A DNA stretch of 64,000 bases from an uncultured Clostridia bacterium. GTDB taxonomy: Bacteria > Aerophobota > Aerophobia > Aerophobales > AE-B3A. Shown here in pieces: positions 1 to 64,000 of this stretch (position 1 is the first letter of the stretch; each line of letters opens with the position of its first letter). The notes below the pieces were generated by a model, which was given only the letters and a program-made list of their open reading frames with translations, was not told the DNA's origin and did not search any database. The translations under genes were made by a program, and so were the position numbers. The stretch lies in NCBI GenBank assembly GCA_964543295.1, contig CAZIXA010000008.1, positions 4,764 through 68,763 of the forward strand. The letters run 5' to 3'.

Positions 1-1786
1 TCCTGCTGCCTACTAAAACCTCTTTCCCGCTAAGCTTAGCCCTTACTCCCCTGCCGGCTACTGCCTCAAATCCTTTAGGCTCAATCAAATTTATTCCCTT
101 TTCTTCTGCTTCTTTTACGATGGCCTGGGCTAGCGGATGCTCAGACTGCATCTCTACGCTGGCTGCCAGACGGAGAACCTCCTCAGCCTTAAATCCCTTG
201 GCAGGTATGACATCGGTTACCCCCGGCCTTCCCCTAGTAATGGTTCCGGTCTTATCGAAGATGACCGTATGAACATTTTTAAGGGTCTGAATAGCTGCCC
301 CTTCGCGGATAAGGATACCGTTCTCAGCTCCCATCCCGCTTCCCACCATAAGAGCAGTAGGGGTGGCCAGTCCCAGGGCACAGGGACAGGCAATAACTAA
401 TACCGCTACCGTGGCAAAGATAGCCAGGGTAAACACTCCCAGAGTGGGATTAACCCAGGGAAGAAAAGATCCGGCCCAGAGGCTCACCACTTTTAAAGTG
501 TCGGGAAAGATAAGCCAGAAAACAAAGGTGAGAGCTGCCACTATCAATATGGTAGGGACAAACCAGCTTGTTACTCTGTCAGTAAACTCCTGAATAGGGA
601 CCTTGGATCCCTGGCACTCCTCAACCATCTTAACTACCTGAGATAAGAAGGTATCCTTTCCTATTTTGGTTGCCTTCACCTTTAAGAAGCCCTGCTGGTT
701 TACTGTAGCTCCAATAGCCTCATCCCCCTTCTTTTTTCCTACCGGCATAGATTCACCGGTGGCCATAGATTCATCAACAGCGCTCTCACCTCCTATTATC
801 TCTCCATCGGTGGGGATCTTCTCTCCGGGACGCACTATCATTACATCGTCCACCTTGACCTCATCAATAGGAATCTCTTTTTCCTTGCCGTCGAGGAGAA
901 TGCGAGCAGTCTTGGCCCCTAATTCCAGGAGCTTCTTAATAGCTTGCGATGCTCTTCCCTTAGCCATGGTTTCTATATATCTTCCCATCAAGTGGAAGGC
1001 AAAGATCATGGCCGCTACCCCGGCATAGTTGGCTATAGGAAAAGAAAGGGTAGCAAAACCGGTGGCATAGGATGCCGTGGTGCCCATGGCGATAAGAACA
1101 TCCATGTTCGCGCTTTTGTGGGAGATAGACATCGCCGCAGAACGCAGGGTTGCCCAACCTACCCAGAACATAACCGGCGTGGCTAAAATGATCATTCCCA
1201 GATCAAAAATTAACCTGGAGGGCCAGGCTTTACTCATAATCATCTCCGGGATCATCCAGGCAATGATGGGAACGGTAAAACCCCAAGTCCAGAGCATTCG
1301 TCTTCTGGCCTCAACTATCTTTCTCTCCTCCTCGTCTACCTCTTCCTCTTTTATCTCTTCCCGATCCATTACTTGATAACCGGTTTGCTCTATCACTTGT
1401 TTAATCTTTTCTGGAGTAACCCGGCTGGGATCATAAGAGAGAGCCGCTTTCTCCGAGGCAAAATTAACATGAGCTTCCCGTACTCCCTCGATTTTTCTTA
1501 AGGCTTTCTCGATAGTCTGAGCGCACGAAGCACAGCTCATTCCTCCAATCCTTAGTGTGAGCTTCTCGGTTTTCTCAACCACATCGTAACCCACCTCTCT
1601 TATTGCCGCAATCAAATCCTTGTTACTGATTATTCGGGGATCAAAGTCGACATAGGCTTTCTCCAGGGTAAAGTTGACATTGGCGGCGTGAACACCTTTC
1701 TTTTTCTTTAGGTTTTTCTCAATAGTCTGGGCACAAGAACTGCAGCTCATACCCTTGATTGGTAAATTAGCTTTCTTACTGGTCAT
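1..1786 (-). CDS. copA: Cu(I)-translocating P1B-type ATPase (CopA-like), 5' part of gene; runs off window start
   Basis: Minus-strand translation shows two N-terminal HMA domains ([20 protein letters not shown]), CPC transmembrane motif ([12 protein letters not shown]), DKTGT phosphorylation motif; SD caGGAGGtttt upstream of ATG at 1786. Confidence 0.8.
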
Positions 1787-1810
1787 TCTAAAACCTCCTG
1801 ATCAAATTCG

Positions 1811-2080
1811 TCATCTAATGAATTTGTAGATCGTCTCCATTAGTTCTCCAATGATGGGACCGTCTCCGTTGGATTTGATGGCATCAGTTACACAGCTTTC
1901 AATATGGCGCTTCATAACGCGGAGACCTACCTGATCCAGAGCCCTCTGAGCTGCGGTAACCTGATTGATTATGTCAATGCAGTACCTTTCTTTTTCCACC
2001 ATCCTCTGGATTCCTCTAATCTGTCCCTCAATTTTTCTCAATCGAGATAGAACATTCTTTTTTGTTTCCTCGTTAATCAT
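1811..2080 (-). CDS. csoR: CsoR/RcnR-family metal-sensing transcriptional repressor
   Basis: 89 aa; conserved C..H..C metal-ligand pattern (YCIDIINQ...HIESC); immediately upstream of copA on same strand; SD aagggggtg. Confidence 0.7.
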   Translation of the reverse strand: MINEETKKNVLSRLRKIEGQIRGIQRMVEKERYCIDIINQVTAAQRALDQVGLRVMKRHIESCVTDAIKSNGDGPIIGELMETIYKFIR

Positions 2081-2127
2081 AGGGTTACACCCCCTTCATC
2101 TTAATCTCCTTAATTTGGTTTATACTG

Positions 2128-2144
2128 TTACCCTGTAATGGTAT
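2128..2144. promoter_or_regulatory. candidate CsoR operator (TACC-N7-GGTA pseudo-palindrome) in csoR-copA promoter region
   Basis: ttaccctgtaatggtat inverted repeat ~60 bp upstream of csoR start; CsoR operators are GC-tract pseudo-palindromes. Confidence 0.25.
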
Positions 2145-2420
2145 ATGTATTATAATCATATTTTATGAAGTGTCAAGGGAGGTCTTACTCAGAATGCAAA
2201 TGAAAGATACTTGTTACATCATGAGGATGGGAGAATGCGATTATTTGACATAACACTAAATCATTGCTATGCTCTGCCTCTCTTGTAGAAAGAAAGACCA
2301 AAGATAAGGATAGAGATGATCCAGGACTGGTTAAGAGAGGGAAAAATCTTTTGATTAGTTGACCTTGGGGTCGATTCTTATTCCTGTAGCGACTCTTAGC
2401 TATATTGTTAGTGGCTCGGG

Positions 2421-2451
2421 GGGACAGACGATGTTGATAACAATTTTAAAT
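2421..2451. repeat. R-family repeat copy R1 (ggctcggggggacagacgatgttgataacaa)
   Basis: shares ..ggacgatgttgataacaa core with R2; upstream of MFS gene. Confidence 0.5.
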
Positions 2452-2608
2452 ATTCGCTTAAGACTTTCCAAAAATCAGGAATCAAAACACCTGCCCTTAT
2501 TTGGCCAGAGCGTCCGACTTTTTTGTTCCTTAGCTGGAGGGGTAATAATTTACAGAAGCGGCCATTTTTATATAATCTGTAAAAAACTATTTTTGGAGCA
2601 CTGCGGAA

Positions 2609-3790
2609 ATGGGGCAGTTCATAAAGATACACACCTTGGTGGTTTTATCATTCACTCATTTTGTCAATGATTTTTACTCTCTTTTGTTACCCATTTTTAT
2701 TCCTGTTCTGGTTCTCCAGCTTGGCATAGACTACTTTGAGGCTGGTATTTTGGTCGCCTCCGTGGCTATAATTGGTGCCATACTGCAGTCTCCAGTTGGA
2801 TACTGGGCGGATCGCTGCCGGAAAAGGGTTACTTTTATAGCTACGGGTTTTATCTTTTATGCTCTAGGAGCGATTATCCTTGGTTTAAGTAACGGATTCA
2901 GCCTTCTTCTCCTTTCCTCTTTTTTTATAGGACTTGCCACAACGACTTATCACCCTCAGAGCACCAATCTCATCACCAAAGAGTTTGCCAGGAGAGGTCA
3001 GGCTCTGGGTATTCATGGAGTGGGGGGTCAGCTTGGCAGATTCATCTCTCCTATTCTTATTGCCTGGCTTATCTCCAGATTGAAGTGGAGATTGGCAGCA
3101 ATAGTTCTTATCCTACCCGCATTTGCAGCTCTTATTTTGTGTTGGTCAACTCTGAGAGAACCCACGCAAAGAGGAGAAAAAGGTCTTGCTGGAACAATAA
3201 CCCTACCCATCTTTCTTTTAGTCTTAATTCTTGGCTTGAGGGGGGCGGTATTCCAGGGAATTATCTCTTTCTTACCTTCTTTTCTTATGGAGAAAGGTTC
3301 GCCTATTAGCATAGCAGGACTGCTTACAGGGATAATGCTGGGAATAGGTTTGATTGCTCAGCCTCTGGGTGGCATCATGGGGGATAGAGTTTCCAAAGGA
3401 AAGATAATCTTTTTAAGTCTTGTGGGGCTAACTATATTTTTTTTCTTTTTCCACTTTACAGTGGCATCAGTCGCAGGAGAATCCGCATTGAATTATGAAA
3501 TACTCATTGCTCTTCTTGTTGGAATAGGTTTTTGTATTTTTGTCACCTTTCCTGTGGGGCTTGCCCTCTCTGCTGAACTAACCCGCGGTGAAAGAGTGGG
3601 AACTTCAGTAGGACTTGTTTTTGGTGGGGGAATGGTATTATCAGCTCTTACCTTACCCGGGGTCGGTTACCTTATCGACAATTATGGATTTCAGACTGGA
3701 TTTACCCTTCTGGGGATTTTAGCGGCAGTAGCGACGCTGATTAGCGGGCTCTATATTAGGTTGGACTTGAAATGGCGTCAACAAGGGTAA
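2609..3790 (+). CDS. MFS-family transporter
   Basis: 393 aa, ~12 predicted TM helices, MFS-like loop motif GYWADRCRKR between TM2/3. Confidence 0.7.
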   Translation: MGQFIKIHTLVVLSFTHFVNDFYSLLLPIFIPVLVLQLGIDYFEAGILVASVAIIGAILQSPVGYWADRCRKRVTFIATGFIFYALGAIILGLSNGFSLLLLSSFFIGLATTTYHPQSTNLITKEFARRGQALGIHGVGGQLGRFISPILIAWLISRLKWRLAAIVLILPAFAALILCWSTLREPTQRGEKGLAGTITLPIFLLVLILGLRGAVFQGIISFLPSFLMEKGSPISIAGLLTGIMLGIGLIAQPLGGIMGDRVSKGKIIFLSLVGLTIFFFFFHFTVASVAGESALNYEILIALLVGIGFCIFVTFPVGLALSAELTRGERVGTSVGLVFGGGMVLSALTLPGVGYLIDNYGFQTGFTLLGILAAVATLISGLYIRLDLKWRQQG

Positions 3791-3862
3791 AAAAGATTTT
3801 GAAGCACAGGAAAATCTCAATCCAGACCTTTCGGTTGGGCTGGCTGGGCATAAAATAAAAAA

Positions 3863-3894
3863 GAGAATCTCTGTCAGGAATGACAGAGATTCTC
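3863..3894 (+). terminator. perfect 14-bp stem/GGAA-loop hairpin downstream of MFS gene
   Basis: gagaatctctgtca-ggaa-tgacagagattctc followed by agtttgaattattc; sits immediately before repeat R2. Confidence 0.45.
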
Positions 3895-3912
3895 AGTTTG
3901 AATTATTCAGAA

Positions 3913-3945
3913 TGGCTCCCCTGGCAGGACGATGTTGATAACAAG
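3913..3945. repeat. R-family repeat copy R2 (ggctcccctggcaggacgatgttgataacaa)
   Basis: near-identical to R3 and similar to R1/R4/R5; bounds the BrnTA cassette on the left. Confidence 0.6.
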
Positions 3946-4263
3946 AAATCCTTGCCAAGTGCAAAGGAGCAGAAATGCAAAAAGACACAGATTTTGACAG
4001 GTCCTCTAAATGTTCATAGAATATGAACCATAAGTTTATAAGTTGGTGGAAATAAAAGTGTTTTCCAGAACCAATTTATCGTAATTGGGAAGGCTATCCT
4101 TTTGTGGTTCTCGATAAGTTGGGAGGGGGAAGATAAGCGAATCTTGGAAGATACAGAATTATGGATAAGAAAGGGGAAAAAAGAAAGATTTTAGAAAGTG
4201 TAAGAAGAATAGGGTATGAGACGCAGATGGCATTATTATGAAGGCGAGAAATATAGATTTCAC

Positions 4264-4542
4264 TTATGCCCCTGTTTTGAGTTCCTCTTTTACCTTTTCG
4301 GCAAGATAGACTTTCATTAGAGACTGGTAGGGGATGTCTTTTTGATGAGCGATGTTCCTCAGTTGTTCAAATAGTCTTTCCGGTAGCCTAATTGAGATGT
4401 GTCTGGAAGAAGGATGCAGGTTGGGAAAATATGCTCTTTCTGCTTTTGACCAGTCAATATATTCAGTAGAATCATGGGTGCTCCAAAATTTACGTTCCTC
4501 ATCCTCGTTTTTAAATTTTGGTACCTTTTTTGATTTTTTCAT
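4264..4542 (-). CDS. brnA: BrnA-family antitoxin (CopG/RHH-like)
   Basis: 92 aa; BrnA-like motif STHDSTEYIDWSKA; overlaps upstream toxin gene. Confidence 0.6.
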   Translation of the reverse strand: MKKSKKVPKFKNEDEERKFWSTHDSTEYIDWSKAERAYFPNLHPSSRHISIRLPERLFEQLRNIAHQKDIPYQSLMKVYLAEKVKEELKTGA

Positions 4543-4825
4543 GGTATATCTTCCTTTCTTTTTTATTCATATCCCGCGCAGAAATAACCCTTATCCTTCC
4601 TCTTCGGATAATAAAAACAACAAAGAGAAAACGACCTTCGTTTGTTACACCTAAAGCAGAAATACGTTCTTCTTGAGGGAGTCCTCTCTTTTCTACTTTT
4701 GTTGTTATTGGTTCGTTAAAGAAAACTTCTTCGCATTCAAGATGGTGGACCCTGTGTTTATCCCAGTTTTTGTTTATATTACCTTCGTCCCACTCAAAAC
4801 TCTTAGATTCAGGAAAGGATTTCAT
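4511..4825 (-). CDS. brnT: BrnT-family ribonuclease toxin
   Basis: 104 aa; FEWDEGNINKNWDKHRV N-terminal signature of BrnT/UPF0125 toxins. Confidence 0.6.
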   Translation of the reverse strand: MKSFPESKSFEWDEGNINKNWDKHRVHHLECEEVFFNEPITTKVEKRGLPQEERISALGVTNEGRFLFVVFIIRRGRIRVISARDMNKKERKIYHEKIKKGTKI

Positions 4826-5133
4826 TCTCGTATATTTATATTATATACATTTTATGATTTGTCAAGACGCGTTAAGTCATACACAGACAAGGAGAAAAGA
4901 ATGCAATATTTTTGAAAACTATATTATATACTTTTGCCAAAGAGTAAAACTATCGCTTGGAGTAAAAAAATGATGGAATATCCAAACATTAGCAAAAAGG
5001 GAAATAATGATTCATTGCCCCAGAAATTAGCTGAAATATTACCAGATCTAAAAATTGAGAAGATGGAATTAGCCGATAGTAACAGCACTGTGGGAGGTTG
5101 GTATAAAGATTAAGGTTGGTCATTCTTCAATCT

Positions 5134-5162
5134 GGCTCCCCTGGCAGGACGTTGTTAGAACT
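5134..5162. repeat. R-family repeat copy R3 (ggctcccctggcaggacgttgttagaac)
   Basis: direct repeat of R2 on the other side of brnTA. Confidence 0.6.
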
Positions 5163-5764
5163 TTTTTGGAGGATCTAGAAGAAAAAATGGAGATTCCAAT
5201 CTTTGATATCCCACTCCGATGCGTGTGAAGACAACCTTAGGCCAAATCTCAGCACTTGTTAATCGGGGTCGGGGTCACATGATGGACAGAGATTCTTTCG
5301 AGTACTTTCCTAGCGGAGTCTGAGGGAATCCATGGTGGGATTGCGCTGATGTGGCCAGTGCAGTGATCCGGTGGTATGGAAATGCTCTTAAAAGAAGTAT
5401 TTCAGACACTGGCTCCCCGAGACCATCATAATACGAACCTACACGAAGTCATCATAAAAGGTCCCATAGTCAATCTATCCACGAATAAAGAAATCAAACA
5501 CTATTGTAGGAAGTTTAGTCATAAATTAGCCACAAAACTCTGCGGTTCTACTTAACTATAAGGATCTGTATTAGCAAGAAGCAACCTGTCTCCATTTCCC
5601 CCTTTTCAATTCAAGGTCATGTCCAAAATAGAGTTCATGCCCTCCTTCAATCATTACTATATCGTAAGTGAACTTTCCAATGGTTGACATTATTATTAGA
5701 AAAACTAATAATTACAATCGGGATTTTTATTTGACTTTGAGAGAATCGAAAGGAAAAGTGAACG

Positions 5765-7603
5765 ATGGTTTTAACACTTCGCAAAAAGATTCTCATTGGC
5801 TATGGAATAGCTTTGGCTTTGATGATCATCGTCGTAGTATGGGCGTTGGTCAATCTCCTCACCCTGGGGCAGGCTAGCGACGCTATTCTTGAGGAAAATT
5901 ACAGGAGTATTCTTGCCGCCGAGAATATGGTTGACGCCATTGAGCGACAGGATAGCGCAATACTTTTGGTAATGCTTAACTACGGAGATGAGGGGTTGAG
6001 ACAGTTCCGGGAAAATGAGAGCCAGTTTTTACAGTGGCTTGCCCGGGCAAAAGATAATATTACGATTGAAGGAGAAGATAAGGTCATCGGCGCCATTGAT
6101 TTAGGATACTCATCGTATTTGGTTAACTTCTCCAGACTGAGAGAGCTTTATCGAACTGATCCACAAAAGACAGCTGCATTTTATCACGAGAGCGTGCTTC
6201 CCTCATTTAAGTCAGTGCGTGATACATGTATACGCTTGCGTGAAATTAATCAGGAGACCATGTTTAAAACCAATGTCCATGCGCAGCAGGTTGCTCGAAA
6301 GGCTATTTGGTCCATGGTTATGCTGAGTGTTATCACCGTCGGGGTAGGGTTGGGATTTAGCCTGCTGCTGTCAAATCTTCTTGTAAGGCCACTTCGACAA
6401 ATAATGGAAGCAATAAAAAAGCTCGCCGAAGGTATCTATGACGTGAAAGTTCCGACTACCTCTTCCGATGAACTTGGACGTCTTGGTAGCGAGTTTAACA
6501 CCATGGCCAGAAAACTCAAGATATACCACGATTTAGATATAACACGGATCATAGCGGAAAAGCAGAAGAGTGAGGCTCTCATCCGAAAAATTGACGATGG
6601 CATTATAGTTGTGGATGGGGAGCTAAGAATTACTAACATAAATCAAACAGCAGCTAAAATTTTTGATGTTGAACCTGATAATGTGCAGGGTAGACATTTC
6701 TTAGAAGTAATTAGGAATGAAGAGCTATTCAATTATATAAAGAATGCGGCTGAATCAGGAAAATCTCCTACAATTGGGGAAGGCAAGAATATCTTGACAA
6801 TGCAACACGATGAAACAATGTATCATTTTATGTTTTCAATTACACTTGTTTATACTAAACCTGAAGGTACGTTGGGAGTAGTTCTACTTTTGCGTGACGT
6901 AACCAGGTTAAAAGAGCTTGACCGTCTAAAAAGTGAGTTTGTTATGAGGGCATCTCATGAGTTGCGAACTCCCATGACGAGTATAGGTATGAGCATTGAT
7001 CTTCTTCGGGAAAGTGCTACAAAAAAACTAAACGAGAAGGAACAGCAACTGCTTTCGGCTGCTTATGAGGAGTCAAAGCGACTCAAAGTCCTTGTTAACG
7101 ATTTATTAGAACTTTCCAAAATTGAAGCAGGCAAAATAGACATGGAATTTGGCCGTGTTTCGGTAGGTGCGCTCTTTGAAAAAGCTGTCGCTGTCTTGAA
7201 GGCTCAGGCCGATGAAAAATCAGTCGAGCTTTCTTTTAAACTTGCGGAAACATTACCGAAGGTAAAGGCAGATATCAATAAAATAACCTGGGTGTTAACC
7301 AATCTGGTCTCTAATGCTTTGCGTTATACTGACAGGGGCGGACATATTTGCTTATTCGCTGACTGTGCAGGTTCCCAGGTCCACATTTCGGTGAGCGATG
7401 ACGGAGCTGGTATTCCGTATGAATACCAGTCTAAGATTTTTGATAAGTTTGTCCAGGTCAAAGCTGATAAGGAGGCTGGGAGCAGTGGGCTTGGGCTGGC
7501 TATTTGTAAGGAAATTGTCCATGCCCACGGGGGTACTATTTGGCTGGATTCGACACCCGGTGAAGGAAGTACCTTCACTTTCACGCTCCCGATTGCAGAA
7601 TAG
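5765..7603 (+). CDS. membrane sensor histidine kinase (TM-sensor-TM-HAMP-PAS-HisKA-HATPase_c)
   Basis: 612 aa; HAMP (LVRPLRQIMEAIKKLAEG), H-box FVMRASHELRTPMT, G1/G2 boxes (DDGAGIP, GSSGLGLAI). Confidence 0.8.
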   Translation: MVLTLRKKILIGYGIALALMIIVVVWALVNLLTLGQASDAILEENYRSILAAENMVDAIERQDSAILLVMLNYGDEGLRQFRENESQFLQWLARAKDNITIEGEDKVIGAIDLGYSSYLVNFSRLRELYRTDPQKTAAFYHESVLPSFKSVRDTCIRLREINQETMFKTNVHAQQVARKAIWSMVMLSVITVGVGLGFSLLLSNLLVRPLRQIMEAIKKLAEGIYDVKVPTTSSDELGRLGSEFNTMARKLKIYHDLDITRIIAEKQKSEALIRKIDDGIIVVDGELRITNINQTAAKIFDVEPDNVQGRHFLEVIRNEELFNYIKNAAESGKSPTIGEGKNILTMQHDETMYHFMFSITLVYTKPEGTLGVVLLLRDVTRLKELDRLKSEFVMRASHELRTPMTSIGMSIDLLRESATKKLNEKEQQLLSAAYEESKRLKVLVNDLLELSKIEAGKIDMEFGRVSVGALFEKAVAVLKAQADEKSVELSFKLAETLPKVKADINKITWVLTNLVSNALRYTDRGGHICLFADCAGSQVHISVSDDGAGIPYEYQSKIFDKFVQVKADKEAGSSGLGLAICKEIVHAHGGTIWLDSTPGEGSTFTFTLPIAE

Positions 7604-7623
7604 CCTTTAAAAAGGAGGAGTCT

Positions 7624-8328
7624 ATGATAAAAGGAAAACCGGCGGTTCTTATTGTTGATGATGAGAAAAACATTCGCTTGACTTTATCACAAGCTCTGGA
7701 AACTCTTAGTTTAGAGACAGATACTGCTGTTAATGGAGAAGAGGCCCTTTCCAAACTCAAAGAGAAGGAGTTCGGTTTAATTCTTTTAGACCTCAAAATG
7801 CCAGGGATAGATGGTATGGAAGTGCTTCGTCAGGTTCGCGAGATTCGTCCAGACATCCGAGTTATAATCATTACAGCTCATGGTACAATTGAGTCGGCAG
7901 TGGAGGCTATGAAGCTCGGTGCTGTGGACTTTATCCAGAAGCCATTCGCTCCTAAGGAAATCCGAGAATTGGTATTCCAGGTAATTGACAGGGAGAAAAT
8001 TGACGAGCAGAAAGCAACAGATTACACCTCGCAAATTGAACTTGCTAAAAGGTGCATTGGAAATGGTGATTTTGATGCAGCCGCCGAGCATGTACGTAAG
8101 GCTATTTCCCTCGATCCTTCTCGTCCTGAGGCATTTAACTTTTTAGGAGCTCTTTTAGAGATTAAAGGGAATCGTTCCGAAGCGCAGAAACAGTATCGAG
8201 CAGCACTTTCACTCGATCCTACCTATGAACCTGCAAGTGAGAACCTCTCTCGATCGGCAAGCTGGGAGCTGAAAGGAGGCATAACTTTCGGGGAACTTAA
8301 AAAAAGGAAGGCAAACCAAGAAAATTAA
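7624..8328 (+). CDS. response regulator: receiver domain fused to TPR repeats (no DNA-binding output)
   Basis: REC motifs (VDDE.., LDLKMPG, phospho-Asp context); C-terminal TPR-like AISLDPSRPEAFNFLGALL.../ALSLDPTYEPA; strong SD aaaGGAGGag. Confidence 0.75.
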   Translation: MIKGKPAVLIVDDEKNIRLTLSQALETLSLETDTAVNGEEALSKLKEKEFGLILLDLKMPGIDGMEVLRQVREIRPDIRVIIITAHGTIESAVEAMKLGAVDFIQKPFAPKEIRELVFQVIDREKIDEQKATDYTSQIELAKRCIGNGDFDAAAEHVRKAISLDPSRPEAFNFLGALLEIKGNRSEAQKQYRAALSLDPTYEPASENLSRSASWELKGGITFGELKKRKANQEN

Positions 8329-8778
8329 ATGTTACCTGACAAAAGTTTTTTCGTCATCATCGTGGGTTGCGGCCGTTTAGGTTCATATCTTGCCAATAAG
8401 CTGAGCCGTAGCGGCCATAGTGTAGTAGTTATTGACATTAATGAGTCCGCTTTGGATAAGCTTTCCATTGATTACAGCGGTTTTCGAGTAGAAGGAGATG
8501 CTACAGAATTTGCTGTTCTAAAGCAGGCCAAGACCGATAAAGCAGATTTTGTTATTGCCACCACACGTGAGGACAATTCAAACTTGATGGTCGCTCAGAT
8601 TGCCAAGAAAATCTTCCATGTGCCAAGAGTTATAGCACGAGTATTCGATCCGAAGCGAGAGGAGATTTATCGAGACCTTGGCATTGAGACTGTGTGCCCG
8701 ACATCGATTGCAGGCGATGTATTCATGGAATTACTCCTCAGCTCATCAGATGCTACGGGGAAAGAGCGGCAGCAATGA
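8329..8778 (+). CDS. trkA: TrkA-N (NAD-binding) only K+ transport regulatory subunit
   Basis: 149 aa; Rossmann GxGxxG (IIVGCGRLGSYLA); start abuts RR stop. Confidence 0.65.
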   Translation: MLPDKSFFVIIVGCGRLGSYLANKLSRSGHSVVVIDINESALDKLSIDYSGFRVEGDATEFAVLKQAKTDKADFVIATTREDNSNLMVAQIAKKIFHVPRVIARVFDPKREEIYRDLGIETVCPTSIAGDVFMELLLSSSDATGKERQQ

Positions 8779-9437
8779 ATATCTTAATTGTAGGTGGGGG
8801 AAAGATGGTCTACTTTCTCTGTAGGACGTTTCTCTCCAAAGGCCATGAAGTCACTGTAATAAACCGGGATCAGAATGAGTGCACCTGGCTTGCGAGGCGT
8901 CTGAAGGCTACTATCGTATACGGCGATGGCAGTAATCCCCAAATTCTGGAGGAAGCAGGGGCTAATACTGCTGATGCAATGCTGGCGGTAACTCCTAATG
9001 ATCAGGACAATCTTGTGATTTGTCAATTGGCCGACCAGCGCTTCCATATCCGGCGAACTGTGGCATTGGTCAATGACCCTGATAATGAGGAGATTTTCAG
9101 GCAACTGGAGATCACTGCTATTTCCACGACGCATGTCTTATCAAGTCTGATAGAGCAAAAAGCTAGCTTTGAGGACATTATCAACCTAATTCCTGCTGGT
9201 GAGGGAAAGGTAACTATTACGGAGATTGTACTGAAGGAGACCTCGCCTGTGGCTGGTAGAGCGCTTAGTGATATTGTGTTTCCCGAGAACTCACTCATAG
9301 CGAGCATCCTGCGCGATGATAAGGCAATTGTACCCCGAGGTGACACTGTACTCCAGCCGCGAGATCGTCTTATTGTGATAACATTACCGAAAAACCAGGG
9401 TCAGGTACTTAAGATGCTTACCGGAGATAAAAAGTAG
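8775..9437 (+). CDS. trkA: TrkA/KtrA-like subunit (TrkA-N + TrkA-C)
   Basis: MNILIVGGGKMVYFL Rossmann start at ATG 8775 overlapping previous stop (ATGA); C-terminal TrkA_C-like segment; ORF-track start 8694 is probably too far upstream. Confidence 0.65.
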   Translation: MNILIVGGGKMVYFLCRTFLSKGHEVTVINRDQNECTWLARRLKATIVYGDGSNPQILEEAGANTADAMLAVTPNDQDNLVICQLADQRFHIRRTVALVNDPDNEEIFRQLEITAISTTHVLSSLIEQKASFEDIINLIPAGEGKVTITEIVLKETSPVAGRALSDIVFPENSLIASILRDDKAIVPRGDTVLQPRDRLIVITLPKNQGQVLKMLTGDKK

Positions 9438-10918
9438 TGAGGACTGCTTTGCGAGGCGATGTAAACCTTGGACAACGCTACCGCACAATTCTCTCTTATA
9501 CTGGCCTCATGCTTCTTCTGGGTGGAGTGCTTATGCTTACTCCACTTCTTGCTCTTTTAGCCTGGCCCGATGAGTGGATACACTGCACAGGTTTCATCCT
9601 TCCTGCTATTATATTATCCGGAATCGGTGCGGGTGTGTGGAAAATATTTAAATCACGCACTCCTGCAGTTTTGACAGTACAGGAAGGTGGAGTTGTTGTT
9701 CTTCTGAGCTGGGTTGTGGTATTTCTTTTTTCAGCCGTGCCCTTTATGAGTATCCAAAAGCTAAGTCTTACCCAATCTGTTTTTGAGGCCGTTAGTGGCT
9801 GGACAACTACTGGGTTGTCTGTGGTTGATGTTACCAGAGCAACTCACATGATTTTACTTTGGCGTAGTATCATGCAGCTGGCAGGGGGTGCAGGGTTGGC
9901 TATTATTATGCTTGCTGCTATCACCGGGCCAACTGGTTCAGGACTCTCTTTTGCTGAAGGAAAGAGTGAGCAGCTTGTTCCTCATGTGCTTAGATCAGTT
10001 AAACTTGTTATGGTCATCTACGCCGGATATGCGTTAATGGGCACTTTTGCATACTGGCTTGCTGGAATGACGCCATTCGATGCTGTAAATCATGCATTTG
10101 CTGCAGTTTCTACGGGAGGGTTTTCTACTCAACCTGAGAGTATTGGCCACTGGGATTCTTTTGCCATTCAATCTGTGACATTGCCATTGATGATTCTTGG
10201 GAATTTAAATTTCTTAACAGCATATCTTCTCCTTCATGGTAAGTTCAGGGCTGTTTATCGAAACGGTGAGGTGCGTATTATGGCCTTTTTGATTCCTATC
10301 TGTGCATTACTTTTATTTCTGCTGGTCTGCAGGAGAATCTATACAGTACTGGACAAAAGTGTTCGTGTAGCAATCTTCGAGAGCATATCGGCTTTAACGA
10401 CTACCGGATTTACAATCACCAGTTATAGCAGCTGGAACTCAATGGGATTTCTTGTATTAATAATCCTTATGCTCATTGGCGGTGGGACATGCTCAACTGC
10501 TGGTGGCATTAAGCAGTACCGAGTTTATCTGCTCTTTAAATCTCTTTTTTGGGAGATAAAGCGCCCCTTTTTGCCAAGAACAGCTGTTACTGCGAATTAT
10601 GTCTGGCAAGGAGAGAAGAAAGATTTTATTAAAGATGAGCGAATACGGCAGGTAGCTTCTTTTGCGTTTATTTATCTTTTCGTGTTTACCGTAGGTGCAG
10701 GAATCCTTACCGCACATGGCTACGGACTCAAAGAATCTCTATTTGAGTTTGCCTCGGCATTAGGTACGGTAGGACTTTCTGTTGGGGTGACAAGTGCTTC
10801 CTCACCCCCTTTAATCCTTTGGGCAGAGATATTCGGTATGTTTCTTGGTCGACTTGAGTTTTTTGTCATTTTCGTAAGTTTTGCGAAAATTGTTCGTGAT
10901 GCTTTCGCTATGGGATGA
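9437..10918 (+). CDS. trkH: TrkH/KtrB-family K+ transporter membrane subunit
   Basis: 493 aa polytopic; repeated selectivity-filter-like TTTGFS/TTGLS/STGGFS motifs. Confidence 0.8.
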   Translation: MRTALRGDVNLGQRYRTILSYTGLMLLLGGVLMLTPLLALLAWPDEWIHCTGFILPAIILSGIGAGVWKIFKSRTPAVLTVQEGGVVVLLSWVVVFLFSAVPFMSIQKLSLTQSVFEAVSGWTTTGLSVVDVTRATHMILLWRSIMQLAGGAGLAIIMLAAITGPTGSGLSFAEGKSEQLVPHVLRSVKLVMVIYAGYALMGTFAYWLAGMTPFDAVNHAFAAVSTGGFSTQPESIGHWDSFAIQSVTLPLMILGNLNFLTAYLLLHGKFRAVYRNGEVRIMAFLIPICALLLFLLVCRRIYTVLDKSVRVAIFESISALTTTGFTITSYSSWNSMGFLVLIILMLIGGGTCSTAGGIKQYRVYLLFKSLFWEIKRPFLPRTAVTANYVWQGEKKDFIKDERIRQVASFAFIYLFVFTVGAGILTAHGYGLKESLFEFASALGTVGLSVGVTSASSPPLILWAEIFGMFLGRLEFFVIFVSFAKIVRDAFAMG

Positions 10919-11198
10919 TAAAGACTGAACTCTCCTTAGAGATCTCCTAAATCAAAGAACAACAACGCCTTATTACTCTTCTCTGGCAAATCGCTTATAT
11001 CTCCCTCTTCACCTTAATCTTTCATTCTAGTGTCGGTTCACCATATTCATTGTTCTTAATGTCATGAATTCTAGAACAAAATTCCTAGTTGTCAACCTAA
11101 CGTTCAGCAGAGTGGATCCTATTTTGACACCTACCACTTTTCAGCTACCATAAGAATAAATTCTTCAGGAGTAATCAATTAAAACAGGAGGTATTGCA

Positions 11199-11474
11199 AT
11201 GAACAAAGCAGAATTAGTAGAGGAAGTAGCAGGAAAAGTTGGACTGACAAAGAAGGAAACTAACAATGTAGTGGACGCTATAACGTCAGCCATTACTGAT
11301 TCTCTGGTAAGAAACGAAAAAGTAATATTGGTTGGACTCGGCACATTTGAAGTGAGGAGGCGAAAAACTCGGACAGGAGTTAATCCTCAAACTAGACAAA
11401 GGTTAGTTATTCCTGCGATGAATGTGGCTAGATTCAAAGCGGGAAAAGGATTAAGAGAAAGGGTGGGTAGGTAA
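11199..11474 (+). CDS. hup: HU-family nucleoid-associated DNA-binding protein
   Basis: 91 aa; MNKAELV...GFGTFEV..R..R.GRNP.T signature; SD aacaGGAGGtatt. Confidence 0.85.
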   Translation: MNKAELVEEVAGKVGLTKKETNNVVDAITSAITDSLVRNEKVILVGLGTFEVRRRKTRTGVNPQTRQRLVIPAMNVARFKAGKGLRERVGR

Positions 11475-11515
11475 CGTTGATATCGGAAGTGTAGAGAAAT
11501 AAAAGACAAAGTTCT

Positions 11516-11836
11516 ATGGATATCGATAGACGTAAACTATTAAGAACACTAATTACAGAGGATTTATGGAAAAGGCTATCTCCAGAAGAAGTTAGGCTAT
11601 ATCTTCTTCTTGTAATTTCTATTGATGAGACAAAGGAAATAGGGGAACTAAGAAAACGGGATATTGAGAAATGTCTGGGATATAGTCTAACTGTTGGGCA
11701 ATTAGAAAAAATTACCCATACTTTCCGAGAACTTAACTTAGCTGAGATAGAATATTCTAAGGAGAAATCAGAGGTAAAATTTACACTCGTGGGAAAGGAA
11801 TCCTCAGACGAGAAAAACTATTCAGGTCCCAGCTAA
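11516..11836 (+). CDS. hypothetical small protein (possible wHTH); 3' end encoded out-of-frame by HU-derived DNA
   Basis: 106-aa ORF between intact hup and HU 3' copy 2. Confidence 0.35.
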   Translation: MDIDRRKLLRTLITEDLWKRLSPEEVRLYLLLVISIDETKEIGELRKRDIEKCLGYSLTVGQLEKITHTFRELNLAEIEYSKEKSEVKFTLVGKESSDEKNYSGPS

Positions 11837-11888
11837 AAAGGTTGCTAAGTTTAGACCGGGAAAGGGATTGAGGGAAGCGGTAAGGTAA
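11797..11888 (+). pseudogene. displaced HU 3'-end copy 2 (encodes ..NPQTRKTIQVPAKKVAKFRPGKGLREAVR* in HU frame)
   Basis: ~90 nt homologous to hup 3' end (11385-11474) with stop codon; followed by same tail motif as copy 3. Confidence 0.7.
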
Positions 11889-11950
11889 AAATACCAACGT
11901 TTTTTGTCCATTGAGGATTTTGAGCTTTGAAATCTGCACCTAGTCTATAA

Positions 11951-12001
11951 CAAAAGACGCAAAATTAGCCAAAATAAGAGGCTTTAATCTTTTCAATGAA
12001 G
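11951..12001 (+). repeat. tail motif copy a (caaaagacgcaaaattagccaaaataagaggctttaatcttttcaatgaag)
   Basis: ~50-bp motif repeated at 12378-12422 and 13843-13892. Confidence 0.7.
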
Positions 12002-12095
12002 GAAACCTATTGTTGATAAATCTTGATATTATACAGTTCTGTATAAGATGTTAGGCAGTAAAATAAATTAAACCGCTTGCATACAGGGGGTTATT

Positions 12096-12389
12096 ATGAA
12101 TATTCTAGGGTGGGTAGTTTGGGCTGTCGCAATGTTCATATTTATTGTTCATATTTTCCTTTTTTTCCATTCTGACCCAGGCGTTAGTCGTCTTGCAAAA
12201 CGATTTAGTTTTTTAATTGCAATAGGGCTAGCCATTACAGCATTTACAAAATTATCGAAATTCCATCTCATCTGGTGGATACCTGTTGCATATCTTTTTA
12301 ATCTTTGGGCTTTTTCGGCAAGAGTTCAGCGAGACGCTAAAAAATTTATTGAAAAGCTTAAGGGAAGAAAACAGGAGACGCCAAATTAG
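12096..12389 (+). CDS. small two-TM membrane protein
   Basis: 97 aa, two hydrophobic helices, basic C-terminus; SD acaGGGGGttatt. Confidence 0.4.
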   Translation: MNILGWVVWAVAMFIFIVHIFLFFHSDPGVSRLAKRFSFLIAIGLAITAFTKLSKFHLIWWIPVAYLFNLWAFSARVQRDAKKFIEKLKGRKQETPN

Positions 12390-12422
12390 CCAAAATAAGA
12401 GGCTTTAATCTTTTCAATGAAG
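12378..12422 (+). repeat. tail motif copy b (solo, without HU 3' fragment)
   Basis: gacgccaaattagccaaaataagaggctttaatcttttcaatgaa, 43/45 identical to copy a; overlaps stop of ORF 12096-12389. Confidence 0.7.
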
Positions 12423-12611
12423 AAAAACTTGCATTGACAGATTTCGACGTTTTCTCTTGAGCTTCTCTCGCTTCTAGGAGCACTCATTCATAACGAAGTC
12501 AGGACGGAGAGGAGACAGCAGCCCCAGGCTGAGAAGATGAATGAACATACCTGGCAGAGAAGTACCTCGGACACGAACAATCAAGTGCCATGCTAATCGT
12601 GGTTATGGAAA

Positions 12612-13610
12612 ATGAGGAACATTAAGAAAGATATTGAGCAGCTTGAAACTGCAGGAGAATTGCTGGACAAGGATTCCCCCACTGCAGCGAGACTGTCTTT
12701 GTTTCTTTTGGATAACTTGGTGGAACTTCTGATGTACAGAGTTGTTAGGCAAGAGTTCGCTTTGGATGATACACTATCTTCTGTCAAACCGCCAAAGTAT
12801 TCGGCCAGCAAGAGACGTAGGGTGCTTACGTATTTCAATGACAAAGCAAATTTTCTAGTGTCAGACCTAAAGAGATTAGACCCCCACCAGAGTTCTATCT
12901 TAAAGCTTGGACATCGCCTAAGAAACGAGGCTTACCACAGTGGCATCCTCAGAGAAAGGATTGTTATTCCACTCACTCGTATGTACTTCCGGACGGTCTG
13001 TGAGCTTCTGCCTGCTCTTTGGTTAGGGGCCGTGGGATGGAAACGTCACAGCGAGGTGACGGATTTTCTGAAGAAATATAAACTGGATTCTCAAAGCATG
13101 AACGAGGATACTTTGGGCCAAATATGCCAGATAATACTGAAAGGAAGGCAGTGCATAGTTCCCAGACTATCAAGGGTCCTTGCAGATGACTTGGTCTCAA
13201 GGATAGAGAGAACCGTTAAGAGCCTAGAGCATCTTCCTTCCCTCGGGCAAAGGCACTCACCAGAGGAGAATTTGAGATGGATACAATTCTGGGAGGAAAC
13301 CGATATGGAACTTCGTACCGGAGCGTCAGATGAGGAACTTCGCGACTTCTGGGAAAAAGTCAACATGACCCTCTCTGCGTTTCGTCCAAAGGTTGCGTTA
13401 GACACTCTCCACATTTGGAAGAATAGAGCAAGGAAAATAGAATTTGAGACTTCATATGGTGCAGCTTGTGCCAAATTTGATGAGATAGACCAATCTTTCC
13501 TCAGAATAGAAAGTCTTGTGTCGGAGGCCATTGCGGAGTATGAAAAATATATAGACCTTCAAGTAGACAGCCTAATAGAAGAGGAGCACCATGGAACCAT
13601 AGGCCAATAG
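12612..13610 (+). CDS. HEPN-like (Rx4H motif) hypothetical protein
   Basis: 332 aa, all-helical; KLGHRLRNEAYHSG matches HEPN Rx4-6H RNase motif; visibly GC-richer than neighbours. Confidence 0.4.
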   Translation: MRNIKKDIEQLETAGELLDKDSPTAARLSLFLLDNLVELLMYRVVRQEFALDDTLSSVKPPKYSASKRRRVLTYFNDKANFLVSDLKRLDPHQSSILKLGHRLRNEAYHSGILRERIVIPLTRMYFRTVCELLPALWLGAVGWKRHSEVTDFLKKYKLDSQSMNEDTLGQICQIILKGRQCIVPRLSRVLADDLVSRIERTVKSLEHLPSLGQRHSPEENLRWIQFWEETDMELRTGASDEELRDFWEKVNMTLSAFRPKVALDTLHIWKNRARKIEFETSYGAACAKFDEIDQSFLRIESLVSEAIAEYEKYIDLQVDSLIEEEHHGTIGQ

Positions 13611-13659
13611 TCCGTTTATCGGTCGGAAAACAGCGATTTCCTGGCCAGTAGCGGGAATG

Positions 13660-13775
13660 ACAAAAGAAAGATAAGAACCGGAAGGAATCCTCAGACACGA
13701 CAAACTACTCAGATCCCAGCAAAAAAAGTCCCCAAATTTAGACCGGGAAAGAGATTGAGGGAGAAGGTGAAGTAA
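13660..13775 (+). pseudogene. displaced HU 3'-end copy 3 (..KIRTGRNPQTRQTTQIPAKKVPKFRPGKRLREKVK*)
   Basis: ~115 nt homologous to hup 3' end incl. stop; followed by tail motif aaaataccaacgtttttt...gacgcaaaatt..aataagagg.tttaatcttttca.tgaa. Confidence 0.7.
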
Positions 13776-13842
13776 AAAATACCAACGTTTTTTATCCACT
13801 TTACATTTGTGGTCTTTGAAGCATGCTTATAGCAAAAGACGC

Positions 13843-13892
13843 AAAATTGGTCATAATAAGAGGTTTTAATCTTTTCAGTGAAAAAAAAAATA
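13843..13892 (+). repeat. tail motif copy c
   Basis: caaaagacgcaaaattggtcataataagaggttttaatcttttcagtgaa. Confidence 0.7.
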
Positions 13893-14189
13893 TCATTGAT
13901 AAGTTTTGACCTCTTCCTTTGGCTTCTCGTTGCTCTAAAAGTACTACTTTATAATGGGACTGAGAGCTATGAACAATCTATCTGGTCAGCTGGGTAATTT
14001 GTCTACTCCCCAAGAGCTCTTCAATACCATGCAATATTTTCACAAGTCCACTTTCTGGAGTTTAGTAGCAATTTTGGGAGGATTCTACTGTACTCTCGGA
14101 CACCATATAATGGAGAAAAAGCAAGGTATAAAACTATTACTCAACCTCAAAATCCTTGAAATAGAGTGTAGAATATTTGGAGGAATTGG

Positions 14190-14921
14190 TTGAAGGAAAA
14201 ATACAATAAAAGATATGAGGAACAAGTGAGAAGAAAGTTTTGCTCATGGCTTAAAAAACATCATTCTCGTTGGTTCATCTCAAAAAAAAATCCTATAAAA
14301 GTCGCTATACCTACAAAGGAAATTTCGTTTAGGATGGATCGACTTTCTCCTGACATAGACGTGTTGGCTTATTGTAAAGCTTCTGACAAGTTAATAAGCT
14401 ATGAGGTGAAGGGACCTACTCGTAAATACAAAGACCATTACATCATTGAAAGAAATGGGAAGATGGTAGGTTCTCAGGCTTACAAAGGTGACCTCGGAAA
14501 GCTCCAAAAAGGAAATCAAGAAAGATACAAAATAGAAAAGATTAGTCGTCCGCATTATCCGGATTTTGGAATTACTTATAAAGGAATAGGAGAGGCTCTT
14601 TTCAATCTTAGGTATGTTGATCAAAGTTTTTTAGTTCTACCTGAGGTTGTCTACCTCTCTCATTTCTCCCACCCGGTATTTCTTAATATTTTATTAGATA
14701 GACTCCTTCCTTTGGGTCTAATCAAATATGATTATTACTTGCATGTGAAAGACAACAAATTAGATATTAAGGAATTTGAGGTAATTCGTAAAGCTAAAGA
14801 CTCATCTTTGTGGAAGCGTTACAACGAGTCGCTCAAGAGAGAAAGCGATATAATTGAATTTGAGTATGAGGGTGAGGTACGGAGATATCTAAAAAACAAG
14901 CTGGAAAAAGGTGAACTTTAG
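14190..14921 (+). CDS. PD-(D/E)xK-type nuclease-like protein
   Basis: 243 aa; SPDIDVLAY...ISYEVKG (D..D...E.K) near N-terminus. Confidence 0.4.
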   Translation: MKEKYNKRYEEQVRRKFCSWLKKHHSRWFISKKNPIKVAIPTKEISFRMDRLSPDIDVLAYCKASDKLISYEVKGPTRKYKDHYIIERNGKMVGSQAYKGDLGKLQKGNQERYKIEKISRPHYPDFGITYKGIGEALFNLRYVDQSFLVLPEVVYLSHFSHPVFLNILLDRLLPLGLIKYDYYLHVKDNKLDIKEFEVIRKAKDSSLWKRYNESLKRESDIIEFEYEGEVRRYLKNKLEKGEL

Positions 14922-15054
14922 TCTGAGGTCTTTTGGCCAACATGAAGTTTCGTTCTTCTTGAATAAGGAAAGTGAACAAAACTTTCAAAGAAGGAGAATA
15001 AGCAGAACAGGGTAAATTAGGTGAAAATAAGAGATCTTAAAAGGCGGTAAAAGA

Positions 15055-15870
15055 ATGGGAGAAAACTTAGAGGAAGTGAAAATCTTGGAAATAAGTGAGG
15101 GGGAGCTGGAAAGTTTCGTAAAATTGTCTCTTGATAATATCGAAACTGGCTTAACATTAATAGACACACAGGTTAATACATACAGAGGCCCTTTAGATAT
15201 TTTAGCGGTAGATAGCGAAGGATGCTTGGTGGTTATAGAGCTAAAGGTAAAGAAGAACGACGATATGCTGTTCCAAGCTGTGGATTATTGCGATTGGGTT
15301 CAAGGGAATATAGATTCAGTAAGCAGGATGTATAGGAATATTCATCCTAAGGTGGAAGTAAACTACAAGAAGCCTCCTAGAATCATGTTAATTGCTCCCA
15401 GTTTTTCTTCTTCACTTAAGCGAAGAGCGAAGTATTTAGACATTAGTATTGATCTGTATATCTACCGGCTCATTGAGATCGGTGGTAAACGGGGCTTGCT
15501 ATTCGAACAGGTTAATATTCCTCCTCGAAGGTTTCCTTCTCCTTCTCCAAAAACGATTCCAGATCTTACGAATTATCCTCAAAATGTTGAATACAGAAAT
15601 TTAGTTGGGAAATTAGATGAAGCCATAAGACAAATTGGAGGTGATATAGAACCTTATCCCACAACTCAATATATAGGTTACAAAATTAAGGGATCCTACA
15701 TTGCTAGTATTCATCCTAGAAAGACCGCCTGCCCTTATGTAGATATTCTTGGTGAGGAAGGATGGGAATCACTCTCATTAGAGAGCCAAGATGATATTGA
15801 GAAAATTCTTAATTTGGTCAATAAGGCATATAGACTAAAAAAGGGAATGGTAGATACAAATAAGGTTTAA
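15055..15870 (+). CDS. RecB-family/NucS-like PD-(D/E)xK nuclease domain protein
   Basis: 271 aa; GPLDILAVDSEGCLVVIELKVKK (D, D, ExK) followed by QAVDY (QxxxY motif) as in RecB/Cas4/NucS/Shedu-type nuclease folds; extra C-terminal domain of unknown function. Confidence 0.55.
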   Translation: MGENLEEVKILEISEGELESFVKLSLDNIETGLTLIDTQVNTYRGPLDILAVDSEGCLVVIELKVKKNDDMLFQAVDYCDWVQGNIDSVSRMYRNIHPKVEVNYKKPPRIMLIAPSFSSSLKRRAKYLDISIDLYIYRLIEIGGKRGLLFEQVNIPPRRFPSPSPKTIPDLTNYPQNVEYRNLVGKLDEAIRQIGGDIEPYPTTQYIGYKIKGSYIASIHPRKTACPYVDILGEEGWESLSLESQDDIEKILNLVNKAYRLKKGMVDTNKV

Positions 15871-15955
15871 TTTCTAAGATAGATATGTTTAGGTTAGTAA
15901 GGTATAGAATTATCACTCAACCTCTGAACTCTTGAATAAGAAATAGGAGTAAAAA

Positions 15956-16672
15956 ATGAATATGGATTATAAAGAACTTATAAAAGGGGCTCAATTATTT
16001 GAAAATGATCCAGTGGCTCATTTTTATGACGAATATATGGAGGAGAAGAACTATCAAGAATGGGAAGATCCTCATAGTCTCTCTGATAATGAAGTGAGAA
16101 AACTTTTTGAGTTTATTATAAGTTGGGATCCTCATTTTGGGCAAGAGCGTGATAGAATTGCTGAATTTAGGCACGCATACCAAAATATTTACCCTCTTCT
16201 CAGAAAACTCGAGAGAGAAACAATCTACAATATAGCTTTTGAGGAGAGGGTGAGTAAAGGCAGCTTAATAACACATTCACAAGCCATTTTTCTTATTTTT
16301 GAGGAAATAGCACATTGCTTTAGAAGGTATGAATCAACAGATACTTCAAAAATCATTCATACACTTAATCCCCACCTATTTGTTATGTGGGATAACGCAA
16401 TTTGCTACCATATATTAGGTATTGAGTTGATAAAAAGGGCTTCGGGACATGATTACGCCTATAGATTTATGCCTTTAATGCAAAAAACTGTTAAAAAGAT
16501 TATAAGAAGTTATACGGAGAAGCATTGCTGTAATCAGGAAGAAGCAGTAAAGAGAATATCTGAATGTGGAAACAATAAGACTTTAGCTAAGTTGATAGAT
16601 GAGTATAATTGGGTTTATAAAAATAACCCGGAGAAATTGAAAAGAGCCCACTTCGGCAAAGAGAAAAACTGA
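15956..16672 (+). CDS. hypothetical protein, partner of downstream SIR2-like gene (18-bp gap)
   Basis: 238 aa, helical, no motif I recognise. Confidence 0.5.
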   Translation: MNMDYKELIKGAQLFENDPVAHFYDEYMEEKNYQEWEDPHSLSDNEVRKLFEFIISWDPHFGQERDRIAEFRHAYQNIYPLLRKLERETIYNIAFEERVSKGSLITHSQAIFLIFEEIAHCFRRYESTDTSKIIHTLNPHLFVMWDNAICYHILGIELIKRASGHDYAYRFMPLMQKTVKKIIRSYTEKHCCNQEEAVKRISECGNNKTLAKLIDEYNWVYKNNPEKLKRAHFGKEKN

Positions 16673-16689
16673 AACAAGAAACTACGAAC

Positions 16690-17718
16690 ATGTCTGAAGA
16701 AAAGACTGTATACTTCTTAGGTGCGGGGGCCTCAAATGCTTCTGATTTTACCCTCCCAATAACGGATGGGTTTTTTCGGAAAGACGATCTTAGTCTGGAA
16801 AATTTTTCTGAGCTTCGCAAATTCATTGAGAGCACCTTTCATGGGGTTCTTTCCGAAAACCTCAATTTGGAGGATGTGATTAGTCACCTGGAGCTAAGTG
16901 TAGACAGATTTGGCTCGTTCGGGAAACGTCCTGATGCCTATCTTTATGATGCCAGAGAGCAGTTCAACCAATACGTTAGGATGCGATTGGATTATGAGTC
17001 TGTGGAGGGTAGACTCTGGTGTCCAAAATTCAAAGAGATTTTCCAAAGTCTGAACCCGAACGATACTATTATCACTCTAAATTATGATCTCATCACGGAA
17101 AATACGCTAAATGCTATTTCACACGAAAAAGGGGTGAAGGAAAATCATACGTTGTACACAAAAATGGTTCAACTGCTTAGTCTGGACATCTACTGCAGTG
17201 GCATATTAGGAATCGACGTTCCCGAAAGGAAATTGGAATCTGGTTGGTATCTGAAACTGCATGGTTCAACTAATTGGTATTATTGTTCCAACCCGCACTG
17301 TCTGGGTCACCAGATTATGAACGTACTCGCCATGCCTGTGGGCGGTCCTCCCCGTAATTGCAATTCTTGCGGTTCTCCTCTTGAGATGGCGATTGTCCCT
17401 CCCACGATGAATAAGGCCTTCGGAAAGTATCCCAAATTGGGAATCATATGGAGTCTAGCTCGCCAGGAAATTGCTTCATCTACCTCCATTGTATTCATAG
17501 GTGTTTCCTTTAGGCCTTCAGATTACTATCTGAGTTGGCTAGTCAAATCATCATTCTTAGGGGCAAAGAGTAAAGACAAATCAGTCGTAGTCGTTGACAA
17601 GTGTGAATCAGTCGCCCACCGAATAGCCAAGATGATTGGTGTGAAACCAGTTTATTGCGATAATATTGACTCATATATCTCGTCAAGAAAGGAAAATAAA
17701 AAGGAGATGAACGGCTGA
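16690..17718 (+). CDS. SIR2-like (SIR2_2 family) NAD-binding domain protein with inserted zinc ribbon
   Basis: YFLGAGAS (GAGxS), ITLNYD (catalytic Asn motif), LKLHGS (catalytic His), CxxHC...CNSC zinc module, IVFIGVSF; same order/spacing as ThsA/DSR-type defensive SIR2 domains. Confidence 0.6.
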   Translation: MSEEKTVYFLGAGASNASDFTLPITDGFFRKDDLSLENFSELRKFIESTFHGVLSENLNLEDVISHLELSVDRFGSFGKRPDAYLYDAREQFNQYVRMRLDYESVEGRLWCPKFKEIFQSLNPNDTIITLNYDLITENTLNAISHEKGVKENHTLYTKMVQLLSLDIYCSGILGIDVPERKLESGWYLKLHGSTNWYYCSNPHCLGHQIMNVLAMPVGGPPRNCNSCGSPLEMAIVPPTMNKAFGKYPKLGIIWSLARQEIASSTSIVFIGVSFRPSDYYLSWLVKSSFLGAKSKDKSVVVVDKCESVAHRIAKMIGVKPVYCDNIDSYISSRKENKKEMNG

Positions 17719-17885
17719 AAGCTAACGACTAAAGGTAAGAGGAGAGAATTATCTGCTAAAGAGAGGCGTAATAGACTAATTATAAAGCTCTGGTTCGAGG
17801 CGCAATTGGAATCGGGCTAATTAAGATTTTATTCTGATTAACAAGAAAAAACACGCACATAGAGGCTCATAGAGCCACTTTCTTA

Positions 17886-17988
17886 AGGAAAGGTAACCTG
17901 TAACCTGGGTAAATTTAAGCTCCTCTATCAAGAGATTTTTTTTAAGCCAGTTGCGAGAATAGAGGGATTTTTAGGAAAGGGAGAGGAG
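17886..17988 (+). promoter_or_regulatory. conserved ~105-nt leader, copy 1 (upstream of 84-aa ORF)
   Basis: aligns with 18321-18422: aagg.aacct.ta..ggtaaa.ttaa...tatcaagaga.ttt...aagc.agttg.g.ata.gggat..taggaaagggag + SD. Confidence 0.45.
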
Positions 17989-18243
17989 ATGAGAAAAATG
18001 ACGAAGTTCAGGAAAGTATTTTACACCATCGGAATACTGGTGATCATCTTTTTGTGTCTGTGGATAATCAGGGAAATTTTCATTCTCAAACCTCCTCCAG
18101 AAACACAAACTTTGTGGGAGAAATGGACCCAAGGAGACAGACGAAAGATGATTGAGGAAAAATGGAAGGCTTTAAAAAAGACCGAGAAAGAGTTAGAGGA
18201 ATTAAAGAAAGTACGGAAACAGCTTGAAGAGCTGGGGAAGTGA
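17989..18243 (+). CDS. small single-TM protein with charged coiled-coil tail
   Basis: 84 aa; TM GILVIIFLCLWIIREIFIL. Confidence 0.35.
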   Translation: MRKMTKFRKVFYTIGILVIIFLCLWIIREIFILKPPPETQTLWEKWTQGDRRKMIEEKWKALKKTEKELEELKKVRKQLEELGK

Positions 18244-18320
18244 GACAAGAGGCATGAATATGAACAACTTCATCGACAAGAAAAACCGCCTTCACAGAAG
18301 ATTATATACGAAGTTTTCTC

Positions 18321-18422
18321 AGGGTAAGGCAACCTATATGGCCTAGGTAAAATTAAAGTGTTTATATCAAGAGAATTTTATCAAGCTAGTTGTGGTATAG
18401 GGGGATCATAGGTAAAGGAGGT
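18321..18422 (+). promoter_or_regulatory. conserved ~105-nt leader, copy 2 (upstream of 194-aa ORF)
   Basis: see copy 1. Confidence 0.45.
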
Positions 18423-18433
18423 GATACGATCGG

Positions 18434-19018
18434 ATGCTATCGGAAATGATAGTTTTGCCAAAACCGATAACGAGATGCATAGTCATCCTCACCGTTTTTT
18501 TCCTGGCCAACGGTCAAGTTGTTGCCACCCAAACCGCTCTGCGTGGCCTATATGTTGGTAAAGTTGTCAGTAAAGAACCAGAAAGCGATCAAGTAGGCCA
18601 GGCTTGGGCGGAAGCTCTTCGTACAAAGCTCGTAAGAGAGTACTCCGGACGAGACACTTTCTTGATTGTTCCCGTGGATCAAAAGGATATCGAGCATACG
18701 TTGGCCATATTGAACTCATTCTTAGATATGTATTCAGACCCCGAAATCCCAGAAGAATTTGCCTGGGTTCTTCCAAGTGGAATGATAGAATCCGGAATAA
18801 GGAGATGGATCTATCAGCGTGATTTGTATGGTATGGTTAGTTGGGAAAGTTTGATTCCCAGCCTTCTGCTTACTATGGCTCACCAACAGGGTTACCGGAT
18901 CGAACACGTCACAAGTAGTTATGTGATCCTTGCTAAACCTGTCTATGAGGAAGAGGAAAGAAAATGGGAAGACCGAATAAAGGAATATGAGGAAAAGAAT
19001 AAAAGTGAAAGTGGGTAA
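18434..19018 (+). CDS. secreted/membrane-anchored hypothetical protein
   Basis: 194 aa; N-terminal hydrophobic segment CIVILTVFFLANGQVVA. Confidence 0.4.
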   Translation: MLSEMIVLPKPITRCIVILTVFFLANGQVVATQTALRGLYVGKVVSKEPESDQVGQAWAEALRTKLVREYSGRDTFLIVPVDQKDIEHTLAILNSFLDMYSDPEIPEEFAWVLPSGMIESGIRRWIYQRDLYGMVSWESLIPSLLLTMAHQQGYRIEHVTSSYVILAKPVYEEEERKWEDRIKEYEEKNKSESG

Positions 19019-19034
19019 AGATGGGTGAGGAACT

Positions 19035-19508
19035 ATGAAATACTCTCTAATTGAGGGCTTAGCAGCTTTGGCAAGTTTTGGAGTTGTGTTGTTGGCGAAT
19101 AACGACCTTTACAGGTATGTGAGGAGGTTCCTTCTCCCAAAGAATAGTAAGATAGGAATAGATACTGCTTTTTTTCATCTTGTACCCTCGTTGGGTCTTG
19201 CATATCTTGCGGGTATTCTTGGCCGCATAGTTATTAAATCAGATATCCTGCTCGACCTTGATAAGCTTCTTATGTTGGCTGTGGTGCTGGGCTTGTCGAT
19301 GCCTTTTCTCGTAACTTTCCACCGGCTATTTTCAGACATAATCTCTGCTTTGTCCGAAAAACGAGGCAGTTTATTTAAAAGGGCCATGTTTGCGGTGTGG
19401 GGAGGATTATTTGTTGGCTTTGTTGTGTCGTCGTGGTACATATGGTATGGGTTAGCAATGTTTATTTTTATCTTCTTGCTACCTCCCATTTCGAAATACG
19501 TCCGCTAA
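19035..19508 (+). CDS. integral membrane protein (4 TM)
   Basis: 157 aa hydrophobic. Confidence 0.4.
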   Translation: MKYSLIEGLAALASFGVVLLANNDLYRYVRRFLLPKNSKIGIDTAFFHLVPSLGLAYLAGILGRIVIKSDILLDLDKLLMLAVVLGLSMPFLVTFHRLFSDIISALSEKRGSLFKRAMFAVWGGLFVGFVVSSWYIWYGLAMFIFIFLLPPISKYVR

Positions 19509-19605
19509 TCATTAGATTAGATTCTGATTAATGATACAGTCAACGTAGTTCTGGAGAGAGAAGAGCGGAAGGAAAAATCTAAGAGAATTATAGGAGAAAT
19601 AGGAG

Positions 19606-20553
19606 ATGAAATTACTGACAGGTAAAATTATTCCTATTCTGATACTCGTATTGGTTCTTTCTTGCCTCTCAGCTTATGCCAATGTTCAAATCATGAGCTA
19701 CAACGTCAAAGATTTCTGGCTGAGGTTTGATGGAGAATCTGGCAGCATGACAGATGAAGGCGCTGCATTAAACGAAAGAGATCTTGAAAGGCTCGAGGTC
19801 ATCGCTGGTGTTATTAATGAAAGGAAACCGGATGTTATCGGAATATTGGAATGTGCAAGCCTGGCTGAGCTGATATTCTTCAATGAGCGATTTTTAAAGG
19901 GGGAATACAGATGTTGGAGTTTTCGAGCTTACGACTCAAGAACTTTTGGGATTCCGCTTGGACTCATGGTAAAAAAGGATGTGCAAGTTAAATCAGTCGA
20001 TCTCGTTGAGCCCAGATCCTTTAGTTCTAGAGGAATTATAATTGCGGATATTGTAAAAGGTGATTACGAATTTACGCTATTCCTCGTTCATCTCAAATCC
20101 AAAATAGAACAAAAGTTAGGTGAATCAGCTCTTAAAAGAGATAGACAAGGAAATCGTCTTCGTGAAATAATAAAGGGAAAACTGGAAGAGAATCCTAATG
20201 CCAACATTATCATCTGTGGTGATTTCAATGATTCTCGTGGTCGGGATGATCAAGAAAAGGCTGCGGATGTGGAGGACTTAATAGGCAAAGTGGTGAAACC
20301 AATTATGCTAGGAGACAGGACACAAGTAGCAATTTACAGTTCCACCTTAGAGCATAAGGATCAAGACATAAATGGCCAATTATGGACGGAAAAAAGTAAG
20401 GGACATGCTCCAATTCAATTTGATTATTTCTTTCTCACGCAAGGTGCGAATGATGAATTCGTTAATCTAGATCATGTTTATCCAGAAGAATTTCAAAATA
20501 TACTTAGGGCGTCTGACCATATTCCCATTGTTTTGGATCTTCGGGATGAATAA
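19606..20553 (+). CDS. secreted endonuclease/exonuclease/phosphatase (EEP) family protein
   Basis: 315 aa; signal peptide; EEP motifs IMSYNVKDF, ILEC, ICGDFND, SDHIPIVLDL. Confidence 0.6.
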   Translation: MKLLTGKIIPILILVLVLSCLSAYANVQIMSYNVKDFWLRFDGESGSMTDEGAALNERDLERLEVIAGVINERKPDVIGILECASLAELIFFNERFLKGEYRCWSFRAYDSRTFGIPLGLMVKKDVQVKSVDLVEPRSFSSRGIIIADIVKGDYEFTLFLVHLKSKIEQKLGESALKRDRQGNRLREIIKGKLEENPNANIIICGDFNDSRGRDDQEKAADVEDLIGKVVKPIMLGDRTQVAIYSSTLEHKDQDINGQLWTEKSKGHAPIQFDYFFLTQGANDEFVNLDHVYPEEFQNILRASDHIPIVLDLRDE

Positions 20554-20741
20554 CCGAAGAGGAAAATGAGGCAAAGGAACTAATTCTTCCAAAAACGCAA
20601 GGAACTAGCTGCCTTGCCGAAAATGTCACGATGTTCGAACAGAGAAATATGCTAACGGAAATTATGGGAAAGTATGTTGAGTCGTAGAAGCGATGACAAA
20701 TAAAAGGCAATGAGCTTAATCAGGTCAATAATCGCAAGCTA

Positions 20742-21305
20742 TTGAAACTCCGGCTATATAGAATTTCCACAAGAGAGGTCCAGGCTGTGATAAATCCCGC
20801 CGAAGACATAGTGAATCTTTGGTTGCAAGAGTGCCACAATCACTTTACGATGACCAACATAGTAATAAGAAAGAAACCGAGAATTATCAATGGGAAGAAG
20901 ATCCATGGAGGTCGAGGGAAGGAAGTCGACATTGTTTCGACGGATGGGAGCAAATTCTTTTGGGTAGAGGTTGGAGTTTCGGCTCGGCCATATTCTCCTC
21001 TCAAGGCTGTGAGAGTGGATAAGTGCGTTTCAGACGCAAAAGAAAAGTTCACTGAAGAAAAAGAGATGGGTCTTAAGGAACGGTTCAACAAAAGGGATTT
21101 TAAAAAGTGGTATGTATACTCTCCAAAACTGTTTTCGAAGTCTACGGATGAGGAACAGCTCTATCGGTCTCGTCTCAAACAATCAGGAATCAATCCGATA
21201 AGCTTCACGGATGTCCTGTCGGAACTTCGAGAAAAATTGAACTACATGGGTTATGATGCGACACGAAACTATTTGTTTCTCTTGAAAGAGTTTCGATATT
21301 TCTAG
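20742..21305 (+). CDS. hypothetical protein
   Basis: 187-aa ORF, no clear motif. Confidence 0.35.
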   Translation: MKLRLYRISTREVQAVINPAEDIVNLWLQECHNHFTMTNIVIRKKPRIINGKKIHGGRGKEVDIVSTDGSKFFWVEVGVSARPYSPLKAVRVDKCVSDAKEKFTEEKEMGLKERFNKRDFKKWYVYSPKLFSKSTDEEQLYRSRLKQSGINPISFTDVLSELREKLNYMGYDATRNYLFLLKEFRYF

Positions 21306-21517
21306 ACTGGTCCCAGTCCTCGCTAAATAATTGATATATTATTCTGTTAGAACATAAAATTTGTTTCACTATGTTTAGATCCTTTCTTTTGCCTTACCAA
21401 CAAATGGTTCCTTCATTCTGTATATCTCCAAAATGCAAAGGTTTCATGCAATCTTTTGCCGCTGAAAGAAGTCGCTTGAAGAACAATTTAGGTAGAATGT
21501 TAGGACCACAAGTTGTT

Positions 21518-24500
21518 CTAACCGTTGCTGCTCAATGAGGCAACAGCAGGGGTAATTCCGGACCTGCGGTAGACCTCATCAATCTTTTCTTGAAGTTCAA
21601 TCGTGAGCTGAATCGCTTTTTCCACCTTCATATAATGGTCAATCTCATCCAGACAAAGCTTCCGGCCTCTTCTATCCTTCAGGTATTTCTCCATTACCTG
21701 ATAAGCTCCGATTCGGTATTCCCACACTTCTTTCGAGATACCCTCAAAACACTGACCTTTGTTGATATAGACTCTTTGGCTCCCTTCATCATATTGCACC
21801 TTTTCCATTTTATTGGAGCCACTTACTGGGTAGCCAATCTCGGTTTGGGAAAGAGAAAAGTGTTTAAATAAATGAAGTTCAACAAGCTCTTTACCAAGAT
21901 TGCTCAAAGTCCTGAAAACTTCATAATCTTTCGGTAAGGGAATCCTAGGAAAGTCTATTTTGAGGAATTCCTGGTAACGCTTTCGGTAGGTGGAGGAGTA
22001 AAGCACGGCATAGATGTAATAAAAAATCTTTTCTGGAGCCGGTTCCATTTCATGAGATTCTTTTACCGCCTGCAAGAATTTATCGGTGAAATTTGGAATT
22101 TTCGGTTCTCCAGACAATTCCTGGGAAAGAGCCAGATCTTCACGTCCATGCTGGTAAAGGTAAAGAGGGAAGCAGTAACAATTATCCCTTGAGGAGATAA
22201 GAGTTTTGTCTGTTATGTGGGAGGTAACCAGAATGTGCCGCCAAATAGGATCTCTTAGCCTCTTCGTAAGATTTATTGCTAAATTACTCCTTTCTATCAT
22301 ATGTCTCATCAGTTTAAACCTATCTCTTTCAACAAGTGCCCAATGATAACAGATGTATCGCCAATCAAAGGGCCTGTAGTCATAGAGATAGATTAAATCC
22401 TCCCATTTTTTACCTTTGACTTTTTCCCGTATCTTCGAAACCATCCAATCCTTGGTGTCCTTCAATTTCAAGTCCATCTTGATTAAATCACTCGTCAGTG
22501 ACCCTGTGAATACCTTCATTCTTTGTACTATCTCATCGCTTGTAAATCCTACTACAAGATGATCTCGTGCGGTGGTTACACCGAAAGACCACTGTCTGAA
22601 GATCTCCGTTATCTTCCAGAATTTCTCATACTCCTCTTGCAGAGCAAAATCTTTAGGAACAAAGAAGTAGTAAGGAGCGACAGGCTTAAGTTCTTGCCAC
22701 TTAGTTGTCTCGGTGTCGTTTTCCGAGAGGTATCCGTATTTTTTACTTCTCAGACCCCAAAGGTCCGCATAGTAGACTTTCTTTTCTTTCTCTGGTCTCT
22801 CAAGTTTTACATAGAGGGCAATAGTAACCCCCTGCTGGATGTCAAATACATTCTCGTCTTTGCCGCCTTCGGGGGTCAGCTCACTTATTCTTGAGGAACC
22901 ATGCAGATTTAAAAGATAAATCTCATTAAAGGTCTCTAAAAGTTTACTCCGCATCCCCCGATGAATTACCCCTGAAAGATAGGAGTTATTGGTGATAAAC
23001 CCCAAGATTCCTTTACCAGCTTGCTCTATTTTCCATTGACCAAAGCGGATAAACTTTATGTAATCATCAGAAAGAGGCTGGATATTTCGCTCCTTCCTCA
23101 CGTCTTCCTTGTAAGTATCCATCAAGTCTTCAATGAAATCCGACTTGTTTTCTGAGCTCACTGAATAAGGAGGATTGCCCAAAACAACCAAAATGGGAAT
23201 TTCTTCCTTTATTTTTTTAGCTTCACGCCCTTCTTTTGTAAGGTCAATGAGGAAACTTATCTGTCTGGGTTCTTTCATCTCCAGAGTATTGGTGAGGTAA
23301 AACTTGAATCGTTCACCTTCCTTGAACCTATAACCCATCTCTTCCAAGACCATCGATACCTTGAAATGACCTACTGTATAGGGAGCCATAAGGATTTCAA
23401 AAGCATGAAAATGGGGCAAGATATGCTCTTCTATATAAGATTTAACAAGTCCTCCTTTATTTCTTTCTTCTAGCTCCCCCTGCACTTGCTTGATTGCCTG
23501 GACGAGAAAGGTCAAAGTGCCTGCTGCCGGATCAAGAAGGGTTACATCTCTGGTGGCAAGTCCTTCGACCTTTGAAAATTTTTGCTTTAAGAGTTTGTGA
23601 ATTGACCTCGTGATATAGGAAACCACTGGCAGAGGGGTATAATAAACTCCTAATCTTTGTCTTTCTTGAGGATTATAAGTAGCAAGGAAGGTTTCGTAAA
23701 AGTGAATTACCGGGTCCTCATCCCACCGAGTCGTCTTGAACTCCTTAAGAATTGAGGAAATATCGGCCTTCTCAAGCACTTGACTTATGTCATCAACAAT
23801 CCAGGATAAGGATTCTGGGAAATGTGGTCCAACAAAGGAATAAAAAATTTCCTTGAGTAAGGGTAAACTCTGAGGGATGGATTCCCAGGCAACTTCCCTT
23901 TTGAAGCCATTTTCAACCCTCATTCTGGCGGCAAAAAGTCCATAGCTCATAGTCTGGGCGTAAAGGTCTGCGAATCGCTCTTCACTCAAGGTCTCTATAA
24001 GTTCTTCTTGAAAGGCTTTGTAAAATCTCGTCACCTCTTCATTCTTACCTGAAAGCTCTTCCTGTAAAATATGTTCAAGAAATCGGGTTCTCTTGGCCAG
24101 TTCAATGGAAAGGTCAGAGGAGGTCTTTATCTCAGGTGCAGAAAAAGAGAAGAATTTTTCAAGAAGCTGGAAGAATAGATCTAACTTCTCAGGAAGGGGA
24201 GGATGCTTCAATCTCTGCAAAGTAAATTGCCGACCCACCTCCACCTGATCAATCAGACTGCCTTTCCGGTATAACCTGAACTCCAAGAAATTGGTCAAAA
24301 TGAGGTTAGGAAGTGAGCCCAGATACCTCCTGAGCTGCTCGGAGCCTTCAACTTCTCTGAGGCTGGCATCAGGTGGTTTTGCTTCAATGTATCCAACGAT
24401 TTCGCCATTTTTACCGATGCGAAAGTCAGGGATTCCTACTTCTGTTCTTCTAGGTAAAACAATAACGTTTGCCCTTGCTTGTATTTGAAAAAATCGGGAA

Positions 24501-24634
24501 AGTTCTTCAATGAATCCCTTAAGTGCAGGATAGAAGCTTTCTTCCCTGAAATTGCCACCTGTATAAATCTCATGGATTTCCCTAATGTAGCTGCTAAGAG
24601 TTTTTTCGAATTTGTCTCTTTGCCTTTTCTTCAT
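21518..24634 (-). CDS. MmeI-family Type IIL (IIG) single-chain restriction-modification enzyme
   Basis: 1038 aa; N-terminal PD-ExK (GIPDF...GYIEAKP), gamma-class N6-adenine MTase motif I LLDPAAGTLTFL and motif IV NPPY, C-terminal TRD-sized region. Confidence 0.7.
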   Translation of the reverse strand: MKKRQRDKFEKTLSSYIREIHEIYTGGNFREESFYPALKGFIEELSRFFQIQARANVIVLPRRTEVGIPDFRIGKNGEIVGYIEAKPPDASLREVEGSEQLRRYLGSLPNLILTNFLEFRLYRKGSLIDQVEVGRQFTLQRLKHPPLPEKLDLFFQLLEKFFSFSAPEIKTSSDLSIELAKRTRFLEHILQEELSGKNEEVTRFYKAFQEELIETLSEERFADLYAQTMSYGLFAARMRVENGFKREVAWESIPQSLPLLKEIFYSFVGPHFPESLSWIVDDISQVLEKADISSILKEFKTTRWDEDPVIHFYETFLATYNPQERQRLGVYYTPLPVVSYITRSIHKLLKQKFSKVEGLATRDVTLLDPAAGTLTFLVQAIKQVQGELEERNKGGLVKSYIEEHILPHFHAFEILMAPYTVGHFKVSMVLEEMGYRFKEGERFKFYLTNTLEMKEPRQISFLIDLTKEGREAKKIKEEIPILVVLGNPPYSVSSENKSDFIEDLMDTYKEDVRKERNIQPLSDDYIKFIRFGQWKIEQAGKGILGFITNNSYLSGVIHRGMRSKLLETFNEIYLLNLHGSSRISELTPEGGKDENVFDIQQGVTIALYVKLERPEKEKKVYYADLWGLRSKKYGYLSENDTETTKWQELKPVAPYYFFVPKDFALQEEYEKFWKITEIFRQWSFGVTTARDHLVVGFTSDEIVQRMKVFTGSLTSDLIKMDLKLKDTKDWMVSKIREKVKGKKWEDLIYLYDYRPFDWRYICYHWALVERDRFKLMRHMIERSNLAINLTKRLRDPIWRHILVTSHITDKTLISSRDNCYCFPLYLYQHGREDLALSQELSGEPKIPNFTDKFLQAVKESHEMEPAPEKIFYYIYAVLYSSTYRKRYQEFLKIDFPRIPLPKDYEVFRTLSNLGKELVELHLFKHFSLSQTEIGYPVSGSNKMEKVQYDEGSQRVYINKGQCFEGISKEVWEYRIGAYQVMEKYLKDRRGRKLCLDEIDHYMKVEKAIQLTIELQEKIDEVYRRSGITPAVASLSSNG

Positions 24635-25104
24635 TTTCTCAACAAGCCTTTATTGAGAAAATCACTTCAATGGAATGTAAGTACTATCATCTATACTTCT
24701 CATAAAAGTCCTTTATGTGATATAGATGTTTCCATCACGAACGATGCTTCTCTAAACGATCCATATAACCGTTCTTTTTCCAGAGATACAGACCGAGACA
24801 GCACAATCCTATCAGTGCCAAATGATTCTGTCAAGCTGAAAATAAGCACAAAGGCTTTATTTGGAGTAATTTTAGCAAGGATGATATTTTTGAAATTGAG
24901 AGAAGAGAACAAAAAGTTAAATAGAGTGTATTATAGTAGCAGATAAGGTAGTCTGTTCTGGCGAGCATGCGAACGTAAAAAGAACAAAAGAACATAACAA
25001 CTCTTGACAAAGATGTAATGTACAGTAAGATATAAGTGGTTGTGCAAGTGCTCTGAGAGACCAGAAATATAAGATCTTTCATGTCTCTGTTAAAGTGGTT
25101 GTTC

Positions 25105-25240
25105 TTTTCCTTAAAGAGAGCTTTGCTCTCTAACCCGCTAGTAAGGAAGAGACTGCATCTATCGCCGTGCTTCGGTACGGCGAGGGGGTGGCAGTCTTGA
25201 CCGGTTTTCCTAGCGGGTTACCGGAAGAGATATGTGCCCC
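25105..25240. ncRNA. candidate structured RNA element / complex terminator between XRE regulator and RM gene
   Basis: nested helices: 11-bp outer stem (taacccgctag/ctagcgggtta), 7-bp stem (agactgc/gcagtct), 8-bp stem capped by UUCG tetraloop (cgccgtgc-ttcg-gtacggcg); preceded by 6-bp hairpin gagagc-ttt-gctctc; followed on + strand by cccccttttttatt. Confidence 0.35.
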
Positions 25241-25359
25241 CTTTTTTATTGGGATGATAGACAAGTTTTGATTAATGTTAAAGTGGGAAGTGGTTAAATC
25301 TTTTTATTGGTTTTAATATAAAGAATTGTTGCTAGGCCGGAATGAGGATTATCTTGACC

Positions 25360-25686
25360 CTATTCTTCTAGCAGAGCTTTAAGAACTTTTAAGACAAGCT
25401 TAAGAGCTTTTGCATTTTTATTGCGCAGAAGATTTGTTATCTCTTCTCTTAAGCCAACTTCGGTAGAAGGCCTTTCTGGGAAAGAAAAGAGTTCAGCAAT
25501 ACTCACATTTAGCCCCTTAGCAATTTTTTCAATACTTTGGAGTGAGAGATTTCTTTCTCCTCGTTCTACAGCGCCAATATACGTGTAATGAAGGTTAGCC
25601 TTGGCAGCCAATTTTTCTTGTGACAGACCTTGCATCTTTCTCAATTCTTTTATTCTATTTCCCAATTTAACCAGTATCTGACTCAT
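25360..25686 (-). CDS. XRE-family helix-turn-helix transcriptional regulator (possible controller protein)
   Basis: 108 aa; LRKMQGLSQEKLAAKANLHYTYIGAVERGERNLSLQSIEKIAKGL. Confidence 0.7.
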   Translation of the reverse strand: MSQILVKLGNRIKELRKMQGLSQEKLAAKANLHYTYIGAVERGERNLSLQSIEKIAKGLNVSIAELFSFPERPSTEVGLREEITNLLRNKNAKALKLVLKVLKALLEE

Positions 25687-25960
25687 AACTCACCTTTTTT
25701 GTTTATTCTAGGAGAGAAAGGAACAGATAGCTACAGACGATAAATAGTATTTTTGCTTGACAAGAAATACGATAAGTAGTAATATAATTGAGGTAATTAA
25801 CAAAGAGAAATACAAGTTCTTCGATTCTCAAGTTGTTCGTATTCCTTTTTCTTCAAAGTTTACCGTAGGAGGCAAACAAGGACGAGATATGAAACTATAG
25901 TTGTCTTAACAGTTGGAAAGGTGATTAGTATATTTGTGGGCTATTTGTTAAAAGCAATTA

Positions 25961-26386
25961 TTGCTCCTTTATCAAGACCTGGAAGCTAATAAAATGGGCA
26001 AAAAGATAAAAAGTGATCAAAAAAATATCTTGGTAGTTGATGACGATATGAGTGCACGAACTGTATTTTCAAGCGCCTCAAAAAAAGAGAGCTATCGAGT
26101 GACTGCGGTAAAAAATGGCTATGAGGCGATAAAGGCTATAGATGAAGAAAGTTTTGATCTTGCCGTGATAGATCTTAGAATGCCAGGGCTGGATGGAATT
26201 GAAGTTTTAGAGAAGATAAAGAATAAAAGGCCTCAAACCCGAGTCATTATTTATACGGGATATGGTTCGATAACGACCGCAGTAGAGGCCATGAGGAAAG
26301 GAGCCGTCGACGATCTTATTAAGCCATTTTCTCCCGACCAGCCCAAGGCAGGCATTAAAAAAGCATTAGAGAACTACGGAGACTAA
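25961..26386 (+). CDS. stand-alone receiver (REC) domain protein; true start probably MGKK at ~25994
   Basis: ILVVDDD, DLRMPGLDG, K in IKP; no output domain. Confidence 0.7.
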   Translation: MLLYQDLEANKMGKKIKSDQKNILVVDDDMSARTVFSSASKKESYRVTAVKNGYEAIKAIDEESFDLAVIDLRMPGLDGIEVLEKIKNKRPQTRVIIYTGYGSITTAVEAMRKGAVDDLIKPFSPDQPKAGIKKALENYGD

Positions 26387-26585
26387 TGAAAGTCGCACAA
26401 TATTTTCCTTCCCCCACTCTTAAAGATACAGCAGAAAAATCAAAACTGAAAGTGAGGTGAAGAATACCCAAAGTGAAAAAAGAATTTCCCGAGGTACAAG
26501 AATCACAAAAAAGAGGTGAACTTGCAGCATGGTGGGTTTTCCCCACTTTAAGTGATGCCTACTTCATAGTACGAGGTGTACTACA

Positions 26586-27347
26586 ATGAGAGCTAATTGT
26601 GTTTTGAGAGTAGTGTTAGTGTTTGTACTGTCGGTGATCTTTACCCTATTGCCATTTACCCTGGCACACGCTTATATCGAAGGCTGTCTGGCCAAAGGAG
26701 TAACATCCACTGGATCCGACGCTACCACCAGTAGAGGCTCTGGTGGTCACTCTGAGGCGGGTGGTACCATAGCCACTCACGACGCCTATGCAGAATACAG
26801 CGAGGAGAGCTATTTTGCAGGGTTTGGCATCAATACCAACAATACCGCACAAGGAATATTCGCTGGAACCGGAATCGGCAAAAGAGGCAGCTCTCTAGAA
26901 CTTGTCGTAACCATGGCTGACGTCTCTGAATTCAGTGATTTTCTCTTCAGCGCCAAGTACCAATTTCTAGGTGAGACTCTCTCTCGTCCTGCCATGGCGG
27001 TGGGGGTCGATGCCATTAACGAAATCCCTGGACAAATGCACTCAAGTCCCTACATAGTAGCTTCAAAATTTTTCCCCAAGGTAAAACTCCCGGTTATAGC
27101 TTCCTTAGGTTGGGGCTCAGGAAGGTTCAGAGATAATTTCTTTGGAATCTTGGCCTTTGTCCTGTCGAGGCACTGGAATTTCATCGTCGAATACGATGGA
27201 GCCGGAGGTAATGTAGGAATATCTTTTGGGAGCGAGGTATCCTTGTGGAGACCCTTGCCGGTGGTGGTTATTCTCGGAGTCCAGAACGCTTTTGCCTCAG
27301 AGGAAGAGAGTGTCTTCAGCATAGGAGGAGGAATAAGATTCCCTTAA
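26586..27347 (+). CDS. secreted protein, possible outer-membrane beta-barrel
   Basis: signal peptide, Gly/aromatic-rich alternating pattern. Confidence 0.35.
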   Translation: MRANCVLRVVLVFVLSVIFTLLPFTLAHAYIEGCLAKGVTSTGSDATTSRGSGGHSEAGGTIATHDAYAEYSEESYFAGFGINTNNTAQGIFAGTGIGKRGSSLELVVTMADVSEFSDFLFSAKYQFLGETLSRPAMAVGVDAINEIPGQMHSSPYIVASKFFPKVKLPVIASLGWGSGRFRDNFFGILAFVLSRHWNFIVEYDGAGGNVGISFGSEVSLWRPLPVVVILGVQNAFASEEESVFSIGGGIRFP

Positions 27348-27668
27348 GAAGGTAGTACCAAATTAATAATTGCTAGTTTTGACTTTCGGGGGTTCTTAAG
27401 TTGCGGCAGTTTCGCCCGATGATTTCTTTAGAGTTCCCCCTGATTATCTTGTAAAGCGGAGGGTAATAGGTAAGTCTTTCTAAAAAATGGTAGCCGCAGG
27501 CTTTAGCCTGCGCTTGCAGACAATAGTTTCTTTTTCTTTACGCTACCTTACCTTGATGAATAAGTTCCGTAATCTGTCGAGATTGCCACGTTTGCCTTCA
27601 ACAGAATCGCAATGACGAAAAGAAAAGAATTTTAGAAAAACTAAACTGTTACAGTGGAGGAATACTAA

Positions 27669-28346
27669 ATGAAGAAAATTAAAAAGAGTTTCATTTTTGG
27701 CCTCACCCTGATTCTTCTTTCCCCTTCAATCGCTTTGGGACAAGCTAAATCGCAGCCACAGCCAGCGGATGTCCTTCAGCAAATCATCCAACTGGCAGTG
27801 GAGAATAATCCTATCCTGGAATCCCAGAGGAGTTTTATTAACACCATTCAACAAATGCCCGAGCCAGGCGCAGGTTTCATCAATCTGAAGGAGCTACAGT
27901 CCCAGAGCCGCCGGGTAGGTGAGGGAGGAATGCAAGCTCCTCTTTTAAGTCTCAGCCAGGCGGTACAGGTAGAGACGTTCATACAGAGAAAGTTAGACCG
28001 GGAAAAAACTCTGGCTCAGGCCAAACAGACCTATGAGAATCTCAAACAGTCCCTAATATCCAATCTGATGGCCAAGATCACAGAAATGGCAAAGTTAAAG
28101 AACAAAAGGGGAAACTTAGAAGAGCTTAAATCCTTCCTTGAGACGAGACGGGATTCCTTAGAAAAACAGGTAAAGGCGGGGATAAAGGAACCAAGTGCTT
28201 TATTTGACCTCATGGAAAGAGTTATGCAAACCAGCCTTGAGATAAAAAATGCCGTCAGAGAACTGGAGATCCTGAAACTGGAAACAGCTATAAGCCTGGG
28301 TGGAGAAAAGTGGAAAGATCTTCTCGATTTATTGAATAAGGTATGA
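27669..28346 (+). CDS. half-size TolC/OEP-like outer membrane efflux protein repeat (paralog 1)
   Basis: signal peptide; OEP repeat signature VENNPILESQRS; strongly paralogous to next ORF. Confidence 0.45.
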   Translation: MKKIKKSFIFGLTLILLSPSIALGQAKSQPQPADVLQQIIQLAVENNPILESQRSFINTIQQMPEPGAGFINLKELQSQSRRVGEGGMQAPLLSLSQAVQVETFIQRKLDREKTLAQAKQTYENLKQSLISNLMAKITEMAKLKNKRGNLEELKSFLETRRDSLEKQVKAGIKEPSALFDLMERVMQTSLEIKNAVRELEILKLETAISLGGEKWKDLLDLLNKV

Positions 28347-29104
28347 AGAAGGAGAGAATGACAATGATAGAAAAAAAAGTTCTGGCCATCTTTCTTGTGC
28401 TGATGGGGGTTACTCTTTCTTTCGCAGTGCGCGGAAAGACCGAAGAACTTACCCCCAAAGGGGACATCCTGCAAGAGACTATCAATCTGGTGGTGGAAAA
28501 TAACCCCACTCTTCAATCCCAGAGGAGCCTCCTGGAGCACATCCAGGCTTTACCTGATCCCGGTAGGGGTCCTGATTTCCAGCTTAGTCTGAGGGGAGGA
28601 ATAACTACCTATGCCAATACGGATACACAAGAAATCTTTACCGGTCCCACCGGGGGTGTGGGTTTAGAAGTTCCTCTGTTTAGTTTCTCTAAACGAAAAG
28701 AGCGTATAATGTACCAGCTAACCTACGCCAAGGAGCTGGAAAAAGCTAAACAGGATTATCTGGCCCTGAGAAACTCCATCATCTCAGAACTTCTCGTCAA
28801 GCTAAATAAAATGTTCCAACTCGAGAACGAAAAAAAGAAGCTGGAGGAACTCAAGTCTTTTCTTAGTTCTAACATAGAATCTTTGAAGCAACAGGTTAAA
28901 GCCGGAGTGGTAAAAGCAAGCGATCTCTGGGAACTAACCGAAAGGATTATGGATATAGAAACCAAAGTTTATAATCAGTCCAGCGAGTTGAAAATTTTGA
29001 AGCGAGAAATAGCCATCAATTTAGGAGGTGAAAAATCTGAAGAACTCCGGCAAATGTTAGAACAGCTAAGTGTCAAATATATAGAGGAGAAACAACTTGG
29101 ATAA
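28343..29104 (+). CDS. half-size TolC/OEP-like protein (paralog 2)
   Basis: own signal peptide; VENNPTLQSQRS, LEELKSFL, KQVKAG shared with paralog 1; ATGA start/stop overlap. Confidence 0.45.
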   Translation: MKKERMTMIEKKVLAIFLVLMGVTLSFAVRGKTEELTPKGDILQETINLVVENNPTLQSQRSLLEHIQALPDPGRGPDFQLSLRGGITTYANTDTQEIFTGPTGGVGLEVPLFSFSKRKERIMYQLTYAKELEKAKQDYLALRNSIISELLVKLNKMFQLENEKKKLEELKSFLSSNIESLKQQVKAGVVKASDLWELTERIMDIETKVYNQSSELKILKREIAINLGGEKSEELRQMLEQLSVKYIEEKQLG

Positions 29105-31388
29105 GAAAGAATCCCGCCTGGGGGATTACTGGAGAATTATATGGAGGAGAAAGGGGATTGTCATTCTCGGTATAGTTGCGCTGACGGCCTTCGCAGTAAC
29201 CTTGAGTTTTCTTCAAACTCCCATTTACGAAGCCTCTACTACCCTCTATCTCAAAAAGGGCAAAGCCGGCCCGGAGCAAATCGACATCTTCGGTGGAGTC
29301 TCTCTCCTTTCCACTGAAACCGAGATCAACACCCAGATAGAGATCCTCAAGTCTCACACCGTGATGGAGGAAGTGGCCCGCAGGTTATTCTTCCCTGTCA
29401 GTACTCATAAAAAAGAAACTCCTAAAAAAGAATCAGGCAAAAAGAGCGAATTTTATGGATATTTGACAAATCTCCTCACCCCAATCCTGGGTAAGTCCTC
29501 CAAGGAAGAGAAACTCGAATCTGTTTCTGAAGTAGCTGCTAGTTTAAGAGGAAGCATATCGGTGGCTCCCATACGTAGTACCCGGCTCATTACGCTTACT
29601 GCATCTTCCGATGATCCCGAGATGGCTCGACTCATCGCCAATACGACCGTCGAGGTCTTCATTGAAAGAGACATTAGCTCCCGACGAAGGGAGAGTACTG
29701 CGGCCCTTGATTTTCTCTCCCGGGAGACCGACAAGGTGGCAGAGAACCTGCGACAATCCGAGGAGAATCTGAAGAGATATAAAGAAAAAGAAGGCTTCGC
29801 GGAGCTTTCTGAGAAGGCGAGGTTAATGGTAGAACGTCTTTCGGAGCTGGAAAGTCTGCATCAAAGCACCAGAATATCCCGGGAAGAGCTCAACAACCGA
29901 CTAAGGGAGATAAGAAACCAGCTCAAAAAAGTGAGCAAGGTATGGGTCTCTTCCACCTATATCTCCGACAATCCACTGGTCCAGATGCTTAGAAGCCGTC
30001 TCACGGATCTAGAGATTAAACATGCGCAGCTCGGCAGGGAGTTCTCCTCCAATGATCCCCAGGTTACCTCCATAAAGGCCCAGATTGAGGAGACTAAGAA
30101 AGAGTTAGAACGCAAGGTTAAGACAGTAGTGGCCGGAAAGACTGAGAGTATAAGTCCCGTTTATACTGAACTTTCTACCAAATTAGTTAGCTACGAGACC
30201 GAGGTAAATGCCCTCAAGGCCAAGGAGGATGCTCTGGGAAGTTTGGCAGCCGAATATGAGAAGGAGGTAAGCAAACTTCCCCAGCAGGAGTTGGCCCTGG
30301 CCCGCCTCCAGAGATCCCAACAGGTCAATTCCGACCTCTATGCCATTTTAGTCAAGGCGAAGAACAAGGCCGAGATTGAGTCTGCCAGCGAGATCGGCAC
30401 TATCGAGGTGGTTGATCCTGCCCTCAAGCCCACCAGCCCGGTTAAGCCAAGTAAAAAACGCAATACTCTACTCGGTTTACTATCTGGCTTAATCTTGGGT
30501 GTCGGCTTGGCCTTCTTCTTGGACTACGTGGATAAAACCATCAAAACCGAGGATGAGGCCAAGAAATTGCTAAATCTTCCGATTCTGGGAGTAATCCCCA
30601 GGCCCGGTGCTGGGGGTAGCTATCGTTATATCTACTCACACCGATCCAGCCAAAAGAAAAAACGAAAAGAGACTAGAGCTAGCATCCTTGAAGAAAGAAA
30701 GACTCCCATAGAACTAATCACCCGGGATCTACCCCAATCTCACATCTCGGAAGCCTACCGGGCTCTGAGGGTTAATTTGCAGTTTGCTAGGCTCCGCCGA
30801 AAGCTAAAGACTCTGGTAGTAACCAGTTCTATTCCTCTAGAGGGCAAGACTTCCGTAGCCATAAACCTGGCTATAACTTTAGCCTCAGCTGGCGAGAAGG
30901 TTCTTCTTGCTGATGCAGATTTGAGGGCCCATAAGATCCATAAAGTTTTCAAGTTAGACGCGGCTCCCGGCCTTGCCGACCTCTTTATAGCTGAGAAAAG
31001 CCCCAAAGATGTGATACATAGTGTAGAGGGAGTGGATAATTTGGATCTTCTCACCAGTGGTTCTCTGCCTCCCAATCCCTCGGAGCTTCTGAGCTCTTCC
31101 CAGATGAAAAAGTTGATCTTAGAGCTTAAAAAAGAATATGACCGAGTACTGTTTGACTCTCCTCCTCTTCTTGGAGTAGCCGATCCCTCTATTTTGAGCT
31201 CAAATGTAGATGGCATCCTCCTGGTACTGGCAGCAAATGAAGTAGATGGACAAGCTGTCCAAAAAGCTAAAGAGTCACTTGAAAAAGTAAAAGCTCACAT
31301 TTTAGGGCTCGTTTTAAACAAAGTAAAACCTGAACACTTGGGCTACGGAAAATACTATTATTACTACTACTCCCACGATGAAGAATAG
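29097..31388 (+). CDS. wzc: Wzc-like polysaccharide co-polymerase / BY tyrosine autokinase
   Basis: 763 aa; N-terminal TM + Wzz-like coiled-coil periplasmic domain + C-terminal TM; Walker A PLEGKTSVAINLA, A' VLLADADLR, B VLFDSPP; C-terminal Tyr cluster YGKYYYYYYSHDEE. Confidence 0.8.
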   Translation: MDKKESRLGDYWRIIWRRKGIVILGIVALTAFAVTLSFLQTPIYEASTTLYLKKGKAGPEQIDIFGGVSLLSTETEINTQIEILKSHTVMEEVARRLFFPVSTHKKETPKKESGKKSEFYGYLTNLLTPILGKSSKEEKLESVSEVAASLRGSISVAPIRSTRLITLTASSDDPEMARLIANTTVEVFIERDISSRRRESTAALDFLSRETDKVAENLRQSEENLKRYKEKEGFAELSEKARLMVERLSELESLHQSTRISREELNNRLREIRNQLKKVSKVWVSSTYISDNPLVQMLRSRLTDLEIKHAQLGREFSSNDPQVTSIKAQIEETKKELERKVKTVVAGKTESISPVYTELSTKLVSYETEVNALKAKEDALGSLAAEYEKEVSKLPQQELALARLQRSQQVNSDLYAILVKAKNKAEIESASEIGTIEVVDPALKPTSPVKPSKKRNTLLGLLSGLILGVGLAFFLDYVDKTIKTEDEAKKLLNLPILGVIPRPGAGGSYRYIYSHRSSQKKKRKETRASILEERKTPIELITRDLPQSHISEAYRALRVNLQFARLRRKLKTLVVTSSIPLEGKTSVAINLAITLASAGEKVLLADADLRAHKIHKVFKLDAAPGLADLFIAEKSPKDVIHSVEGVDNLDLLTSGSLPPNPSELLSSSQMKKLILELKKEYDRVLFDSPPLLGVADPSILSSNVDGILLVLAANEVDGQAVQKAKESLEKVKAHILGLVLNKVKPEHLGYGKYYYYYYSHDEE

Positions 31389-31398
31389 AATTAACAAA

Positions 31399-31500
31399 AT
31401 GAAGGTAATGACCATCTTTGGCACCCGTCCCGAGACTAATAAAGATGGCTCCAATGATACCATCATCGATGCTCTACTTATGATCTCCCTTTTCCCATAA
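31399..31500 (+). pseudogene. UDP-GlcNAc 2-epimerase (wecB-like) N-terminal remnant
   Basis: MKVMTIFGTRPE then frame decays. Confidence 0.45.
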
Positions 31501-31533
31501 TCCAATATTGACACAGGTTATAAATTTCCGGAG

Positions 31534-31761
31534 ATGTATGAGTTTAGAGATAGGTTAGTGAAAGAACGGGATCTGGATTTAATGGTGGCCAAAAATGAGA
31601 AGACAATAAAGAAAGGTATGGGTCCAGGAAAAGGAAAATTTGAATGCTGTACCAGATTAAAGACTCAAGCCTTAAAGACGATATTAGAAAAATATAATTT
31701 TGATGCCCTATTCCTAGCCATAGGAAGAGATGAACACGGGATAAGGGCCAAGGAGAGATAG
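31534..31761 (+). pseudogene. PAPS-reductase/CysD-family fragment
   Basis: 75-aa ORF ending ..NFDALFLAIGRDEHGIRAKER resembling CysD FDAAF.G.RRDE..SRAKER. Confidence 0.35.
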
Positions 31762-32260
31762 ACGAGATAGTAGGCGGAATTTCACAGGGAATGGACGACA
31801 ATGATTGTCTAACAATGCTTTTCGACGATGGCCTTGAATTACTAGATAAACATATAAATATCAATTATTTCCTGGAGGAGAAGGGATAAATATAAGGGCC
31901 AAAAGCCTGGGGGGAAAGACGTCTATGCCGGTAAACTACACAGGGCGATGCTTTTTACAAAATTCGGCAGAAAGCCCCACGCCTTGGCCTTGGGGATGAA
32001 TGGCGAGAGTTATTAGGGGGTGAAACCCCGTAATTCTTGCTTTTTAGGATACTCTATCCCTTGTGGGCCGGGAGGATGTCGCTCGTAAAAGGCATGTTTG
32101 ACAAGCACATAGTTCCTGCCAGTCCCTGCGTAACCGATGTAATTGAGGTAATAGATAGAATTAGAGAATCATAAGATTAAACTTGTTTTTTGATTTTGAC
32201 TTTGTTTTTACCTAGGATCTAAGACATCGGACTTCGGACAAGGTTTTTCCAGAAGTTTGA

Positions 32261-32380
32261 ATGCAAAAGATTATGCCAGTCATCAGTACTCGCCCAGAGG
32301 CCATCAAATTAGCCCCGGTGATAAAGGAAGTGGAAAGATATCCAAAAATTCGAGAGAAGTTTTTCTTTAAGAAGGGATGA
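32261..32380 (+). pseudogene. second wecB-like N-terminal remnant
   Basis: MQKIMPVISTRPEAIKLAPVIKEVERYPKIREKF then stop. Confidence 0.5.
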
Positions 32381-32428
32381 GGTAAAAATTGTCGAGCTTG
32401 CTAAAGTTGTCAGGGTAAACGAAGAAAG

Positions 32429-33367
32429 ATGAAGATGTTTGTTACTGGAGGGGCGGGATTTATAGGCTCCCATGTTGTAGATGCGTTGATACAGAGAGGT
32501 AACAAAGTTATTGTTTATGACAATCTTAGTTCTGGCAAGAAAGACTTTATGAGTCAGCATTTTGGCAGAAGAGAATTTAAATTTATCCAGGCGGATCTTT
32601 CAGACATAGAAAAACTAAAAAATGTAATGAGAGGTTGTGAATGCATTTTTCACTTTGCTTCCAATCCTGATATAGCCAGAAGCATGGTAGAAACAGATCT
32701 AGACTTACGAGAAGGTACTATCCTGACCTACAATGTCCTTGAGGCAATGAGAGTTAATAATGTGAGAAAGATACTCTATTCTTCTGGAAGTGGAGTTTAT
32801 GGAGATGTTGGGGCTGTAGCTATTCCAGAGGATTACGGCCCCTTACTTCCCATATCTATGTATGGGGCAAGTAAACTAGCATGTGAGGGAATGGTAAGTG
32901 CTTTTTGTCATATGTTCAATATGCAGGCGTGGATATTTAGATTTGCCAATGTCGTAGGAGCTCGGCAAACTCATGGCGTTTGCCTTGATTTTATAAGAAA
33001 ACTAAAGAAAAATCCCCAACAATTAGAAATCCTCGGTGACGGTACTCAGTCCAAATCCTATATCTATGTGAGAGATTGCCTGGAGGCGATGTTGTTCATT
33101 ATGCAGGAAGCTAATGAAAAAGTTAATATTTATAACGTTGCCACTGATGATTATCTAGATGTAACCTATATAGCTAATATAGTGATTGAGGAAATGGGCT
33201 TGAACAGTGTGCAATATAAATATACCGGCAGTGATAGAGGTTGGAAGGGAGATGTTCCCCTGGTAAGGTTTAATTTGAATAAGGTCCATAAATTAGGCTG
33301 GAAAGCTAGATATACATCTTCTGAGGCGGTACGTCTTTCTGTGAAAGAGATATTAAGATTGGATTAA
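32429..33367 (+). CDS. NAD-dependent sugar-nucleotide epimerase/dehydratase (SDR)
   Basis: GGAGFIGSH Rossmann, YGASK (YxxxK). Confidence 0.75.
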   Translation: MKMFVTGGAGFIGSHVVDALIQRGNKVIVYDNLSSGKKDFMSQHFGRREFKFIQADLSDIEKLKNVMRGCECIFHFASNPDIARSMVETDLDLREGTILTYNVLEAMRVNNVRKILYSSGSGVYGDVGAVAIPEDYGPLLPISMYGASKLACEGMVSAFCHMFNMQAWIFRFANVVGARQTHGVCLDFIRKLKKNPQQLEILGDGTQSKSYIYVRDCLEAMLFIMQEANEKVNIYNVATDDYLDVTYIANIVIEEMGLNSVQYKYTGSDRGWKGDVPLVRFNLNKVHKLGWKARYTSSEAVRLSVKEILRLD

Positions 33368-33370
33368 GAT

Positions 33371-34078
33371 ATGCAGGTCGTGATACTTGCAGGGGGATTA
33401 GCTACAAGATTAAGACCTTTAACGGAAAGAGTTCCCAAATCTATGATTCGCATAAATGAGAAACCTTTTCTTGAGTATCAAATCGAACTTCTTAAGAAGA
33501 ATAGAATTACTAATGTTCTTCTTTGCACTGGTCACTTAGGTAGCCAGATTAAAGATTATTTTGTTGATGGGGAAAAATTTGGGGTGAGGTTAGAGTATAG
33601 CGAGGAAAAAGAGGAGCTATTAGGCACGGGAGGAGCTTTAAAAAAAGCGAAAAATCTTCTTGAGGATGAGTTCTTTGTTATGTACGGGGACTCCTACCTC
33701 ATCCTTGATTATCAAGAAATAGCCGGCTATTTTCATAAGTTTAATAAACTAGGCTTAATGGTAGTTTACAAGAACTATAATGAATTTGATAAAAGTAACG
33801 TAGTGGTCAAAAATGGATTTGTCAAACTCTATGACAAAAGAGATTCAAGCCCTGAAATGATCTATATAGATGAAGGGATTTCTATCTTAAGAAAGGAGAT
33901 TCTGTCTGATTTTCCCTCCCATACTCCCTTTCTTCTCGATAAAATCTTTCAAAGGCTTATATCAAAAGGAGAGCTTTTGGCTTTCGAGACTAAACAGCGT
34001 TTCTTTGAAATAGGTTCTTCAGAAGGGTTGAGTGATTTCAAAAAACTAATATTGAAAAAGGAGGGCATTCCTGGATGA
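33371..34078 (+). CDS. hddC: D-glycero-alpha-D-manno-heptose 1-phosphate guanylyltransferase-like nucleotidyltransferase
   Basis: VVILAGGLATRLRPLT N-terminus; context with hddA/gmhA/gmhB. Confidence 0.6.
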   Translation: MQVVILAGGLATRLRPLTERVPKSMIRINEKPFLEYQIELLKKNRITNVLLCTGHLGSQIKDYFVDGEKFGVRLEYSEEKEELLGTGGALKKAKNLLEDEFFVMYGDSYLILDYQEIAGYFHKFNKLGLMVVYKNYNEFDKSNVVVKNGFVKLYDKRDSSPEMIYIDEGISILRKEILSDFPSHTPFLLDKIFQRLISKGELLAFETKQRFFEIGSSEGLSDFKKLILKKEGIPG

Positions 34079-35058
34079 TTATAACCAGAACGCCGGTGAG
34101 GATTTCTCTGGGTGGTGGGGGGACAGATCTAGCCTCTTATTATTCTAAACACGGAGGCTTTTTGGTTGCCGTAGCTATAGATAAGCATATTTTTGTCACG
34201 GTTAACAAGCGATTTGAGGATAGTTTTCGCATCAGCTACTCAAAGACTGAGATTGTAGATAACATTAAGGAGATACGACATCCCATTGTCAGGGAAGGAT
34301 TAAGATTACTTGACTATGAGAGAGGACTGGAGATAACTACCATTGCCGATGTTCCGGCCAATACCGGCCTGGGAACCTCTAGCAGTTTTACCGTTGGCCT
34401 ACTGAATGCTTTGCATACCTATAAGAGGGAATCTATCACTATGAAGGCTTTAGCCGAAGAGGCCTGTAAGATTGAAATAGATATTTTAAAAGAGCCCATA
34501 GGAAAACAAGACCAGTATATGGCTGCCTTTGGTGGAATCGTCTGCCTTACTTTTGATAAGAATGGTGAGGTTACAGTGACGCCCCTGAATATCTCTCCTG
34601 ATACCATAGATGAATTAGAAAGACATATTATGCTCTTTTATACCGGTATCAGAAGAAATACTGCGGATGTTCTTTCCGAACAGAATAAAGCAAGCGAAAA
34701 AGACGATAGAAAAGTAATAGACTGCCTGCACGGGATTAAGAAGATTGGAGAAGAAGTCAAGGTAGCCTTAGAATCTGGCAATGTGCGTCGGTTTGGCGAG
34801 CTCTTGGATCTTCACTGGCAGACCAAGAAAAACATATCTAATAAAGTGAGCAGACCTGAGATTGATAAATGGTATGCCTTAGCCAGGGAGAACGGCGCTC
34901 TGGGAGGAAAGATTATGGGTGCCGGGGGAGGGGGATTTTTTATGTTCTACGTAGAGGACGATAAAAATAGACTCAGGCAGGCTATGAAACGAGAGGACTT
35001 AAGGGAGATGCGGTTTAAGTTTGATTTGGAGGGATCGAAAGTATTGGTCAATTTCTAG
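34075..35058 (+). CDS. hddA: GHMP kinase, D-glycero-D-manno-heptose 7-phosphate kinase-like
   Basis: RTPVRISLGGGGTDL, GLGTSSS GHMP motif. Confidence 0.65.
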   Translation: MIITRTPVRISLGGGGTDLASYYSKHGGFLVAVAIDKHIFVTVNKRFEDSFRISYSKTEIVDNIKEIRHPIVREGLRLLDYERGLEITTIADVPANTGLGTSSSFTVGLLNALHTYKRESITMKALAEEACKIEIDILKEPIGKQDQYMAAFGGIVCLTFDKNGEVTVTPLNISPDTIDELERHIMLFYTGIRRNTADVLSEQNKASEKDDRKVIDCLHGIKKIGEEVKVALESGNVRRFGELLDLHWQTKKNISNKVSRPEIDKWYALARENGALGGKIMGAGGGGFFMFYVEDDKNRLRQAMKREDLREMRFKFDLEGSKVLVNF

Positions 35059-35072
35059 TCTGGAGGTGGAAA

Positions 35073-35690
35073 ATGGGAAAAAAGGTCAAGGATTATATTG
35101 ATGAGTATTTTTCCAAGATGAATAATTTAATACGGGAAATGCCTGAGGATAAAATTGAGGAAGCGATTGAAACTTTATACAATGCCTGGGAGAAAAATGC
35201 TCAGATATTCATTATGGGAAATGGAGGTTCTGCTTCCACAGCCTCGCACTTTACCTGTGATCTGGCTAAGGGGACAATTGTGGAAGATAAAAAGCGATTC
35301 AAGGTGATTAGTTTAGTAGATAATATTCCTCTTGTTAGCTCCTGGACAAATGATAGCGGATTTGGTTCCATTTTTGCGGAACTGCTTAGACCCTGGCTCA
35401 AAGAAGGCGATGTTCTTATAGGTGTGTCCGTGCATGGAGGCTCTGGCAAAGGTGAGGCTGGACCCTGGTCACAGAATCTGGTAAAAGCTATGAATTTAGC
35501 TAAAAAAAGAAAGGCAAAGATTATTGGTTTCAGTGGCTTTGGTGGTGGAGCAATGAAAGAGATGGCTGATATTTGTATCACCATACCCATTAATTCTGAG
35601 CCCTTAGGGACACCTCTGGTGGAGTCCTTTCATGTAGTGCTCCATCATTTAGTTTGCTCTGCCCTAAAGCAGAAAATTGAGAATAGCTAA
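35073..35690 (+). CDS. gmhA: SIS-domain phosphoheptose isomerase
   Basis: GNGGSASTASHFTCDL. Confidence 0.7.
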   Translation: MGKKVKDYIDEYFSKMNNLIREMPEDKIEEAIETLYNAWEKNAQIFIMGNGGSASTASHFTCDLAKGTIVEDKKRFKVISLVDNIPLVSSWTNDSGFGSIFAELLRPWLKEGDVLIGVSVHGGSGKGEAGPWSQNLVKAMNLAKKRKAKIIGFSGFGGGAMKEMADICITIPINSEPLGTPLVESFHVVLHHLVCSALKQKIENS

Positions 35691-36283
35691 TGAATAAAGC
35701 AGTATTCCTCGATCGTGATGGTGTAATCAATGCTATGGTTTATGATGCCGATTATGGATTTGTTGATTCACCAACCAATCCAGATCAGTTTAAACTTTTA
35801 CCCAGAGTAGGTGAGGCAATTAAGCGCATCAATGAAATGGGATTTCTGGCTCTAGTCATCTCCAATCAGCCCGGCATTGCCAAGGGTAAATTCACCCTTA
35901 AAATATTAGAAGCAATGGATAAAAAGATGAAAGAGGAACTGGCCCGATATGGTGCTCACCTGGATAAAATATATTATTGCCTCGATTATCCAGAGGCTAT
36001 TATAAAAGAATATAAAAAGAATTCTCCTTATCGCAAGCCAGAGCCAGGATTGCTGTTGAAAGCAGCCGAGGAGTTCAAGATAGATCTAAGATCTTCTTAT
36101 ATGATTGGTGACGGGCTCATTGATGTTCAGGCAGGAAAGAGGGCTGGGTGTGAGACTATTCTTTTAGGAAGACTAAAGTGTGATTTATGTAAATTGATGG
36201 AAGACCTAAAGGCAAAGCCAAGCTTTATTGTGCCCAATTTGGCCAAAGCAGTGAAATTAATAGAAAAACTGGAAGGAGAATGA
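35690..36283 (+). CDS. gmhB: HAD-family D,D-heptose 1,7-bisphosphate phosphatase
   Basis: FLDRDGVIN motif I, isnqpg..kg, GDGLIDVQAG. Confidence 0.65.
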   Translation: MNKAVFLDRDGVINAMVYDADYGFVDSPTNPDQFKLLPRVGEAIKRINEMGFLALVISNQPGIAKGKFTLKILEAMDKKMKEELARYGAHLDKIYYCLDYPEAIIKEYKKNSPYRKPEPGLLLKAAEEFKIDLRSSYMIGDGLIDVQAGKRAGCETILLGRLKCDLCKLMEDLKAKPSFIVPNLAKAVKLIEKLEGE

Positions 36284-36284
36284 G

Positions 36285-37019
36285 GTGAAGATATTTATTG
36301 ACAGCGCAGATCTAAAAGAGATAGAAAAGTATCTTTCCTGGGGTATTTGTGATGGGGTAACAACCAACCCTACTATTTGCTTAAAATGTGGAGTCACTGG
36401 AGGAACGAAGGGAATAAAAAAAAGAACAATAGAAATTGCTAAGATGATTCATCCTCGTCCGGTAAGTGCTGAGGTAACCAATGATAAAGTTGAAGAAATC
36501 ATTTCTCAAGCTACAGAATATAGCAGGTGGGCGGAGAACATCGCGGTAAAAGTTACCATCACTGATAGACAAGGTAACTCTCTTTTGCGTGCCATTTATG
36601 AGTTAGTTAGCCAGGGAGTGCGGGTTAATGTGACCACAATGACAACTTTTAATCAGGCAATTTTGGCCGCCAAAGTAATTAAAGCAGGCCAGGAAAAGAA
36701 TCCAGGGGTAAAAAATCCAAATTTTATTAGTATTTTTGCCGGACGGATTTCGGAAGAACATGGTGTGGAACAAGCTATGCGAGTGCTAAAAAATACTCGG
36801 GAATGGCTAGATTTTCATAAGTTCGAGGGAATAGAAATTATTGTTGGTTCTGTAAGGAGCCGGGAGAATGTAGAATTATGGTCTCGAAGTGGAGCGCATA
36901 TTCTCACCATACCTCCTCAGGTAATTTCTCAATGTCTTCTAGCCGCCCGAACCAAAGAGACTGTAGATCAGTTTTTAACCGATGCCCAAAGAGCACTGGA
37001 AGGACTAAGGGACAGATAA
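36285..37019 (+). CDS. transaldolase/fructose-6-phosphate aldolase family protein (sedoheptulose-7-P supply)
   Basis: MKIFIDSADLKEIEK..DGVTTNPT signature. Confidence 0.6.
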   Translation: MKIFIDSADLKEIEKYLSWGICDGVTTNPTICLKCGVTGGTKGIKKRTIEIAKMIHPRPVSAEVTNDKVEEIISQATEYSRWAENIAVKVTITDRQGNSLLRAIYELVSQGVRVNVTTMTTFNQAILAAKVIKAGQEKNPGVKNPNFISIFAGRISEEHGVEQAMRVLKNTREWLDFHKFEGIEIIVGSVRSRENVELWSRSGAHILTIPPQVISQCLLAARTKETVDQFLTDAQRALEGLRDR

Positions 37020-37024
37020 GTTTT

Positions 37025-38314
37025 ATGAAGATAGGAATATTAGGAGGAGGACTGACAGGGCTAACCATAGCCCTCCACCTTCAAACTGATTTCGACGTTT
37101 TAGAGAAAAATGAGGAGTGTGGTGGTCTATGTAGGAGTATGCAGGAAGAAGGTTTTACCTTCGATTATGGAGGAGCTCATATTATCTTTTCTAGAAATAG
37201 AGAGCCCATCGATTTTATGGTAAAGACACTCGATGGGAATTGTGTCCGAGGGAGAAGAAATAATAAGATTTTTTTCAAAGGTAGATATATCAACTATCCT
37301 TTTGAAAATGGCTTATCAGATCTACCCAAAGAGGACAACTTTGAATGTCTTTATTACTATCTAAAGAATGACTCACCCCAACCTACTAACTTCAAGGAAT
37401 GGCTTTACTATACATTTGGGAAAGGAATCGCCGAAAAATATCTCATCCCCTATAATGAGAAGATCTGGAATTATCCTGTAGAAAAGATGAGTCTTCATTG
37501 GGTCGAAGGAAGAGTCCCTAAGCCTCCCTTAGAAGATGTAATCAAATCAGCTATTGGAATTAAGACAGAAGGCTACAAGCATCAACTCTATTTTTACTAT
37601 CCTGAATATGGGGGGATACAGGCCTTAATTAAAGCTATGGGAAATAAAATTTCCCATAATATTCTTAAGAATTTTGAGATTAAGAAAATAAGAAAAATAG
37701 GTAAAAAATGGATAGTTTGTACCGGCAAAGAGGAAAGAGAGTATGATAAATTAGTCTCCACAGTTCCCATTTTTGATTTGATTAGATCTTTAAATAATGT
37801 GCCCGAAGAGGTAGAAAACGCACTAAGCAAGCTAAGGTATAACTCATTAATAACAGTTATGATCGGTTTGGATGTGAATAACCTGTCAGATTTTACTGCT
37901 ATGTATTTTCGAGATGCAAAAGTTAAATTTCACCGTGTTGGATTCCCTAAGTGCTTTAGCCAACGTAATGTCCCTCCAAAAAAATCTTCATTATTAGCGG
38001 AAATTACCTCAAATCCAGGAGATAGAATCTGGGAATTGAGTAACAAAGAAATTATTGATGATGTTATTGAAGAGCTTCATAACCTAAATATAATTAACAG
38101 AAATACACTGTGCTACTCCAAAGCGATGAGATCAAAATATGCCTATGTGGTGTATGATCTGGATTATTCCAGGAACATTAAGATAATCAAGGACTACGTA
38201 GCTAAACAAGGCATTATCTTATGTGGTCGATTTGCTGAGTTCGAGTATCTAAATATGGATGCTTGTGTGGAGAGAGGACTGGAAATTGCTAAGTTGATGC
38301 ACAAGTCTATGTAG
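37025..38314 (+). CDS. glf: UDP-galactopyranose mutase
   Basis: MKIGILGGGLTGLTIA FAD fold; start at ATG 37025, not the upstream in-frame 36878 of the ORF track. Confidence 0.65.
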   Translation: MKIGILGGGLTGLTIALHLQTDFDVLEKNEECGGLCRSMQEEGFTFDYGGAHIIFSRNREPIDFMVKTLDGNCVRGRRNNKIFFKGRYINYPFENGLSDLPKEDNFECLYYYLKNDSPQPTNFKEWLYYTFGKGIAEKYLIPYNEKIWNYPVEKMSLHWVEGRVPKPPLEDVIKSAIGIKTEGYKHQLYFYYPEYGGIQALIKAMGNKISHNILKNFEIKKIRKIGKKWIVCTGKEEREYDKLVSTVPIFDLIRSLNNVPEEVENALSKLRYNSLITVMIGLDVNNLSDFTAMYFRDAKVKFHRVGFPKCFSQRNVPPKKSSLLAEITSNPGDRIWELSNKEIIDDVIEELHNLNIINRNTLCYSKAMRSKYAYVVYDLDYSRNIKIIKDYVAKQGIILCGRFAEFEYLNMDACVERGLEIAKLMHKSM

Positions 38315-38320
38315 GGACAC

Positions 38321-39583
38321 GTGAATATACAAAGCAGAGCATTTAAAAATTTCGTTTCTCTTCTTGTTGGTCAAGTAATAAGTCGTATATTTACTTTTTT
38401 TGTTGTTATTTATTTGGCTCGTGTTTTAGGAGCAGCAAATTTTGGAAAGATTGGTTTTGCACAGACAATTCTCGCATATTTTGGGGTAATTGCCAACTTA
38501 GGTACAATGACTATAGGCACGCGAGAAATAGCACAAAATAGAGAAAGGATAAATGAGTATGTTAATACCATAACCTCACTACGTTTAATGCTAGCAACAT
38601 TATCTTTCTTGTCTCTCCTTATATTTGTTGCTTTAATTCCAAAGCCCACCGAGATCAGACACTTAATTATTCTTTATGGACTCTCTTTATTTCCATTTTC
38701 CTTACTTCTTGAATGGTTATTTCAAGGTATTGAGACTATGGAATTTATCTCGCTTTCTCGGATTTTAAGTCAGTTTTTCTATTTTGCTTTGGTTTTTCTA
38801 TTAGTAAAAAATGCTGGTCAATTACAAGTGGTTCCAGTTTCATGGCTAATAGGAAATTTGATAGCCTGCGGATTTCTTCTTTATATCTTTAACAAGCGAT
38901 CCAATAAGATAAAATTAGAAATTGATTTCCTCTTCTGGAAGAAATTTTTAAAACATGCCATTCCAATAGGTATATCACTAATTCTGGTGCAAATTTATCA
39001 TGGTTTTGACATAATTATGTTAGGATTCTTGAAAGGAGATAAGGCTGTAGGAGTATATAATGCTCCTTGGAAGTTATTTTCCTTAGCTATGCAAGGTGGA
39101 GGTCTAGTTACAGTGGTGGCTTTTCCTATGCTTTCAAGTTATTATCGAGGTAATCAAGACGATTTTAGAAATGTTTGGAACAGATATAGAAATATTTCTT
39201 TTTTTTTTGGGGCAATGGGATTAATAGTAGGAACATTTTTTGCTGAACCAATCATTTTGTTTTTATATGGAAGAGAATATATTGGAAGTATTTGGCCTTT
39301 TAGAATATTATCATGGGCTTTTGCTGTATTGTGTATAAATGGCCCGTACGGTCAACCTTTACTGGTAGCAAAATATGAAAAGACAATTTTGCTTATAACA
39401 TTAATTACTGCTATAACAAATGTTTTGGCGAATATAGTTATGGTACCCCATTGGGGGGCAGTTGGAGCAGCTATAGCATATTTTATAACGCAAGTTATGG
39501 CAACTAGTTGGGTTATATTTTATTTTTATAGAAAGGCTATACTGCCCAAAGAACTTAGTTATACAAAAAATAGGGGATTTTAG
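38321..39583 (+). CDS. wzx: Wzx-like polysaccharide flippase (MOP superfamily)
   Basis: 420 aa, ~12 TM. Confidence 0.6.
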   Translation: MNIQSRAFKNFVSLLVGQVISRIFTFFVVIYLARVLGAANFGKIGFAQTILAYFGVIANLGTMTIGTREIAQNRERINEYVNTITSLRLMLATLSFLSLLIFVALIPKPTEIRHLIILYGLSLFPFSLLLEWLFQGIETMEFISLSRILSQFFYFALVFLLVKNAGQLQVVPVSWLIGNLIACGFLLYIFNKRSNKIKLEIDFLFWKKFLKHAIPIGISLILVQIYHGFDIIMLGFLKGDKAVGVYNAPWKLFSLAMQGGGLVTVVAFPMLSSYYRGNQDDFRNVWNRYRNISFFFGAMGLIVGTFFAEPIILFLYGREYIGSIWPFRILSWAFAVLCINGPYGQPLLVAKYEKTILLITLITAITNVLANIVMVPHWGAVGAAIAYFITQVMATSWVIFYFYRKAILPKELSYTKNRGF

Positions 39584-40611
39584 TGTTTAGTTGCTATAAA
39601 TCATTAATATCAACTGATGCTATTTGTTCCATTTGTAATAAGATAAGCCGCAGGCATCTAGTGGATCAAAGAGGTGAATATAAAATATATAAGTGTAGCC
39701 AATGTAAAGGAGTATATAGTGTTCCCATGAAGGCACTAAGTCCTGAGGAATATGAAAAGTGCTATACTAAAGGGGATGAGGTTCTCAATAACTACAGGAG
39801 ACTTATTTCGCTTTCTCCCGAGCTAGCAATTAATAGAGCTAGAAATTATAAAACTTGTCAGTTATTGATGAATTTTCTAAAAGAAATTTCCCAAGATAAT
39901 ATACCTAAAACATTATTAGATATTGGATGTGGAACGGGGATATTTCTTTATTTAGCTAAGGAAATGGAGTTTGAAGTATATGGGATAGACCAAGCAAAAG
40001 AAGCAGTTCATTATGCTAAAGAACGATTGGGCTTAACAAACGTTATACTAGGAGGTGTTGGTAGTATTTTGTCTCAATGGAGAAGCAAATTTGATGTTAT
40101 AACATGTATACAAATTCTAGAACATGTGGAAAATCCTCGAAAGTTCATTTCTGATATTTCCGAACTTCTTGCACCTGGTGGTGCTTTAATAATAGCTGTA
40201 CCTAATTATAATAGATTAAAGTTGACGAAACAAATGTGGGATTGTCCGCCACACCACTTGACTAGATGGAGTGCAAACAATCTGGAACTTTTTCTCCGCA
40301 ATCAGGGTTTTGATAAAGTGGTTATAAAAACTACTGCCGTTGATCCTGAATTTCTCTGGTCTGTTTTAATACCCTTTTCATTCCCGAAACGTTGCCGAGA
40401 ATTTATCAAAGAAAAAGAATACGGGATACATAAGCAAATTGCAGATTTATCGGACTCCACTTCGGAAAGAATCCCTGCACTATTAATCAAGTTTCTTGTC
40501 AATCTACCTCGCAATGCTTGTAAGAGAATTATATATATAATTTCCATTTTATTTAAGCCATTCTTTAAAAAACGAGGATTTGATATTGTAGCCTGTGCCC
40601 AGAAAGACTAA
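39583..40611 (+). CDS. zinc-ribbon + class I SAM-dependent methyltransferase
   Basis: CSICNK..CSQCKG; LLDIGCGTGIF motif I. Confidence 0.6.
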   Translation: MFSCYKSLISTDAICSICNKISRRHLVDQRGEYKIYKCSQCKGVYSVPMKALSPEEYEKCYTKGDEVLNNYRRLISLSPELAINRARNYKTCQLLMNFLKEISQDNIPKTLLDIGCGTGIFLYLAKEMEFEVYGIDQAKEAVHYAKERLGLTNVILGGVGSILSQWRSKFDVITCIQILEHVENPRKFISDISELLAPGGALIIAVPNYNRLKLTKQMWDCPPHHLTRWSANNLELFLRNQGFDKVVIKTTAVDPEFLWSVLIPFSFPKRCREFIKEKEYGIHKQIADLSDSTSERIPALLIKFLVNLPRNACKRIIYIISILFKPFFKKRGFDIVACAQKD

Positions 40612-40620
40612 CTAAAATAC

Positions 40621-42024
40621 GTGAATTATCAAATGAAAATACTTCATATGGGTTATGGTTCTCCCTCTTTTTATGGAGGGGGAGTAATGAATTATACAAT
40701 GTCTTTAATGGAAGAACAAATGAAGTTTGGGCATAGAGTATTCTATTTTTGTGTTGGAAGATACAATTTTCTTTGTCCAATTTCATATATTAAGCGCTGG
40801 CATCTCGGACATATAGAGATATTTGAATTAGTAAATCCCTCTCGATTAGTAAATAAATATGGACTACCTTTAGAAGAATGTGCGAATCTTCCTGTTGAGA
40901 AAGCCTTTCTGAAAGTGCTAAGAAAGGCTGAACCAGACATTATTCATATTCAAGAGTTATCACCGTTTTGTGGTTCTATTATTGATATAGCAAGAAATGA
41001 GGAAGTACCATTAACTTATAGCTTACATAATTATTGGCCTATTTGTCCTCAAGTGGAGTTATTAGACGAGAATGGGGATATTTGTACTAATTTCAAAGAA
41101 GGACGTAAGTGCGTTGAATGTAGAGTGCGTATTCCTACGAGTCCAACAAGGATAATGGCACGTGCGTATATTAAGGGTACAAGATTTTATCTACCAGCCA
41201 AAAGAGTATTTCAAATTTTTGCCCGTATGAAAAAATTAGCCAAAAGCGAAAAACCTTTATTGCCATCATTAAAATATAATTTTTCATTGGCTCCTTATTT
41301 CTACTATAGAAGATATTTTTTTGTAGATAGACTCAACAAGTTAGATTCAATTATTGCAAATTCACAAAGAGTGAAGGAGATTTATGTATCTATGGGGGTA
41401 GAAAAGGAAAAGATTCATGTTTTATATCCAATAAACAGAGTGGTAGATTCCATTAAGCCTAAAACATTTCGAGGGAACCAATATCCAATAGTATTTGGGT
41501 TCGTAGGAGGAGCTAGTTTTCATAAAGGTATCAATATTTTGATAAATGCGTTTAGACAAATAGGCCAAAACAGGTCCAAACTTATTATTTATGGTGTATC
41601 GAAGGAATCACCGCGATTACCTTATTTGCTAGAAATTTCTCGAGGTTTAAACATAGAATTTCGTAATAGCTTTAAAGAAAATGAGAGACAACAGGTGTTG
41701 GAGGAAATAGATGTTGGGGTCATACCTTCTGTGTGGGAAGAAACACTTGGTATAGTAGGCATTGAATTCTTAAAAGCAAGAATTCCAGTAATTGGGAGTA
41801 GAATTGGGGGCATTCCGGAATACATTGATGAGGGGAAAACAGGTTACTTATTTGAGCCTAGAAATAGTAGAAAATTAGCGGAGAAGATGAAATTGTTTAT
41901 AGATGATCCTAATCTTATATTGGTAATGCAACATCATATTAAACCGCTGGGAACATTTTCTCAACATATAAAAGAAGTCTTGGATGTCTACTCCGAAATT
42001 GTCAATTCTTCCTGCAAGAGATAA
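40621..42024 (+). CDS. glycosyltransferase family 4
   Basis: 467 aa; C-terminal EETLGIVGIEFLKARIPVIGSRIGGIPE (E-x7-E). Confidence 0.6.
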   Translation: MNYQMKILHMGYGSPSFYGGGVMNYTMSLMEEQMKFGHRVFYFCVGRYNFLCPISYIKRWHLGHIEIFELVNPSRLVNKYGLPLEECANLPVEKAFLKVLRKAEPDIIHIQELSPFCGSIIDIARNEEVPLTYSLHNYWPICPQVELLDENGDICTNFKEGRKCVECRVRIPTSPTRIMARAYIKGTRFYLPAKRVFQIFARMKKLAKSEKPLLPSLKYNFSLAPYFYYRRYFFVDRLNKLDSIIANSQRVKEIYVSMGVEKEKIHVLYPINRVVDSIKPKTFRGNQYPIVFGFVGGASFHKGINILINAFRQIGQNRSKLIIYGVSKESPRLPYLLEISRGLNIEFRNSFKENERQQVLEEIDVGVIPSVWEETLGIVGIEFLKARIPVIGSRIGGIPEYIDEGKTGYLFEPRNSRKLAEKMKLFIDDPNLILVMQHHIKPLGTFSQHIKEVLDVYSEIVNSSCKR

Positions 42025-42027
42025 AAA

Positions 42028-43113
42028 ATGCGAAAAAACTTATTACAAATACTTGTTTGTCCAGAATGTAGAAATAATCAATGGAAGTCAAAGATAACTA
42101 AATATGACAAACATGAGGTTATCAATGGTGAGCTTCAGTGTACTCACTGCAAACTAGTATATTCCATTTTAGAGGGTATACCACTGATGGTCACTGAGCA
42201 TCAATTTGTACAATCAGATGTTTACTTTAATAAAACCGAAGACCTAAAGAAACATTTTGAGGTTAGAGATGCCAACCTTAAATACCATAATGAGGCAGCA
42301 GATCTATATGAAAAAGATATTTCTGCTGGTCAGTTTAGCCAATTTAACCAGTCAAGAATCGAAAATATTATTAAGGATATCAGCCGAGGGACATCAACTG
42401 ATTTCTTTCTCGATTTAGCCTGCGGAACAGGCAACGTCCTGAAATTTGGGAAAAAGTATTTCCATACCGCAGTCGGCGTTGATATTTCAGTAAATATGCT
42501 AAGAATTGCTAAATCTCGTAAACTGGAAGTAATTCAGGCTGATGCAGTGAGGTTACCCTTTGCGTCAAACACTTTTGGAGCCATCTCCTGCTTTTCTGTA
42601 CTTCATCATGTTTATGATCAATTTCCAATTTTTAAGGAAATCCATAGAGTCTTGAAAAAAGGAGGAATTCTATACACAGATTGGGATCCTTTGAAGAGAG
42701 AATCGTTGGAGAAAATAGGATTAAGGTATCAGTTATATTTTCTTTTGAGATATTTTTATAGAAAGATGAAATTATTATATCGGCAAATCTATCCTAGAAA
42801 ATTATTTTCTGAAGCTCCAATGGACACTTGTAATTTCCGCGAAATTTGTCCTCAGACAAAGGAAATATATAAATTAGCTGAATATCATCATCCTAGCAAT
42901 GGTCTCGGCAAAGATGGTATAGATTTTGAGGTTATGAGGAATTATTTATTGGGATTTGGATTTACAGATATAAGAGATTTCTATCATTGGAATGGCAAAA
43001 AATTCTTTGATCTGCCTATATATTGGAGGGTTAGGGTTCGCGTCTTACAACTTTTTGGTTATTACCCAATACCATTTGCTGAAAATATAATGATTTTAGC
43101 TAAAAAGGAATAA
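42028..43113 (+). CDS. Trm112-like zinc ribbon + SAM-dependent methyltransferase
   Basis: LVCPECRN..CTHCKLVYSILEGIPLM; FLDLACGTGNVL. Confidence 0.6.
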   Translation: MRKNLLQILVCPECRNNQWKSKITKYDKHEVINGELQCTHCKLVYSILEGIPLMVTEHQFVQSDVYFNKTEDLKKHFEVRDANLKYHNEAADLYEKDISAGQFSQFNQSRIENIIKDISRGTSTDFFLDLACGTGNVLKFGKKYFHTAVGVDISVNMLRIAKSRKLEVIQADAVRLPFASNTFGAISCFSVLHHVYDQFPIFKEIHRVLKKGGILYTDWDPLKRESLEKIGLRYQLYFLLRYFYRKMKLLYRQIYPRKLFSEAPMDTCNFREICPQTKEIYKLAEYHHPSNGLGKDGIDFEVMRNYLLGFGFTDIRDFYHWNGKKFFDLPIYWRVRVRVLQLFGYYPIPFAENIMILAKKE

Positions 43114-43119
43114 GCCGGG

Positions 43120-44139
43120 ATGAATAGTGCAGACGTAGCGAAAGAAGACCACCTTGTTACTATCATTATCCCCAACTGGAATGGAAAGCATTTCCTCCGG
43201 ACCTGTTTAAATTCAATATTCGAGCAGATTTACAAAAACTTTGAAGTGAGTGTAGTGGATTGTGCCAGTAGCGACGGAAGCACTGATTTTGTTAAAGAGA
43301 AATACCCTCAGGTAAGACTCATAGAATTAAAAGAGGATAAAGGCCCTCCTCGTGCTATAAATTTAGCTGCTCAGGAGGCAAAAGGAGATTATGTTTTGAT
43401 ATTGAATAATGATGTAATCCTGCCATCCGTTCTTCTAGGAAAGATGGTTTGTGAGTTAGAAAAGGACGAGAATTGTGTAATTAACCCAGTGCAATTAGAT
43501 TGGGATGGAAATTATGTAAGTTCAGGTCTAGAGTCAGCAACATTGGGATTATCAAAAATTTTCAAGGTAAGAGGAGAAAGTCCGTTTTTTTCAAATACAG
43601 CGTGTTGTATGACTTCTAGAAGAGTTTTGCTTGAGAATCCACTTAATGTAAATTTCTTTTTATATGAAGATACTGAATGGGGTTGGCGTCTGCATTTAAG
43701 AGGGATTAAATTGAAAGTTTTATTTGGTTCGTTTTTCCTCCATAAATATGCGGGGAGCATAGGCAATGCTTCACCAAAACAAGCTTTTTTCGTAGGTCAA
43801 AGCTTTATTGCAACTAACTTTATTTGCTTCAGATCGATATCCCTCATTATTTTGTTGCCACTATTATTAATAAGTTTTATTAGAAGCGGTTTAAGTTGGC
43901 ATAAAAGAGGTTCTAAGCTCTTGAAATTGTATTTTCTCGGCAGTCTTAATTTCTTTAAGAAATTAGATTTATTTGTTAAGGACAGAAGAAAAGTTCAGAG
44001 AAATAGGCTGATTAGTGACTTGGAAATTCTAAAAATTATAATCGGAAGTAAGAGTTTTGAAAGAGAAGCTAAGGAGCAATGGCTCTCAAATCATAGGAAA
44101 TTAACAACATCTGAAGATGCTTTTTTTCTTCAACAGTAA
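43120..44139 (+). CDS. glycosyltransferase family 2
   Basis: VTIIIPNWNG, DCASSDGS, LNND motifs. Confidence 0.65.
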   Translation: MNSADVAKEDHLVTIIIPNWNGKHFLRTCLNSIFEQIYKNFEVSVVDCASSDGSTDFVKEKYPQVRLIELKEDKGPPRAINLAAQEAKGDYVLILNNDVILPSVLLGKMVCELEKDENCVINPVQLDWDGNYVSSGLESATLGLSKIFKVRGESPFFSNTACCMTSRRVLLENPLNVNFFLYEDTEWGWRLHLRGIKLKVLFGSFFLHKYAGSIGNASPKQAFFVGQSFIATNFICFRSISLIILLPLLLISFIRSGLSWHKRGSKLLKLYFLGSLNFFKKLDLFVKDRRKVQRNRLISDLEILKIIIGSKSFEREAKEQWLSNHRKLTTSEDAFFLQQ

Positions 44140-44242
44140 AATTTACCTAACCAGTTTCATACCCTACAGGGAAAATGATGGTAAATATAAGCATTCGCAG
44201 AAGAGAATTATATAGCTTTTTGAATATTCTACGTAGCCAATA

Positions 44243-44602
44243 TTGAGTATTTTAGGTTTAAGAACGCTGTTAAGGTATGCGATACTTTTCTGTCTTGTAG
44301 TAACTCTGAACGGAGCTGATATTGGAATACTTCTAAGAGAGAAAAATATAATCAACGTTGCAGTATGTCTAACAAAATTTGTTGAATATGTCACTTGTGG
44401 TCTTTACGTTATATTGACAGAGAAAATAGGAGATGTATCTGGAATAGCCGGGAAAGAAAAAATCGATGAAGTTGTAAAAAGTTCATTAGAGGAAAGCGAG
44501 ATGAAGTCAGTAGTGAATAAAATCTTGGCAAAGAGGGTGGAAATTCAGAAAAAAGGAAATAAAGAAAGAATCGCACAGTTTGTACAAGCTAAATATAGTT
44601 GA
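44243..44602 (+). CDS. hypothetical small protein
   Basis: 119-aa ORF. Confidence 0.25.
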   Translation: MSILGLRTLLRYAILFCLVVTLNGADIGILLREKNIINVAVCLTKFVEYVTCGLYVILTEKIGDVSGIAGKEKIDEVVKSSLEESEMKSVVNKILAKRVEIQKKGNKERIAQFVQAKYS

Positions 44603-44668
44603 AAAAACTTAATGGCTACATTTCGGAAAAACTTATGAATATTTATTTAAGAAAACCGGTTTAGAATA

Positions 44669-45742
44669 ATGAAAATACTTATGCTTGTGAATTGGAGAAT
44701 TCACTATTTATCTAAAGATAGGGAAGACATTCAACCACCAGACAAATTTGTAGAAGGCCATAAATACTGGTTTTTTAGACATTGGCAAAGTAGCAATGTT
44801 CAGGTAGATGTTATAGATTGTATAAAGTTACCATTCTTTTATTACATCGAGAAGGAAAAGCTAAAGTTCTATATATTCCAGTCTATTAAAGGATTAATAA
44901 GATCTAAGAAGTACGATCTTATAATTTCTCATGGAGCTCAGAGTGCGGTTTTCTTGGCTTTTATGCGGAGTTTCATTAACAAAAAAGACCCTCCTCATAT
45001 TGTAATAGATGTTGGTTGTTTTAACGGGGGAAGAGATGGCAAGATCGAAATTTCTCTCATTAAATTTGTGGCAAGATCCTTAGCTGGAGTAGTATATCAT
45101 GCTTCCATTCAAAGGGAATATTACAGAACACATTTACCCTTTTTGTTAAAAAGGAGTCGATTTATTCCTTGTGGGGTTGATACCGAATTTTTTCAGCCCC
45201 TGGATATTGAAAAAGATGATTGTGTAGTTTCTATAGGATATGCGAAAAGAGACTACCATACTCTTTTAAAGGCGTGGAGGAAACTCTCTTCCGTAGGCAC
45301 AAAATTGAAAATTATCGGCATCAATAACTCTCAAGAGTTAGATGTGACAGATTTTTCTTCTGATGTAGAACTATTCGGTATGGTTCCTATAAATAAACTG
45401 AAGGATATAATCGCAAAATCAAGATTTGTTGTTCTCCCACTACCATATTATAAACATGCCTATGGACAGATGACTTTGCTTCAGTGTATGAGTATGGGAA
45501 AAGTGGTAATTGTTACAAAAACACCCAGTACAGTAGATTACATTGCAGATGGTAAAAATGCATTATTTGTGCAGCCATACGATGTGGATGATATGAGGAG
45601 AAAGATAGAATTTTTGTTAGCTAATTCTTTGCTCGCCATAACGTTAGGAAAAGAAGCAAGGAAAGCTGTGGTGCGAAGGTTTAATGAGAAAATTATGGCT
45701 CAAAATATTTATAACTTCATCTGTGAAGTAATCAGATGCTAA
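44669..45742 (+). CDS. glycosyltransferase (GT4-like)
   Basis: 357 aa; position/size in locus; GT-B-like C-terminus. Confidence 0.5.
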   Translation: MKILMLVNWRIHYLSKDREDIQPPDKFVEGHKYWFFRHWQSSNVQVDVIDCIKLPFFYYIEKEKLKFYIFQSIKGLIRSKKYDLIISHGAQSAVFLAFMRSFINKKDPPHIVIDVGCFNGGRDGKIEISLIKFVARSLAGVVYHASIQREYYRTHLPFLLKRSRFIPCGVDTEFFQPLDIEKDDCVVSIGYAKRDYHTLLKAWRKLSSVGTKLKIIGINNSQELDVTDFSSDVELFGMVPINKLKDIIAKSRFVVLPLPYYKHAYGQMTLLQCMSMGKVVIVTKTPSTVDYIADGKNALFVQPYDVDDMRRKIEFLLANSLLAITLGKEARKAVVRRFNEKIMAQNIYNFICEVIRC

Positions 45743-46728
45743 AGCAAGAATATACGAATTGTAATCTCTGCAGTAAGGATGACAATATTTTGTGTTTTCA
45801 AGTAGAAGAGAAGATTACTGGGGCAAGAGAGAAATTTAGAGTTGTAAAGTGTAGAAATTGCGGATCGGCATATGTTAATCCGAGGCCATCGAAAACTATT
45901 ATGTCAAGGTATTATCCTAAAGAGGATTATTATGCTTATCGTCCCTATGAGACCGAAAAAAAATCGTTTAAACAAAGGATTAAGGAAATAATAATGGAAC
46001 ATATTGGTAATTATCCGAATAAAAACGAGGAAAAGTTTTGGGTAAGATGGATAGGAAAGTTTATAGCCCAAACGTGGAAAAATAGTGTAAGTGTAGTTGT
46101 TCCTTATAAAAAGGGAGGAAGGGTCTTGGATTTAGGATGTGGAGCAGGAAACCTGTTGGATTGGTTAAAGAGACACGGCTGGCAAGCATACGGAGTAGAA
46201 ATCTCTAAGCAAGCAGTAGAATACGGAAAAAAACACGGATCAAATATATTTAATGGGGAACTAGTTGAGGCTAAATTTCCTCAAGAATTTTTCGATGCTG
46301 TTGTGATTAACCAAGTACTCGAGCATCTTTATGATCCCAAAGGGATCTTATGGGAAGTCTATCGTGTATTAAGGCCGGGTGGGCTACTGATTGTAGGAGT
46401 TCCTAATATTGAATCTTATGAAAGTAAAGTTTTTGGAGAGTATTGGAGTCCATTAGATATTCCTAGGCATCTCTACCACTTTTCTTACGAGACTTTAAAA
46501 ACTATGCTTCAAAACGCGGGCTTTATCGTCGGAAAAATGGTAGGGAAAACTTTTTTCATTCCTTATTCTAATAGAGCAAGCTTAAACTCTTTAAAACAAG
46601 GAAGGGACAAATGGAAGTTGCTTGTGTGTTTCCTTAAAGTCTATTTCTGGAAGTATATTCAATATATTTTTTCTAACCGAAAAGACCTCTTTGGGGAATT
46701 TATCACGTTTTATGCGAGGAAAAGATAA
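45736..46728 (+). CDS. zinc-ribbon + class I SAM-dependent methyltransferase
   Basis: CNLCSK..CRNCGS; VLDLGCGAGNLL. Confidence 0.6.
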   Translation: MLKQEYTNCNLCSKDDNILCFQVEEKITGAREKFRVVKCRNCGSAYVNPRPSKTIMSRYYPKEDYYAYRPYETEKKSFKQRIKEIIMEHIGNYPNKNEEKFWVRWIGKFIAQTWKNSVSVVVPYKKGGRVLDLGCGAGNLLDWLKRHGWQAYGVEISKQAVEYGKKHGSNIFNGELVEAKFPQEFFDAVVINQVLEHLYDPKGILWEVYRVLRPGGLLIVGVPNIESYESKVFGEYWSPLDIPRHLYHFSYETLKTMLQNAGFIVGKMVGKTFFIPYSNRASLNSLKQGRDKWKLLVCFLKVYFWKYIQYIFSNRKDLFGEFITFYARKR

Positions 46729-46759
46729 AACAAGAGATATTGCATAAGAGTAATAGAGA

Positions 46760-48157
46760 ATGGTTGACAACATTATTCTAATTTTGTTTCTTTCCACGCT
46801 CGGTATTTCCTTTGCGGCTATTATTCTTACGCACTGGGATTGGATGCCAGTAATGCTGCTGCCAATTCTGTGGTATATGCCGCGACAAACAGCTTCAGGC
46901 GGTCTATTAGAAAATTATCTAATTCTAAGGTGGACAACCGTTTTTATTATACCTTTAATTATCTTTATCCAATTTATTAAAGTGACTGAAAAGTCGCAAT
47001 CTCTGAAACTAAGTAATATTGCATTACCTTTAGGAATATTTATAGTTTTTTCTGTTTGTTCAGCAATTTTCAATAATGTTACACCTTTTGAGCTCTTAGG
47101 AAGTTTAATTCTATATATCAGATATCCATTGCTCTTTATTGCTTTTATTAACATGGACATTCCAAAGAACGTTGTGAAAGTTTTTTCTCGGCTCTTTTTA
47201 TTTCTTGTCGCAATACAAATTCCTGAATGTATTTATCGCTATGCAGTATTAGGCGTTAAATGGGATCATATTTCATGGACAATGGGACCATGGGGTACTT
47301 TAGACCTCGGGGTTTACATGATTTATGCAGTTGCCTTGGTTATCGCATTTAGTCTTACAAAAGGACTCAAATGGAGCCATTTTGCACTTTTCGCTCTTTT
47401 CTTTATGATAGCTTTGCTCGGTGAGATCAAAGCGTTCATTTTTTCGGCTCCAGTTGTTTCTGTATTTACTGTTTATGCTGTGTTACAACAAAAACAAGTA
47501 CCAAATCAAAAACAAGGATCAAAGCGTCTACTTGCAGTATTATTACCAGTGTTTTTTTTAATTTTGTTCTATTGTTGTACCTCTGGTATCTGGGAAAAAA
47601 TCCACTATGGTAGCAGCAATACTCTTACATCCTCCCTGCAAAATCTTCTAGCGATTCTTAAGCATCCGTTATCGTTTGTACAGAGCGATGAAATGGCCTA
47701 TTCTATGCCTAGAATTAGTGGCGGTGTATTTATTTGGAACTACTTGAGAAAAGACTGGCATATGTTAATGTTTGGTTTAGGTTCAGGTAGTGCACTTGCT
47801 GGTACTTTTTTGGGAAGGCCCGGAAAACTATTTGAAATGTTAGACAGTTCTCCCCTGTATTTAAATCAAATAGGGGCAATTTTAGCAGAAGTGGGCATAA
47901 TAGGATTATCTCTTTATTTCTGGATGTTAATAAGGCTATTACGCACGATACTGAGAGCGAACATCTCAATTGAAGATACTAATCTACGCATCCTTTGTGC
48001 AAGTTTAGTTGGTATGTGGGTTTTCTATGCCGTTCTCGGTCCTTTCTATGATTTAGTTTGGCGACACGATGCTCCCAACTACATTTTCTACTTTTTTGCC
48101 GCAGTTATATATAATTATTTGCAAAATAAACATACATTTTTAAGTCATCCAAAATAA
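46760..48157 (+). CDS. Wzy-like O-antigen/oligosaccharide polymerase (polytopic membrane protein)
   Basis: 465 aa, >10 TM, large loop; locus context. Confidence 0.45.
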   Translation: MVDNIILILFLSTLGISFAAIILTHWDWMPVMLLPILWYMPRQTASGGLLENYLILRWTTVFIIPLIIFIQFIKVTEKSQSLKLSNIALPLGIFIVFSVCSAIFNNVTPFELLGSLILYIRYPLLFIAFINMDIPKNVVKVFSRLFLFLVAIQIPECIYRYAVLGVKWDHISWTMGPWGTLDLGVYMIYAVALVIAFSLTKGLKWSHFALFALFFMIALLGEIKAFIFSAPVVSVFTVYAVLQQKQVPNQKQGSKRLLAVLLPVFFLILFYCCTSGIWEKIHYGSSNTLTSSLQNLLAILKHPLSFVQSDEMAYSMPRISGGVFIWNYLRKDWHMLMFGLGSGSALAGTFLGRPGKLFEMLDSSPLYLNQIGAILAEVGIIGLSLYFWMLIRLLRTILRANISIEDTNLRILCASLVGMWVFYAVLGPFYDLVWRHDAPNYIFYFFAAVIYNYLQNKHTFLSHPK

Positions 48158-48206
48158 GTCTGGATAGTGAGTTGGAATTTGTGCCAGATTTCATAGAATC
48201 TATACA

Positions 48207-49448
48207 ATGATAGTGAATATTCTCCTGGTTAACAAATTTTTTTATCTTAGAGGTGGTAGTGAGAGAGTATTTCTTGAGGAAGCAGATTTACTGAAAAGGA
48301 ATAGGCATCAGGTAGCTTTCTTTTCTATGTTTGATAAAAGAAATTTATCTTGTCCTCAAAGTAAGTACTTTATTGACCATATAGACTATGAAACACCTGT
48401 AAAAAATATTAAACCTAAAATCTTACAGAGTCTGAAAATGCTTTATTCTTTTGAAGCAAAGGAGAAAATAGAGGAACTACTAAATGATTATCAAATAGAT
48501 ATTGCTCATCTGCATAATATCCATCACCAAATATCTCCATCAATTTTAGATGTGTTTGTAAAATATAAGGTGCCAACTGTAATGACGTTACACGATTATA
48601 AATTAGTTTGTCCTTCATACTCTATGCTTACGGACGGAAAACCTTGCGAGAAGTGCAAGAATGGAAAGTATTTTTGGTGCTTTCTTAAAAAGTGCACCAA
48701 GGATTCTTATGCGAAAAGTTTACTTAACGTAGTAGAAATGTACCTGCATCATAAAATTCTTCACATTTACGACAAAATAGATGTTTTTATCTCTCCAAGC
48801 ATATTTTTGAAGAAAAAACTAAAAGAAGTGGGATTTAAAAAAGAGATAGTTCATTTGCCTAATTTTATTAATGCAAAAGATTATTTGCCAAAGTACAGCT
48901 TCAATGAGAAGATAATTTGCTATTTTGGAAGACTTTCGGAAGAAAAAGGGCTTTTTACACTGCTTGAAGCGGTGAAAGGAATAGATATAAAATTAAAAAT
49001 TGTTGGTGATGGGCCAATAAAAGAAAATTTAAAGTTTAAAGTGAAAAGTGAAAAATTAGATAATGTTGACTTTTTAGGATATAAATCAGGGAGAGAATTG
49101 GAAAATGAAATCAAACGCTCTATGACGGTAGTTCTTCCTTCTGAATGTTATGAAAATAATCCCAGGATAGTTTTAGAAGCGTTTGTATTAGGTAAACCAG
49201 TGATTGGTTCAAAAATTGGCGGTATTCCAGAATTGGTGCAGGATGGGAAGACGGGCTTAACTTTTGAGCCAAGAAACATAAGTGATTTAAGAAATAAGAT
49301 TGAGTATTTGGTGAACAGTCCCGATAAAATAAGTAAAATGGGAAAAAATGCAAGAAAATTTGTTGAAAAAAATTTTAACCCAGAAAAACATTATCAAGAA
49401 TTAATGAGAATTTATCAAATGGCGATGGAGAAATACAGATGGAGTTAA
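48207..49448 (+). CDS. glycosyltransferase family 4
   Basis: ECYENNPRIVLEAFVLGKPVIGSKIGGIPE. Confidence 0.7.
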   Translation: MIVNILLVNKFFYLRGGSERVFLEEADLLKRNRHQVAFFSMFDKRNLSCPQSKYFIDHIDYETPVKNIKPKILQSLKMLYSFEAKEKIEELLNDYQIDIAHLHNIHHQISPSILDVFVKYKVPTVMTLHDYKLVCPSYSMLTDGKPCEKCKNGKYFWCFLKKCTKDSYAKSLLNVVEMYLHHKILHIYDKIDVFISPSIFLKKKLKEVGFKKEIVHLPNFINAKDYLPKYSFNEKIICYFGRLSEEKGLFTLLEAVKGIDIKLKIVGDGPIKENLKFKVKSEKLDNVDFLGYKSGRELENEIKRSMTVVLPSECYENNPRIVLEAFVLGKPVIGSKIGGIPELVQDGKTGLTFEPRNISDLRNKIEYLVNSPDKISKMGKNARKFVEKNFNPEKHYQELMRIYQMAMEKYRWS

Positions 49449-49963
49449 TGGATAAGCAAGAAAGAGAGCGATTATTCAAACAAGAATTAGCCCGCATTAT
49501 TGATAGCGTTATTAACCAACGCAAGCCTAAAAATAATACCTTTGGTTTACTGGCTAAGGGGAAAATAAATGAGTGGAGCGATATAACCTTCTTATGATTA
49601 AAGATAGCTCGAAAAGGCAAGTCGATAGATGTGTGGAAGTAGCGGAACTAACAGGCCCAAAAGTTGGAGTAGGTCTTTTCATATATAGCCGACGGAATAC
49701 GAAATTCCTTTAAACGAGAGATTTTCTTTTCTGCTAAGTATTTTAAAAGACGGAAGAGCTTTATATGAGAAAGGACGTTGGAGTATGGCTTAAACATTGC
49801 TAAATAATACTTGTACAAGTCCAAGGTTTATTTGTACGATGTGTCCTATTAAAAATTATGGCACTGGCCCGATGGATTAAATTGTAAGCGGCAATAATTA
49901 CGACCTATAGATGTACGAATAATTGCGGAATTCATATTTATATATGAGGGGCCAAGACAAGAG

Positions 49964-50974
49964 ATGAAAAATATAGTCCAAGGAAGTCTTATTGTAACTT
50001 ATAGGTGTAATGCTAAATGTCAGATGTGCGAAATATGGAGACATCCAACAAAGCCATCTGAAGAGTTACACCCCAAATACTATGAAAAATTACCTTCAGG
50101 TTTGCGAATTAATATCACAGGTGGCGAACCTATGTTAAGAGATGATATTGAGGAGATTTTTGGAATTCTTTACCCCCACGCATATCTTTTGGAATTAAGT
50201 ACAAATGGTTATTTTACAGATAGAATAATACATCTTGCTGAGAAATATCCGAATATTCTAATCCGTGTGAGTGTTGAAGGATTACCAGGGCTTAATGATA
50301 AATTACGAGGTATTCCAAATGGTTTTGACCATGCCCTCAGGACAATTTTAGAATTGAAAAAGACCAAGTGCAAAAATATTGGTTTTTCTATTGTAATTTC
50401 GCCACAAAATGTATATGACCTTCTCCCTCTATATGAATTGTGTTGCTATTTAGGAATAGAACTGGGAAATTCAGCAATGCATAACTCATGGTATTTTCAC
50501 AAAGCGGATAATGTAATAGCAGGTGATAAAAAAGCATGGGAAATAGAAGCTGAATTTATAAAGGTACTTCTACGGTCGCCTCGTAGAGGGACAAAAAATA
50601 AGTTGAAAGACTATGCTCGAGCATACTTTAATCTAAGTATCTTGAAAAGGTTACGCGGTGACCCACGGGGTTATCGTCCACCATGTGGAGCAGGAACGGA
50701 CTTCTTTTTTGTTGACCCCTTTGGAAACATTACTCCTTGTAATGGTTCGGATGAGGAATGGATAATGGGTAACCTAAGGGATAATTCTTTTGAAAATATT
50801 ATGAATTCGGAAAGAGCTAAAGAAGCAATGAAGAAAGTCAAATCGTGTGAAAAGGAATGCTGTTTTGTTGTTACTGAGCGGCATGATATGGTTCGTAACC
50901 TCTGGAAGCCAATTTACTGGATTACGAAAAACAAAATCAAATTAGGATTAAAAATCCTGAGGGATTTTAGCTAA
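49964..50974 (+). CDS. radical SAM enzyme with C-terminal Cys-rich SPASM/twitch-like domain
   Basis: CNAKCQMC (Cx3Cx2C); C-terminal CGAG..C..C...C. Confidence 0.65.
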   Translation: MKNIVQGSLIVTYRCNAKCQMCEIWRHPTKPSEELHPKYYEKLPSGLRINITGGEPMLRDDIEEIFGILYPHAYLLELSTNGYFTDRIIHLAEKYPNILIRVSVEGLPGLNDKLRGIPNGFDHALRTILELKKTKCKNIGFSIVISPQNVYDLLPLYELCCYLGIELGNSAMHNSWYFHKADNVIAGDKKAWEIEAEFIKVLLRSPRRGTKNKLKDYARAYFNLSILKRLRGDPRGYRPPCGAGTDFFFVDPFGNITPCNGSDEEWIMGNLRDNSFENIMNSERAKEAMKKVKSCEKECCFVVTERHDMVRNLWKPIYWITKNKIKLGLKILRDFS

Positions 50975-50975
50975 T

Positions 50976-52091
50976 ATGGAAATTAATGTCGTTGGTATAA
51001 GAGGTTTTCCCAATATTCAAGGCGGTGCAGAAAAGCATTGTGAGGAGCTTTACCCTCGTTTAGTTAAGTTAGGATGTAATATTACGGTTTTTAGCCGAAC
51101 TCCTTATTTTACGAAGGAAAAGAGTTTAAGAAAATGGAAGGGTGTGAAATTTGTTTATCTCTGGTGTCCTAGAACTAAAAGTCTCGAAGCCGTCATGCAC
51201 ACACTTTTAGCTTCTCTGATTTGTATATTTAAGCGTCCTGATATTGTTCATATACATAATATTGGTCCTGGAATATTAATACCATTGTTAAAAATGGCCA
51301 AACTTAAGGTAGTGTTGACATATCATAGCGTCAACTACGAACATCAGAAATGGAGTGAATTTGCCAAAATTGTTTTGAAGATGAGTGAATTTGTAAGTAT
51401 GAAATTTGCCGATAAAATCATAGTGATTTCCAAAGCGATAAAGAACTTGCTGACAAATAAATATAACAGAGAAGATTTAGAATTAATTTTTAATGGCGTA
51501 AATTTTCCAGAAAAGATTTCAACCACAGAGATTCTGGAAAAATACTACCTTTCATCTCGCCAATATGTATTTACCGCTGCTCGTTTTGTGCCTGAAAAGG
51601 GACTGCATGACCTAATTGGTGCCTATCAGGAGATCAAAAATCCAGAATTTAAGTTAGTCATAGCTGGCGACGCTGACCATGAAACTATATATAGCAGAAA
51701 AATCAAGGCATTAGCAAAGAAGAGTGAAAAGATTATTCTTACCGGGTTTATTTCTGGCAATCCCCTCACTGAGCTTTTTTCAAATGCTGGTTTGTTCGTT
51801 TTACCCTCATATTATGAAGGATTACCAATAGCATTATTGGAAGCTTTAAGTTATGGCCTTCCAGTGCTTATAAGTGATATTCCTGCCAACAAGGAAATGC
51901 CTTTACCTGAATTTAGGTTTTTCCCGGTTGGGAATATAGATAAACTATCTAAAAAAATGACTGAGTTATTCAAATCTGGGATTCCTGAAGAAGAAAGACA
52001 AAGGCAGCAAGAAGTGCTTGTACGAGACTATAATTGGAATAAGATAGCAAAACAAACATTTAAGGTTTATGAAAAAGTGCAAAAGAGTTAG
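50976..52091 (+). CDS. glycosyltransferase family 4
   Basis: YYEGLPIALLEALSYGLPVLISDI. Confidence 0.7.
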   Translation: MEINVVGIRGFPNIQGGAEKHCEELYPRLVKLGCNITVFSRTPYFTKEKSLRKWKGVKFVYLWCPRTKSLEAVMHTLLASLICIFKRPDIVHIHNIGPGILIPLLKMAKLKVVLTYHSVNYEHQKWSEFAKIVLKMSEFVSMKFADKIIVISKAIKNLLTNKYNREDLELIFNGVNFPEKISTTEILEKYYLSSRQYVFTAARFVPEKGLHDLIGAYQEIKNPEFKLVIAGDADHETIYSRKIKALAKKSEKIILTGFISGNPLTELFSNAGLFVLPSYYEGLPIALLEALSYGLPVLISDIPANKEMPLPEFRFFPVGNIDKLSKKMTELFKSGIPEEERQRQQEVLVRDYNWNKIAKQTFKVYEKVQKS

Positions 52092-52158
52092 GAACTGCCG
52101 AAAAAGAGTAAGACTATTTTTTTTCTCTGGTTGGTCAGGAAAGAATTGATAAAGAAAT

Positions 52159-52217
52159 GGTTCAATTAGTTCGATTGGTTCAACTGGTTCTATTAGTTTG
52201 AGTGGTTTAATTGGGTG
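52159..52217. repeat. 9-bp tandem repeat (GGTTCAATT-like, ~6.5 units)
   Basis: ggttcaatt agttcgatt ggttcaact ggttctatt agtttgagt ggtttaatt gggtgg. Confidence 0.6.
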
Positions 52218-52519
52218 GAAGAGGCTACACAATGTTTAGAAAGGCGGTATGTTTAGTTTCTTTAATTGCTTTTTACGTTGCTGCTTTATTCTCATCCCTC
52301 TTTTTGGCCTACATAATCAGAGAAGAGATTCTTTTTTATATTCATCCTGCTTTCAGAATGACAACCTTTCCCTTTGAGACCTACCTGGTAAACTATCCTT
52401 ACTTTCTCGGTCTCTGGGTGGTGATTCTTGCTTATGAGAGCCTTTGTACCAAAAGATTTATCCTGGGAGAGGGAAAAGAGGATCAAAGAATTAAGAAGCA
52501 AAACAAAAAGCAGGATTAG
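52211..52519 (+). CDS. small membrane protein
   Basis: 102 aa, 2-3 TM. Confidence 0.3.
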   Translation: MGGRGYTMFRKAVCLVSLIAFYVAALFSSLFLAYIIREEILFYIHPAFRMTTFPFETYLVNYPYFLGLWVVILAYESLCTKRFILGEGKEDQRIKKQNKKQD

Positions 52520-52527
52520 AGGATTAA
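52507..52527. repeat. RAGGATTA octamer pair immediately upstream of wbaP start
   Basis: gcaggattagaggattaaag. Confidence 0.5.
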
Positions 52528-52531
52528 AGAG

Positions 52532-53977
52532 ATGAAGATACCCAAAAGTAAAAGAAGAATTAGGTTGCTTTATTTAGCTGTTGATTTTTTCTTTATCTTC
52601 CTTTGCTTTTGGTCTTTTTACTTTTACCGTTATTTTAAGGGGAATTTTTGGGATGGGGTTAAGTATTTCTTTTCCCCTCAGTTTAATTCCCTTCCCTTAT
52701 TTAATGAGTACCTCAGCTTATTTTTCTTCCTTTGTATTACCATTTTTTTCTCCCTTCAAAATTACGGGCTTTATGGAACAACGCGGGGACGTTCACTGAC
52801 CAATGAGGTATTTTGCGTCTTTAAAGCAGTTGCCTTTTCGAGTATGTTGAGTATCGCCCTTGTCTTTATAGCCAAATTTCACGGCGTTTCTCGCTTAGTA
52901 TTTTTTCAATTCGTCCTCTCCATAGCATTTTTTCTCTCCATCTGGCGAGTTCTTAAACGCTGGTATGTAGAAGATTTGGTAGCCTCGGGTTATAACAATC
53001 AAAATGTTTTAATCGTTGGAGCAGGGCAAGCAGGCAAGTCCTTAGCTCAGGAGTTGTCTAAGCAACAGCATCTAGGATTAAAAGTCATAGGTTTTTTAGA
53101 CGATCATAGAAAAACTGAAGAGCATACATCCAAAGGAAAAATATTAGGAAAGACGAGCGAGTTAGAAAGAATTGTTAATGAAAAATTTATTGATCAGGTC
53201 TCTATTACTTTTCCCCTACAGAGGGGATTAGCAAATAAAATAATATCCCAGGCAAGAAAGTTAGGAGTGGGAGTGAAGATAATACCCGAGTATTTTGAAA
53301 ACTCTACCAGTAGACTTGATATTAGTTATATAGGTAGGATTCCCCTTCTTGAATATTATGGTAAGCCTGAATTAGAAGCGGAATTGATGATCAAACGACT
53401 TATAGATATAGTTTTTTCTTTTGTGGGATTGTTGATTCTTTCACCACTTTTTATAGCAATAGCTATCTTAATTAAATTGGACAGTCCAGGGCCGATATTT
53501 TATGTTTCCCCTCGAATAGGAAGAAAAGGAAAAATATTTAAGTTTTACAAGTTTCGTTCAATGTATGCCGGTGCGGAAAAGGATTTAGATAAATTATCAG
53601 AGAGGAATGAAAAAGACGGACCTATTTTTAAGATGGAAAATGACCCTCGTGAAACTAAAATAGGAAGATTTATAAGAAAATATAGCATAGATGAGTTGTC
53701 ACAGCTATGGAATGTGTTAAAAGGGGATATGAGTCTGGTGGGACCAAGGCCTCCTACTCCTTCGGAAATAGACCGCTATAAAGATTGGGAATTAAAAAGG
53801 GTAAATGTAATTCCTGGTATGACCTCTCCATATGTAATTCAAGGGAGAAGCAATTTATCCTTCGGGGAATGGGTGAGGTCGGATCTTGATTATATTGAAA
53901 ACTGGTCCTTAGGGTTGGATTTAAAGATTTTATTAAAAACGGTGCCGGCGATAATAAAAGGGGAAGGAGCATACTAA
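52532..53977 (+). CDS. wbaP: WbaP/CpsE-type undecaprenyl-phosphate hexose-1-phosphate transferase (initiating PGT)
   Basis: 481 aa; N-terminal TMs, CoA-binding-like middle domain, bacterial sugar transferase C-domain (DLSQLWNVLKGDMSLVGPRP). Confidence 0.75.
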   Translation: MKIPKSKRRIRLLYLAVDFFFIFLCFWSFYFYRYFKGNFWDGVKYFFSPQFNSLPLFNEYLSLFFFLCITIFFSLQNYGLYGTTRGRSLTNEVFCVFKAVAFSSMLSIALVFIAKFHGVSRLVFFQFVLSIAFFLSIWRVLKRWYVEDLVASGYNNQNVLIVGAGQAGKSLAQELSKQQHLGLKVIGFLDDHRKTEEHTSKGKILGKTSELERIVNEKFIDQVSITFPLQRGLANKIISQARKLGVGVKIIPEYFENSTSRLDISYIGRIPLLEYYGKPELEAELMIKRLIDIVFSFVGLLILSPLFIAIAILIKLDSPGPIFYVSPRIGRKGKIFKFYKFRSMYAGAEKDLDKLSERNEKDGPIFKMENDPRETKIGRFIRKYSIDELSQLWNVLKGDMSLVGPRPPTPSEIDRYKDWELKRVNVIPGMTSPYVIQGRSNLSFGEWVRSDLDYIENWSLGLDLKILLKTVPAIIKGEGAY

Positions 53978-54039
53978 AAAAGCAGGATTAAAGGATTGGA
54001 GGGAAAAAGCAAAAAACTGAAAAGAAGGATTATAGGGGA

Positions 54040-54200
54040 ATGAAGCATGTAAAGGCGGTAATTTTAGCAGCCGGAGAGGGAACCAGAAGAGCTTGCGGGT
54101 AGAGGCATTGAGAGTAAATGACCCTACTATTGCCTTAGGAGTCAACACAAGGAAAGACCTTAGGCGAGTGATTCAGATAATGAAGGAGAAAAGGCAGCAA
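54040..54200 (+). pseudogene. internally deleted sugar-phosphate nucleotidyltransferase remnant
   Basis: MKHVKAVILAAGEGTR then frame break, resuming ..NDPTIALGVNTRKDLRRVIQIM (GlmU/RmlA-like C-terminal segment). Confidence 0.4.
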
Positions 54201-54275
54201 CTGAAAAGGCAGGATTAGAGGGATAGAGGATTAGAGGATTAAAAAGCAAGAAAAAGGCAGGATTAGAAAGATAGG
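54199..54275. repeat. array of RAGGATTA-like octamers
   Basis: ggcaggattagagggatagaggattagaggattaaaaagcaagaaaaaggcaggattagaaagataggatt. Confidence 0.5.
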
Positions 54276-54281
54276 ATTTTC

Positions 54282-54809
54282 TTGACAAGGGTCTTTGGTC
54301 TGATAGCAGGAGAGGGCGAAGAAATAAATACAAGAATGAATCACCGTTTAAGAGCACATGCTATTGGGATATTATACTGGATTCCTGCCATCCTCTGGAT
54401 CGTCTTAATTGTTCTTTCCGGCTCCCCCTACGGAGCTTTTCTGGGTAAAAAAGTCCGGCAGCTAACCCATACTTCCTGGATTGTGAAGGGTATATTTCAT
54501 ATAGGAGAATTTGCTATTCTCACTATCCTTGTTTTTGTCGCCCTTAACATTAAAAAGAAGAAGCTAAACTTAGAAAAAGCTCTCCTGTACGCAGTAATTA
54601 CCAGTTTCGGGGTGGCTTTCTTTTCCGAATTTGAGCAATTCGTTTTTTCCTCTTTTTGTCTATTTGAGTGGAATGATCTGTTTATGAATGTGGTAGGAAT
54701 AGGACTGATAACTTTACTATTCTACCTTACAGGAGTTAGAGGTTTTTCTTATGAAAGCCTTTCTTCTGGCGGTAGGAGAAGGGACAAGACTAAGGCCTCT
54801 CACCAATAA
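54282..54809 (+). CDS. polytopic membrane protein
   Basis: 175 aa, 4-5 TM. Confidence 0.35.
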   Translation: MTRVFGLIAGEGEEINTRMNHRLRAHAIGILYWIPAILWIVLIVLSGSPYGAFLGKKVRQLTHTSWIVKGIFHIGEFAILTILVFVALNIKKKKLNLEKALLYAVITSFGVAFFSEFEQFVFSSFCLFEWNDLFMNVVGIGLITLLFYLTGVRGFSYESLSSGGRRRDKTKASHQ

Positions 54810-55023
54810 AATTCCTAGGTGCCTGGTCCCCATTAAGCGAAAGTCACTCCTGCACTACTGGCTAAGGTTGTACGAGGGATACGGCATCAGGGAGATGCTG
54901 ATCAACCTAGGCCATTTGCCTCATCTGGCAAAGGAATTCCTGGATAATGGTTTCTACAGGCTTGAGATTAAGACATTCTATGAGGAAAAACTGTTAGGAA
55001 GTGCAGGAAACCATTGGGGCTAA
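54751..55023 (+). pseudogene. truncated hddC-like nucleotidyltransferase (N-terminal 90 aa only)
   Basis: MKAFLLAVGEGTRLRPLTNKIPRCLVPI.. parallels HddC 33371 N-terminus, stops at aa 90. Confidence 0.5.
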
Positions 55024-55232
55024 TCGGGATTTTGTGGCCGGGGAGGAGCTTTCCTTCTGTGCACTGGAGGACCAGCGTCATTCAGAGCACGCCTTGCTGG
55101 TTTTCTTGAGTGATGAAGTTTCCTTGCGATTTTCCTTATATTCCAGCGTTTCTTGAAATACAGTTTTCTAATCCCTTCTTTTCTTCCACCTCGATCATCT
55201 CCTTCCTCCGGTAGCTGATGATTTGTTTTCAT
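55020..55232 (-). mobile_element. IS21-family IstA transposase N-terminal (HTH) fragment
   Basis: WNIRKIARKLHHSRKPARRAL resembles IstA sIRaIAReLgvSRnTVRkyL; flanked by two direct ~24-bp repeats GGTYCCCTTTTAYTTTATCACACRCACT at 55261-55327, as in multi-repeat IS21 termini. Confidence 0.35.
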
Positions 55233-55291
55233 CAGTGTACCAGATTTTTTGATCAGGTGGTTCCCTTTTACTTTATCACACGCACTACACC

Positions 55292-58200
55292 CTAAAGATG
55301 GTCCCCTTTTATTTTATCACACACACTTTTCATATAATAACCAACTACAACTACTATTATAATTACTAAAATTGTTATCCATAATCCTAATCTACTTGGA
55401 GCTATAGGTATTTCTTCTTCCGGAGTTACCACTTCTTCCTCTTCTTCAGGTACTTCTTCTTCAGCTACTCTTTCAATTCTTTTAAATGTCAAATCTCCCT
55501 TACCATAACTAATCCCATCTAACGTAATTTCTAAATCATTCACCCCATCATTATCTAAATCAACTTCTTTACTTTCGTCTACCTTCACTGTAACCTCCAT
55601 TGGATCTGAACTTATTTCTAATACTACATAATCTTTACCAACCTCTTTTACCTTAACTGAATGAGCTACAGTATCAATTGTAAATGTTAAAGTACTATCT
55701 TTAGCCATTAACTTACTTGCTCCGTAATCTGTTAGCTCTCCTAAATCAATTGTTTTTCCAGTTCTAACAATTTCCTTAGCAATAGTTGTAGTCGTAAAAT
55801 AACTTGGTCTTTTATGTACCATAAATGTTTTTGAAACTGAAGCTGAATTTCCAGCATCGTCTGTTGCTGAGTAACTTACTGTGTATGTTCCTATTTCATC
55901 TGTGTCTGTAAAACTTTCTCCACACAAAGCTGATACAGATGAACCTTGTGGTTTTGTAACAGTTAAACTAGTAGAAAGTGAGCCATCATAATTATCACTA
56001 GAAGAACAAGAAATTACAGTTGAACGTCCTGTATATATTGATGTATCTGATAATAATAAAGAAACTGTTGGAGCTGTATTATCTACTTGAGCTTCAAATG
56101 TTATAGTAGGAAAACCTTCATCATAAGTAAAATTTATATAACCAGAAGCATTAGCTTGAAAAGCCTTCCAAAGAATTCCATTTTTATTTACTACAACTTT
56201 ATCTCCTGATGAAAAATTACCTATTGTATGATTTACTGTTGTCGACGAATTTGAGGCAGATTCGTTCCATTTTTTGTAGATGGTCGTGAAGTTTGAGACT
56301 GTTACGTTGATTGAGCTTGAGGATGGATAAATAGACATAATTTTTATTAAATTTATTGTATATGCTCCATGTTCTAAGTTAAGTGACAGCTTATTGGTAA
56401 CATTACCTGAACTATCAACAATATGCGACATCGAAGAGTTTTGAGACGTATTTTGATAATAATATACCCCGTAATCGAATGAATTAAGTTGGAATTTATT
56501 TGTTTTGTATCTTACAATACCATCATCAAAATATGATTGTGGTATTGTTACGTTGGCATTTATTGTAACTGTCTCTGCGTTAGGATTGTAATATGACGAA
56601 TCTATTTTGGTTTCGGCTCGTATTAATCTCGGATTGCTATTAGGTGTAGTTATGAATGTCGTATTTTTATTTTCCTCTGCAACAAACCATGTATAATTAT
56701 TATTATTGTCGTCGGTTGTATGGATATAGTAGATACTTTCATTACTTTCAGGATACACTAATCCCTTAACTCGGATCATTGCAGTTTCATTGACTTGAAT
56801 AGTCACCATACTTGCGTTATTATTAAATATTATTGTATTCACATCGTATTGTTGGGGGTACCTTTGATTGTAAATTTCGGTTTCATACGCAAAACGGTAA
56901 CCCTTTTCATAGAGGTCTTTTACAATATTGTTGCGAAAATTTCTATTTTGATTATCATTCCCGTGTGTTGATCCTAACAAGGGATAACCTGCATAAAGAT
57001 AAACTTCATACATCGCATCATATGCGTAAAGAGTGTAGCTGTCGCTAGCATCAAAATCAAAGGCTCTTGGTATGATTGCTGTGTTATTATACATGTTATA
57101 AAAGAGGTAATCCTTCGGGAAAGGGTCTCTAAAATTCTCATAGATTAGAAATCCTTTATCAGACCATATATGCATTGTGGTCTCACTTGATGACCAACCA
57201 GGTGTTGAATATCCAGGAAATAAACCATGTGTTATTACATGATTCCATGCTTCTGTTATATTACCGGCTAATGTCCCTTGATCATACATATCAATTTCGC
57301 TAAGATGGTCATACCCATGTGATTCTATTTCGATATTTCCTCCATATATGTATCCTAGACTATTCCATCTCGAACTGATATCTATTGGTGAAAGTATCCC
57401 TTGGCCAGTAGGATCGCCAGAAGGAACATCGTAAGTGAATTTATTTTCTGTGTATTGTGATACATTATTCATAAAATCACCTGTTAAATCTGTGAGATAA
57501 TCAAACCCACTTTGGCTATGCATGTGACAGGGCATTTGTGCTATGGGCGGCATCGGGACGATCATTACATTAATATAATTACTCAAAAATTTCCACATGC
57601 CATAACCAGATGCCCTGAAATACCAATTATAAGCACCAAATGCCGTGAAATCACTAAGAATCATTAACATTAGAACATCTGGATCTCCATTCATGTGTCC
57701 TATTGTCATCGATGGATATTTGTCTGAAGAATTTGTTTTGTTTATCACCCATACAAAAATACCATCATCGAAATCATCTGGAAAAGATTCATTATAATCC
57801 AACTTTAAATAAGTTAAAGCGGTTGCTGGCCTGTAACCAGTATCGTTTATATTCCGCTCAGAGACCGTTATATTTGTTTGATAGTCAGTACCTAAATTTT
57901 TATAGCTTGCTGCATAAGGGCCTCCAAACGCTGTATTTCTCCTCCAATTAATGTATTCAAATGAAGCGGTAGGACCAGTAATTACAGCTATTTTATTTGC
58001 TTTAGCGACATCATATATAGCTGAAAAGTCCATACCTCCATCTAGCCAAGCCTGCCATGCTACACCACCAGAAAATTGACTATCTACTATGATTACCTTA
58101 TAGTCAGCAAGTTTTGTATAATTGAAATTTGGGTCGCTAACATTATAACAGTCGACAGGAAGTGTTTGTAATACGCCCCTTTGCCAATCAGCATCTGTTC

Positions 58201-58411
58201 TATATAAATATTCAGCATTGTTGTAGTATAGTACCGCTATTTCATGACCCTTTGTGTTCTCAGAAATGTAAGGTGTAATTGGAGCACCAGCATTTCCGAC
58301 TCCACCAAATACAGCAAGGGATAAGAGAACTAAGGTGATGAAACCAACTCTTTCAATATTTTTCCAGAATTTGGACGGTATTCTAGTTTCCCCCAGGGAC
58401 TGTTCTGCCAT
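55292..58411 (-). CDS. large secreted cell-surface protein with acidic linker and C-terminal TM anchor; candidate S-layer/glycoprotein
   Basis: 1039 aa; N-terminal signal peptide; dozens of N-x-S/T sequons and Thr/Ser-rich stretches; ..EEEVPEEEEEVVTPEEE.. linker then LWITILVIIIVVVVGYY anchor; last ~12 codons lie in IS-associated repeat. Confidence 0.55.
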   Translation of the reverse strand: MAEQSLGETRIPSKFWKNIERVGFITLVLLSLAVFGGVGNAGAPITPYISENTKGHEIAVLYYNNAEYLYRTDADWQRGVLQTLPVDCYNVSDPNFNYTKLADYKVIIVDSQFSGGVAWQAWLDGGMDFSAIYDVAKANKIAVITGPTASFEYINWRRNTAFGGPYAASYKNLGTDYQTNITVSERNINDTGYRPATALTYLKLDYNESFPDDFDDGIFVWVINKTNSSDKYPSMTIGHMNGDPDVLMLMILSDFTAFGAYNWYFRASGYGMWKFLSNYINVMIVPMPPIAQMPCHMHSQSGFDYLTDLTGDFMNNVSQYTENKFTYDVPSGDPTGQGILSPIDISSRWNSLGYIYGGNIEIESHGYDHLSEIDMYDQGTLAGNITEAWNHVITHGLFPGYSTPGWSSSETTMHIWSDKGFLIYENFRDPFPKDYLFYNMYNNTAIIPRAFDFDASDSYTLYAYDAMYEVYLYAGYPLLGSTHGNDNQNRNFRNNIVKDLYEKGYRFAYETEIYNQRYPQQYDVNTIIFNNNASMVTIQVNETAMIRVKGLVYPESNESIYYIHTTDDNNNNYTWFVAEENKNTTFITTPNSNPRLIRAETKIDSSYYNPNAETVTINANVTIPQSYFDDGIVRYKTNKFQLNSFDYGVYYYQNTSQNSSMSHIVDSSGNVTNKLSLNLEHGAYTINLIKIMSIYPSSSSINVTVSNFTTIYKKWNESASNSSTTVNHTIGNFSSGDKVVVNKNGILWKAFQANASGYINFTYDEGFPTITFEAQVDNTAPTVSLLLSDTSIYTGRSTVISCSSSDNYDGSLSTSLTVTKPQGSSVSALCGESFTDTDEIGTYTVSYSATDDAGNSASVSKTFMVHKRPSYFTTTTIAKEIVRTGKTIDLGELTDYGASKLMAKDSTLTFTIDTVAHSVKVKEVGKDYVVLEISSDPMEVTVKVDESKEVDLDNDGVNDLEITLDGISYGKGDLTFKRIERVAEEEVPEEEEEVVTPEEEIPIAPSRLGLWITILVIIIVVVVGYYMKSVCDKIKGDHL

Positions 58412-58518
58412 TTTCTACACCTAAAATATCATAGATTAAATTTGTTATTTATAAATTTAACTGTTTTCGATATTGATTCAGTGTAAATTATTTCTACTCC
58501 TCTTTTCGTATTTCTATT

Positions 58519-59112
58519 GTGATGAAAAGAGGTGATTTATTGGAATGGTTGAAAAGATCTCCACGAAGAACAGCAGTTATAAAAGTAATGACAAAGCCTA
58601 AAATGCCTTCGGAGATTCACGAACAAGCTTCGAAAGGGGTTGTCTCTCTCAGTAACACATGCGAGATTCTAAAGGCATTGTTGGAAGAGGGTTTAGTAAC
58701 TTGTATCAATCCAAGGGAGAAAATTGGAAAGTTATATGGGCTCACAAAGACAGGGAGAGCGTTAAGAAAAAGGACATATCCTAATAAACCGAGTTATCAA
58801 GATATTCCCAACGACATTATGGAAGAGTATACCTACGTCGTACGGGGCAAGCATAGAAGGGCAGTAATTAAAGTAATTTATGATAGAAAAACACCTAGCG
58901 AAATACACAGGGATGTTGTAAAGGCCACTGAAAATGTATCTCCCGGCAGCATAAATTATGTAAAACTATCTCTCAATAGCACAAGCGATACCTTAAGGGG
59001 ATTTAGAAAGAAGGGTATTGCAATCTGCATCAATAAAGAAAAAAGAGTTGGAAGATTATATGAACTTACGAAGAAAGGTAAAGTGATAAGAGAGCAGATG
59101 CTGAGAGAGTAG
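58519..59112 (+). CDS. tandem-duplicated winged-helix DNA-binding protein (two ~95-aa repeats)
   Basis: repeats RRTAVIKVM.KP..PSEIH....G...KL.L and RRAVIKVIYDRKTPSEIHRDV.. ; divergent from the surface-protein gene. Confidence 0.45.
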   Translation: MMKRGDLLEWLKRSPRRTAVIKVMTKPKMPSEIHEQASKGVVSLSNTCEILKALLEEGLVTCINPREKIGKLYGLTKTGRALRKRTYPNKPSYQDIPNDIMEEYTYVVRGKHRRAVIKVIYDRKTPSEIHRDVVKATENVSPGSINYVKLSLNSTSDTLRGFRKKGIAICINKEKRVGRLYELTKKGKVIREQMLRE

Positions 59113-59445
59113 CTTGGCTCGACAAATTTCTACGAATTTTTTCTGATACAGAACAGATTTCTTTTTGATGAGTTTTTTTAAGAATACATTCCGTGTAAGT
59201 TTTTTAAATCATTAATATTACCACTTTAGAAAGAAAACACATCAGAGAAATGGTGAATCAAAATGTATGATGGCAATAAGCTGTACAGCCAATACAAAAA
59301 AGAAAAGGACGAACTTAAAGATCACCTTCCAGAATGGATTGGTATTCTGCAGGATTATTTTAGAAGAAACTATTATTCTTCATCTTCGAAACCCGGGGCT
59401 AAGAAAAGAAAAAGATAATGAATTCGAAATTATTTTGGCTCCAGC

Positions 59446-60783
59446 CTAAATCTCCATTAATTTCTTCGTCAAGCCAAGTTCTGAGAGAATCTCTGCCAAT
59501 TTCTTTACAGTCTTTGGATTTTTGGCTAAAGCAGTTATGATCTCATCAGAATTTTTCCTTTTCTCATCAAGCTCTATTGCGGTTTTTACATCTAGAACTT
59601 TGCTACATTTTTGGCAAAAAAGAGCGTCCTTAGAATTAATACCTCCACATGACTGACACTGTTTTGGTTTTAGAAGGCTTTCTTTTTCTTTTGTTTTCTT
59701 GATTCCGTGAATTTCCAGAATGGTGTTATTCACATCGCTTGAGAGAAGATGGGAATATTCAGAAAGCATCTTGCTTGAAGGAACCCAGCCAAAATAAACC
59801 TTGGCCTGGGCTTCGCTTATCTGTCTGTTAATCAAAAGATGAGTTACTCTCGTGTGCCGGAAGAGATGATGATAAAGCCTCTTTTTAATCTTAGCCTTTC
59901 TTTTGAGTCTTAGAATTAGTGCTCTAAAACTTCCGTATTTCATCTTTTCATTTTTATTTCTGTTTCCAGTCATAACCCATAAAGGAGATCGAGGATTATC
60001 TTTCCCGGGGTGCAGATTAAGCCAATTGGTAATGTAAGGATCAGATATAACTATTCTTGGAGTTCTATGACCAGTTTTTCCATTTAAATCAACTATGTAG
60101 CTATATCTATCTCTAGTAACGTCCTTGATTTGTAGAGAACCTATTTCTCCAATTCTAGCACCAAGTTCGTATAGCATAGAGACAAATGCTTTATCCCTCG
60201 GATATTCTGCAGCATCTATCAATCTTTTGATATCTTTTTCGGTGAGAATATCTGATGCCTGTACCTTTGGTTGATCCTTTTTCTTGACGTTGGTGTTAAT
60301 CCAACTTACAATTTTAGGATAATCATTTCTTTCTTTATAGTTATCTTTATACTTTAACCATTTGTAGAACTTCTTTAGTATTGCTCTATAGCCTTGCTTT
60401 GTCCAAACCGAATAATCTTCTCTTGATTCTATTTTGATAACAACTTCCTTTATATCTCTTTCAGTAGCTTTATCAAAATCCTTTTTCAGATATTGGCTTG
60501 CTAACATTAGGAGACTACTAATCAATTTAATTCTTCTGGGTTTGCTTAGTCCTTCTAAGAAACATGTCCTGTCAAAGTCTAAAATCAAATCTTTATTCTT
60601 TTCAGAGATGGTTGATTTCTTAACTCTTTCCAGAGCTGATTTATACTTAGTACTATAGTCATGGATATCTTTTGTAGGGATCATACTAATAGTGTAGATC
60701 CAACTAGTATATAAATCTTTCGGCTCTGAACTAGTTGTGCAACGCCCTGACCGGACGATGAACAACTTGTATGGATCCCACAA
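59446..60783 (-). CDS. tyrosine site-specific recombinase/integrase with C-terminal zinc ribbon
   Basis: 445 aa; R..HxxR..Y catalytic pattern (HHLFRHTRVT, ..KVYFGW); CQSCGG...CQKC. Confidence 0.7.
   Translation of the reverse strand: MWDPYKLFIVRSGRCTTSSEPKDLYTSWIYTISMIPTKDIHDYSTKYKSALERVKKSTISEKNKDLILDFDRTCFLEGLSKPRRIKLISSLLMLASQYLKKDFDKATERDIKEVVIKIESREDYSVWTKQGYRAILKKFYKWLKYKDNYKERNDYPKIVSWINTNVKKKDQPKVQASDILTEKDIKRLIDAAEYPRDKAFVSMLYELGARIGEIGSLQIKDVTRDRYSYIVDLNGKTGHRTPRIVISDPYITNWLNLHPGKDNPRSPLWVMTGNRNKNEKMKYGSFRALILRLKRKAKIKKRLYHHLFRHTRVTHLLINRQISEAQAKVYFGWVPSSKMLSEYSHLLSSDVNNTILEIHGIKKTKEKESLLKPKQCQSCGGINSKDALFCQKCSKVLDVKTAIELDEKRKNSDEIITALAKNPKTVKKLAEILSELGLTKKLMEI
60741..60775. repeat. 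R-family repeat R4, inside first 15 codons of integrase gene
   Basis: cgccctgaccggacgatgaacaacttgtatggatccc. Confidence 0.55.
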
Positions 60784-61189
60784 GACCGTTCGGTGAAATG
60801 CCCTACGAGGATACCCTAAACGTAATGAGTGTGCGAATGTTTCGGAGATTTCTCAAAAATGCAATTAGTTAGTTGGCTTGTTTCTGACATCGACGGTTAG
60901 GCAACTCTTTATCCATGAAACCTCGTCGAAAAACTCACGAAATGGCTATTTCACCTCTGTGTGACCGGGTGCTGTGGACGAACCTTACTATTATTTGTTC
61001 GGTGCTGTGACAAAATCCCTCTATCATAAGGAAGAAGGGTCTTACCTTGCATAAAGGTTTTTGCTTGGTTCAAACTGGGACCGCAGGAAGGCGTAAAAGA
61101 AGCTAAGGAAGTGTCAAAAGAATTTACGAGAAAATATTTTACACTGGGCCTATACTGAGAAACCTTGGAAAGAAGCAGGATATTTTGGC

Positions 61190-61225
61190 GCCCCTGACCG
61201 GACGATGAAGAAGTTCATAGATCCT
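61190..61225. repeat. R-family repeat R5, ~415 bp upstream of integrase start
   Basis: cgcccctgaccggacgatgaagaagttcatagatcc; encodes ..NFFIVRSG.. paralleling integrase KLFIVRSG. Confidence 0.55.
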
Positions 61226-61304
61226 AAAAGAATCTTCGGAAAATGCCTTGTTAAAAGGACTTCACCAAAAGATTTAAGTAATTTACTATCTGTCATAAAG
61301 CAAA

Positions 61305-61682
61305 ATGAAAAATTTCCACAAAAAGGCATTCGGGTTCGCAAAGGACATTTTTAACTATGGCAGATTGTACGCTATCGGAACCGACCAAGAAATAGCAATG
61401 CAAGAAAATAAGATGCCAGAACATATACAATCGACAGTTTGTTTTTGTACGATGTTGGAAACTTTTTCGTGTTTACCAGCATACCCTCTATCTATAATTT
61501 TGGCTTCTCCCTATGCTAACGAACCAGCGTTATATGCGTCTTGTATTTTAGGAACATTGGGATTAAGTTTTCTTAGCCTAGCAGATGGAATTAGCCGATT
61601 AGAAAGTGAGAGTACTAAAGTTGGTGTAGGCTCCGGTCTGGTTGGGAAGATAAGGCAAGCGTGGAAAAAGTATAGAACATAA
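61305..61682 (+). CDS. hypothetical protein
   Basis: 125-aa ORF. Confidence 0.25.
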   Translation: MKNFHKKAFGFAKDIFNYGRLYAIGTDQEIAMQENKMPEHIQSTVCFCTMLETFSCLPAYPLSIILASPYANEPALYASCILGTLGLSFLSLADGISRLESESTKVGVGSGLVGKIRQAWKKYRT

Positions 61683-61713
61683 AGGTAAGGTGCCCCTTAG
61701 ACTGGGAAGACTA

Positions 61714-62031
61714 TTATTTTGGCAAAGGAATTAGGTATGTAAGGAGAATCGAGATTCCTATTCCAGTAGAGTATATTATTCCGAAATATTTGAGAATTCT
61801 TTGTGTACGCCATGGGGCTTCCATTCTTATCTTAATATACTGATCAGAGTAGAAGCCCAGAATAGTGGCTAAACTTTCCCGATAATCACGTATTGCATGT
61901 GTTAGTTTCTTATGCCTTTTATAGAGAATGTAGCTAAGCCAGTAGAGGACAATTCCCAACAAAAATCCCATCATGCAGAAGCCCAATGTTACGGAGGAGG
62001 CGTTCGGATCTTTTGGGATCGAGTATCCCAC
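61714..62031 (-). CDS. small membrane protein
   Basis: 105 aa, 3 TM. Confidence 0.3.
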   Translation of the reverse strand: MGYSIPKDPNASSVTLGFCMMGFLLGIVLYWLSYILYKRHKKLTHAIRDYRESLATILGFYSDQYIKIRMEAPWRTQRILKYFGIIYSTGIGISILLTYLIPLPK

Positions 62032-62349
62032 TATTGCAAAACTTACGATTATGAGAAAACTAGTGATGCTTCATCTTGTATTACTGTAATGTCGCTGGAA
62101 ATTAGCGAGCTCGAAGTATTCCTTTTCGAGGCTACTTCTTGATTGCTCGTCAAGTTTCTTCTTCCTTGCAATAGCTTCCTTCTGGTGATCGAGAATCTTT
62201 CTGCTCAGCTTATCATTTAATTGCATTGGTCACTCTCCTGTAAATACTATTTCAACCGGAAGTGTATAATAAGAGCTTGTTTTGTCAATTCATTGCCGGC
62301 ATTACGGCAGATCCCTTCTTCTGGAGCAACCCCAGGACATTAACAAAAA

Positions 62350-62871
62350 TCACTGGGTCGTTGGCCGCTGTATTTTTTCCGTATTTGGAACACAGTTGGA
62401 AACAGCTCTAATGTAATATTGAAGCTTTCCTACCATTTGATGAGGCGCGGTATTACTTTTAGGAATATATGTGGCTACAAAACCTCTCCCTTTCTTGTTA
62501 ATAATGATAGGATGGTTTTTGACTTCGATACGAGGGGGAACTGTACATCCAGATACAGCGCCTTCGAGCCAACTAACAAATCTTTTGACATTTGTGATAG
62601 GGCATTTTGCTTTTGCCACATCCGCACTATCAAAATCTTTCGAGCAATCTATTCCCCAGACAACTACACCGCCCTCAGAATTGCCAAATCCTGAAATAGC
62701 TTTTGCAAGATTATTTCTATCATTCTGATTGAGGACTGTGCCGTCTCCATCGTCTTTGGAACGCTTAAAATCTAAAAACAACTCCTCAGACTGTCGAGTT
62801 GCGATAAATTCATTAATAGCTTTCTCGCCCTTTTCCACAATTCTTAAGAAAATATCTTCTGCTCTTTCCAT
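62350..62871 (-). CDS. AlbA_2 (Schlafen-like divergent AAA / putative DNA-binding) domain protein
   Basis: EELFLDFKRSKDD...LAKAISGFGNSEGGVVVWGID matches PF04326-type core. Confidence 0.5.
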   Translation of the reverse strand: MERAEDIFLRIVEKGEKAINEFIATRQSEELFLDFKRSKDDGDGTVLNQNDRNNLAKAISGFGNSEGGVVVWGIDCSKDFDSADVAKAKCPITNVKRFVSWLEGAVSGCTVPPRIEVKNHPIIINKKGRGFVATYIPKSNTAPHQMVGKLQYYIRAVSNCVPNTEKIQRPTTQ

Positions 62872-62910
62872 GTCTTCTATCCTCAGAAGAGATCCTCAAA
62901 GATTTCGCCC

Positions 62911-62951
62911 AGTCAATTATATACGAAATCAGCTTTTTGTTAAGTTTGAGG
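62911..62951 (-). promoter_or_regulatory. duplicated upstream element of AlbA_2 paralogs (copy 1)
   Basis: tcaattatatacgaaatcagctttttgttaagtttgagg vs 63681-63720 tcaattgtatacgaaattcgctttttgttaagtttgga. Confidence 0.4.
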
Positions 62952-63065
62952 GGATATATATGATCTTCGTATTGCCTTTCATTTTGTTTTATGGATAAAA
63001 GAAGTTGACGAAGGCAATTTAGATGTCAGCCGTTTATGCCCCGTTAAGCGAGGTACAGGGATCCG

Positions 63066-63665
63066 TTAAAGACTAAGAGCCAGCGAAAGGAAAAGTGAGA
63101 TTGCAGCACCAATGAGCCCACCCAGCATCATGTTAAGAATCTTCGTTTTCCAACTGCGTGCCACGATGAGCTCATGGTTCAAAGTTTCGATAATCCTAGA
63201 AAGGCGTTCTACTTCTGTTCCTAGATCGTCTAAAGACTTTGTACGCTCTGCGATGCCCGAATAAAGAACCTGTGAGGTAATGGGCGCCATTCGGTCACCG
63301 AGTCGTTGAAGTACCTGGCCAGCAGCGAGATAGGGAGACTGAATTCCCTTCGGAATTGTGACGACCAAAACCGATTTGCCGTCAATGCTAATAGTCTCAG
63401 TTTTAACCTGTACGGACGGTGAAACCGCTTTGAGTGCCTGTTCAATTCGCAAGCGTGCACGGTCTACGCGGTGTAATCCTACAACGCTTCGGTCATCTCG
63501 CACGCCAACGACCAATCTGCCACCGTTTGTGTTGGCAAAGGCAGAAATGAGAACAGCTAGATGCCCTCTATCAGGCAAACGAGACTTAAATTCCAGCTCC
63601 GTACTTTCTCGTTGCTCAAGAAGCTTCTTTAGATCTTCTAGTTTCATATTACAGACATTCCTCAA
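63066..63665 (-). CDS. AlbA_2 domain protein with C-terminal TM helix (paralog)
   Basis: ESTELEFKSRLPD...LAVLISAFANTNGGRLVVGV; C-terminal LGGLIGAAISLFLSLALSL. Confidence 0.5.
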   Translation of the reverse strand: MRNVCNMKLEDLKKLLEQRESTELEFKSRLPDRGHLAVLISAFANTNGGRLVVGVRDDRSVVGLHRVDRARLRIEQALKAVSPSVQVKTETISIDGKSVLVVTIPKGIQSPYLAAGQVLQRLGDRMAPITSQVLYSGIAERTKSLDDLGTEVERLSRIIETLNHELIVARSWKTKILNMMLGGLIGAAISLFLSLALSL

Positions 63666-63680
63666 GCTGTATGTCGCCTA

Positions 63681-63720
63681 ACTCAATTGTATACGAAATT
63701 CGCTTTTTGTTAAGTTTGGA
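63681..63720 (-). promoter_or_regulatory. duplicated upstream element of AlbA_2 paralogs (copy 2)
   Basis: see copy 1. Confidence 0.4.
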
Positions 63721-64000
63721 GTATGTATACGGAATTCGTTTTATCTCTCACTGGGTCAGTATGTGCGAGTTTTTTACTCATTCCTCCTACTGCTTCCTTA
63801 CATAATATCGAGCAGACTTTTATCTTCCTCAGGTCCAAGCTGTGTGCACTGTACCTAATGAGAAAATGTCATGTGACGTCTCATTTTTAGGTCTTCCAAT
63901 CATCTTCAAATTTATTTAGATACATAGGCATTACTATTTCATCAGAACCTCTTTTCTGTGCGCGTTGTAATTCCTCGCTATGAACAGCCAATGATAAATA

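Follow-up and report, generated by a model that had tools for sequence, protein, structure and literature searches.

A structured RNA family with two competing folds and an intrinsic terminator, a candidate transcription attenuator of uncultured sediment bacteria

The window, the 64,000-nucleotide stretch of DNA analysed here, carries between an XRE regulator gene and an RM gene an intergenic element of nested helices. The first-pass annotation had suggested a small RNA, a cis-regulatory element controlling RM expression or a recombination site. We asked whether the element acts as RNA or as DNA, on which strand, and on what. The comparative evidence places it in a family of plus-strand RNAs with two alternative folds, and of the proposed functions the class of small RNA or cis-regulatory element proved to be the right one.

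The element and its neighbours in the window

Folding of both strands confirmed that the structure is real. The plus strand of ~25100-25247 folds with -69.8 kcal/mol (z = -5.6; 0 of 200 shuffles were as good), and the minus strand with -55.4 kcal/mol (z = -4.0). The helices, the UUCG loop, the small hairpin and the C5T6 tract described previously are all present (Table 1). The three nested stems of 11, 7 and 8 bp are likewise there, but they are not strictly "perfect", as the inner 8 bp include one G.T pair; the outer helix reaches 11 bp if T25131-A25220 is counted, and T25131 also belongs to the small hairpin. The element had been given an extent of ~100 nt at 25105-25240. It does lie there, but the conserved core comprises ~150 nt (25099-25247, plus strand) and runs seven bases past that end. 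The 20-mer of the inner hairpin occurs only once in the window, even when 3 mismatches are allowed. Two small ORFs overlap the region, one of 39 aa on the plus strand from 25081 and one of 44 aa on the minus strand (25130-25264). We rejected both as genes, since neither is conserved in the related locus L028, which lacks the start codon and has indels that disrupt the frame.

Table 1 Coordinates of the element, its parts and its neighbours in the window, with promoter-like sites of related loci
Feature	Position	Strand	Description
Promoter-like site, sigma-70-like	25004-25031	+	TTGACA-16-TAAGAT; 10 of 12 consensus matches; 68 nt 5' of the core
Leader, promoter to core	25038-25098	+	Own hairpin predicted (MFE of 25030-25260; growing-transcript folds)
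Segment a	25103-25113	+	TCTTTTCCTTA; pairs with 25142-25152 (D1) or, via 25103-25110, with 25223-25230 (P0)
Small hairpin H1	25115-25131	+	AGAGAGC-TTT-GCTCTCT; in both folds; 3 of 7 pairs changed on both sides
Outer helix P1	25132-25141 / 25210-25219	+	AACCCGCTAG / CTAGCGGGTT; 10 bp
Segment a' and P2 5' strand	25142-25160	+	TAAGGAAGAGACTGCATCT; common to D1 and P2
Middle helix P2	25145-25160 with 25186-25202	+	Core AGACTGC / GCAGTCT; extends to ~14 pairs
P3 hairpin with UUCG tetraloop	25162-25183	+	Tetraloop 25171-25174; in both folds; 7 of 9 pairs changed on both sides
Inner helix P3	25163-25182	+	CGCCGTGC-TTCG-GTACGGCG; 8 bp, one of them G.T
Contested strand	25184-25204	+	GGGGGTGGCAGTCTTGACCGG; P2 3' strand and 5' half of the terminator hairpin
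P1 3' arm	25210-25219	+	Sits in the apical loop of the terminator hairpin
Terminator hairpin 3' half, then T6	25221-25247	+	CCGGAAGAGATATGTGCCCCC; includes a'' GGAAGAGA (25223-25230)
Tail	25237-25241 (C5), 25242-25247 (T6)	+	Read from the sequence
RM protein, 1038 aa	21518-24634	-	Left of the element; fused N6_Mtase, Eco57I, weak MmeI_Mtase, Type_ISP_C
RM promoter-like site	24834-24806	-	In front of the RM gene
XRE (HTH_3) protein, 108 aa	25360-25686	-	Right of the element, convergent
Promoter-like site, L044		+	TTGCTA-16-TATACT; upstream of the core
Promoter-like site, L041		+	TTGATT-16-TAGAAT; upstream of the core
Promoter-like site, L070		+	TTGACA-16-TAGAAT; upstream of the core

We then examined the two adjacent genes. 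The idea that the element controls RM expression did not hold up: its functional strand, as described below, is the plus strand, opposite to the RM gene, which has a promoter-like site of its own, and blastn and nhmmer searches of 25 RM homologs (58-84% identity, bacterial and archaeal GTDB genomes) found nothing similar to the 726-nt intergenic region. Control through a C-protein and operator was rejected as well, as the element occurs without an RM gene in all other loci. The RM homologs (N6_Mtase plus Type_ISP_C, 58-84%) span very distant lineages, among them ANME-1/Methanophagales archaea, WOR-3, Nitrospirota and Dehalococcoidales, a distribution that indicates wide horizontal transfer of the gene.

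Among full-length XRE homologs, only the closest, at L028 (89% aa identity), has the element. The block common to both loci runs from window position 25860 to 25071 with 86.7% identity and has different genes on both sides. The homolog at L034 (86%) is followed by unrelated DNA after its stop codon, and those homologs at 62-67% for which the contigs were inspected have different gene surroundings and lack the element. No element was detected with blastn and nhmmer in L029-L033, or with the covariance model described below in L029, L031, L034, L035 and L037. The XRE gene adjoins the element in two loci only, and an XRE link as a rule was rejected; about 30 family members have neither XRE nor RM nearby.

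Beyond the XRE gene lie a receiver-domain protein and then a long plus-strand polysaccharide-export cluster (YjbH-like, OEP, Wzz/GNVR, sugar-transferase) that starts at 25961, 714 nt past the element. The spacer between XRE gene and element, highly conserved in L028, contains a promoter-like site on the minus strand (TTAACA-16-TATCAT, 25254-25281); in L028 its -10 hexamer is identical and its -35 hexamer differs by one base. This site would drive minus-strand transcription through the element toward the RM gene.

Several other repeats were observed in the window. The 3' end of an HU-like gene is present in three copies (11378-13908), and behind each comes a conserved non-coding block of ~78 nt (repeat families D1 and D2). 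In L041, L043 and L067, HU genes are likewise found immediately before the element. A 36-nt direct repeat, TCAATTRTATACGAAAT..GCTTTTTGTTAAGTTTG, is found at 62913-62948 and 63683-63718 and also at L028 3893-3938. It adjoins a tyrosine integrase gene (59446-60783), and its copies could be the attachment sites of an integrated element. A short GC-rich repeat, GGCTCCCCTGGCAGGACG.., occurs at 2403-2443, 3902-3944 and 5122-5156, within 3 kb around an MFS transporter gene, and again at L028 5115-5146. As to taxonomy, the best named relatives of TrkH are labelled Poribacteria, WOR-3 or Planctomycetota, with 67-75% identity.

A family of plus-strand RNAs

To define the family, we used the 20-base block CCGGAAGAGATATGTGCCCC, common to the window and L028, as an exact-match pattern. 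It matched 32 contigs of marine and subsurface sediment metagenomes, against a chance expectation of roughly one or two, and nearly all of them contain the whole element. Two Logan contigs are identical to the window, one of which ends inside the element. Two more copies (L072, L073) were reached independently through relatives of a PLD gene that lies downstream of the element, and they carry the same invariant 3' block; a 70% identical relative of that PLD gene lacks the element. We aligned 23 distinct full-length copies from the metagenome contigs, the window and L028 (alignment A3) and built a covariance model (R1) from them, with which the window copy scores 178.8 bits (E = 2e-36). The model found no additional or diverged copies in 401 kb of locus sequence, where each locus has a single copy and arrays are absent.

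The alignment supports the nested structure, hereafter fold A, in detail. In fold A, 98.1% of cells are in standard pairs and 18 of 48 pairs are changed on both sides, a number reached by 0 of 500 shuffles; when the 3' partners were slid by 1-3 columns, 41-52% of cells were paired. RNAalifold independently predicted the same consensus fold. Seven of the ten P1 pairs are changed on both sides (98.3% paired), P2 is 99.4% paired, and P0 is 98.4% paired with its 3' strand fixed by the search pattern. The P3 loop reads CTTCGG in nearly all copies. The family was sampled narrowly, with a mean column identity of 86%, so a recent spread, and not constraint, may account for much of the conservation. 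The element had been judged too elaborate for a simple terminator, and a family of ~150 nt with strong covariation bears this out; its fallback reading, a bidirectional terminator lacking conservation in homologous loci, is at odds with the conservation and covariation found in 23 distinct homologs.

The strand is set by the G.U pairs. Read as plus-strand RNA, the alignment contains 153 G.U cells and 21 non-pairs; read as minus-strand RNA, it contains 12 and 162. Because the G.U pairs fit only the plus strand, we assign an RNA function to that strand, and the asymmetry argues against a minus-strand RNA, a bidirectional terminator and a purely DNA-level palindrome alike.

Searches of known families returned nothing of the kind. 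Rfam 15 (4227 models) gave no match at E <= 1 in 23000-27500, and no model reached its gathering score anywhere in the window or in 15 related loci; the only match at E <= 10 was rli56, whose 17 bits (E = 2) fall well short of its gathering score of 47. No copy was found in viral, plasmid and phage collections, which gave only two chance matches inside coding sequence, no tRNA or tmRNA was found at the loci, and a literature search found nothing relevant to the element. Judged by sequence comparison, the element is one copy of an uncatalogued ~150-nt structured RNA family of uncultured sediment bacteria, absent from Rfam.

These data leave little room for a mere terminator, bidirectional or not, that serves the XRE and leftward genes, or for a cis element or C-protein operator of the RM gene. 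Such roles would suit a GC-rich palindrome flanked by A6 and T6 that lies between two minus-strand genes and is conserved in L028 as one block with the XRE gene and the spacer, and a GC-rich hairpin followed by a U tract between convergent units is also what bidirectional intrinsic terminators look like. Yet the U tract is on the plus strand only: on the minus strand the large hairpin is followed by UCGCCG, and the 162 mismatched cells fall on that strand. Unlike such terminators, the element is conserved over 150 nt in unrelated loci, and its covariation extends to helices for which a terminator has no use. The 25 RM homologs and the XRE homologs at L034 and at 62-67% do without the element, the ~30 family members do without either gene, and most of them have no convergent gene at all. 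We regard this explanation as already largely refuted and its residual probability as very small.

Among the helices, the outer one stands out. The five central pairs of P1 occur as at least eight alleles (CCGCT, CTGCT, CTGTC, TCGCT, TGGAC, CGCTA, TTCCC and TGGAT), and the opposite arm is complementary in every copy but L028. Copies from the same context, with flanks 90-94% identical, carry different alleles, and the same alleles recur in unrelated contexts. The two arms, 68 nt apart, switch together, with no intermediates and almost no G.U pairs; L028, whose arms are mismatched, looks as if conversion had reached just one of them. This shuffling is most simply explained by gene conversion among several copies, and selection for mutually non-pairing alleles is the more interesting explanation. 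Inversion of the segment between the arms was rejected, as the internal orientation is the same in all copies.

Damaged copies were also seen. In L062 (1027-1099) a decayed copy has lost everything between its two outer arms, and in L047 (1097-1200), L058 and L059 nothing but the final ~60 nt is left, joined to the 3' end of an ORF that precedes a gene for an outer-membrane beta-barrel protein. The metagenome and Logan contigs L002, L048, L051, L057 and L069 begin or end inside the element or a few bases away; assemblers break contigs at multi-copy repeats or strain-variable junctions.

Shuffled P1 alleles, internal breakpoints (the swapped arm of L028, the lost interior of L062, the 3' remnants of L047, L058 and L059), frequent contig breaks and a location among variable, island-like genes (primase, integrase, serine recombinase, RM) are also what a DNA-level repeat would produce, that is, a recombination site, a miniature mobile element or an attC-like palindrome that forms hairpins in single-stranded DNA. 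Indeed, attC sites and REP/MITE repeats are imperfect palindromes of 60-150 nt at variable-gene junctions whose structure is kept despite sequence variation. The element differs from them in the strand-specific selection at the RNA level: double-stranded DNA would give no G.U bias instead of 153 versus 12, and a minus-strand molecule would give the opposite one. The element is present in single copy at each locus, with no arrays in 401 kb and no integron integrase, and keeps a constant orientation relative to promoter, terminator and downstream gene. Its arms do not fit the attC R''/R' boxes (RYYYAAC / GTTRRRY), as AAC and GTT stand at the outer, not the inner, helix ends, and CTCTAAC and GTTACCG, which fit 6/7 and 4/7 attC positions, are not complementary beyond GTTA. 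Neither terminal inverted repeats nor target duplications were seen at the block boundaries, the 3' end is fixed at the T run while the 5' ends are subfamily-specific (-117 to -335), and the plasmid, phage and viral collections contained no match. The recombination site of the first-pass annotation and its relatives are therefore improbable in our view.

Two folds and a terminator

Besides fold A, which consists of P0, H1, P1, P2 and the UUCG-capped P3, the RNA can adopt a second fold. In fold B, TCTTTTCCTTA pairs with TAAGGAAGAGA to form D1, the arms of P1 are unpaired, and GGGGGTGGCAGTCTT...AAGAGATATGTGCCCCC forms a terminator hairpin. The two folds share strands: GGAAGAGA is present twice (25145 and 25223) and either copy can pair with TCTTTTCC, while GGGGGTGGCAGTCTT pairs either upstream in the middle helix or downstream in the terminator. 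Two points had been missed when the element was first described, namely that a strong terminator, with the C5T6 tract as its tail, competes with the nested fold, and that the small 5' hairpin belongs to an alternative helix, D1.

The terminator itself is evident from the segment 25182-25247, which alone folds with -32.0 kcal/mol into a stem that ends at the C5 run and is followed directly by U6. This is the arrangement of an intrinsic terminator, a stable GC-rich hairpin directly before a U tract on the transcribed strand; a simple terminator scanner missed it (loop > 8 nt). L028, the copy with mismatched P1 arms, folds as the terminator form, with D1 around the small hairpin, the UUCG-type hairpin standing alone and a long terminator hairpin of GGGGTGGCAGTCT... 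with ...AGAGATATGTGCCCC that ends at the U tract.

All family members are able to form fold B as well. Overall 98.4% of its cells are paired, with 99.5-100% in the terminator helices and 98.4% in D1, where 2 pairs are changed on both sides. Most of the covariation is held by helices whose strands have a single partner (H1, the centre of P1 and the P3/UUCG stem). In strands with two partners, most changes are C/U or A/G and leave either pairing intact, and L043 carries a triple change (alignment columns 6, 56 and 104) that keeps the pairing in both folds. Mutually exclusive helices sharing a strand are thus both maintained, as in an attenuator, with conservation as the support for the terminator 3' strand. 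This strand shows zero variation in the sample, partly because it was used as the search pattern, so that neither the terminator nor P0 is backed by covariation of its own. The same block is invariant also in L028, L072 and L073, which were reached through neighbouring proteins and not through the pattern.

We next compared the energies of the two folds in the window copy. Against -69.8 kcal/mol for fold A, the best fold becomes the terminator form when the 5' arm of P1 is blocked (-66.8 kcal/mol) and likewise when its 3' arm is blocked (-62.4 kcal/mol). The folds are thus close to equal in energy, and which of them forms depends on the outer helix. In folds of the growing transcript, D1 appears first, followed by the UUCG hairpin, the middle helix and the outer helix, upon which D1 dissolves, and the closing helix forms last. 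This equilibrium path leads to fold A, so the default outcome would be read-through, and termination would need a factor or a kinetic trap. P1 could also form on top of fold B as a loop-loop pseudoknot, in which case the RNA would be a constitutively terminated small RNA.

Genomic contexts and possible modes of action

Similarity between copies from unrelated contexts starts 117-153 nt before the search block (up to 335 within subfamilies) and stops sharply at the end of the T run. Promoter-like plus-strand sites lie 52-108 nt 5' of the core in the four subfamilies checked (Table 1); that of the window is a consensus match only and lies outside the block common with L028. The leader between promoter and core is subfamily-specific, and its sequence is not kept in other subfamilies. 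In L044 (~4330-4360, at the same position in L040, L046 and L050) the leader combines a strong Shine-Dalgarno sequence with a conserved mini-ORF of 3 codons, AAGGGGGGTAAATGGAAGGATAA, and its G run is complementary to CCCCCUU of the terminator tail.

By our count, a co-directional ORF follows the T run in about 10 of 12 distinct contexts, with a gap of 39-106 nt in most contexts measured and 220-336 nt in the rest, and purine-rich, Shine-Dalgarno-like stretches can be read before several of the start codons. No plus-strand promoter-like site was found between T run and ORF in L044. Relatives of the PLD gene reached by protein search also have the element upstream. The downstream genes share no common pathway and encode secreted PLDc_2, bPH_3, lipoproteins, PsbP-like, methyltransferase and small membrane proteins, and truncated copies precede an outer-membrane beta-barrel protein. 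The upstream genes are varied and often island-like (primase, HU, Abi-like proteins). In L072 (2367-3247) and L073 (1485-2365) the PLDc_2 gene is followed by genes for MerR/HTH_17 (excisionase-like) and a serine recombinase, which suggests that this copy sits on a mobile element.

On balance, we consider it probable, by a modest measure, that the element is a new cis-acting transcription attenuator, an RNA switch placed before varied genes that mostly encode envelope or secreted proteins. Transcription would probably start from its own promoter at 25004-25031, and the RNA would adopt one of the two nearly isoenergetic, mutually exclusive folds. In fold A, which corresponds to the nested helices first described and would represent the antiterminated state, GGGGGTGGCAGTCTT would be held in P2 and the C5U6 tail would stay single-stranded, allowing read-through. 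In fold B, with D1 formed and the P1 arms free, GGGGGTGGCAGTCTT...AAGAGATATGTGCCCCC would act as a strong intrinsic terminator. Formation of P1 would decide between the two. The data show the structure, its strand, the family, the terminator and two compatible folds, whereas switching in vivo, action in cis and the control exerted at the window locus are inferred. In the window and L028 the next gene, XRE, is convergent, so no cis target is evident there. Read-through in the window would run antisense across the XRE gene and then into the plus-strand polysaccharide cluster.

Known attenuators (the trp leader with its 1:2 / 2:3 / 3:4 pairings, T-box and PyrR-type) and riboswitch platforms have four strand-sharing segments like the element, in which D1 (a:a') would correspond to the anti-antiterminator, P2 to the antiterminator and the P2 3' strand with the tail to the intrinsic terminator. 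The near-equal energies and the position of most copies in the putative 5' leader of a co-directional gene are further likenesses. Unlike them, the element has no Rfam match, its deciding helix is the long-range P1 of 10-13 bp with its 3' arm in the terminator loop, and the terminator is the most conserved part rather than the least. Nor is there a leader peptide in a conserved frame. Short ORFs do cover segment a, and as their frame differs between subfamilies (window versus L044), attenuation by a leader peptide is unlikely.

The main competitor is a stand-alone, trans-acting small RNA. Promoter and terminator would then bound a transcript of ~150-210 nt, termination would never fail, and the finished RNA would either refold into the nested structure or retain P1 in a long-range pseudoknot and act on other mRNAs or on a protein. 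The upstream promoter-like site, the strong terminator, the abrupt end of conservation at the T run and the absence of an ORF conserved between the window and L028 agree with this. So do the terminator as the most conserved part, as in many small RNAs, the many unrelated contexts, as for sibling small RNA genes, and the lack of a co-directional gene next in the window. However, the 5' strand of P2, CTGCATCT, would be an unpaired linker in a form that is always terminated, yet it varies only by changes that keep P2, and the two nearly isoenergetic folds share strands. The next ORF lies 39-57 nt past the T run in several contexts, with no plus-strand promoter-like site between in L044, the only one scanned. 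There is also no obvious conserved single-stranded seed, and neither arm of P1 matches elsewhere in any locus or in the 64-kb window. We therefore treat the small RNA as a serious but clearly less likely alternative to the attenuator.

What the attenuator might respond to is a separate matter. That it represents a new riboswitch class, responsive to a ligand, is a tentative proposal which we would rather doubt than adopt, and no conserved ligand pocket is apparent in the family. Riboswitches of the c-di-GMP-I (GEMM-I) type and similar ones for second messengers resemble it in standing before a range of unrelated genes, frequently with envelope, secreted or polysaccharide functions, and probably also in having several copies per genome. 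They differ in that the element is rod-like, with no junction pocket recognised, and does not match them in sequence or structure (cmscan, E <= 1). EAR, the eps-associated RNA, is like the window element a structured RNA that lies upstream of an exopolysaccharide cluster, reads toward it and is predicted to influence termination; it acts processively on downstream terminators from inside its operon, whereas the element carries its own terminator, has no Rfam match and in most family members is not at a polysaccharide locus.

The allelic centre of P1 allows a bolder proposal, namely that the family consists of sequence-addressed RNA switches with the P1 centre as the address, whose copies would jointly amount to a programmable regulon of envelope and island genes in an uncultured sediment lineage. 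Termination could be forced when an allele-specific RNA binds in trans to an exposed arm by base pairing, or the different alleles could prevent cross-pairing among co-expressed copies. We consider the proposal a long shot.

For the annotation of the window, the lead on RM regulation is removed as false. If our reading is right, the element founds a new RNA family of a little-known sediment lineage, a family whose comparative support is unusually clean and whose two states are explicit in its design, and the coordinated swap of both arms of the switch helix is a natural case of recombination acting on RNA structure. Should the attenuator hold true, it would give a testable handle on the regulation of a varied gene set, envelope, secreted and island-borne genes included, in this lineage, and a small molecule or a protein as its effector would make it a new class of riboswitch or attenuator.

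Follow-up and report, generated by a model that had tools for sequence, protein, structure and literature searches.

The window analysed here, a 64,000-nucleotide stretch of DNA from an uncultured diderm bacterium, carries a gene series whose content predicts a Wzx/Wzy-dependent heteropolysaccharide locus (capsule or EPS) in three modules. Gene content, homology, synteny, fusion and residue patterns were computed throughout, and every gene listed in a preliminary description of this DNA was recovered on the + strand, at the same coordinates, by ORF, Pfam and NCBIfam analysis; all genes described below lie on that strand. Upstream of the modules are a YjbH-like exopolysaccharide outer-membrane protein (26586-27347; Pfam YjbH, 27.8 bits), with a signal-like N-terminus and one N-terminal hydrophobic segment, and two half-size OEP/TolC-like genes that overlap by 4 nt. 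The first (27669-28346) is a weak match (Pfam OEP, 15 bits, E 0.022) with an N-terminal hydrophobic segment of its own, while the second (28343-29104) encodes an OEP/TolC-like outer-membrane protein that scores 36.6 bits and also has an N-terminal hydrophobic segment. These are followed by a Wzc-type chain-length regulator/BY-kinase (29097-31388; Pfam Wzz, GNVR and AAA_31; two TM segments). A Wzc BY-kinase alongside Wzx and Wzy is the usual arrangement, and the combination is not the unusual one it had first been taken for. The junction with the first module (31389-32428) reads as gene remnants, namely two WecB-like N-terminal fragments and one PAPS-reductase-like fragment; a 75-aa PAPS_reduct gene call is found at this position on the source contig.

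Module 1 (32429-38314) would constitute a seven-gene sugar-nucleotide cassette, none of whose enzymes reaches its NCBIfam equivalog cut-off. The HddC-like sugar-1-phosphate nucleotidyltransferase (NTP_transferase; 33371-34078) has HddC as its top NCBIfam model at 117 bits versus 113 bits for MurU, both under cut-off, and scores 73 bits against the HddC structure 5XHW; by NCBIfam score and PDB ranking, sequence alone does not separate an HddC from a MurU-type enzyme for this protein. The hddC-like gene adjoins the HddA gene in many loci, and its product is 42% identical to the HddC portion of a fusion protein discussed below. HddA, the D-glycero-D-manno-heptose 7-phosphate 1-kinase of the GHMP family (34075-35058; NCBIfam HddA, 191 bits), scores 153-160 bits against the HddA/WcbL chains 3K85, 4N3O and 4USK/WcbL, compared to at most 75 bits against fucokinase and at most 63 bits against galactokinase chains, and so groups with HddA rather than with GalK. 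It is followed by a GmhA-like sedoheptulose-7-P isomerase (35073-35690; Pfam SIS_2; gmhA as the top NCBIfam model, 89 bits, under cut-off) and a GmhB-like heptose 1,7-bisphosphate 7-phosphatase of the HAD-IIIA type (35690-36283), for which PRK08942 (143 bits) and TIGR00213 (132 bits) both fall slightly under their cut-offs. The original proposal that GDP-heptose is made by the GmhA/HddA/GmhB/HddC route within a Wzx/Wzy-type glycan locus is supported. The short transaldolase that comes next (36285-37019; Pfam TAL_FSA, 128 bits) has an additional segment of ~12 residues. Aligned to 1VPX and 3S0C, it possesses Asp6, Glu, Lys and Phe, the pattern of transaldolases, where FSA has Gln and Tyr; its residues are of the transaldolase rather than the aldolase type. 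Of 80 species-representative loci located via the flavoprotein, 28 (27 bacterial, 1 archaeal) have it together with heptose genes, and it is a member of the cassette rather than a housekeeping gene with core synteny.

The cassette opens with an SDR (32429-33367) whose top PDB matches, 3EHE (340 bits), 8RDG (PhGal4E_1; 297 bits) and 3ICP/3AW9, are placed in the GDP-sugar 4-epimerase (GDP-Gal4E) subgroup (PMC12171764). Residues P80, Y145/K149, N174 and H182 are kept and R83 is displaced by one residue; weak NCBIfam matches include a heptose 6-epimerase model (89 bits) and dehydratase models. Based on its PDB matches and conserved residues, we predict that this protein is a GDP-heptose 4-epimerase. 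GDP-Gal4E enzymes are promiscuous, and accept UDP-glucose as well.

The cassette closes with a UGM-like flavoenzyme (37025-38314), whose listed ORF begins at 36878 and whose true start is the MKIGILGGG at 37025. Its only Pfam matches are Amino_oxidase and NAD_binding_8, the GLF domain being absent, and the NCBIfam UDP-GALP_mutase model yields only 29 bits. Despite these weak profile scores, the protein is a true homologue of the eukaryote-type UGM: it matches the T. cruzi UGM (4DSG) with an E value of 1.9e-35, and the top 34 Foldseek matches of its AF2 model (pLDDT 92) are all eukaryotic-type UGMs (TM 0.86-0.89). Protoporphyrinogen oxidases (PPOs) rank below these, at TM ~0.8. A classical bacterial Glf identity was rejected; among solved structures, its nearest relatives are the UDP-galactopyranose mutases of eukaryotes. 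The flavoenzyme is part of a large prokaryotic family that lacks annotation, and the UGM catalytic residues are kept across 83 of its members (H52, R78, Y143, N144, W148, R163, Y294, R304, E326, R402, Y408 and N410).

The pocket differs from that of UGM at a uracil contact (Q107 to E94), at the residue facing sugar C6 (W315 to A292) and in the flap, where Pro206/Asn207, which approach Gal O4, are His/Gln. Gln107 of AfUGM hydrogen-bonds uracil (PMC3322874), and its position is an invariant Glu in the UGM-like family. Since this change is family-wide it is not specific to heptose; we infer its tie to guanine. Trp315 of AfUGM faces galactose C6. Its position is Ala in 36/36 heptose-linked family members, and 35/35 Trp-type members are without the cassette, these being, like the co-occurrence counts, raw numbers that ignore kinship, with many of the loci coming from related Bryobacterales. 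The members that depart from taxonomy agree with this pattern, namely an archaeon with Ala and the cassette (L044) and a bacterium with Trp and no cassette (L068). For 12 Ala-type genes, the available DNA contains no heptose genes, and at L007, L034 and L043 there are none despite complete 10-kb flanks. The Trp-to-Ala change follows the heptose genes, and in one direction does so with no exceptions. Galactose-acting prokaryotic UGMs likewise have small residues at this position (PMC3322874, Table 2).

At least two heptose genes lie near the UGM-like gene in 32 of 45 bacterial loci compared to 1 of 35 archaeal loci (Fisher 9e-11). In those 32 bacterial loci, the UGM-like gene sits amid the same GDP-heptose genes, SDR and transaldolase in shuffled order, and the cassette occurs in at least 6 different gene orders. 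The seven-gene cassette recurs in at least seven named lineages, including Dehalococcoidia, Anaerolineales, Rokubacteria, Bryobacterales, Thermoanaerobaculia, Saganbacteria, Chlamydiota and one Methanosarcinales genome; the nearest relatives, P0002 (84% identity) and P0006 (68%), have the whole cassette as well. Across these lineages we found no glycosyltransferase common to the cassette loci, such as would mark a shared Galf plus heptose glycan. On one metagenome contig (L089), a single 690-aa ORF directly after HddA joins a complete HddC to the UGM-like domain through a linker of 16 residues. It is the only clean HddC/UGM-like fusion found, a second candidate (P0294) appearing frameshifted.

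The stretch from 38321 to 48157 is a variable module of Wzx, three glycosyltransferases, a Wzy-like polymerase and three zinc-ribbon SAM methyltransferases. The Wzx flippase (38321-39583; Pfam Polysacc_synt, 133 bits) has ~10 TM segments, and the glycosyltransferases are GT4 a (40621-42024; Glycos_transf_1, Glyco_transf_4), a GT2 enzyme (43120-44139; Glycos_transf_2, 85 bits) and GT4 b (44669-45742; Glyco_trans_1_4, Glycos_transf_1). The 465-aa polymerase candidate (46760-48157), with ~10-11 hydrophobic segments and a long loop at ~280-370, has no Pfam match; a Wzy_C protein occupies the corresponding slot in L082. A small hydrophobic ORF (44243-44602), for which the source contig carries a gene call, has two or three hydrophobic segments and no family match in Pfam, and may not be a real gene. 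The three zinc-ribbon methyltransferases were confirmed, with an N-terminal CxxC...CxxC in 3/3 ahead of a class I SAM fold. Methyltransferases 1 (39583-40611; Methyltransf_23, 84 bits) and 3 (45736-46728; Methyltransf_23, 96 bits) bear Cys4 ribbons formed by C15/C18/C38/C41 and C9/C12/C39/C42, respectively, while methyltransferase 2 (42028-43113; Methyltransf_11, 82 bits; C11/C14/C38/C41) bears a Trm112-like ribbon whose Pfam Trm112p score of 33 bits exceeds the cut-off. The ribbon cysteines are retained in orthologues elsewhere. In five other loci (L002, L004, L005, L006 and L082), a methyltransferase 2 orthologue is the neighbour of the UGM-like gene, and this Trm112-fused enzyme is the methyltransferase most tied to the mutase. 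The presence of three such enzymes makes methylated sugars plausible, and they probably O-methylate sugars.

Module 3 (48207-53977) begins with GT4 c (48207-49448; Glycos_transf_1, 125 bits), 45-52% identical to the gene immediately upstream of the radical SAM (rSAM) gene in L086-L088. The radical SAM/SPASM enzyme itself (49964-50974; Pfam Radical_SAM and SPASM; CNAKCQMC motif) displays 65-85% identity across phyla, and GT4 d, with a DUF1972-type N-terminus (50976-52091; Glycos_transf_1, 104 bits; DUF1972), is 48-49% identical in the same three loci. This GT4-rSAM-GT4 block also occurs in KSB1, Omnitrophota and Desulfobacteraceae, with no heptose genes there, and is followed by a phosphoglycosyltransferase in 2 of 3 sampled loci. 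The radical SAM/SPASM gene, earlier grouped with methylation, has no methylase architecture and is part of a separate conserved block. The predicted initiating polyprenyl-phosphate glycosylphosphotransferase, a WbaP/WcaJ-type large PGT (52532-53977; Bac_transf, 217 bits; CoA_binding_3), scores 428 bits with TIGR03025, above cut-off, and falls under the WbaP and WcaJ model cut-offs.

We propose that the cassette applies the GalE-to-Glf logic of UDP-hexose to GDP-heptose. Sedoheptulose-7-P would come from the transaldolase and be converted by GmhA to D-glycero-D-manno-heptose-7-P and by the GHMP kinase HddA to the alpha-1,7-bisphosphate, from which GmhB would take off the 7-phosphate. The GDP-Gal4E-type SDR would invert C4 to give what is formally a talo-heptose, and the UGM-like enzyme, as a predicted GDP-heptopyranose/furanose mutase with reduced flavin, would contract the ring to yield GDP-heptofuranose. 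We infer the order of the SDR and mutase steps, the identity of the nucleotide, the stereochemistry of the sugar, which positions are methylated and the polymer as such; no literature precedent was found for a talo-heptofuranose. Since the SDR falls in the GDP-sugar 4-epimerase subgroup, GDP-heptofuranose would be the most likely product of the cassette and UDP-Galf a less likely one, and we hold the proposal as a whole with moderate confidence.

The preliminary description had instead named the flavoprotein Glf. In this reading it would be a UDP-galactopyranose mutase and the SDR a UDP-glucose 4-epimerase, and the polymer would contain Galf together with ordinary pyranosidic D-glycero-D-manno-heptose. 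That every one of the nearest solved structures is a UDP-Galp mutase with the same catalytic residues, that PhGal4E_1-type epimerases also turn over UDP-Glc, and that archaeal loci L045 and L077 pair an SDR with a UGM-like gene without heptose genes are all in keeping with it. However, the uracil-binding Gln and the flap are altered, the nearest characterised SDR relatives favour GDP-sugars (PMC12171764), and the fusion partner is HddC and no UDP-sugar enzyme. Likewise, the Ala/Trp switch follows the heptose genes to which the flavoprotein gene is linked, and the cassette is kept as a set through its shuffled orders with no shared glycosyltransferase. Galactofuranose is thus not the best reading, and we regard it as unlikely.

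Synteny and fusion are equally consistent with a mutase acting directly on GDP-manno-heptose, the SDR editing the heptose otherwise, by HldD-like C6 epimerisation or by oxidation/reduction toward a deoxy or other epimeric heptose. A heptofuranose would result here too, but in another configuration and by another order of steps. The weak heptose 6-epimerase and dehydratase matches of the SDR point this way, as does the use of SDRs for many different GDP-heptose edits in C. jejuni (PMC10680097). Nevertheless, the scores against GDP-Gal4E structures are well above those for other classes, the subgroup residues P80, N174 and H182 are kept, and Pfam and NCBIfam detect no 3,5-epimerase (cupin) or second reductase in the cassette, leaving this alternative rather improbable. 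Least probable, and by our estimate very improbable, is that the flavoprotein works not as a mutase but in redox chemistry, as a member of the amine-oxidase/protoporphyrinogen-oxidase superfamily such as a sugar or sugar-nucleotide oxidase. The Pfam matches, the label 'protoporphyrinogen oxidase' that homologues carry in their sources and the place of PPOs as next-best structural matches would agree with such an enzyme, but UGMs are ahead of PPOs by ~8 orders of magnitude in Foldseek (22-27% versus 15% identity), and none of the UGM-specific residues for catalysis and phosphate binding is lost (the His loop, both arginines, the tyrosines and the C-terminal GRF...Y.NM).

Returning to the GDP-heptofuranose proposal, the GT4-rSAM/SPASM-GT4-phosphoglycosyltransferase module would start the repeat unit on undecaprenyl phosphate, and the upstream Wzc and OEP/YjbH-like proteins would provide chain-length control and export. 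The likeness drawn earlier to Gram-positive S-layer glycan loci stands for the heptose pathway and does not extend beyond it. If the proposal is true, the cassette would make a rare five-membered-ring seven-carbon sugar rather than galactofuranose, and would do so with an unannotated protein related to the galactofuranose enzyme of eukaryotes.

The gene inventory given in the preliminary description was recovered by ORF mapping and by Pfam and NCBIfam scans as one run of genes, all on the + strand (32429-53977). From 32429 onward, its 5' half encodes an SDR, an NTP_transferase, a GHMP kinase, an SIS isomerase, a HAD phosphatase, a TAL_FSA protein, a FAD/NAD(P)-binding protein, Wzx, a first methyltransferase (MT1), a GT4 glycosyltransferase and a second methyltransferase (MT2). 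The 3' half, ending at 53977, continues with a GT2, a 119-aa ORF, a GT4, a third methyltransferase (MT3), a polytopic membrane protein, a further GT4, a 516-bp gap, a Radical_SAM/SPASM protein (rSAM), another GT4 and a large Bac_transf phosphoglycosyltransferase (PGT). The first seven genes (32429-38314), hereafter the cassette, form the core of the interpretation developed below.

We first consider the heptose enzymes. The kinase appears to be a heptose-7-P 1-kinase of the GHMP family (HddA) rather than of the PfkB type (HldE/HldA). Its best NCBIfam model was HddA (191 bits; equivalog cut-off, 600 bits), and in the PDB it matched HddA/WcbL chains at 153-160 bits, compared to at most 75 for fucokinase and at most 63 for galactokinase. 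The HddA identification, for which grouping with GalK had been named beforehand as the refuting outcome, therefore stands, and a GHMP-type kinase in turn implies an α-anomer and a GDP-activated product. For the nucleotidyltransferase, sequence alone does not separate HddC (best NCBIfam model, 117 bits) from MurU (113 bits), and HddC 5XHW ranked third in the PDB at 73 bits; gene context supports the HddC-type assignment, as the gene adjoins HddA in many loci. The best NCBIfam model for the isomerase was gmhA (89 bits, under the equivalog cut-off), and those for the phosphatase were GmhB (143 and 132 bits, just under the cut-offs). Scores below these cut-offs indicate that the heptose enzymes of the window are distant members of their families. 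The same four enzyme families make up the known GDP-heptose route (GmhA/HddA/GmhB/HddC), likewise in one operon, but here they are permanently joined with a transaldolase, a GDP-Gal4E-type SDR and a UGM (UDP-galactopyranose mutase)-like flavoenzyme.

Alignment of the TAL_FSA protein with Thermotoga maritima 1VPX and Thermoplasma acidophilum 3S0C placed D6, the E of PVSAEV, the K of AVKV and the F of SIFAGR at the active-site positions and revealed an extra segment of ~12 residues. A Schiff-base Lys together with Glu/Phe is, in the terms of the TacTal/FSA literature, what we take to mark a transaldolase, with Gln/Tyr marking FSA. On the Glu/Phe pattern, a fructose-6-phosphate aldolase (FSA-type) reading of this gene was rejected.

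The SDR most resembled Archaeoglobus fulgidus 3EHE (340 bits), Pyrococcus horikoshii PhGal4E_1 (8RDG/8RDH, 297 bits) and Pyrobaculum calidifontis 3ICP (231 bits) and 3AW9 (211 bits), with the next class of enzymes scoring 127 bits or less. These enzymes form the GDP-sugar 4-epimerase subgroup of the Gal4E SDRs, which prefers GDP-sugars (Alvarez Quispe et al., PMC12171764), and the SDR of the window groups with it. Its likeness to the subgroup (8RDG and 3EHE at 297-340 bits, and 3AW9) includes P80, Y145/K149, N174 and H182, all retained in the alignment, with the loop-R arginine (R83) displaced by one position. The known GDP-sugar 4-epimerases are archaeal and have been studied singly, as promiscuous biocatalysts without an assigned physiological substrate, whereas the SDR described here sits in a heptose cassette.

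The seventh gene (37025-38314) had been called Glf. The ORF as listed opens at 36878, inside the transaldolase gene; the true start, MKIGILGGG at 37025, agrees with the gene call on the source metagenome contig. A classical bacterial Glf it is not: the protein had no match to Pfam GLF (PF03275) and scored 29 bits on TIGR00031, against a cut-off of 304. Instead, its only strong relatives in the PDB were the eukaryotic UGMs of Trypanosoma cruzi (4DSG, E 1.9e-35) and Aspergillus fumigatus (AfUGM). An AlphaFold model built from 26 homologues (pLDDT 92.2) is predicted to have the FAD Rossmann, helical and β-sheet domains of the UGM fold, and the top 34 Foldseek hits of this model were UGM chains (TM 0.86-0.89, E down to 4e-37), followed by protoporphyrinogen oxidases at 15% identity (E 1e-28).

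To compare active sites, the active-site table of van Straaten et al. (PMC3322874) was transferred through the alignment printed with the PDB search. AfUGM residues His63, Arg182, Arg327, Tyr317, Glu373, Arg447, Tyr453 and Asn457 correspond to H52, R163, R304, Y294, E326, R402, Y408 and N410, of which the C-terminal three were mapped by motif comparison rather than by the printed alignment. Each of these eight catalytic or diphosphate-binding residues is kept in 79-83 of 83 family members. Both essential arginines (R163 and R304) and the histidine loop (H52) are thus retained, as are F55, R78, Y143, N144, W148 and the C-terminal GRF..Y.NM; nearly all of the kept residues are invariant (n=83). 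The contacts to UDP-Galp differ. In the active-site description of PMC3322874, Gln107 of AfUGM hydrogen-bonds uracil, Phe158 is an active-site residue (Table 2), Pro206/Asn207 form a flap with Asn207 within 3.5 Å of galactose O4, and Trp315 presents a face within 4.5 Å of galactose C6; the corresponding residues here are Glu94 (invariant), Tyr139, His186/Gln187 and Ala292. Taken together, the UGM-like fold, the kept catalytic residues and the four changed substrate contacts (Gln107, Phe158, Asn207 and Trp315 to E94, Y139, Q187 and A292) suggest that the flavoprotein is very probably a flavin-dependent pyranose/furanose mutase, although not obviously one for UDP-galactose. The eukaryotic enzymes (A. 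fumigatus 3UTE and T. cruzi 4DSG) share with it the fold, the histidine loop, Phe66, Arg91, Arg182, Arg327, Tyr317 and Glu373. In contrast, the window protein is ~80 residues shorter, has its C-terminal Y-x-N-M spaced as in prokaryotic enzymes, and departs from them at Gln107 (Glu), Phe158 (Tyr), Pro206/Asn207 (His/Gln) and, together with the other heptose-linked members, at Trp315 (Ala).

The family to which the flavoprotein belongs is large, with more than 4787 close matches in a set of 5.8 billion proteins and 6473 clusters at 50% identity, and its members carry no more specific names than 'protoporphyrinogen oxidase' or 'FAD-dependent oxidoreductase'. We surveyed the genomic context of the family using one genome per GTDB species, which yielded 80 loci (45 bacterial and 35 archaeal) that were searched with the proteins of the window. 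Two or more heptose-pathway genes were present in the available flanks of 32 of the 45 bacterial loci, compared to 1 of the 35 archaeal loci (Fisher 9e-11). The SDR had a close homologue (43-56% identical) in 32 bacterial loci, and a transaldolase was present in 27. The cassette recurs in at least 6 gene orders, every gene lying on the strand of the mutase gene, and its carriers include Dehalococcoidia, Anaerolineales, Rokubacteria, many Bryobacterales, Thermoanaerobaculia, Saganbacteria, Chlamydiota and one Methanosarcinales archaeon. By neighbour-joining, the flavoprotein fell within a bacterial clade of cassette carriers. The full cassette is present in each of its two closest metagenome relatives (84% and 68% identical); in the former, the cassette proteins are 81-91% identical to those of the window and the glycosyltransferase region only 28-42%, a pattern that reads as a conserved sugar cassette adjoining a variable serotype region.

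Gene fusions were also found. The best representative match to the flavoprotein (P0242) is a single uninterrupted 690-aa ORF from JGI metagenome 3300037141 (L089, 187-2259), in which a complete HddC-like protein (42% identical to that of the window) is joined by a 16-residue linker to a UGM-like domain (53%); the gene lies directly 3' of HddA and 5' of a GT2. A second apparent HddC-mutase fusion (P0294) was set aside, since its HddC part has lost the conserved ERFYEIGS motif near the end, where it appears frameshifted, and the record is truncated on both sides. In another homologue (P0263, 729 aa), the UGM-like enzyme carries a C-terminal GT2 glycosyltransferase, which hints that a furanose donor may be channelled straight to the transferase.

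The residue corresponding to AfUGM Trp315 divides the family. Position 292 is Ala in 48 and Trp in 35 of the 83 sequences; all 36 cassette-linked genes encode Ala, and all 35 Trp-type genes are without the cassette (counts without phylogenetic correction). Two exceptions to the divide between bacteria and archaea obey the same rule, as the Methanosarcinales gene is of the Ala type and has the cassette, and that of Syntrophorhabdus is of the Trp type and lacks it. Twelve Ala-type genes had no heptose genes in the available DNA, 3 of them despite full flanks. Given that Trp315 packs against galactose C6 in the AfUGM active site as described in PMC3322874, a small residue at 292 fits a need for room to accommodate the C7 carbinol of a heptose. 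As a caveat, galactose-using bacterial UGMs also have small residues at this site in Table 2 of the same paper. The Trp-type branch occurs in methanogens, relatives of ANME, DPANN, Bathyarchaeia and Hadarchaeota (loci L008, L009, L014, L026, L028, L045, L073 and L075-L077 among them) and is without heptose genes; its archaeal members even retain the eukaryotic UGM motif WLYFP, and the gene is sometimes paired with the same type of SDR (L045 and L077) or with a GT4. This branch may account for furanose hexoses in archaea and may be closer to eukaryotic UGM than any other prokaryotic lineage.

We propose that the transaldolase would supply sedoheptulose-7-P to the GDP-heptose pathway, that the SDR would invert C4 of GDP-heptose, and that the reduced flavoenzyme would then contract the ring to yield GDP-heptofuranose, carrying the GalE-then-Glf logic over to GDP-heptose. 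All product assignments are predictions, and we infer the guanine nucleotide, the order in which the SDR and the flavoenzyme act, and the stereochemistry (formally D-glycero-D-talo). In its general form, the proposal holds that a large, unannotated prokaryotic sister family of eukaryotic UGM divides, by Trp or Ala at AfUGM position 315, into hexose and heptose mutases, and that the Ala-type enzyme, a GDP-sugar 4-epimerase, a dedicated transaldolase and GmhA/HddA/GmhB/HddC make up a mobile GDP-heptofuranose cassette of seven genes; we regard this as plausible but hold it tentatively.

The mutases of Campylobacter jejuni serotypes HS:10 and HS:41 offer a comparison. They are probably of the classical bacterial Glf type, in contrast to the window enzyme, which lies on another branch and is nearest to eukaryotic UGM. 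The predicted mutases HS10.16 and HS41.15, and HS41.17, resemble the activity proposed here in being FADH2-dependent pyranose/furanose mutases for non-UDP sugar nucleotides and in their association with capsular heptofuranose. Their predicted heptose substrates are 6-deoxy-altro or 6-deoxy-galacto, whereas that of the window enzyme would be a 6-hydroxy heptose following 4-epimerisation. The HS:10 and HS:41 capsules contain heptofuranoses, and the corresponding GDP-6-deoxy-heptopyranose mutases (HS10.16 and HS41.15) were predicted but uncharacterised in 2023 (PMC10680097); the CDP-fucopyranose mutase HS41.17 has been characterised since (PMC12369002).

Methylation of the polymer had been proposed on the basis of three zinc-ribbon methyltransferases, the second Trm112-like, together with the radical-SAM enzyme. 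The former were confirmed: MT1 (39583), MT2 (42028) and MT3 (45736) all open with CxxC-(19-26)-CxxC, the cysteines are kept in orthologues from other loci, and MT2 exceeds the cut-off of Pfam Trm112p. With a mutual identity of only 23-36%, the three are not recent duplicates. Searches of the PDB returned generic class I methyltransferases only and thus no acceptor for MT2 or MT3. In five other loci (L002, L004, L005, L006 and L082), the mutase gene has a Trm112-fused orthologue of MT2 as its immediate neighbour, making MT2 the best candidate for a heptose methyltransferase.

The role of a sugar methylase for rSAM (49964-50974) was not upheld. Pfam detected only the Radical_SAM and SPASM domains and none of the accessory domains of the methylase classes (class A RlmN/Cfr, class B cobalamin-binding, class C HemN-like), and the gene lies in a GT4-rSAM-GT4 block of its own. 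Its best NCBIfam matches were SPASM maturases and heme enzymes, all far below the cut-offs, and its weak PDB matches were SkfB and the sugar decarboxylase BlsE. Conservation of rSAM across phyla is unusually high: proteins 65-85% identical to it occur in KSB1, Atribacteria, Aminicenantes, Omnitrophota, Desulfobacteraceae, Bacteroidales and Kiritimatiellia, and in each of 3 sampled contexts (EPS loci of KSB1, Omnitrophota and Desulfobacteraceae) the gene lies between a ~410-aa GT4 and a ~365-aa DUF1972-type GT4, with a PGT within one or two genes after the block in 2 of the 3 and heptose genes in none. This recurring context argues that rSAM belongs to a separate conserved initiation block. The block spans 48207-53977 in the window and ~5750-10550 in L086, L087 and L088, where rSAM is 70-82% and the two GT4s are 45-52% identical. 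In the window, the 516-bp non-coding gap (49448-49964) parts the GT4 from rSAM, which elsewhere lies within 10-30 bp of it; the gap contains only a 52-aa ORF without a family (49439-49597), which may be an insertion remnant. A role for rSAM as a peptide maturase is unlikely, as this ORF is the sole candidate peptide in the gap and a GT4 directly precedes rSAM elsewhere. Conserved as it is, the block hints at a role for a radical enzyme in the assembly of polysaccharides.

As a whole, the locus is an ordinary kind of system. The PGT scored 428 bits on TIGR03025, above its cut-off, and Wzx scored 133 bits on Polysacc_synt, as expected for Wzx/Wzy-dependent assembly. The polytopic protein between MT3 and the GT4 is a candidate Wzy by topology and position only; neither it nor the 119-aa ORF had a Pfam match, even at E values up to 1. 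Upstream, besides a response regulator and a YjbH-like protein, Pfam identified a pair of half-size OEP-like proteins and a full-length Wzc BY-kinase (Wzz, GNVR and AAA_31 domains) that flanks the locus. Wzc beside Wzx/Wzy is standard for the pathway, and the combination is thus not the unusual one it had been taken for. Group 1/4-type capsule and EPS loci share with the window the large PGT, Wzx, a Wzy-like polymerase, several GT4/GT2 genes and the upstream Wzc. They differ in that no Wza (Poly_export) outer-membrane channel was found among the ORFs scanned here (25961-60783), the OEP-like and YjbH-like proteins occurring in its place. The two OEP/TolC-like genes (27669-28346 and 28343-29104) adjoin with a 4-nt overlap, each product having its own N-terminal hydrophobic segment, and occupy the position expected of the Wza exporter. 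Judging by the OEP-like and YjbH-like proteins, the host is probably diderm, which limits the likeness drawn to Gram-positive S-layer glycan loci of the Aneurinibacillus type: the heptose pathway is common to both, but the monoderm host and the S-layer machinery are not, with outer-membrane proteins and a full-length Wzc flanking the locus and no S-layer or oligosaccharyltransferase gene seen at it. Overall, the original gene inventory is confirmed, and its interpretation as a methylated heptose/galactofuranose polymer locus is supported in part.

The junction between Wzc and the cassette (31389-32428) contains gene debris, namely two WecB-like N-terminal fragments (MKVMTIFGTRPE... at ~31399 and ...STRPEAIKLAPVIKE at ~32270) and a PAPS-reductase-like fragment (~31540-31770), which suggests that an earlier locus was replaced by recombination. 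Further upstream, 12612-24634 resembles a defence island. Besides several ORFs without a family, it encodes a PDC-S18/S11-like protein that bears a NucS-like domain (15055-15870), a weakly matching SIR2-like protein (16690-17718) and, on the minus strand, a Type IIG/ISP restriction-modification enzyme of 1038 aa (21518-24634). The downstream flank (55292-60783) encodes a minus-strand 1039-aa protein with only a faint match to an Ig-like surface domain, a tyrosine integrase (59446-60783) and a winged-helix protein, which fits a neighbourhood that is mobile or prone to recombination. The exact proteins of the window recur on an unannotated NCBI/Logan contig, and TrkH, compared for its taxonomic affinity, matched only Ca. 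Poribacteria (75%), WOR-3 (68%) and Planctomycetota (67%). The G+C content is 33-38% in the glycosyltransferase part and 38-42% in the cassette, compared to 38-48% across most of the window's upstream half, and GC skew is strongly positive throughout 32000-54000.

What is new at this locus is that a GDP-heptose pathway is combined with an unannotated mutase family, a GDP-sugar 4-epimerase and a transaldolase of its own, and that the combination is widespread in uncultured lineages. The open-access literature searched contained no description of such a cassette, whether as heptofuranose, GDP-heptose furanose mutase, talo-/galacto-heptose or eukaryote-like prokaryotic UGM. To our knowledge, heptofuranose has so far been found only in the capsules of C. 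jejuni serotypes HS:10 and HS:41. If our proposal is correct, heptofuranose would be a common surface sugar in uncultured Acidobacteriota, Chloroflexota, Rokubacteria, Saganbacteria, Chlamydiota and others, and GDP-heptofuranose made by GalE/Glf logic would be a new sugar nucleotide in bacterial glycobiology. It would likewise provide a function for thousands of proteins mislabelled 'protoporphyrinogen oxidase / FAD-dependent oxidoreductase' and a physiological role for the GDP-sugar 4-epimerases, hitherto studied only as promiscuous biocatalysts. Trp versus Ala at a single position constitutes a one-residue hypothesis of specificity. Finally, the flavoprotein family indicates where the eukaryotic UGMs, themselves drug targets in fungi and trypanosomatids, have their prokaryotic relatives.

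Follow-up and report, generated by a model that had tools for sequence, protein, structure and literature searches.

MJ1_0299, MJ1_0309 and MJ1_0707 of Nanobdella aerobiophila are S-layer-like surface proteins of DPANN archaea (10.1101/2023.10.27.564410). The 1039-aa surface protein encoded by ORF 55292-58411 on the minus strand of the window (the whole 64,000-nucleotide stretch of DNA analysed) shares their architecture: an N-terminal signal or anchor, many N-x-S/T sequons, several Ig-like domains and a single C-terminal transmembrane (TM) segment. The Nanobdella likeness is one of architecture; at the level of homology, the C-terminal 350 aa match (E down to 1e-58) proteins that are labelled Nanoarchaeota or Nanoarchaeia or that lie next to S_layer_C proteins. 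Unlike the DPANN proteins, the protein described here has a head of ~650 aa without detectable relative and a cytoplasmic tail of probable IS origin, and its gene sits in a bacterial-looking contig beside an integrase. Like the archaeal S-layer glycoproteins of Haloferax (Csg, with PGF-CTERM), Methanococcales (S_layer_N/S_layer_C) and Methanosarcina (DUF1608), it appears to be exported, sequon-rich, beta-rich and C-terminally anchored. It differs from them in that S_layer_N/S_layer_C, DUF1608 and PGF-CTERM signatures are absent in Pfam/NCBIfam searches (E<=0.01-0.1) and in that the anchor has no PGF motif, the C-terminus reading APSRLGLW....

The neighbouring genes have described counterparts of their own. 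Aneurinibacillus thermoaerophilus has a bacterial S-layer glycoprotein with a heptose-containing O-glycan and the GDP-D-glycero-D-manno-heptose pathway GmhA/HddA/GmhB/HddC. The locus adjacent to the surface protein gene carries counterparts of all four enzymes of heptose activation (SIS, HddA-like GHMP kinase, HAD, HddC-like nucleotidyltransferase); the differences here are Wzc and outer-membrane export, a putative IS scar, and the failure to detect SLH domains in the surface protein or a WsaB/PglL-type O-oligosaccharyltransferase in the locus. On the other side, the arrangement resembles integrase-anchored islands and defence hotspots in its conserved integrase module, its sharp junction, its restriction-modification (RM)-dominated cargo between conserved anchors and the near-empty sites seen in related loci L008 and L030. 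It departs from them in having an XerA/haloarchaeal-like integrase with a zinc ribbon, always preceded by a tandem winged-helix (wHTH) gene and a small ORF, in having two unrelated integrase types on one scaffold, and in that the window shows no flanking att duplication. Both halves of the 197-aa wHTH protein have weak matches to winged-helix models, as in EarA-like and MarR-type regulators; in contrast to these, it is duplicated in tandem within a single chain and is linked to an integrase rather than to an archaellum or surface-protein operon.

The preliminary description had proposed an S-layer-like acceptor of a heptose-containing glycan, regulated by the tandem-wHTH protein. We consider it probable instead that the gene codes for an archaeal-type surface glycoprotein, was acquired horizontally and is carried as strain-specific cargo in a hypervariable bacterial island, a partner of neither neighbour. 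The features on which this rests are collected in Table 1.

Table 1 Features of the window, with positions counted from its first nucleotide
Feature	Position	Strand	Basis or remark
Exo/endonuclease/phosphatase-family gene, left anchor of variable interval	19606..20553	+	homology
Bacterial-type Wzx/Wzy-dependent exopolysaccharide locus	26586..54809	+	profile matches
Sugar-nucleotidyltransferase gene, 3'-truncated; broken end of glycan locus	54751..55023	+	Pfam NTP_transferase
IS21-family transposase (IstA) N-terminal fragment, ~70 aa	55020..55232	-	NCBIfam transpos_IS21
Last 11 codons of surface protein (SVCDKIKGDHL) and stop, encoded by outer copy of 28-bp direct repeat	55292..55327	-	repeat copies, alignment A3
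Acidic/Pro linker (EEEVPEEEEEVVTPEEE...) and predicted TM anchor (LGLWITILVIIIVVVVGYYMK), residues 983-1028	55328..55465	-	hydropathy, model
Three predicted beta-sandwich (Ig/PKD-like) domains, residues ~691-982	55466..56341	-	HMMER, AF2, Foldseek
Head region, residues 44-690, 19 of 27 sequons	56342..58282	-	no family match
Residues 1-43: charged n-region, hydrophobic core 22-39, GNAGA/P	58283..58411	-	hydropathy and inspection
Upstream region, variable (cargo) side, AGGTG and GTTAAA-TTTATAAATA	58412..58463	-	sequence reading
Conserved block A: wHTH gene (58519/58522-59112) and most of small ORF (59216-59449)	58464..59376	+	blastn
Tyrosine integrase with C-terminal zinc ribbon, convergent with wHTH gene	59446..60783	-	Phage_integrase E=9e-18
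Conserved non-coding block C upstream of integrase	60970..61170	.	with both integrase types; multi-copy in some loci
Promoter-like element TTAACA-16-TATAAT, CGAAATTCG-type palindrome in spacer, upstream of AlbA_2 gene	62912..62952	-	

The reading frame of the surface protein is intact. Residues 22-45 are hydrophobic and end in GNAGA/P, to which an AxA-type signal peptidase site fits; on a Kyte-Doolittle scan and inspection, residues 1-43 probably serve either as a Sec signal peptide or as an N-terminal anchor that is not cleaved, in agreement with the signal peptide noted earlier. The head region (residues 44-680 by its other delimitation) matches nothing in Pfam, NCBIfam or PDB at thresholds up to E<=10, is covered by none of the best 150 of 1713 HMMER matches among 1.84 billion representatives, and gave an AF2 single-sequence pLDDT of 32. 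When the C-terminal domains were modelled by AF2 with alignment A3 the pLDDT was 86, with domain limits at 684-776, 782-866 and 887-978. Foldseek searches with this model returned tandem Ig-like adhesin and S-layer stalks, and the domains have weak profile matches to Bact_surface_Ig-like, PKD and HYR; the three beta-sandwich domains are thus modelled as a stalk. The acidic linker EEEVPEEEEEVVTPEEE (residues 983-999) and the lone C-terminal TM segment (1008-1030 by hydropathy, a helix at 1008-1035 in the model) correspond to the poly-Glu/Thr linker and membrane anchor of the preliminary description. Its Ser/Thr-rich stretches are weak and limited to short runs (SSSS at 697, SSTT at 722 and TTTT at 873).

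A phmmer search of 1.84 billion representative sequences gave 1713 matches at E<=1e-3 and 403 at <=1e-10 (best 1e-58), all to residues ~680-1030. The best relative is 43% identical across residues 695-1028, and 88 of the 149 relatives fetched span residues 775-1025 in one stretch. Homology runs from the Ig-like domain and an 'H-x-V...GESK-VD-DGxND' beta-sandwich through the acidic linker into the TM helix, which places the protein in the family defined by this C-terminal stalk-anchor module; the layout of linker, TM helix and KKK recurs in relatives. Of the relatives, two are named, each as Nanoarchaeota or Nanoarchaeia. Two relatives adjoin S_layer_C proteins, one of them also adjoining a Trm5/Tyw2-type methyltransferase. 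Those of the ~1,700 module-sharing proteins that are named or have a gene context are, on these labels and neighbours, DPANN archaeal surface proteins, equally sequon-rich. Judged by homology, the surface protein is of the sequon-rich, membrane-anchored type made by DPANN archaea.

The protein contains 27 N-x-S/T sequons against 13.9 expected from the mean of 5000 shuffles of its own composition (sd 3.3, z=4.0, p=2e-4; observed/expected 1.95), and the reversed control [ST]-x-N occurs 10 times. Sequon density is 26.0 per 1000 aa compared with 3.8 in the 43 other ORFs of the window (14,659 aa), where observed/expected is 0.89; 33% of Asn residues lie inside sequons against 9.1% in this background (Fisher p=3.6e-8). 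The enrichment proposed in the preliminary description therefore holds both against background and by shuffling, though 'dozens' is generous for 27 sites. All 27 fall within residues 90-760 and the final 279 residues have none. Pooling the 149 relatives gave 38 sequons per 1000 aa and an observed/expected ratio of 2.26; an excess over composition is common to the module family. Bacterial PglB requires D/E at sequon position -2. This extended sequon (D/E-X-N-X-S/T) is not favoured here, since D/E occupies -2 in 2 of 27 sequons compared with 12% expected from composition.

The 3' end of the gene appears to bear the mark of an insertion sequence. Copies of a 28-bp direct repeat lie at 55259-55286 and 55300-55327, just outside the start codon of the IstA fragment, and the outer copy encodes the last 11 residues of the surface protein; relatives end in (K/R)KK where the surface protein has SVCDKIKGDHL (alignment A3). 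The fragment matches transpos_IS21 at E=3.8e-5, scoring 23 bits where the cutoff is 160, and aligns with positions 2-48 of the 294-position profile. From its position and the known features of IS21, the repeat looks like an IS21 terminal repeat; neither IstB, a second IS end nor an intact copy was found. The NTP_transferase match of the adjoining nucleotidyltransferase gene covers profile positions 1-87 of 245 (E=1.6e-9), and the two 3'-truncated genes abut at 55020. Because the putative IS terminal repeat encodes the last 11 residues, and the truncated nucleotidyltransferase gene and the IS21 remnant lie in between, the adjacency of surface protein gene and glycan locus would be a secondary rearrangement.

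Upstream, the gene is bordered by a conserved module. Block A occurs in all 34 related metagenomic loci, and in 31 of them blastn homology begins at 58464 +/-2, a sharp junction (TTTTCGATATTGATTCAGTGTAAAT...) with a TCAATATTGA-type palindrome. The two halves of the wHTH protein (ORF 58519-59112, plus strand) align at 34% identity (E=2e-17), so the internal duplication reported earlier is borne out. Each half has weak winged-helix matches to EarA, HTH_45, PadR and HVO_A0261_N, with Sso10a as a further family. EarA (PF07381) scores 23.1 bits (cutoff 22), yet no single stretch passes alone, and the label is precomputed on 2 of the 48 homologues (61-87% identity); a structure match to MarR (E=0.005) was obtained using the family profile. 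The integrase, whose best NCBIfam match is XerA_Arch, is kept at 80-94% identity in most loci, and others have in its place an integrase of 26-30% identity; its plasmid matches are haloarchaeal in 15 of 15 cases. An integron integrase was rejected (TIGR02249 scores 24.9 bits and would need 265). The repeated right-flank elements were considered as attC sites and are better read as a putative promoter with a palindromic box: the TTAACA-16-TATAAT element has a second copy at 63682-63722 and 11 copies across the window, L002, L005, L006 and L008. At the left edge, the exo/endonuclease/phosphatase gene shares 66-80% aa identity with genes that flank the wHTH block on its left in seven configurations. 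The distance from its stop codon to the junction is 37.9 kb here compared with 0.12 (L008, L030), 0.8, 2.2, 2.3 and 9.4 kb elsewhere. The left flanks of the block fall into 16 different groups, mostly type IIG/III RM genes and methyltransferases, and tblastn found no relative of the surface protein in 37 loci. The wHTH gene is the first gene of the integrase block in 34 loci, junction 58464 separates it from the surface protein gene, and no relative appears in the 16 left-flank groups, which argues against regulation of the one by the other. Since the wHTH gene is conserved with the integrase and the surface protein gene is strain-specific cargo, neither the wHTH protein nor the glycan locus appears to be a functional partner.

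The backbone looks bacterial and diderm, a taxonomic reading drawn from similarity and MAG labels. Proteins named from Poribacteria, WOR-3, Planctomycetota and Proteobacteria share 63-75% identity with TrkH, and none of its best 120 matches bears an archaeal name. Bacterial signs in the window include HU-like genes, OEP, YjbH-like and Wzc-like proteins, sigma-70 matches of 11-12/12 correctly placed before genes, and an intrinsic terminator with a 14-bp stem after the MFS gene. The upstream motifs of the preliminary description are present: on the minus strand, TTTATAAATA (58455-58446) lies 35-44 nt and AGGTG (58422-58418) 6 nt before the ATG. The best sigma-70-type match in 58412-58463 scores only 9/12, and GTTAAA-TTTATAAATA (58461-58446) reads as a BRE/TATA-like motif, which would suggest an archaeal promoter.

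The last motif bears on a reading we regard as unlikely, that the contig is an assembly chimera (archaeal from 55.3 to 64 kb, joined at 55.0-55.3 kb to a bacterial contig) or is wholly archaeal with many genes of bacterial type, and the protein a resident archaeal glycoprotein. Rightwards from the gene, archaeal affinities accumulate in the C-terminal module, the integrase and the wHTH families (EarA, HVO_A0261_N, Sso10a), and the labels Aenigmatarchaeota and Sifarchaeum occur on two wHTH-integrase loci; given such labels and an archaeal-looking integrase, the right end of the contig could be archaeal DNA, and the meeting of two 3'-truncated genes at 55020 would suit a join. However, the same join is found in an NCBI contig of 76.7 kb and in a Logan contig of 32.8 kb, two assemblies that match the protein exactly. 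The exo/endonuclease-phosphatase and HU-like genes of the left part recur left of the wHTH-integrase block in other loci, so both sides of the join would belong to one kind of genome. Related loci contain TonB_C and HU, and the right-hand cassettes carry the conserved TTAACA-16-TATAAT element. Tetranucleotide composition has no break at the gene, and its GC3 of 0.24 is similar to the values of the central glycan genes; composition thus does not mark the gene as foreign relative to its neighbour.

We also find it improbable that the protein is a native bacterial envelope protein, a periplasmic or surface adhesin or enzyme tethered to the inner membrane, whose sequons are a by-product of Asn/Ser/Thr-rich composition and whose archaeal labels are binning noise. 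The intact ORF with its good Shine-Dalgarno site, the GC3 match to neighbouring genes, the frequency of tandem Ig-like stalks in bacterial adhesins and the PEGA and Ig-domain proteins that L024 carries in the same slot would all be accommodated. Against this, the sequon excess was measured against the protein's own composition and is family-wide, relatives adjoin archaeal S-layer-type genes, and neither the best matches among the 1.8 billion representatives nor the 37 loci include a full-length or head-domain relative.

Besides the GDP-heptose genes, the glycan locus contains a YjbH-like protein, a split TolC-like OEP, a Wzc-like co-polymerase/tyrosine kinase, Wzx, an 11-TM Wzy candidate, a WbaP-like EPS phosphoglycosyltransferase, VanZ, five GT4 and one GT2 glycosyltransferases, three methyltransferases and a radical SAM/SPASM protein. 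A Wzx/Wzy-type pathway with a Wzc-like kinase and outer-membrane components exports polymer. The earlier reading as a Wzx/Wzy/WbaP heptose locus is upheld for Wzx, the WbaP-like phosphotransferase and the GDP-heptose-type genes but not for Wzy, since the 11-TM candidate (46760-48157) has no family match; instead of being Wzy, this protein might conceivably act as an O-oligosaccharyltransferase. Neither STT3/PglB/AglB nor Wzy_C/PglL-type enzymes were found in any window ORF of at least 150 aa. That the protein accepts this glycan under wHTH control is very unlikely: the enriched sequons, a GDP-heptose set known from a bacterial S-layer glycan, an 11-TM protein that could be a ligase or O-oligosaccharyltransferase, and a gene that indeed converges on the locus and diverges from the wHTH gene are outweighed by the truncated gene and IS21 scar in between, export parts typical of free exopolysaccharide, the lack of STT3 or Wzy_C matches in the window, of SLH or S-layer family domains and of the PglB-type sequon, and a promoter region outside the block in which the wHTH gene is kept with the integrase. 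What survives of the S-layer-like glycoprotein is its exported, anchored architecture, its sequon excess and its sequon-rich C-terminal family, without the glycan and wHTH partnerships.

We propose that the gene encodes a type-I membrane protein, presumably exported by Sec, in which the C-terminal helix would anchor the protein and the stalk hold the head off the membrane. The gene would sit at the edge of a hypervariable interval (~20.55-58.46 kb) bounded on the left by the exo/endonuclease-phosphatase gene and on the right, at junction 58464, by the block of wHTH gene, small ORF and integrase, in an island that would mostly collect RM genes. Insertion of an IS21 element may have clipped the 3' end of the gene, and a later deletion may have joined the IS remnant to the truncated gene at the end of the exopolysaccharide locus. 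Given the bacterial, diderm-looking backbone, horizontal acquisition is the most likely history. The sequons would then be a legacy of the donor lineage and not evidence of glycosylation by the adjacent locus. As far as homology and sequon counts go, both the anchor-and-stalk module and a twofold excess of sequons belong to the family and are common to DPANN archaeal surface proteins, a setting in which AglB-type N-glycosylation of N-x-S/T would be expected.

The 1039-residue surface protein has two hydrophobic segments by hydropathy scan: residues 22-45, whose end reads GNAGA and then P, and residues 1008-1030, directly preceded by the acidic stretch EEEVPEEEEEVVTPEEE. It carries 27 N-x-S/T sequons (x not P), against 13.9 ± 3.3 in 5000 shuffles (z=4.0, p=2e-4); the control pattern [ST]-x-N occurs 10 times. 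Sequon density is 26.0 per 1000 aa versus 3.8 in the background (the other 43 window ORFs of at least 150 aa), and one third of its Asn residues lie in sequons versus 9% in those ORFs (Fisher p=3.6e-8). Ser/Thr runs are short. D/E stands at position -2 in 2 of the 27 sequons, thus the bacterial PglB consensus is absent from the protein. The sequon-rich protein with two hydrophobic ends is therefore as the preliminary description had it, as are its minus-strand upstream motifs, TTTATAAATA at 58455-58446 and AGGTG at 58422-58418.

In a set of 5.8 billion proteins, word-indexed searching with the full-length sequence returned the protein itself alone, and a scan of species-representative genomes gave no match. 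Exhaustive HMMER over 1.84 billion cluster representatives brought up 1713 relatives, of which 403 reach E<=1e-10; the best 150 of the 1713 all align within residues ~586-1036 only, mostly 690-1028. The head (residues 44-680) has no match in Pfam (E<=10, five segments), NCBIfam, PDB (phmmer), PHROGs or PADLOC, and its AF2 model made without an alignment is not usable (pLDDT 32). A polysaccharide-deacetylase-like fold for the head, prompted by an 'HGYDH' motif, found no support and was rejected. With alignment A3 of the relatives, AF2 models residues 681-1039 at pLDDT 86 as three all-beta domains, an acidic linker and a transmembrane helix (table). Foldseek groups this model with the tandem Ig-like stalks found in giant adhesins and in S-layer proteins (5irb, 2yn3, 4aq1, 8cka); the middle beta domain has Bact_surface_Ig-like, PKD and HYR matches, all sub-threshold. 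The protein would be exported by Sec and anchored as a type-I membrane protein, with a beta-sandwich stalk holding out the head.

The evidence on its family can be summarised as (i) two relatives have the source names Nanoarchaeota archaeon and Candidatus Nanoarchaeia archaeon; (ii) two others, on 78-kb and 150-kb contigs, adjoin archaeal S_layer_C-domain proteins, one of them also lying close to a Trm5/Tyw2-type methyltransferase; (iii) the 149 relatives fetched carry 38 sequons per 1000 aa (observed/expected 2.26). The architecture is therefore DPANN-type and the sequon excess a family trait. The protein, its head an orphan, adds one more member to a kind of archaeal surface protein that is already known. 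N-glycosylation of the sequons would belong to the donor lineage and would not be tied to the glycan of the window; the gene would have been acquired horizontally into an integrase hotspot. Paralogy with the ~1038-aa ORF at 21518-24634 was considered and rejected, as that ORF encodes a Type ISP restriction-modification enzyme; the two share strand and near-same length, yet are unrelated.

Features of the window and of the surface protein
Feature	Position	Strand	Remarks
Type ISP restriction-modification enzyme	21518-24634	minus	1038 aa; Type_ISP_C E=5e-83, N6_Mtase, Eco57I
Truncated nucleotidyltransferase	54751-55023		last glycan-locus gene; ends after 87/245 profile positions
28-bp direct repeats	55259-55286 and 55300-55327		just outside start of IS21 fragment
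Surface protein ORF	55292-58411	minus	1039 aa
All-beta domains of surface protein	residues 684-776, 782-866, 887-978		AF2 model with A3
Acidic linker of surface protein	between third beta domain and TM helix		disordered; AF2 model with A3
TM helix of surface protein	residues 1008-1035		AF2 model with A3
Block A	58464-59376		wHTH gene and conserved small ORF
Block C	60970-61170		conserved, ~200 bp, after integrase
TTAACA-16-TATAAT element	62912-62952 and 63682-63722	read on gene strand	before two AlbA_2/Schlafen-type genes

The surface protein had been proposed as the acceptor of the adjacent heptose glycan. Its gene is separated from the glycan locus by the probable scar of an insertion sequence. 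The truncated nucleotidyltransferase is abutted on the opposite strand by a 70-aa fragment that matches the IS21 transposase model over its first 48 positions (E=3.8e-5); a tblastn search of plasmids with this fragment had no match. The ends of IS21-family elements have several terminal repeats each. The outer copy of the 28-bp repeat encodes the last 11 residues of the surface protein (SVCDKIKGDHL); its relatives end in (K/R)KK straight after the transmembrane helix. IS21 would have inserted at the extreme 3' end of the surface protein gene, and a later deletion would have taken most of the element together with the 3' part of the nucleotidyltransferase gene. This is the simplest history, and under it the adjacency of gene and glycan locus is secondary.

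The glycan locus is a predicted exopolysaccharide pathway. It encodes a TIGR03025 EPS phosphoglycosyltransferase (428 bits, above cutoff), a Wzz-GNVR tyrosine autokinase (TIGR01007, above cutoff), a YjbH-like protein, a split TolC-like OEP, Wzx, six glycosyltransferases, three methyltransferases and a radical SAM/SPASM enzyme. Of the Wzx/Wzy/WbaP locus with heptose genes first described, Wzx, the WbaP/EPS-type phosphoglycosyltransferase and the GDP-heptose gene set stand; Wzy is reduced to a candidate, the 11-TM protein at 46760-48157, which has no family assignment and is taken most simply as this polymerase, and no STT3 or Wzy_C family member turned up among window ORFs of at least 150 aa. 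Two overlapping adjacent ORFs of 225 and 253 aa make up the TolC-like pair at 27669-29104; they correspond to the paralogous halves of one outer-membrane protein of TolC type (OEP match, internal repeat D3), and the pair is either a split gene or an unusual two-gene TolC. The stretches 32429-38314 and 49964-50974 bring together GDP-heptose activation genes, a transaldolase/FSA-type enzyme, a flavin amine-oxidase-like protein, the three SAM methyltransferases and the radical SAM/SPASM enzyme, a content that suggests a heavily modified, methylated heptose-containing polymer. The intervening scar, the exopolysaccharide-type locus, the lack of STT3 and Wzy_C in the window and the lack of a PglB consensus all speak against the acceptor proposal, and we infer no functional link between the surface protein and the neighbouring glycan.

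On its other side the gene meets a conserved integrase block. The halves of the divergent 197-aa wHTH protein are 34% identical (E=2e-17) with weak winged-helix matches, which bears out the internal tandem duplication noted before. There are 48 homologues at 61-87% identity, and homologue contigs, species-representative genomes and a metagenome scan yielded 34 loci with a close one. All 34 share DNA similarity with the window, in 31 of them starting at 58464 (±2); DNA to the left of this point is unrelated between loci. A TCAATATTGA-type palindrome forms part of the junction, whose sequence is TT(T/C)TC(A/G)ATATTGATTCAGTGTAAAT. In every locus that extends far enough to the right, a convergent tyrosine integrase comes next after block A. 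The integrase in the position between blocks A and C shows 80-94% identity to that of the window or is an alternative at 26-30%, so that two unrelated types share one slot. In L008, a contig labelled Aenigmatarchaeota, the integrase gene (10923-13562) is split by ~1.3 kb between residues 188 and 189. No integrase is linked to the distant wHTH relative that an Elusimicrobia contig (L010) carries, and the wHTH alignment found no match among viral contigs. An integron reading of the integrase and repeated elements was rejected.

Since wHTH is kept with the integrase block across loci, it is part of the integrase module and not a dedicated regulator of the surface protein gene, the role first suggested for it. 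The upstream region of that gene, including its TATA-like motif TTTATAAA within 58.40-58.47 kb, belongs to the variable side, outside the conserved block that starts at the junction. The wHTH protein may bind nearby DNA. A glycoprotein together with a glycan locus and a regulator of its own would, if true, be a convenient model system; the pairing is without support.

The left flanks of the block fall into 15 groups plus that of the window. Their cargo comprises type IIG and type III restriction-modification genes, methyltransferases, adenosine deaminase, XRE and TPR proteins, and unknowns. Surface proteins are occasional cargo, as in metagenomic locus L024, where PEGA-domain and Big_7 Ig-domain proteins occupy the slot at the junction (7433-9670). 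Junction-adjacent proteins in other loci have 0-11 sequons per 1000 aa, none being sequon-rich, and tblastn found no relative of the surface protein in any locus examined; the surface protein gene is not conserved in this position. Seven configurations have an exo/endonuclease-phosphatase gene (19606-20553 in the window) on the left side of the block, at 60-81% amino-acid identity, and similarity around it stops at its stop codon. L008 and L030 are near-empty sites, with 0.12 kb between this stop codon and the junction; other loci have 0.8, 2.2, 2.3 and 9.4 kb. The interval is 37.9 kb in the window and holds the Type ISP enzyme, the entire glycan locus and the surface protein gene. Searches of the window for a second copy of the 58464 junction sequence (att duplication), for Rfam families over its whole length and for a tRNA that could serve as integration target gave no match. 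Defence-type genes are frequent on both flanks (window 62350-62871 and 63066-63665, minus strand; L002, L004, L008, L013, L014), among them AlbA_2/Schlafen, SIR2_2, Mrr_cat, DUF4062-HEAT, PIN/MazE, DpnII-MboI, ADP-ribosylglycohydrolase and Cas4-like DUF2779.

Each gene right of the integrase is preceded by a conserved TTAACA-16-TATAAT element (11 copies across loci). Beyond the window it occurs four times in L002, three times in L008, and in L005 and L006; it is intergenic and ~40-120 bp long. Its spacer holds an invariant CGAAATTCG palindrome, with a second ACGAAnTTCGT-like box ~40 bp off; it looks like a common promoter and operator. A different upstream element of ~150 bp, with TATCAAGAGAATTTTATCAAGCCAGTTGTGGGATAGAGGGATTT and then a Shine-Dalgarno site, is repeated ahead of several of the small genes on the plus strand left of the block (window 17809-17995 and 18272-18406; L006 3394-3571, 4333-4480 and 4754-4903) and has no Rfam match.

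We tentatively propose that the module of wHTH, small ORF and archaeal-type integrase is a site-specific cargo-capture hotspot at the palindrome in uncultivated sediment bacteria, and that, besides restriction-modification systems, it captured an intact DPANN-archaeal surface glycoprotein gene with its BRE/TATA-like promoter; as a whole this proposal is rather unlikely. The host is most likely a bacterium with archaeal-type acquired genes. TrkH is 63-75% identical to proteins named for Poribacteria, WOR-3, Planctomycetota, Sedimentisphaerales and Proteobacteria, with no archaeal name among its best 120 matches. In the left part of the window, sigma-70 matches (11-12/12) sit correctly ahead of the MFS, histidine kinase and HU-like genes, and a bidirectional terminator with a 14-bp stem follows the MFS gene. 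The window has three HU-like genes, and HU and TonB_C are present in related loci. An assembly chimera or an archaeal host would accord with archaeal XerA as the best NCBIfam model for the integrase, with its matches among 72,556 plasmids being haloarchaeal in 15 of 15 cases, and with two wHTH-integrase loci binned as Aenigmatarchaeota and Sifarchaeum. Either is improbable: TrkH, the sigma-70 matches, the terminator, the HU-like genes, TonB_C and the TTAACA-16-TATAAT elements right of the integrase point to a diderm bacterial backbone, two assemblies carry the same join of glycan side and surface protein gene, and tetranucleotide and GC3 tests show no compositional break at the gene, whose composition is close to that of the low-GC middle part of the glycan locus. 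The HU/IHF-like genes (11175-11471, ~11600-11891, ~13500-13778) have common C-terminal coding repeats, with a repeated ~78-bp element downstream (11949, 12370, 13831); HU-like genes also lie close to the wHTH block in L008, L014 and L024.

The integrase hotspot is a more unusual object than the surface protein itself; recurrent and sharply bounded, with 34 loci and 16 cargo sets, it merits its own study. The surface protein is a clean example of sequon excess as a lineage imprint, marking a gene as derived from an archaeal, N-glycosylating background where the remaining proteins of the genome lack such excess. Its gene is a candidate for cross-domain transfer of a cell-surface protein. Under the rather unlikely capture proposal above, this would be a recent transfer from archaea to bacteria, carried out by an integrase family that itself crossed domains.
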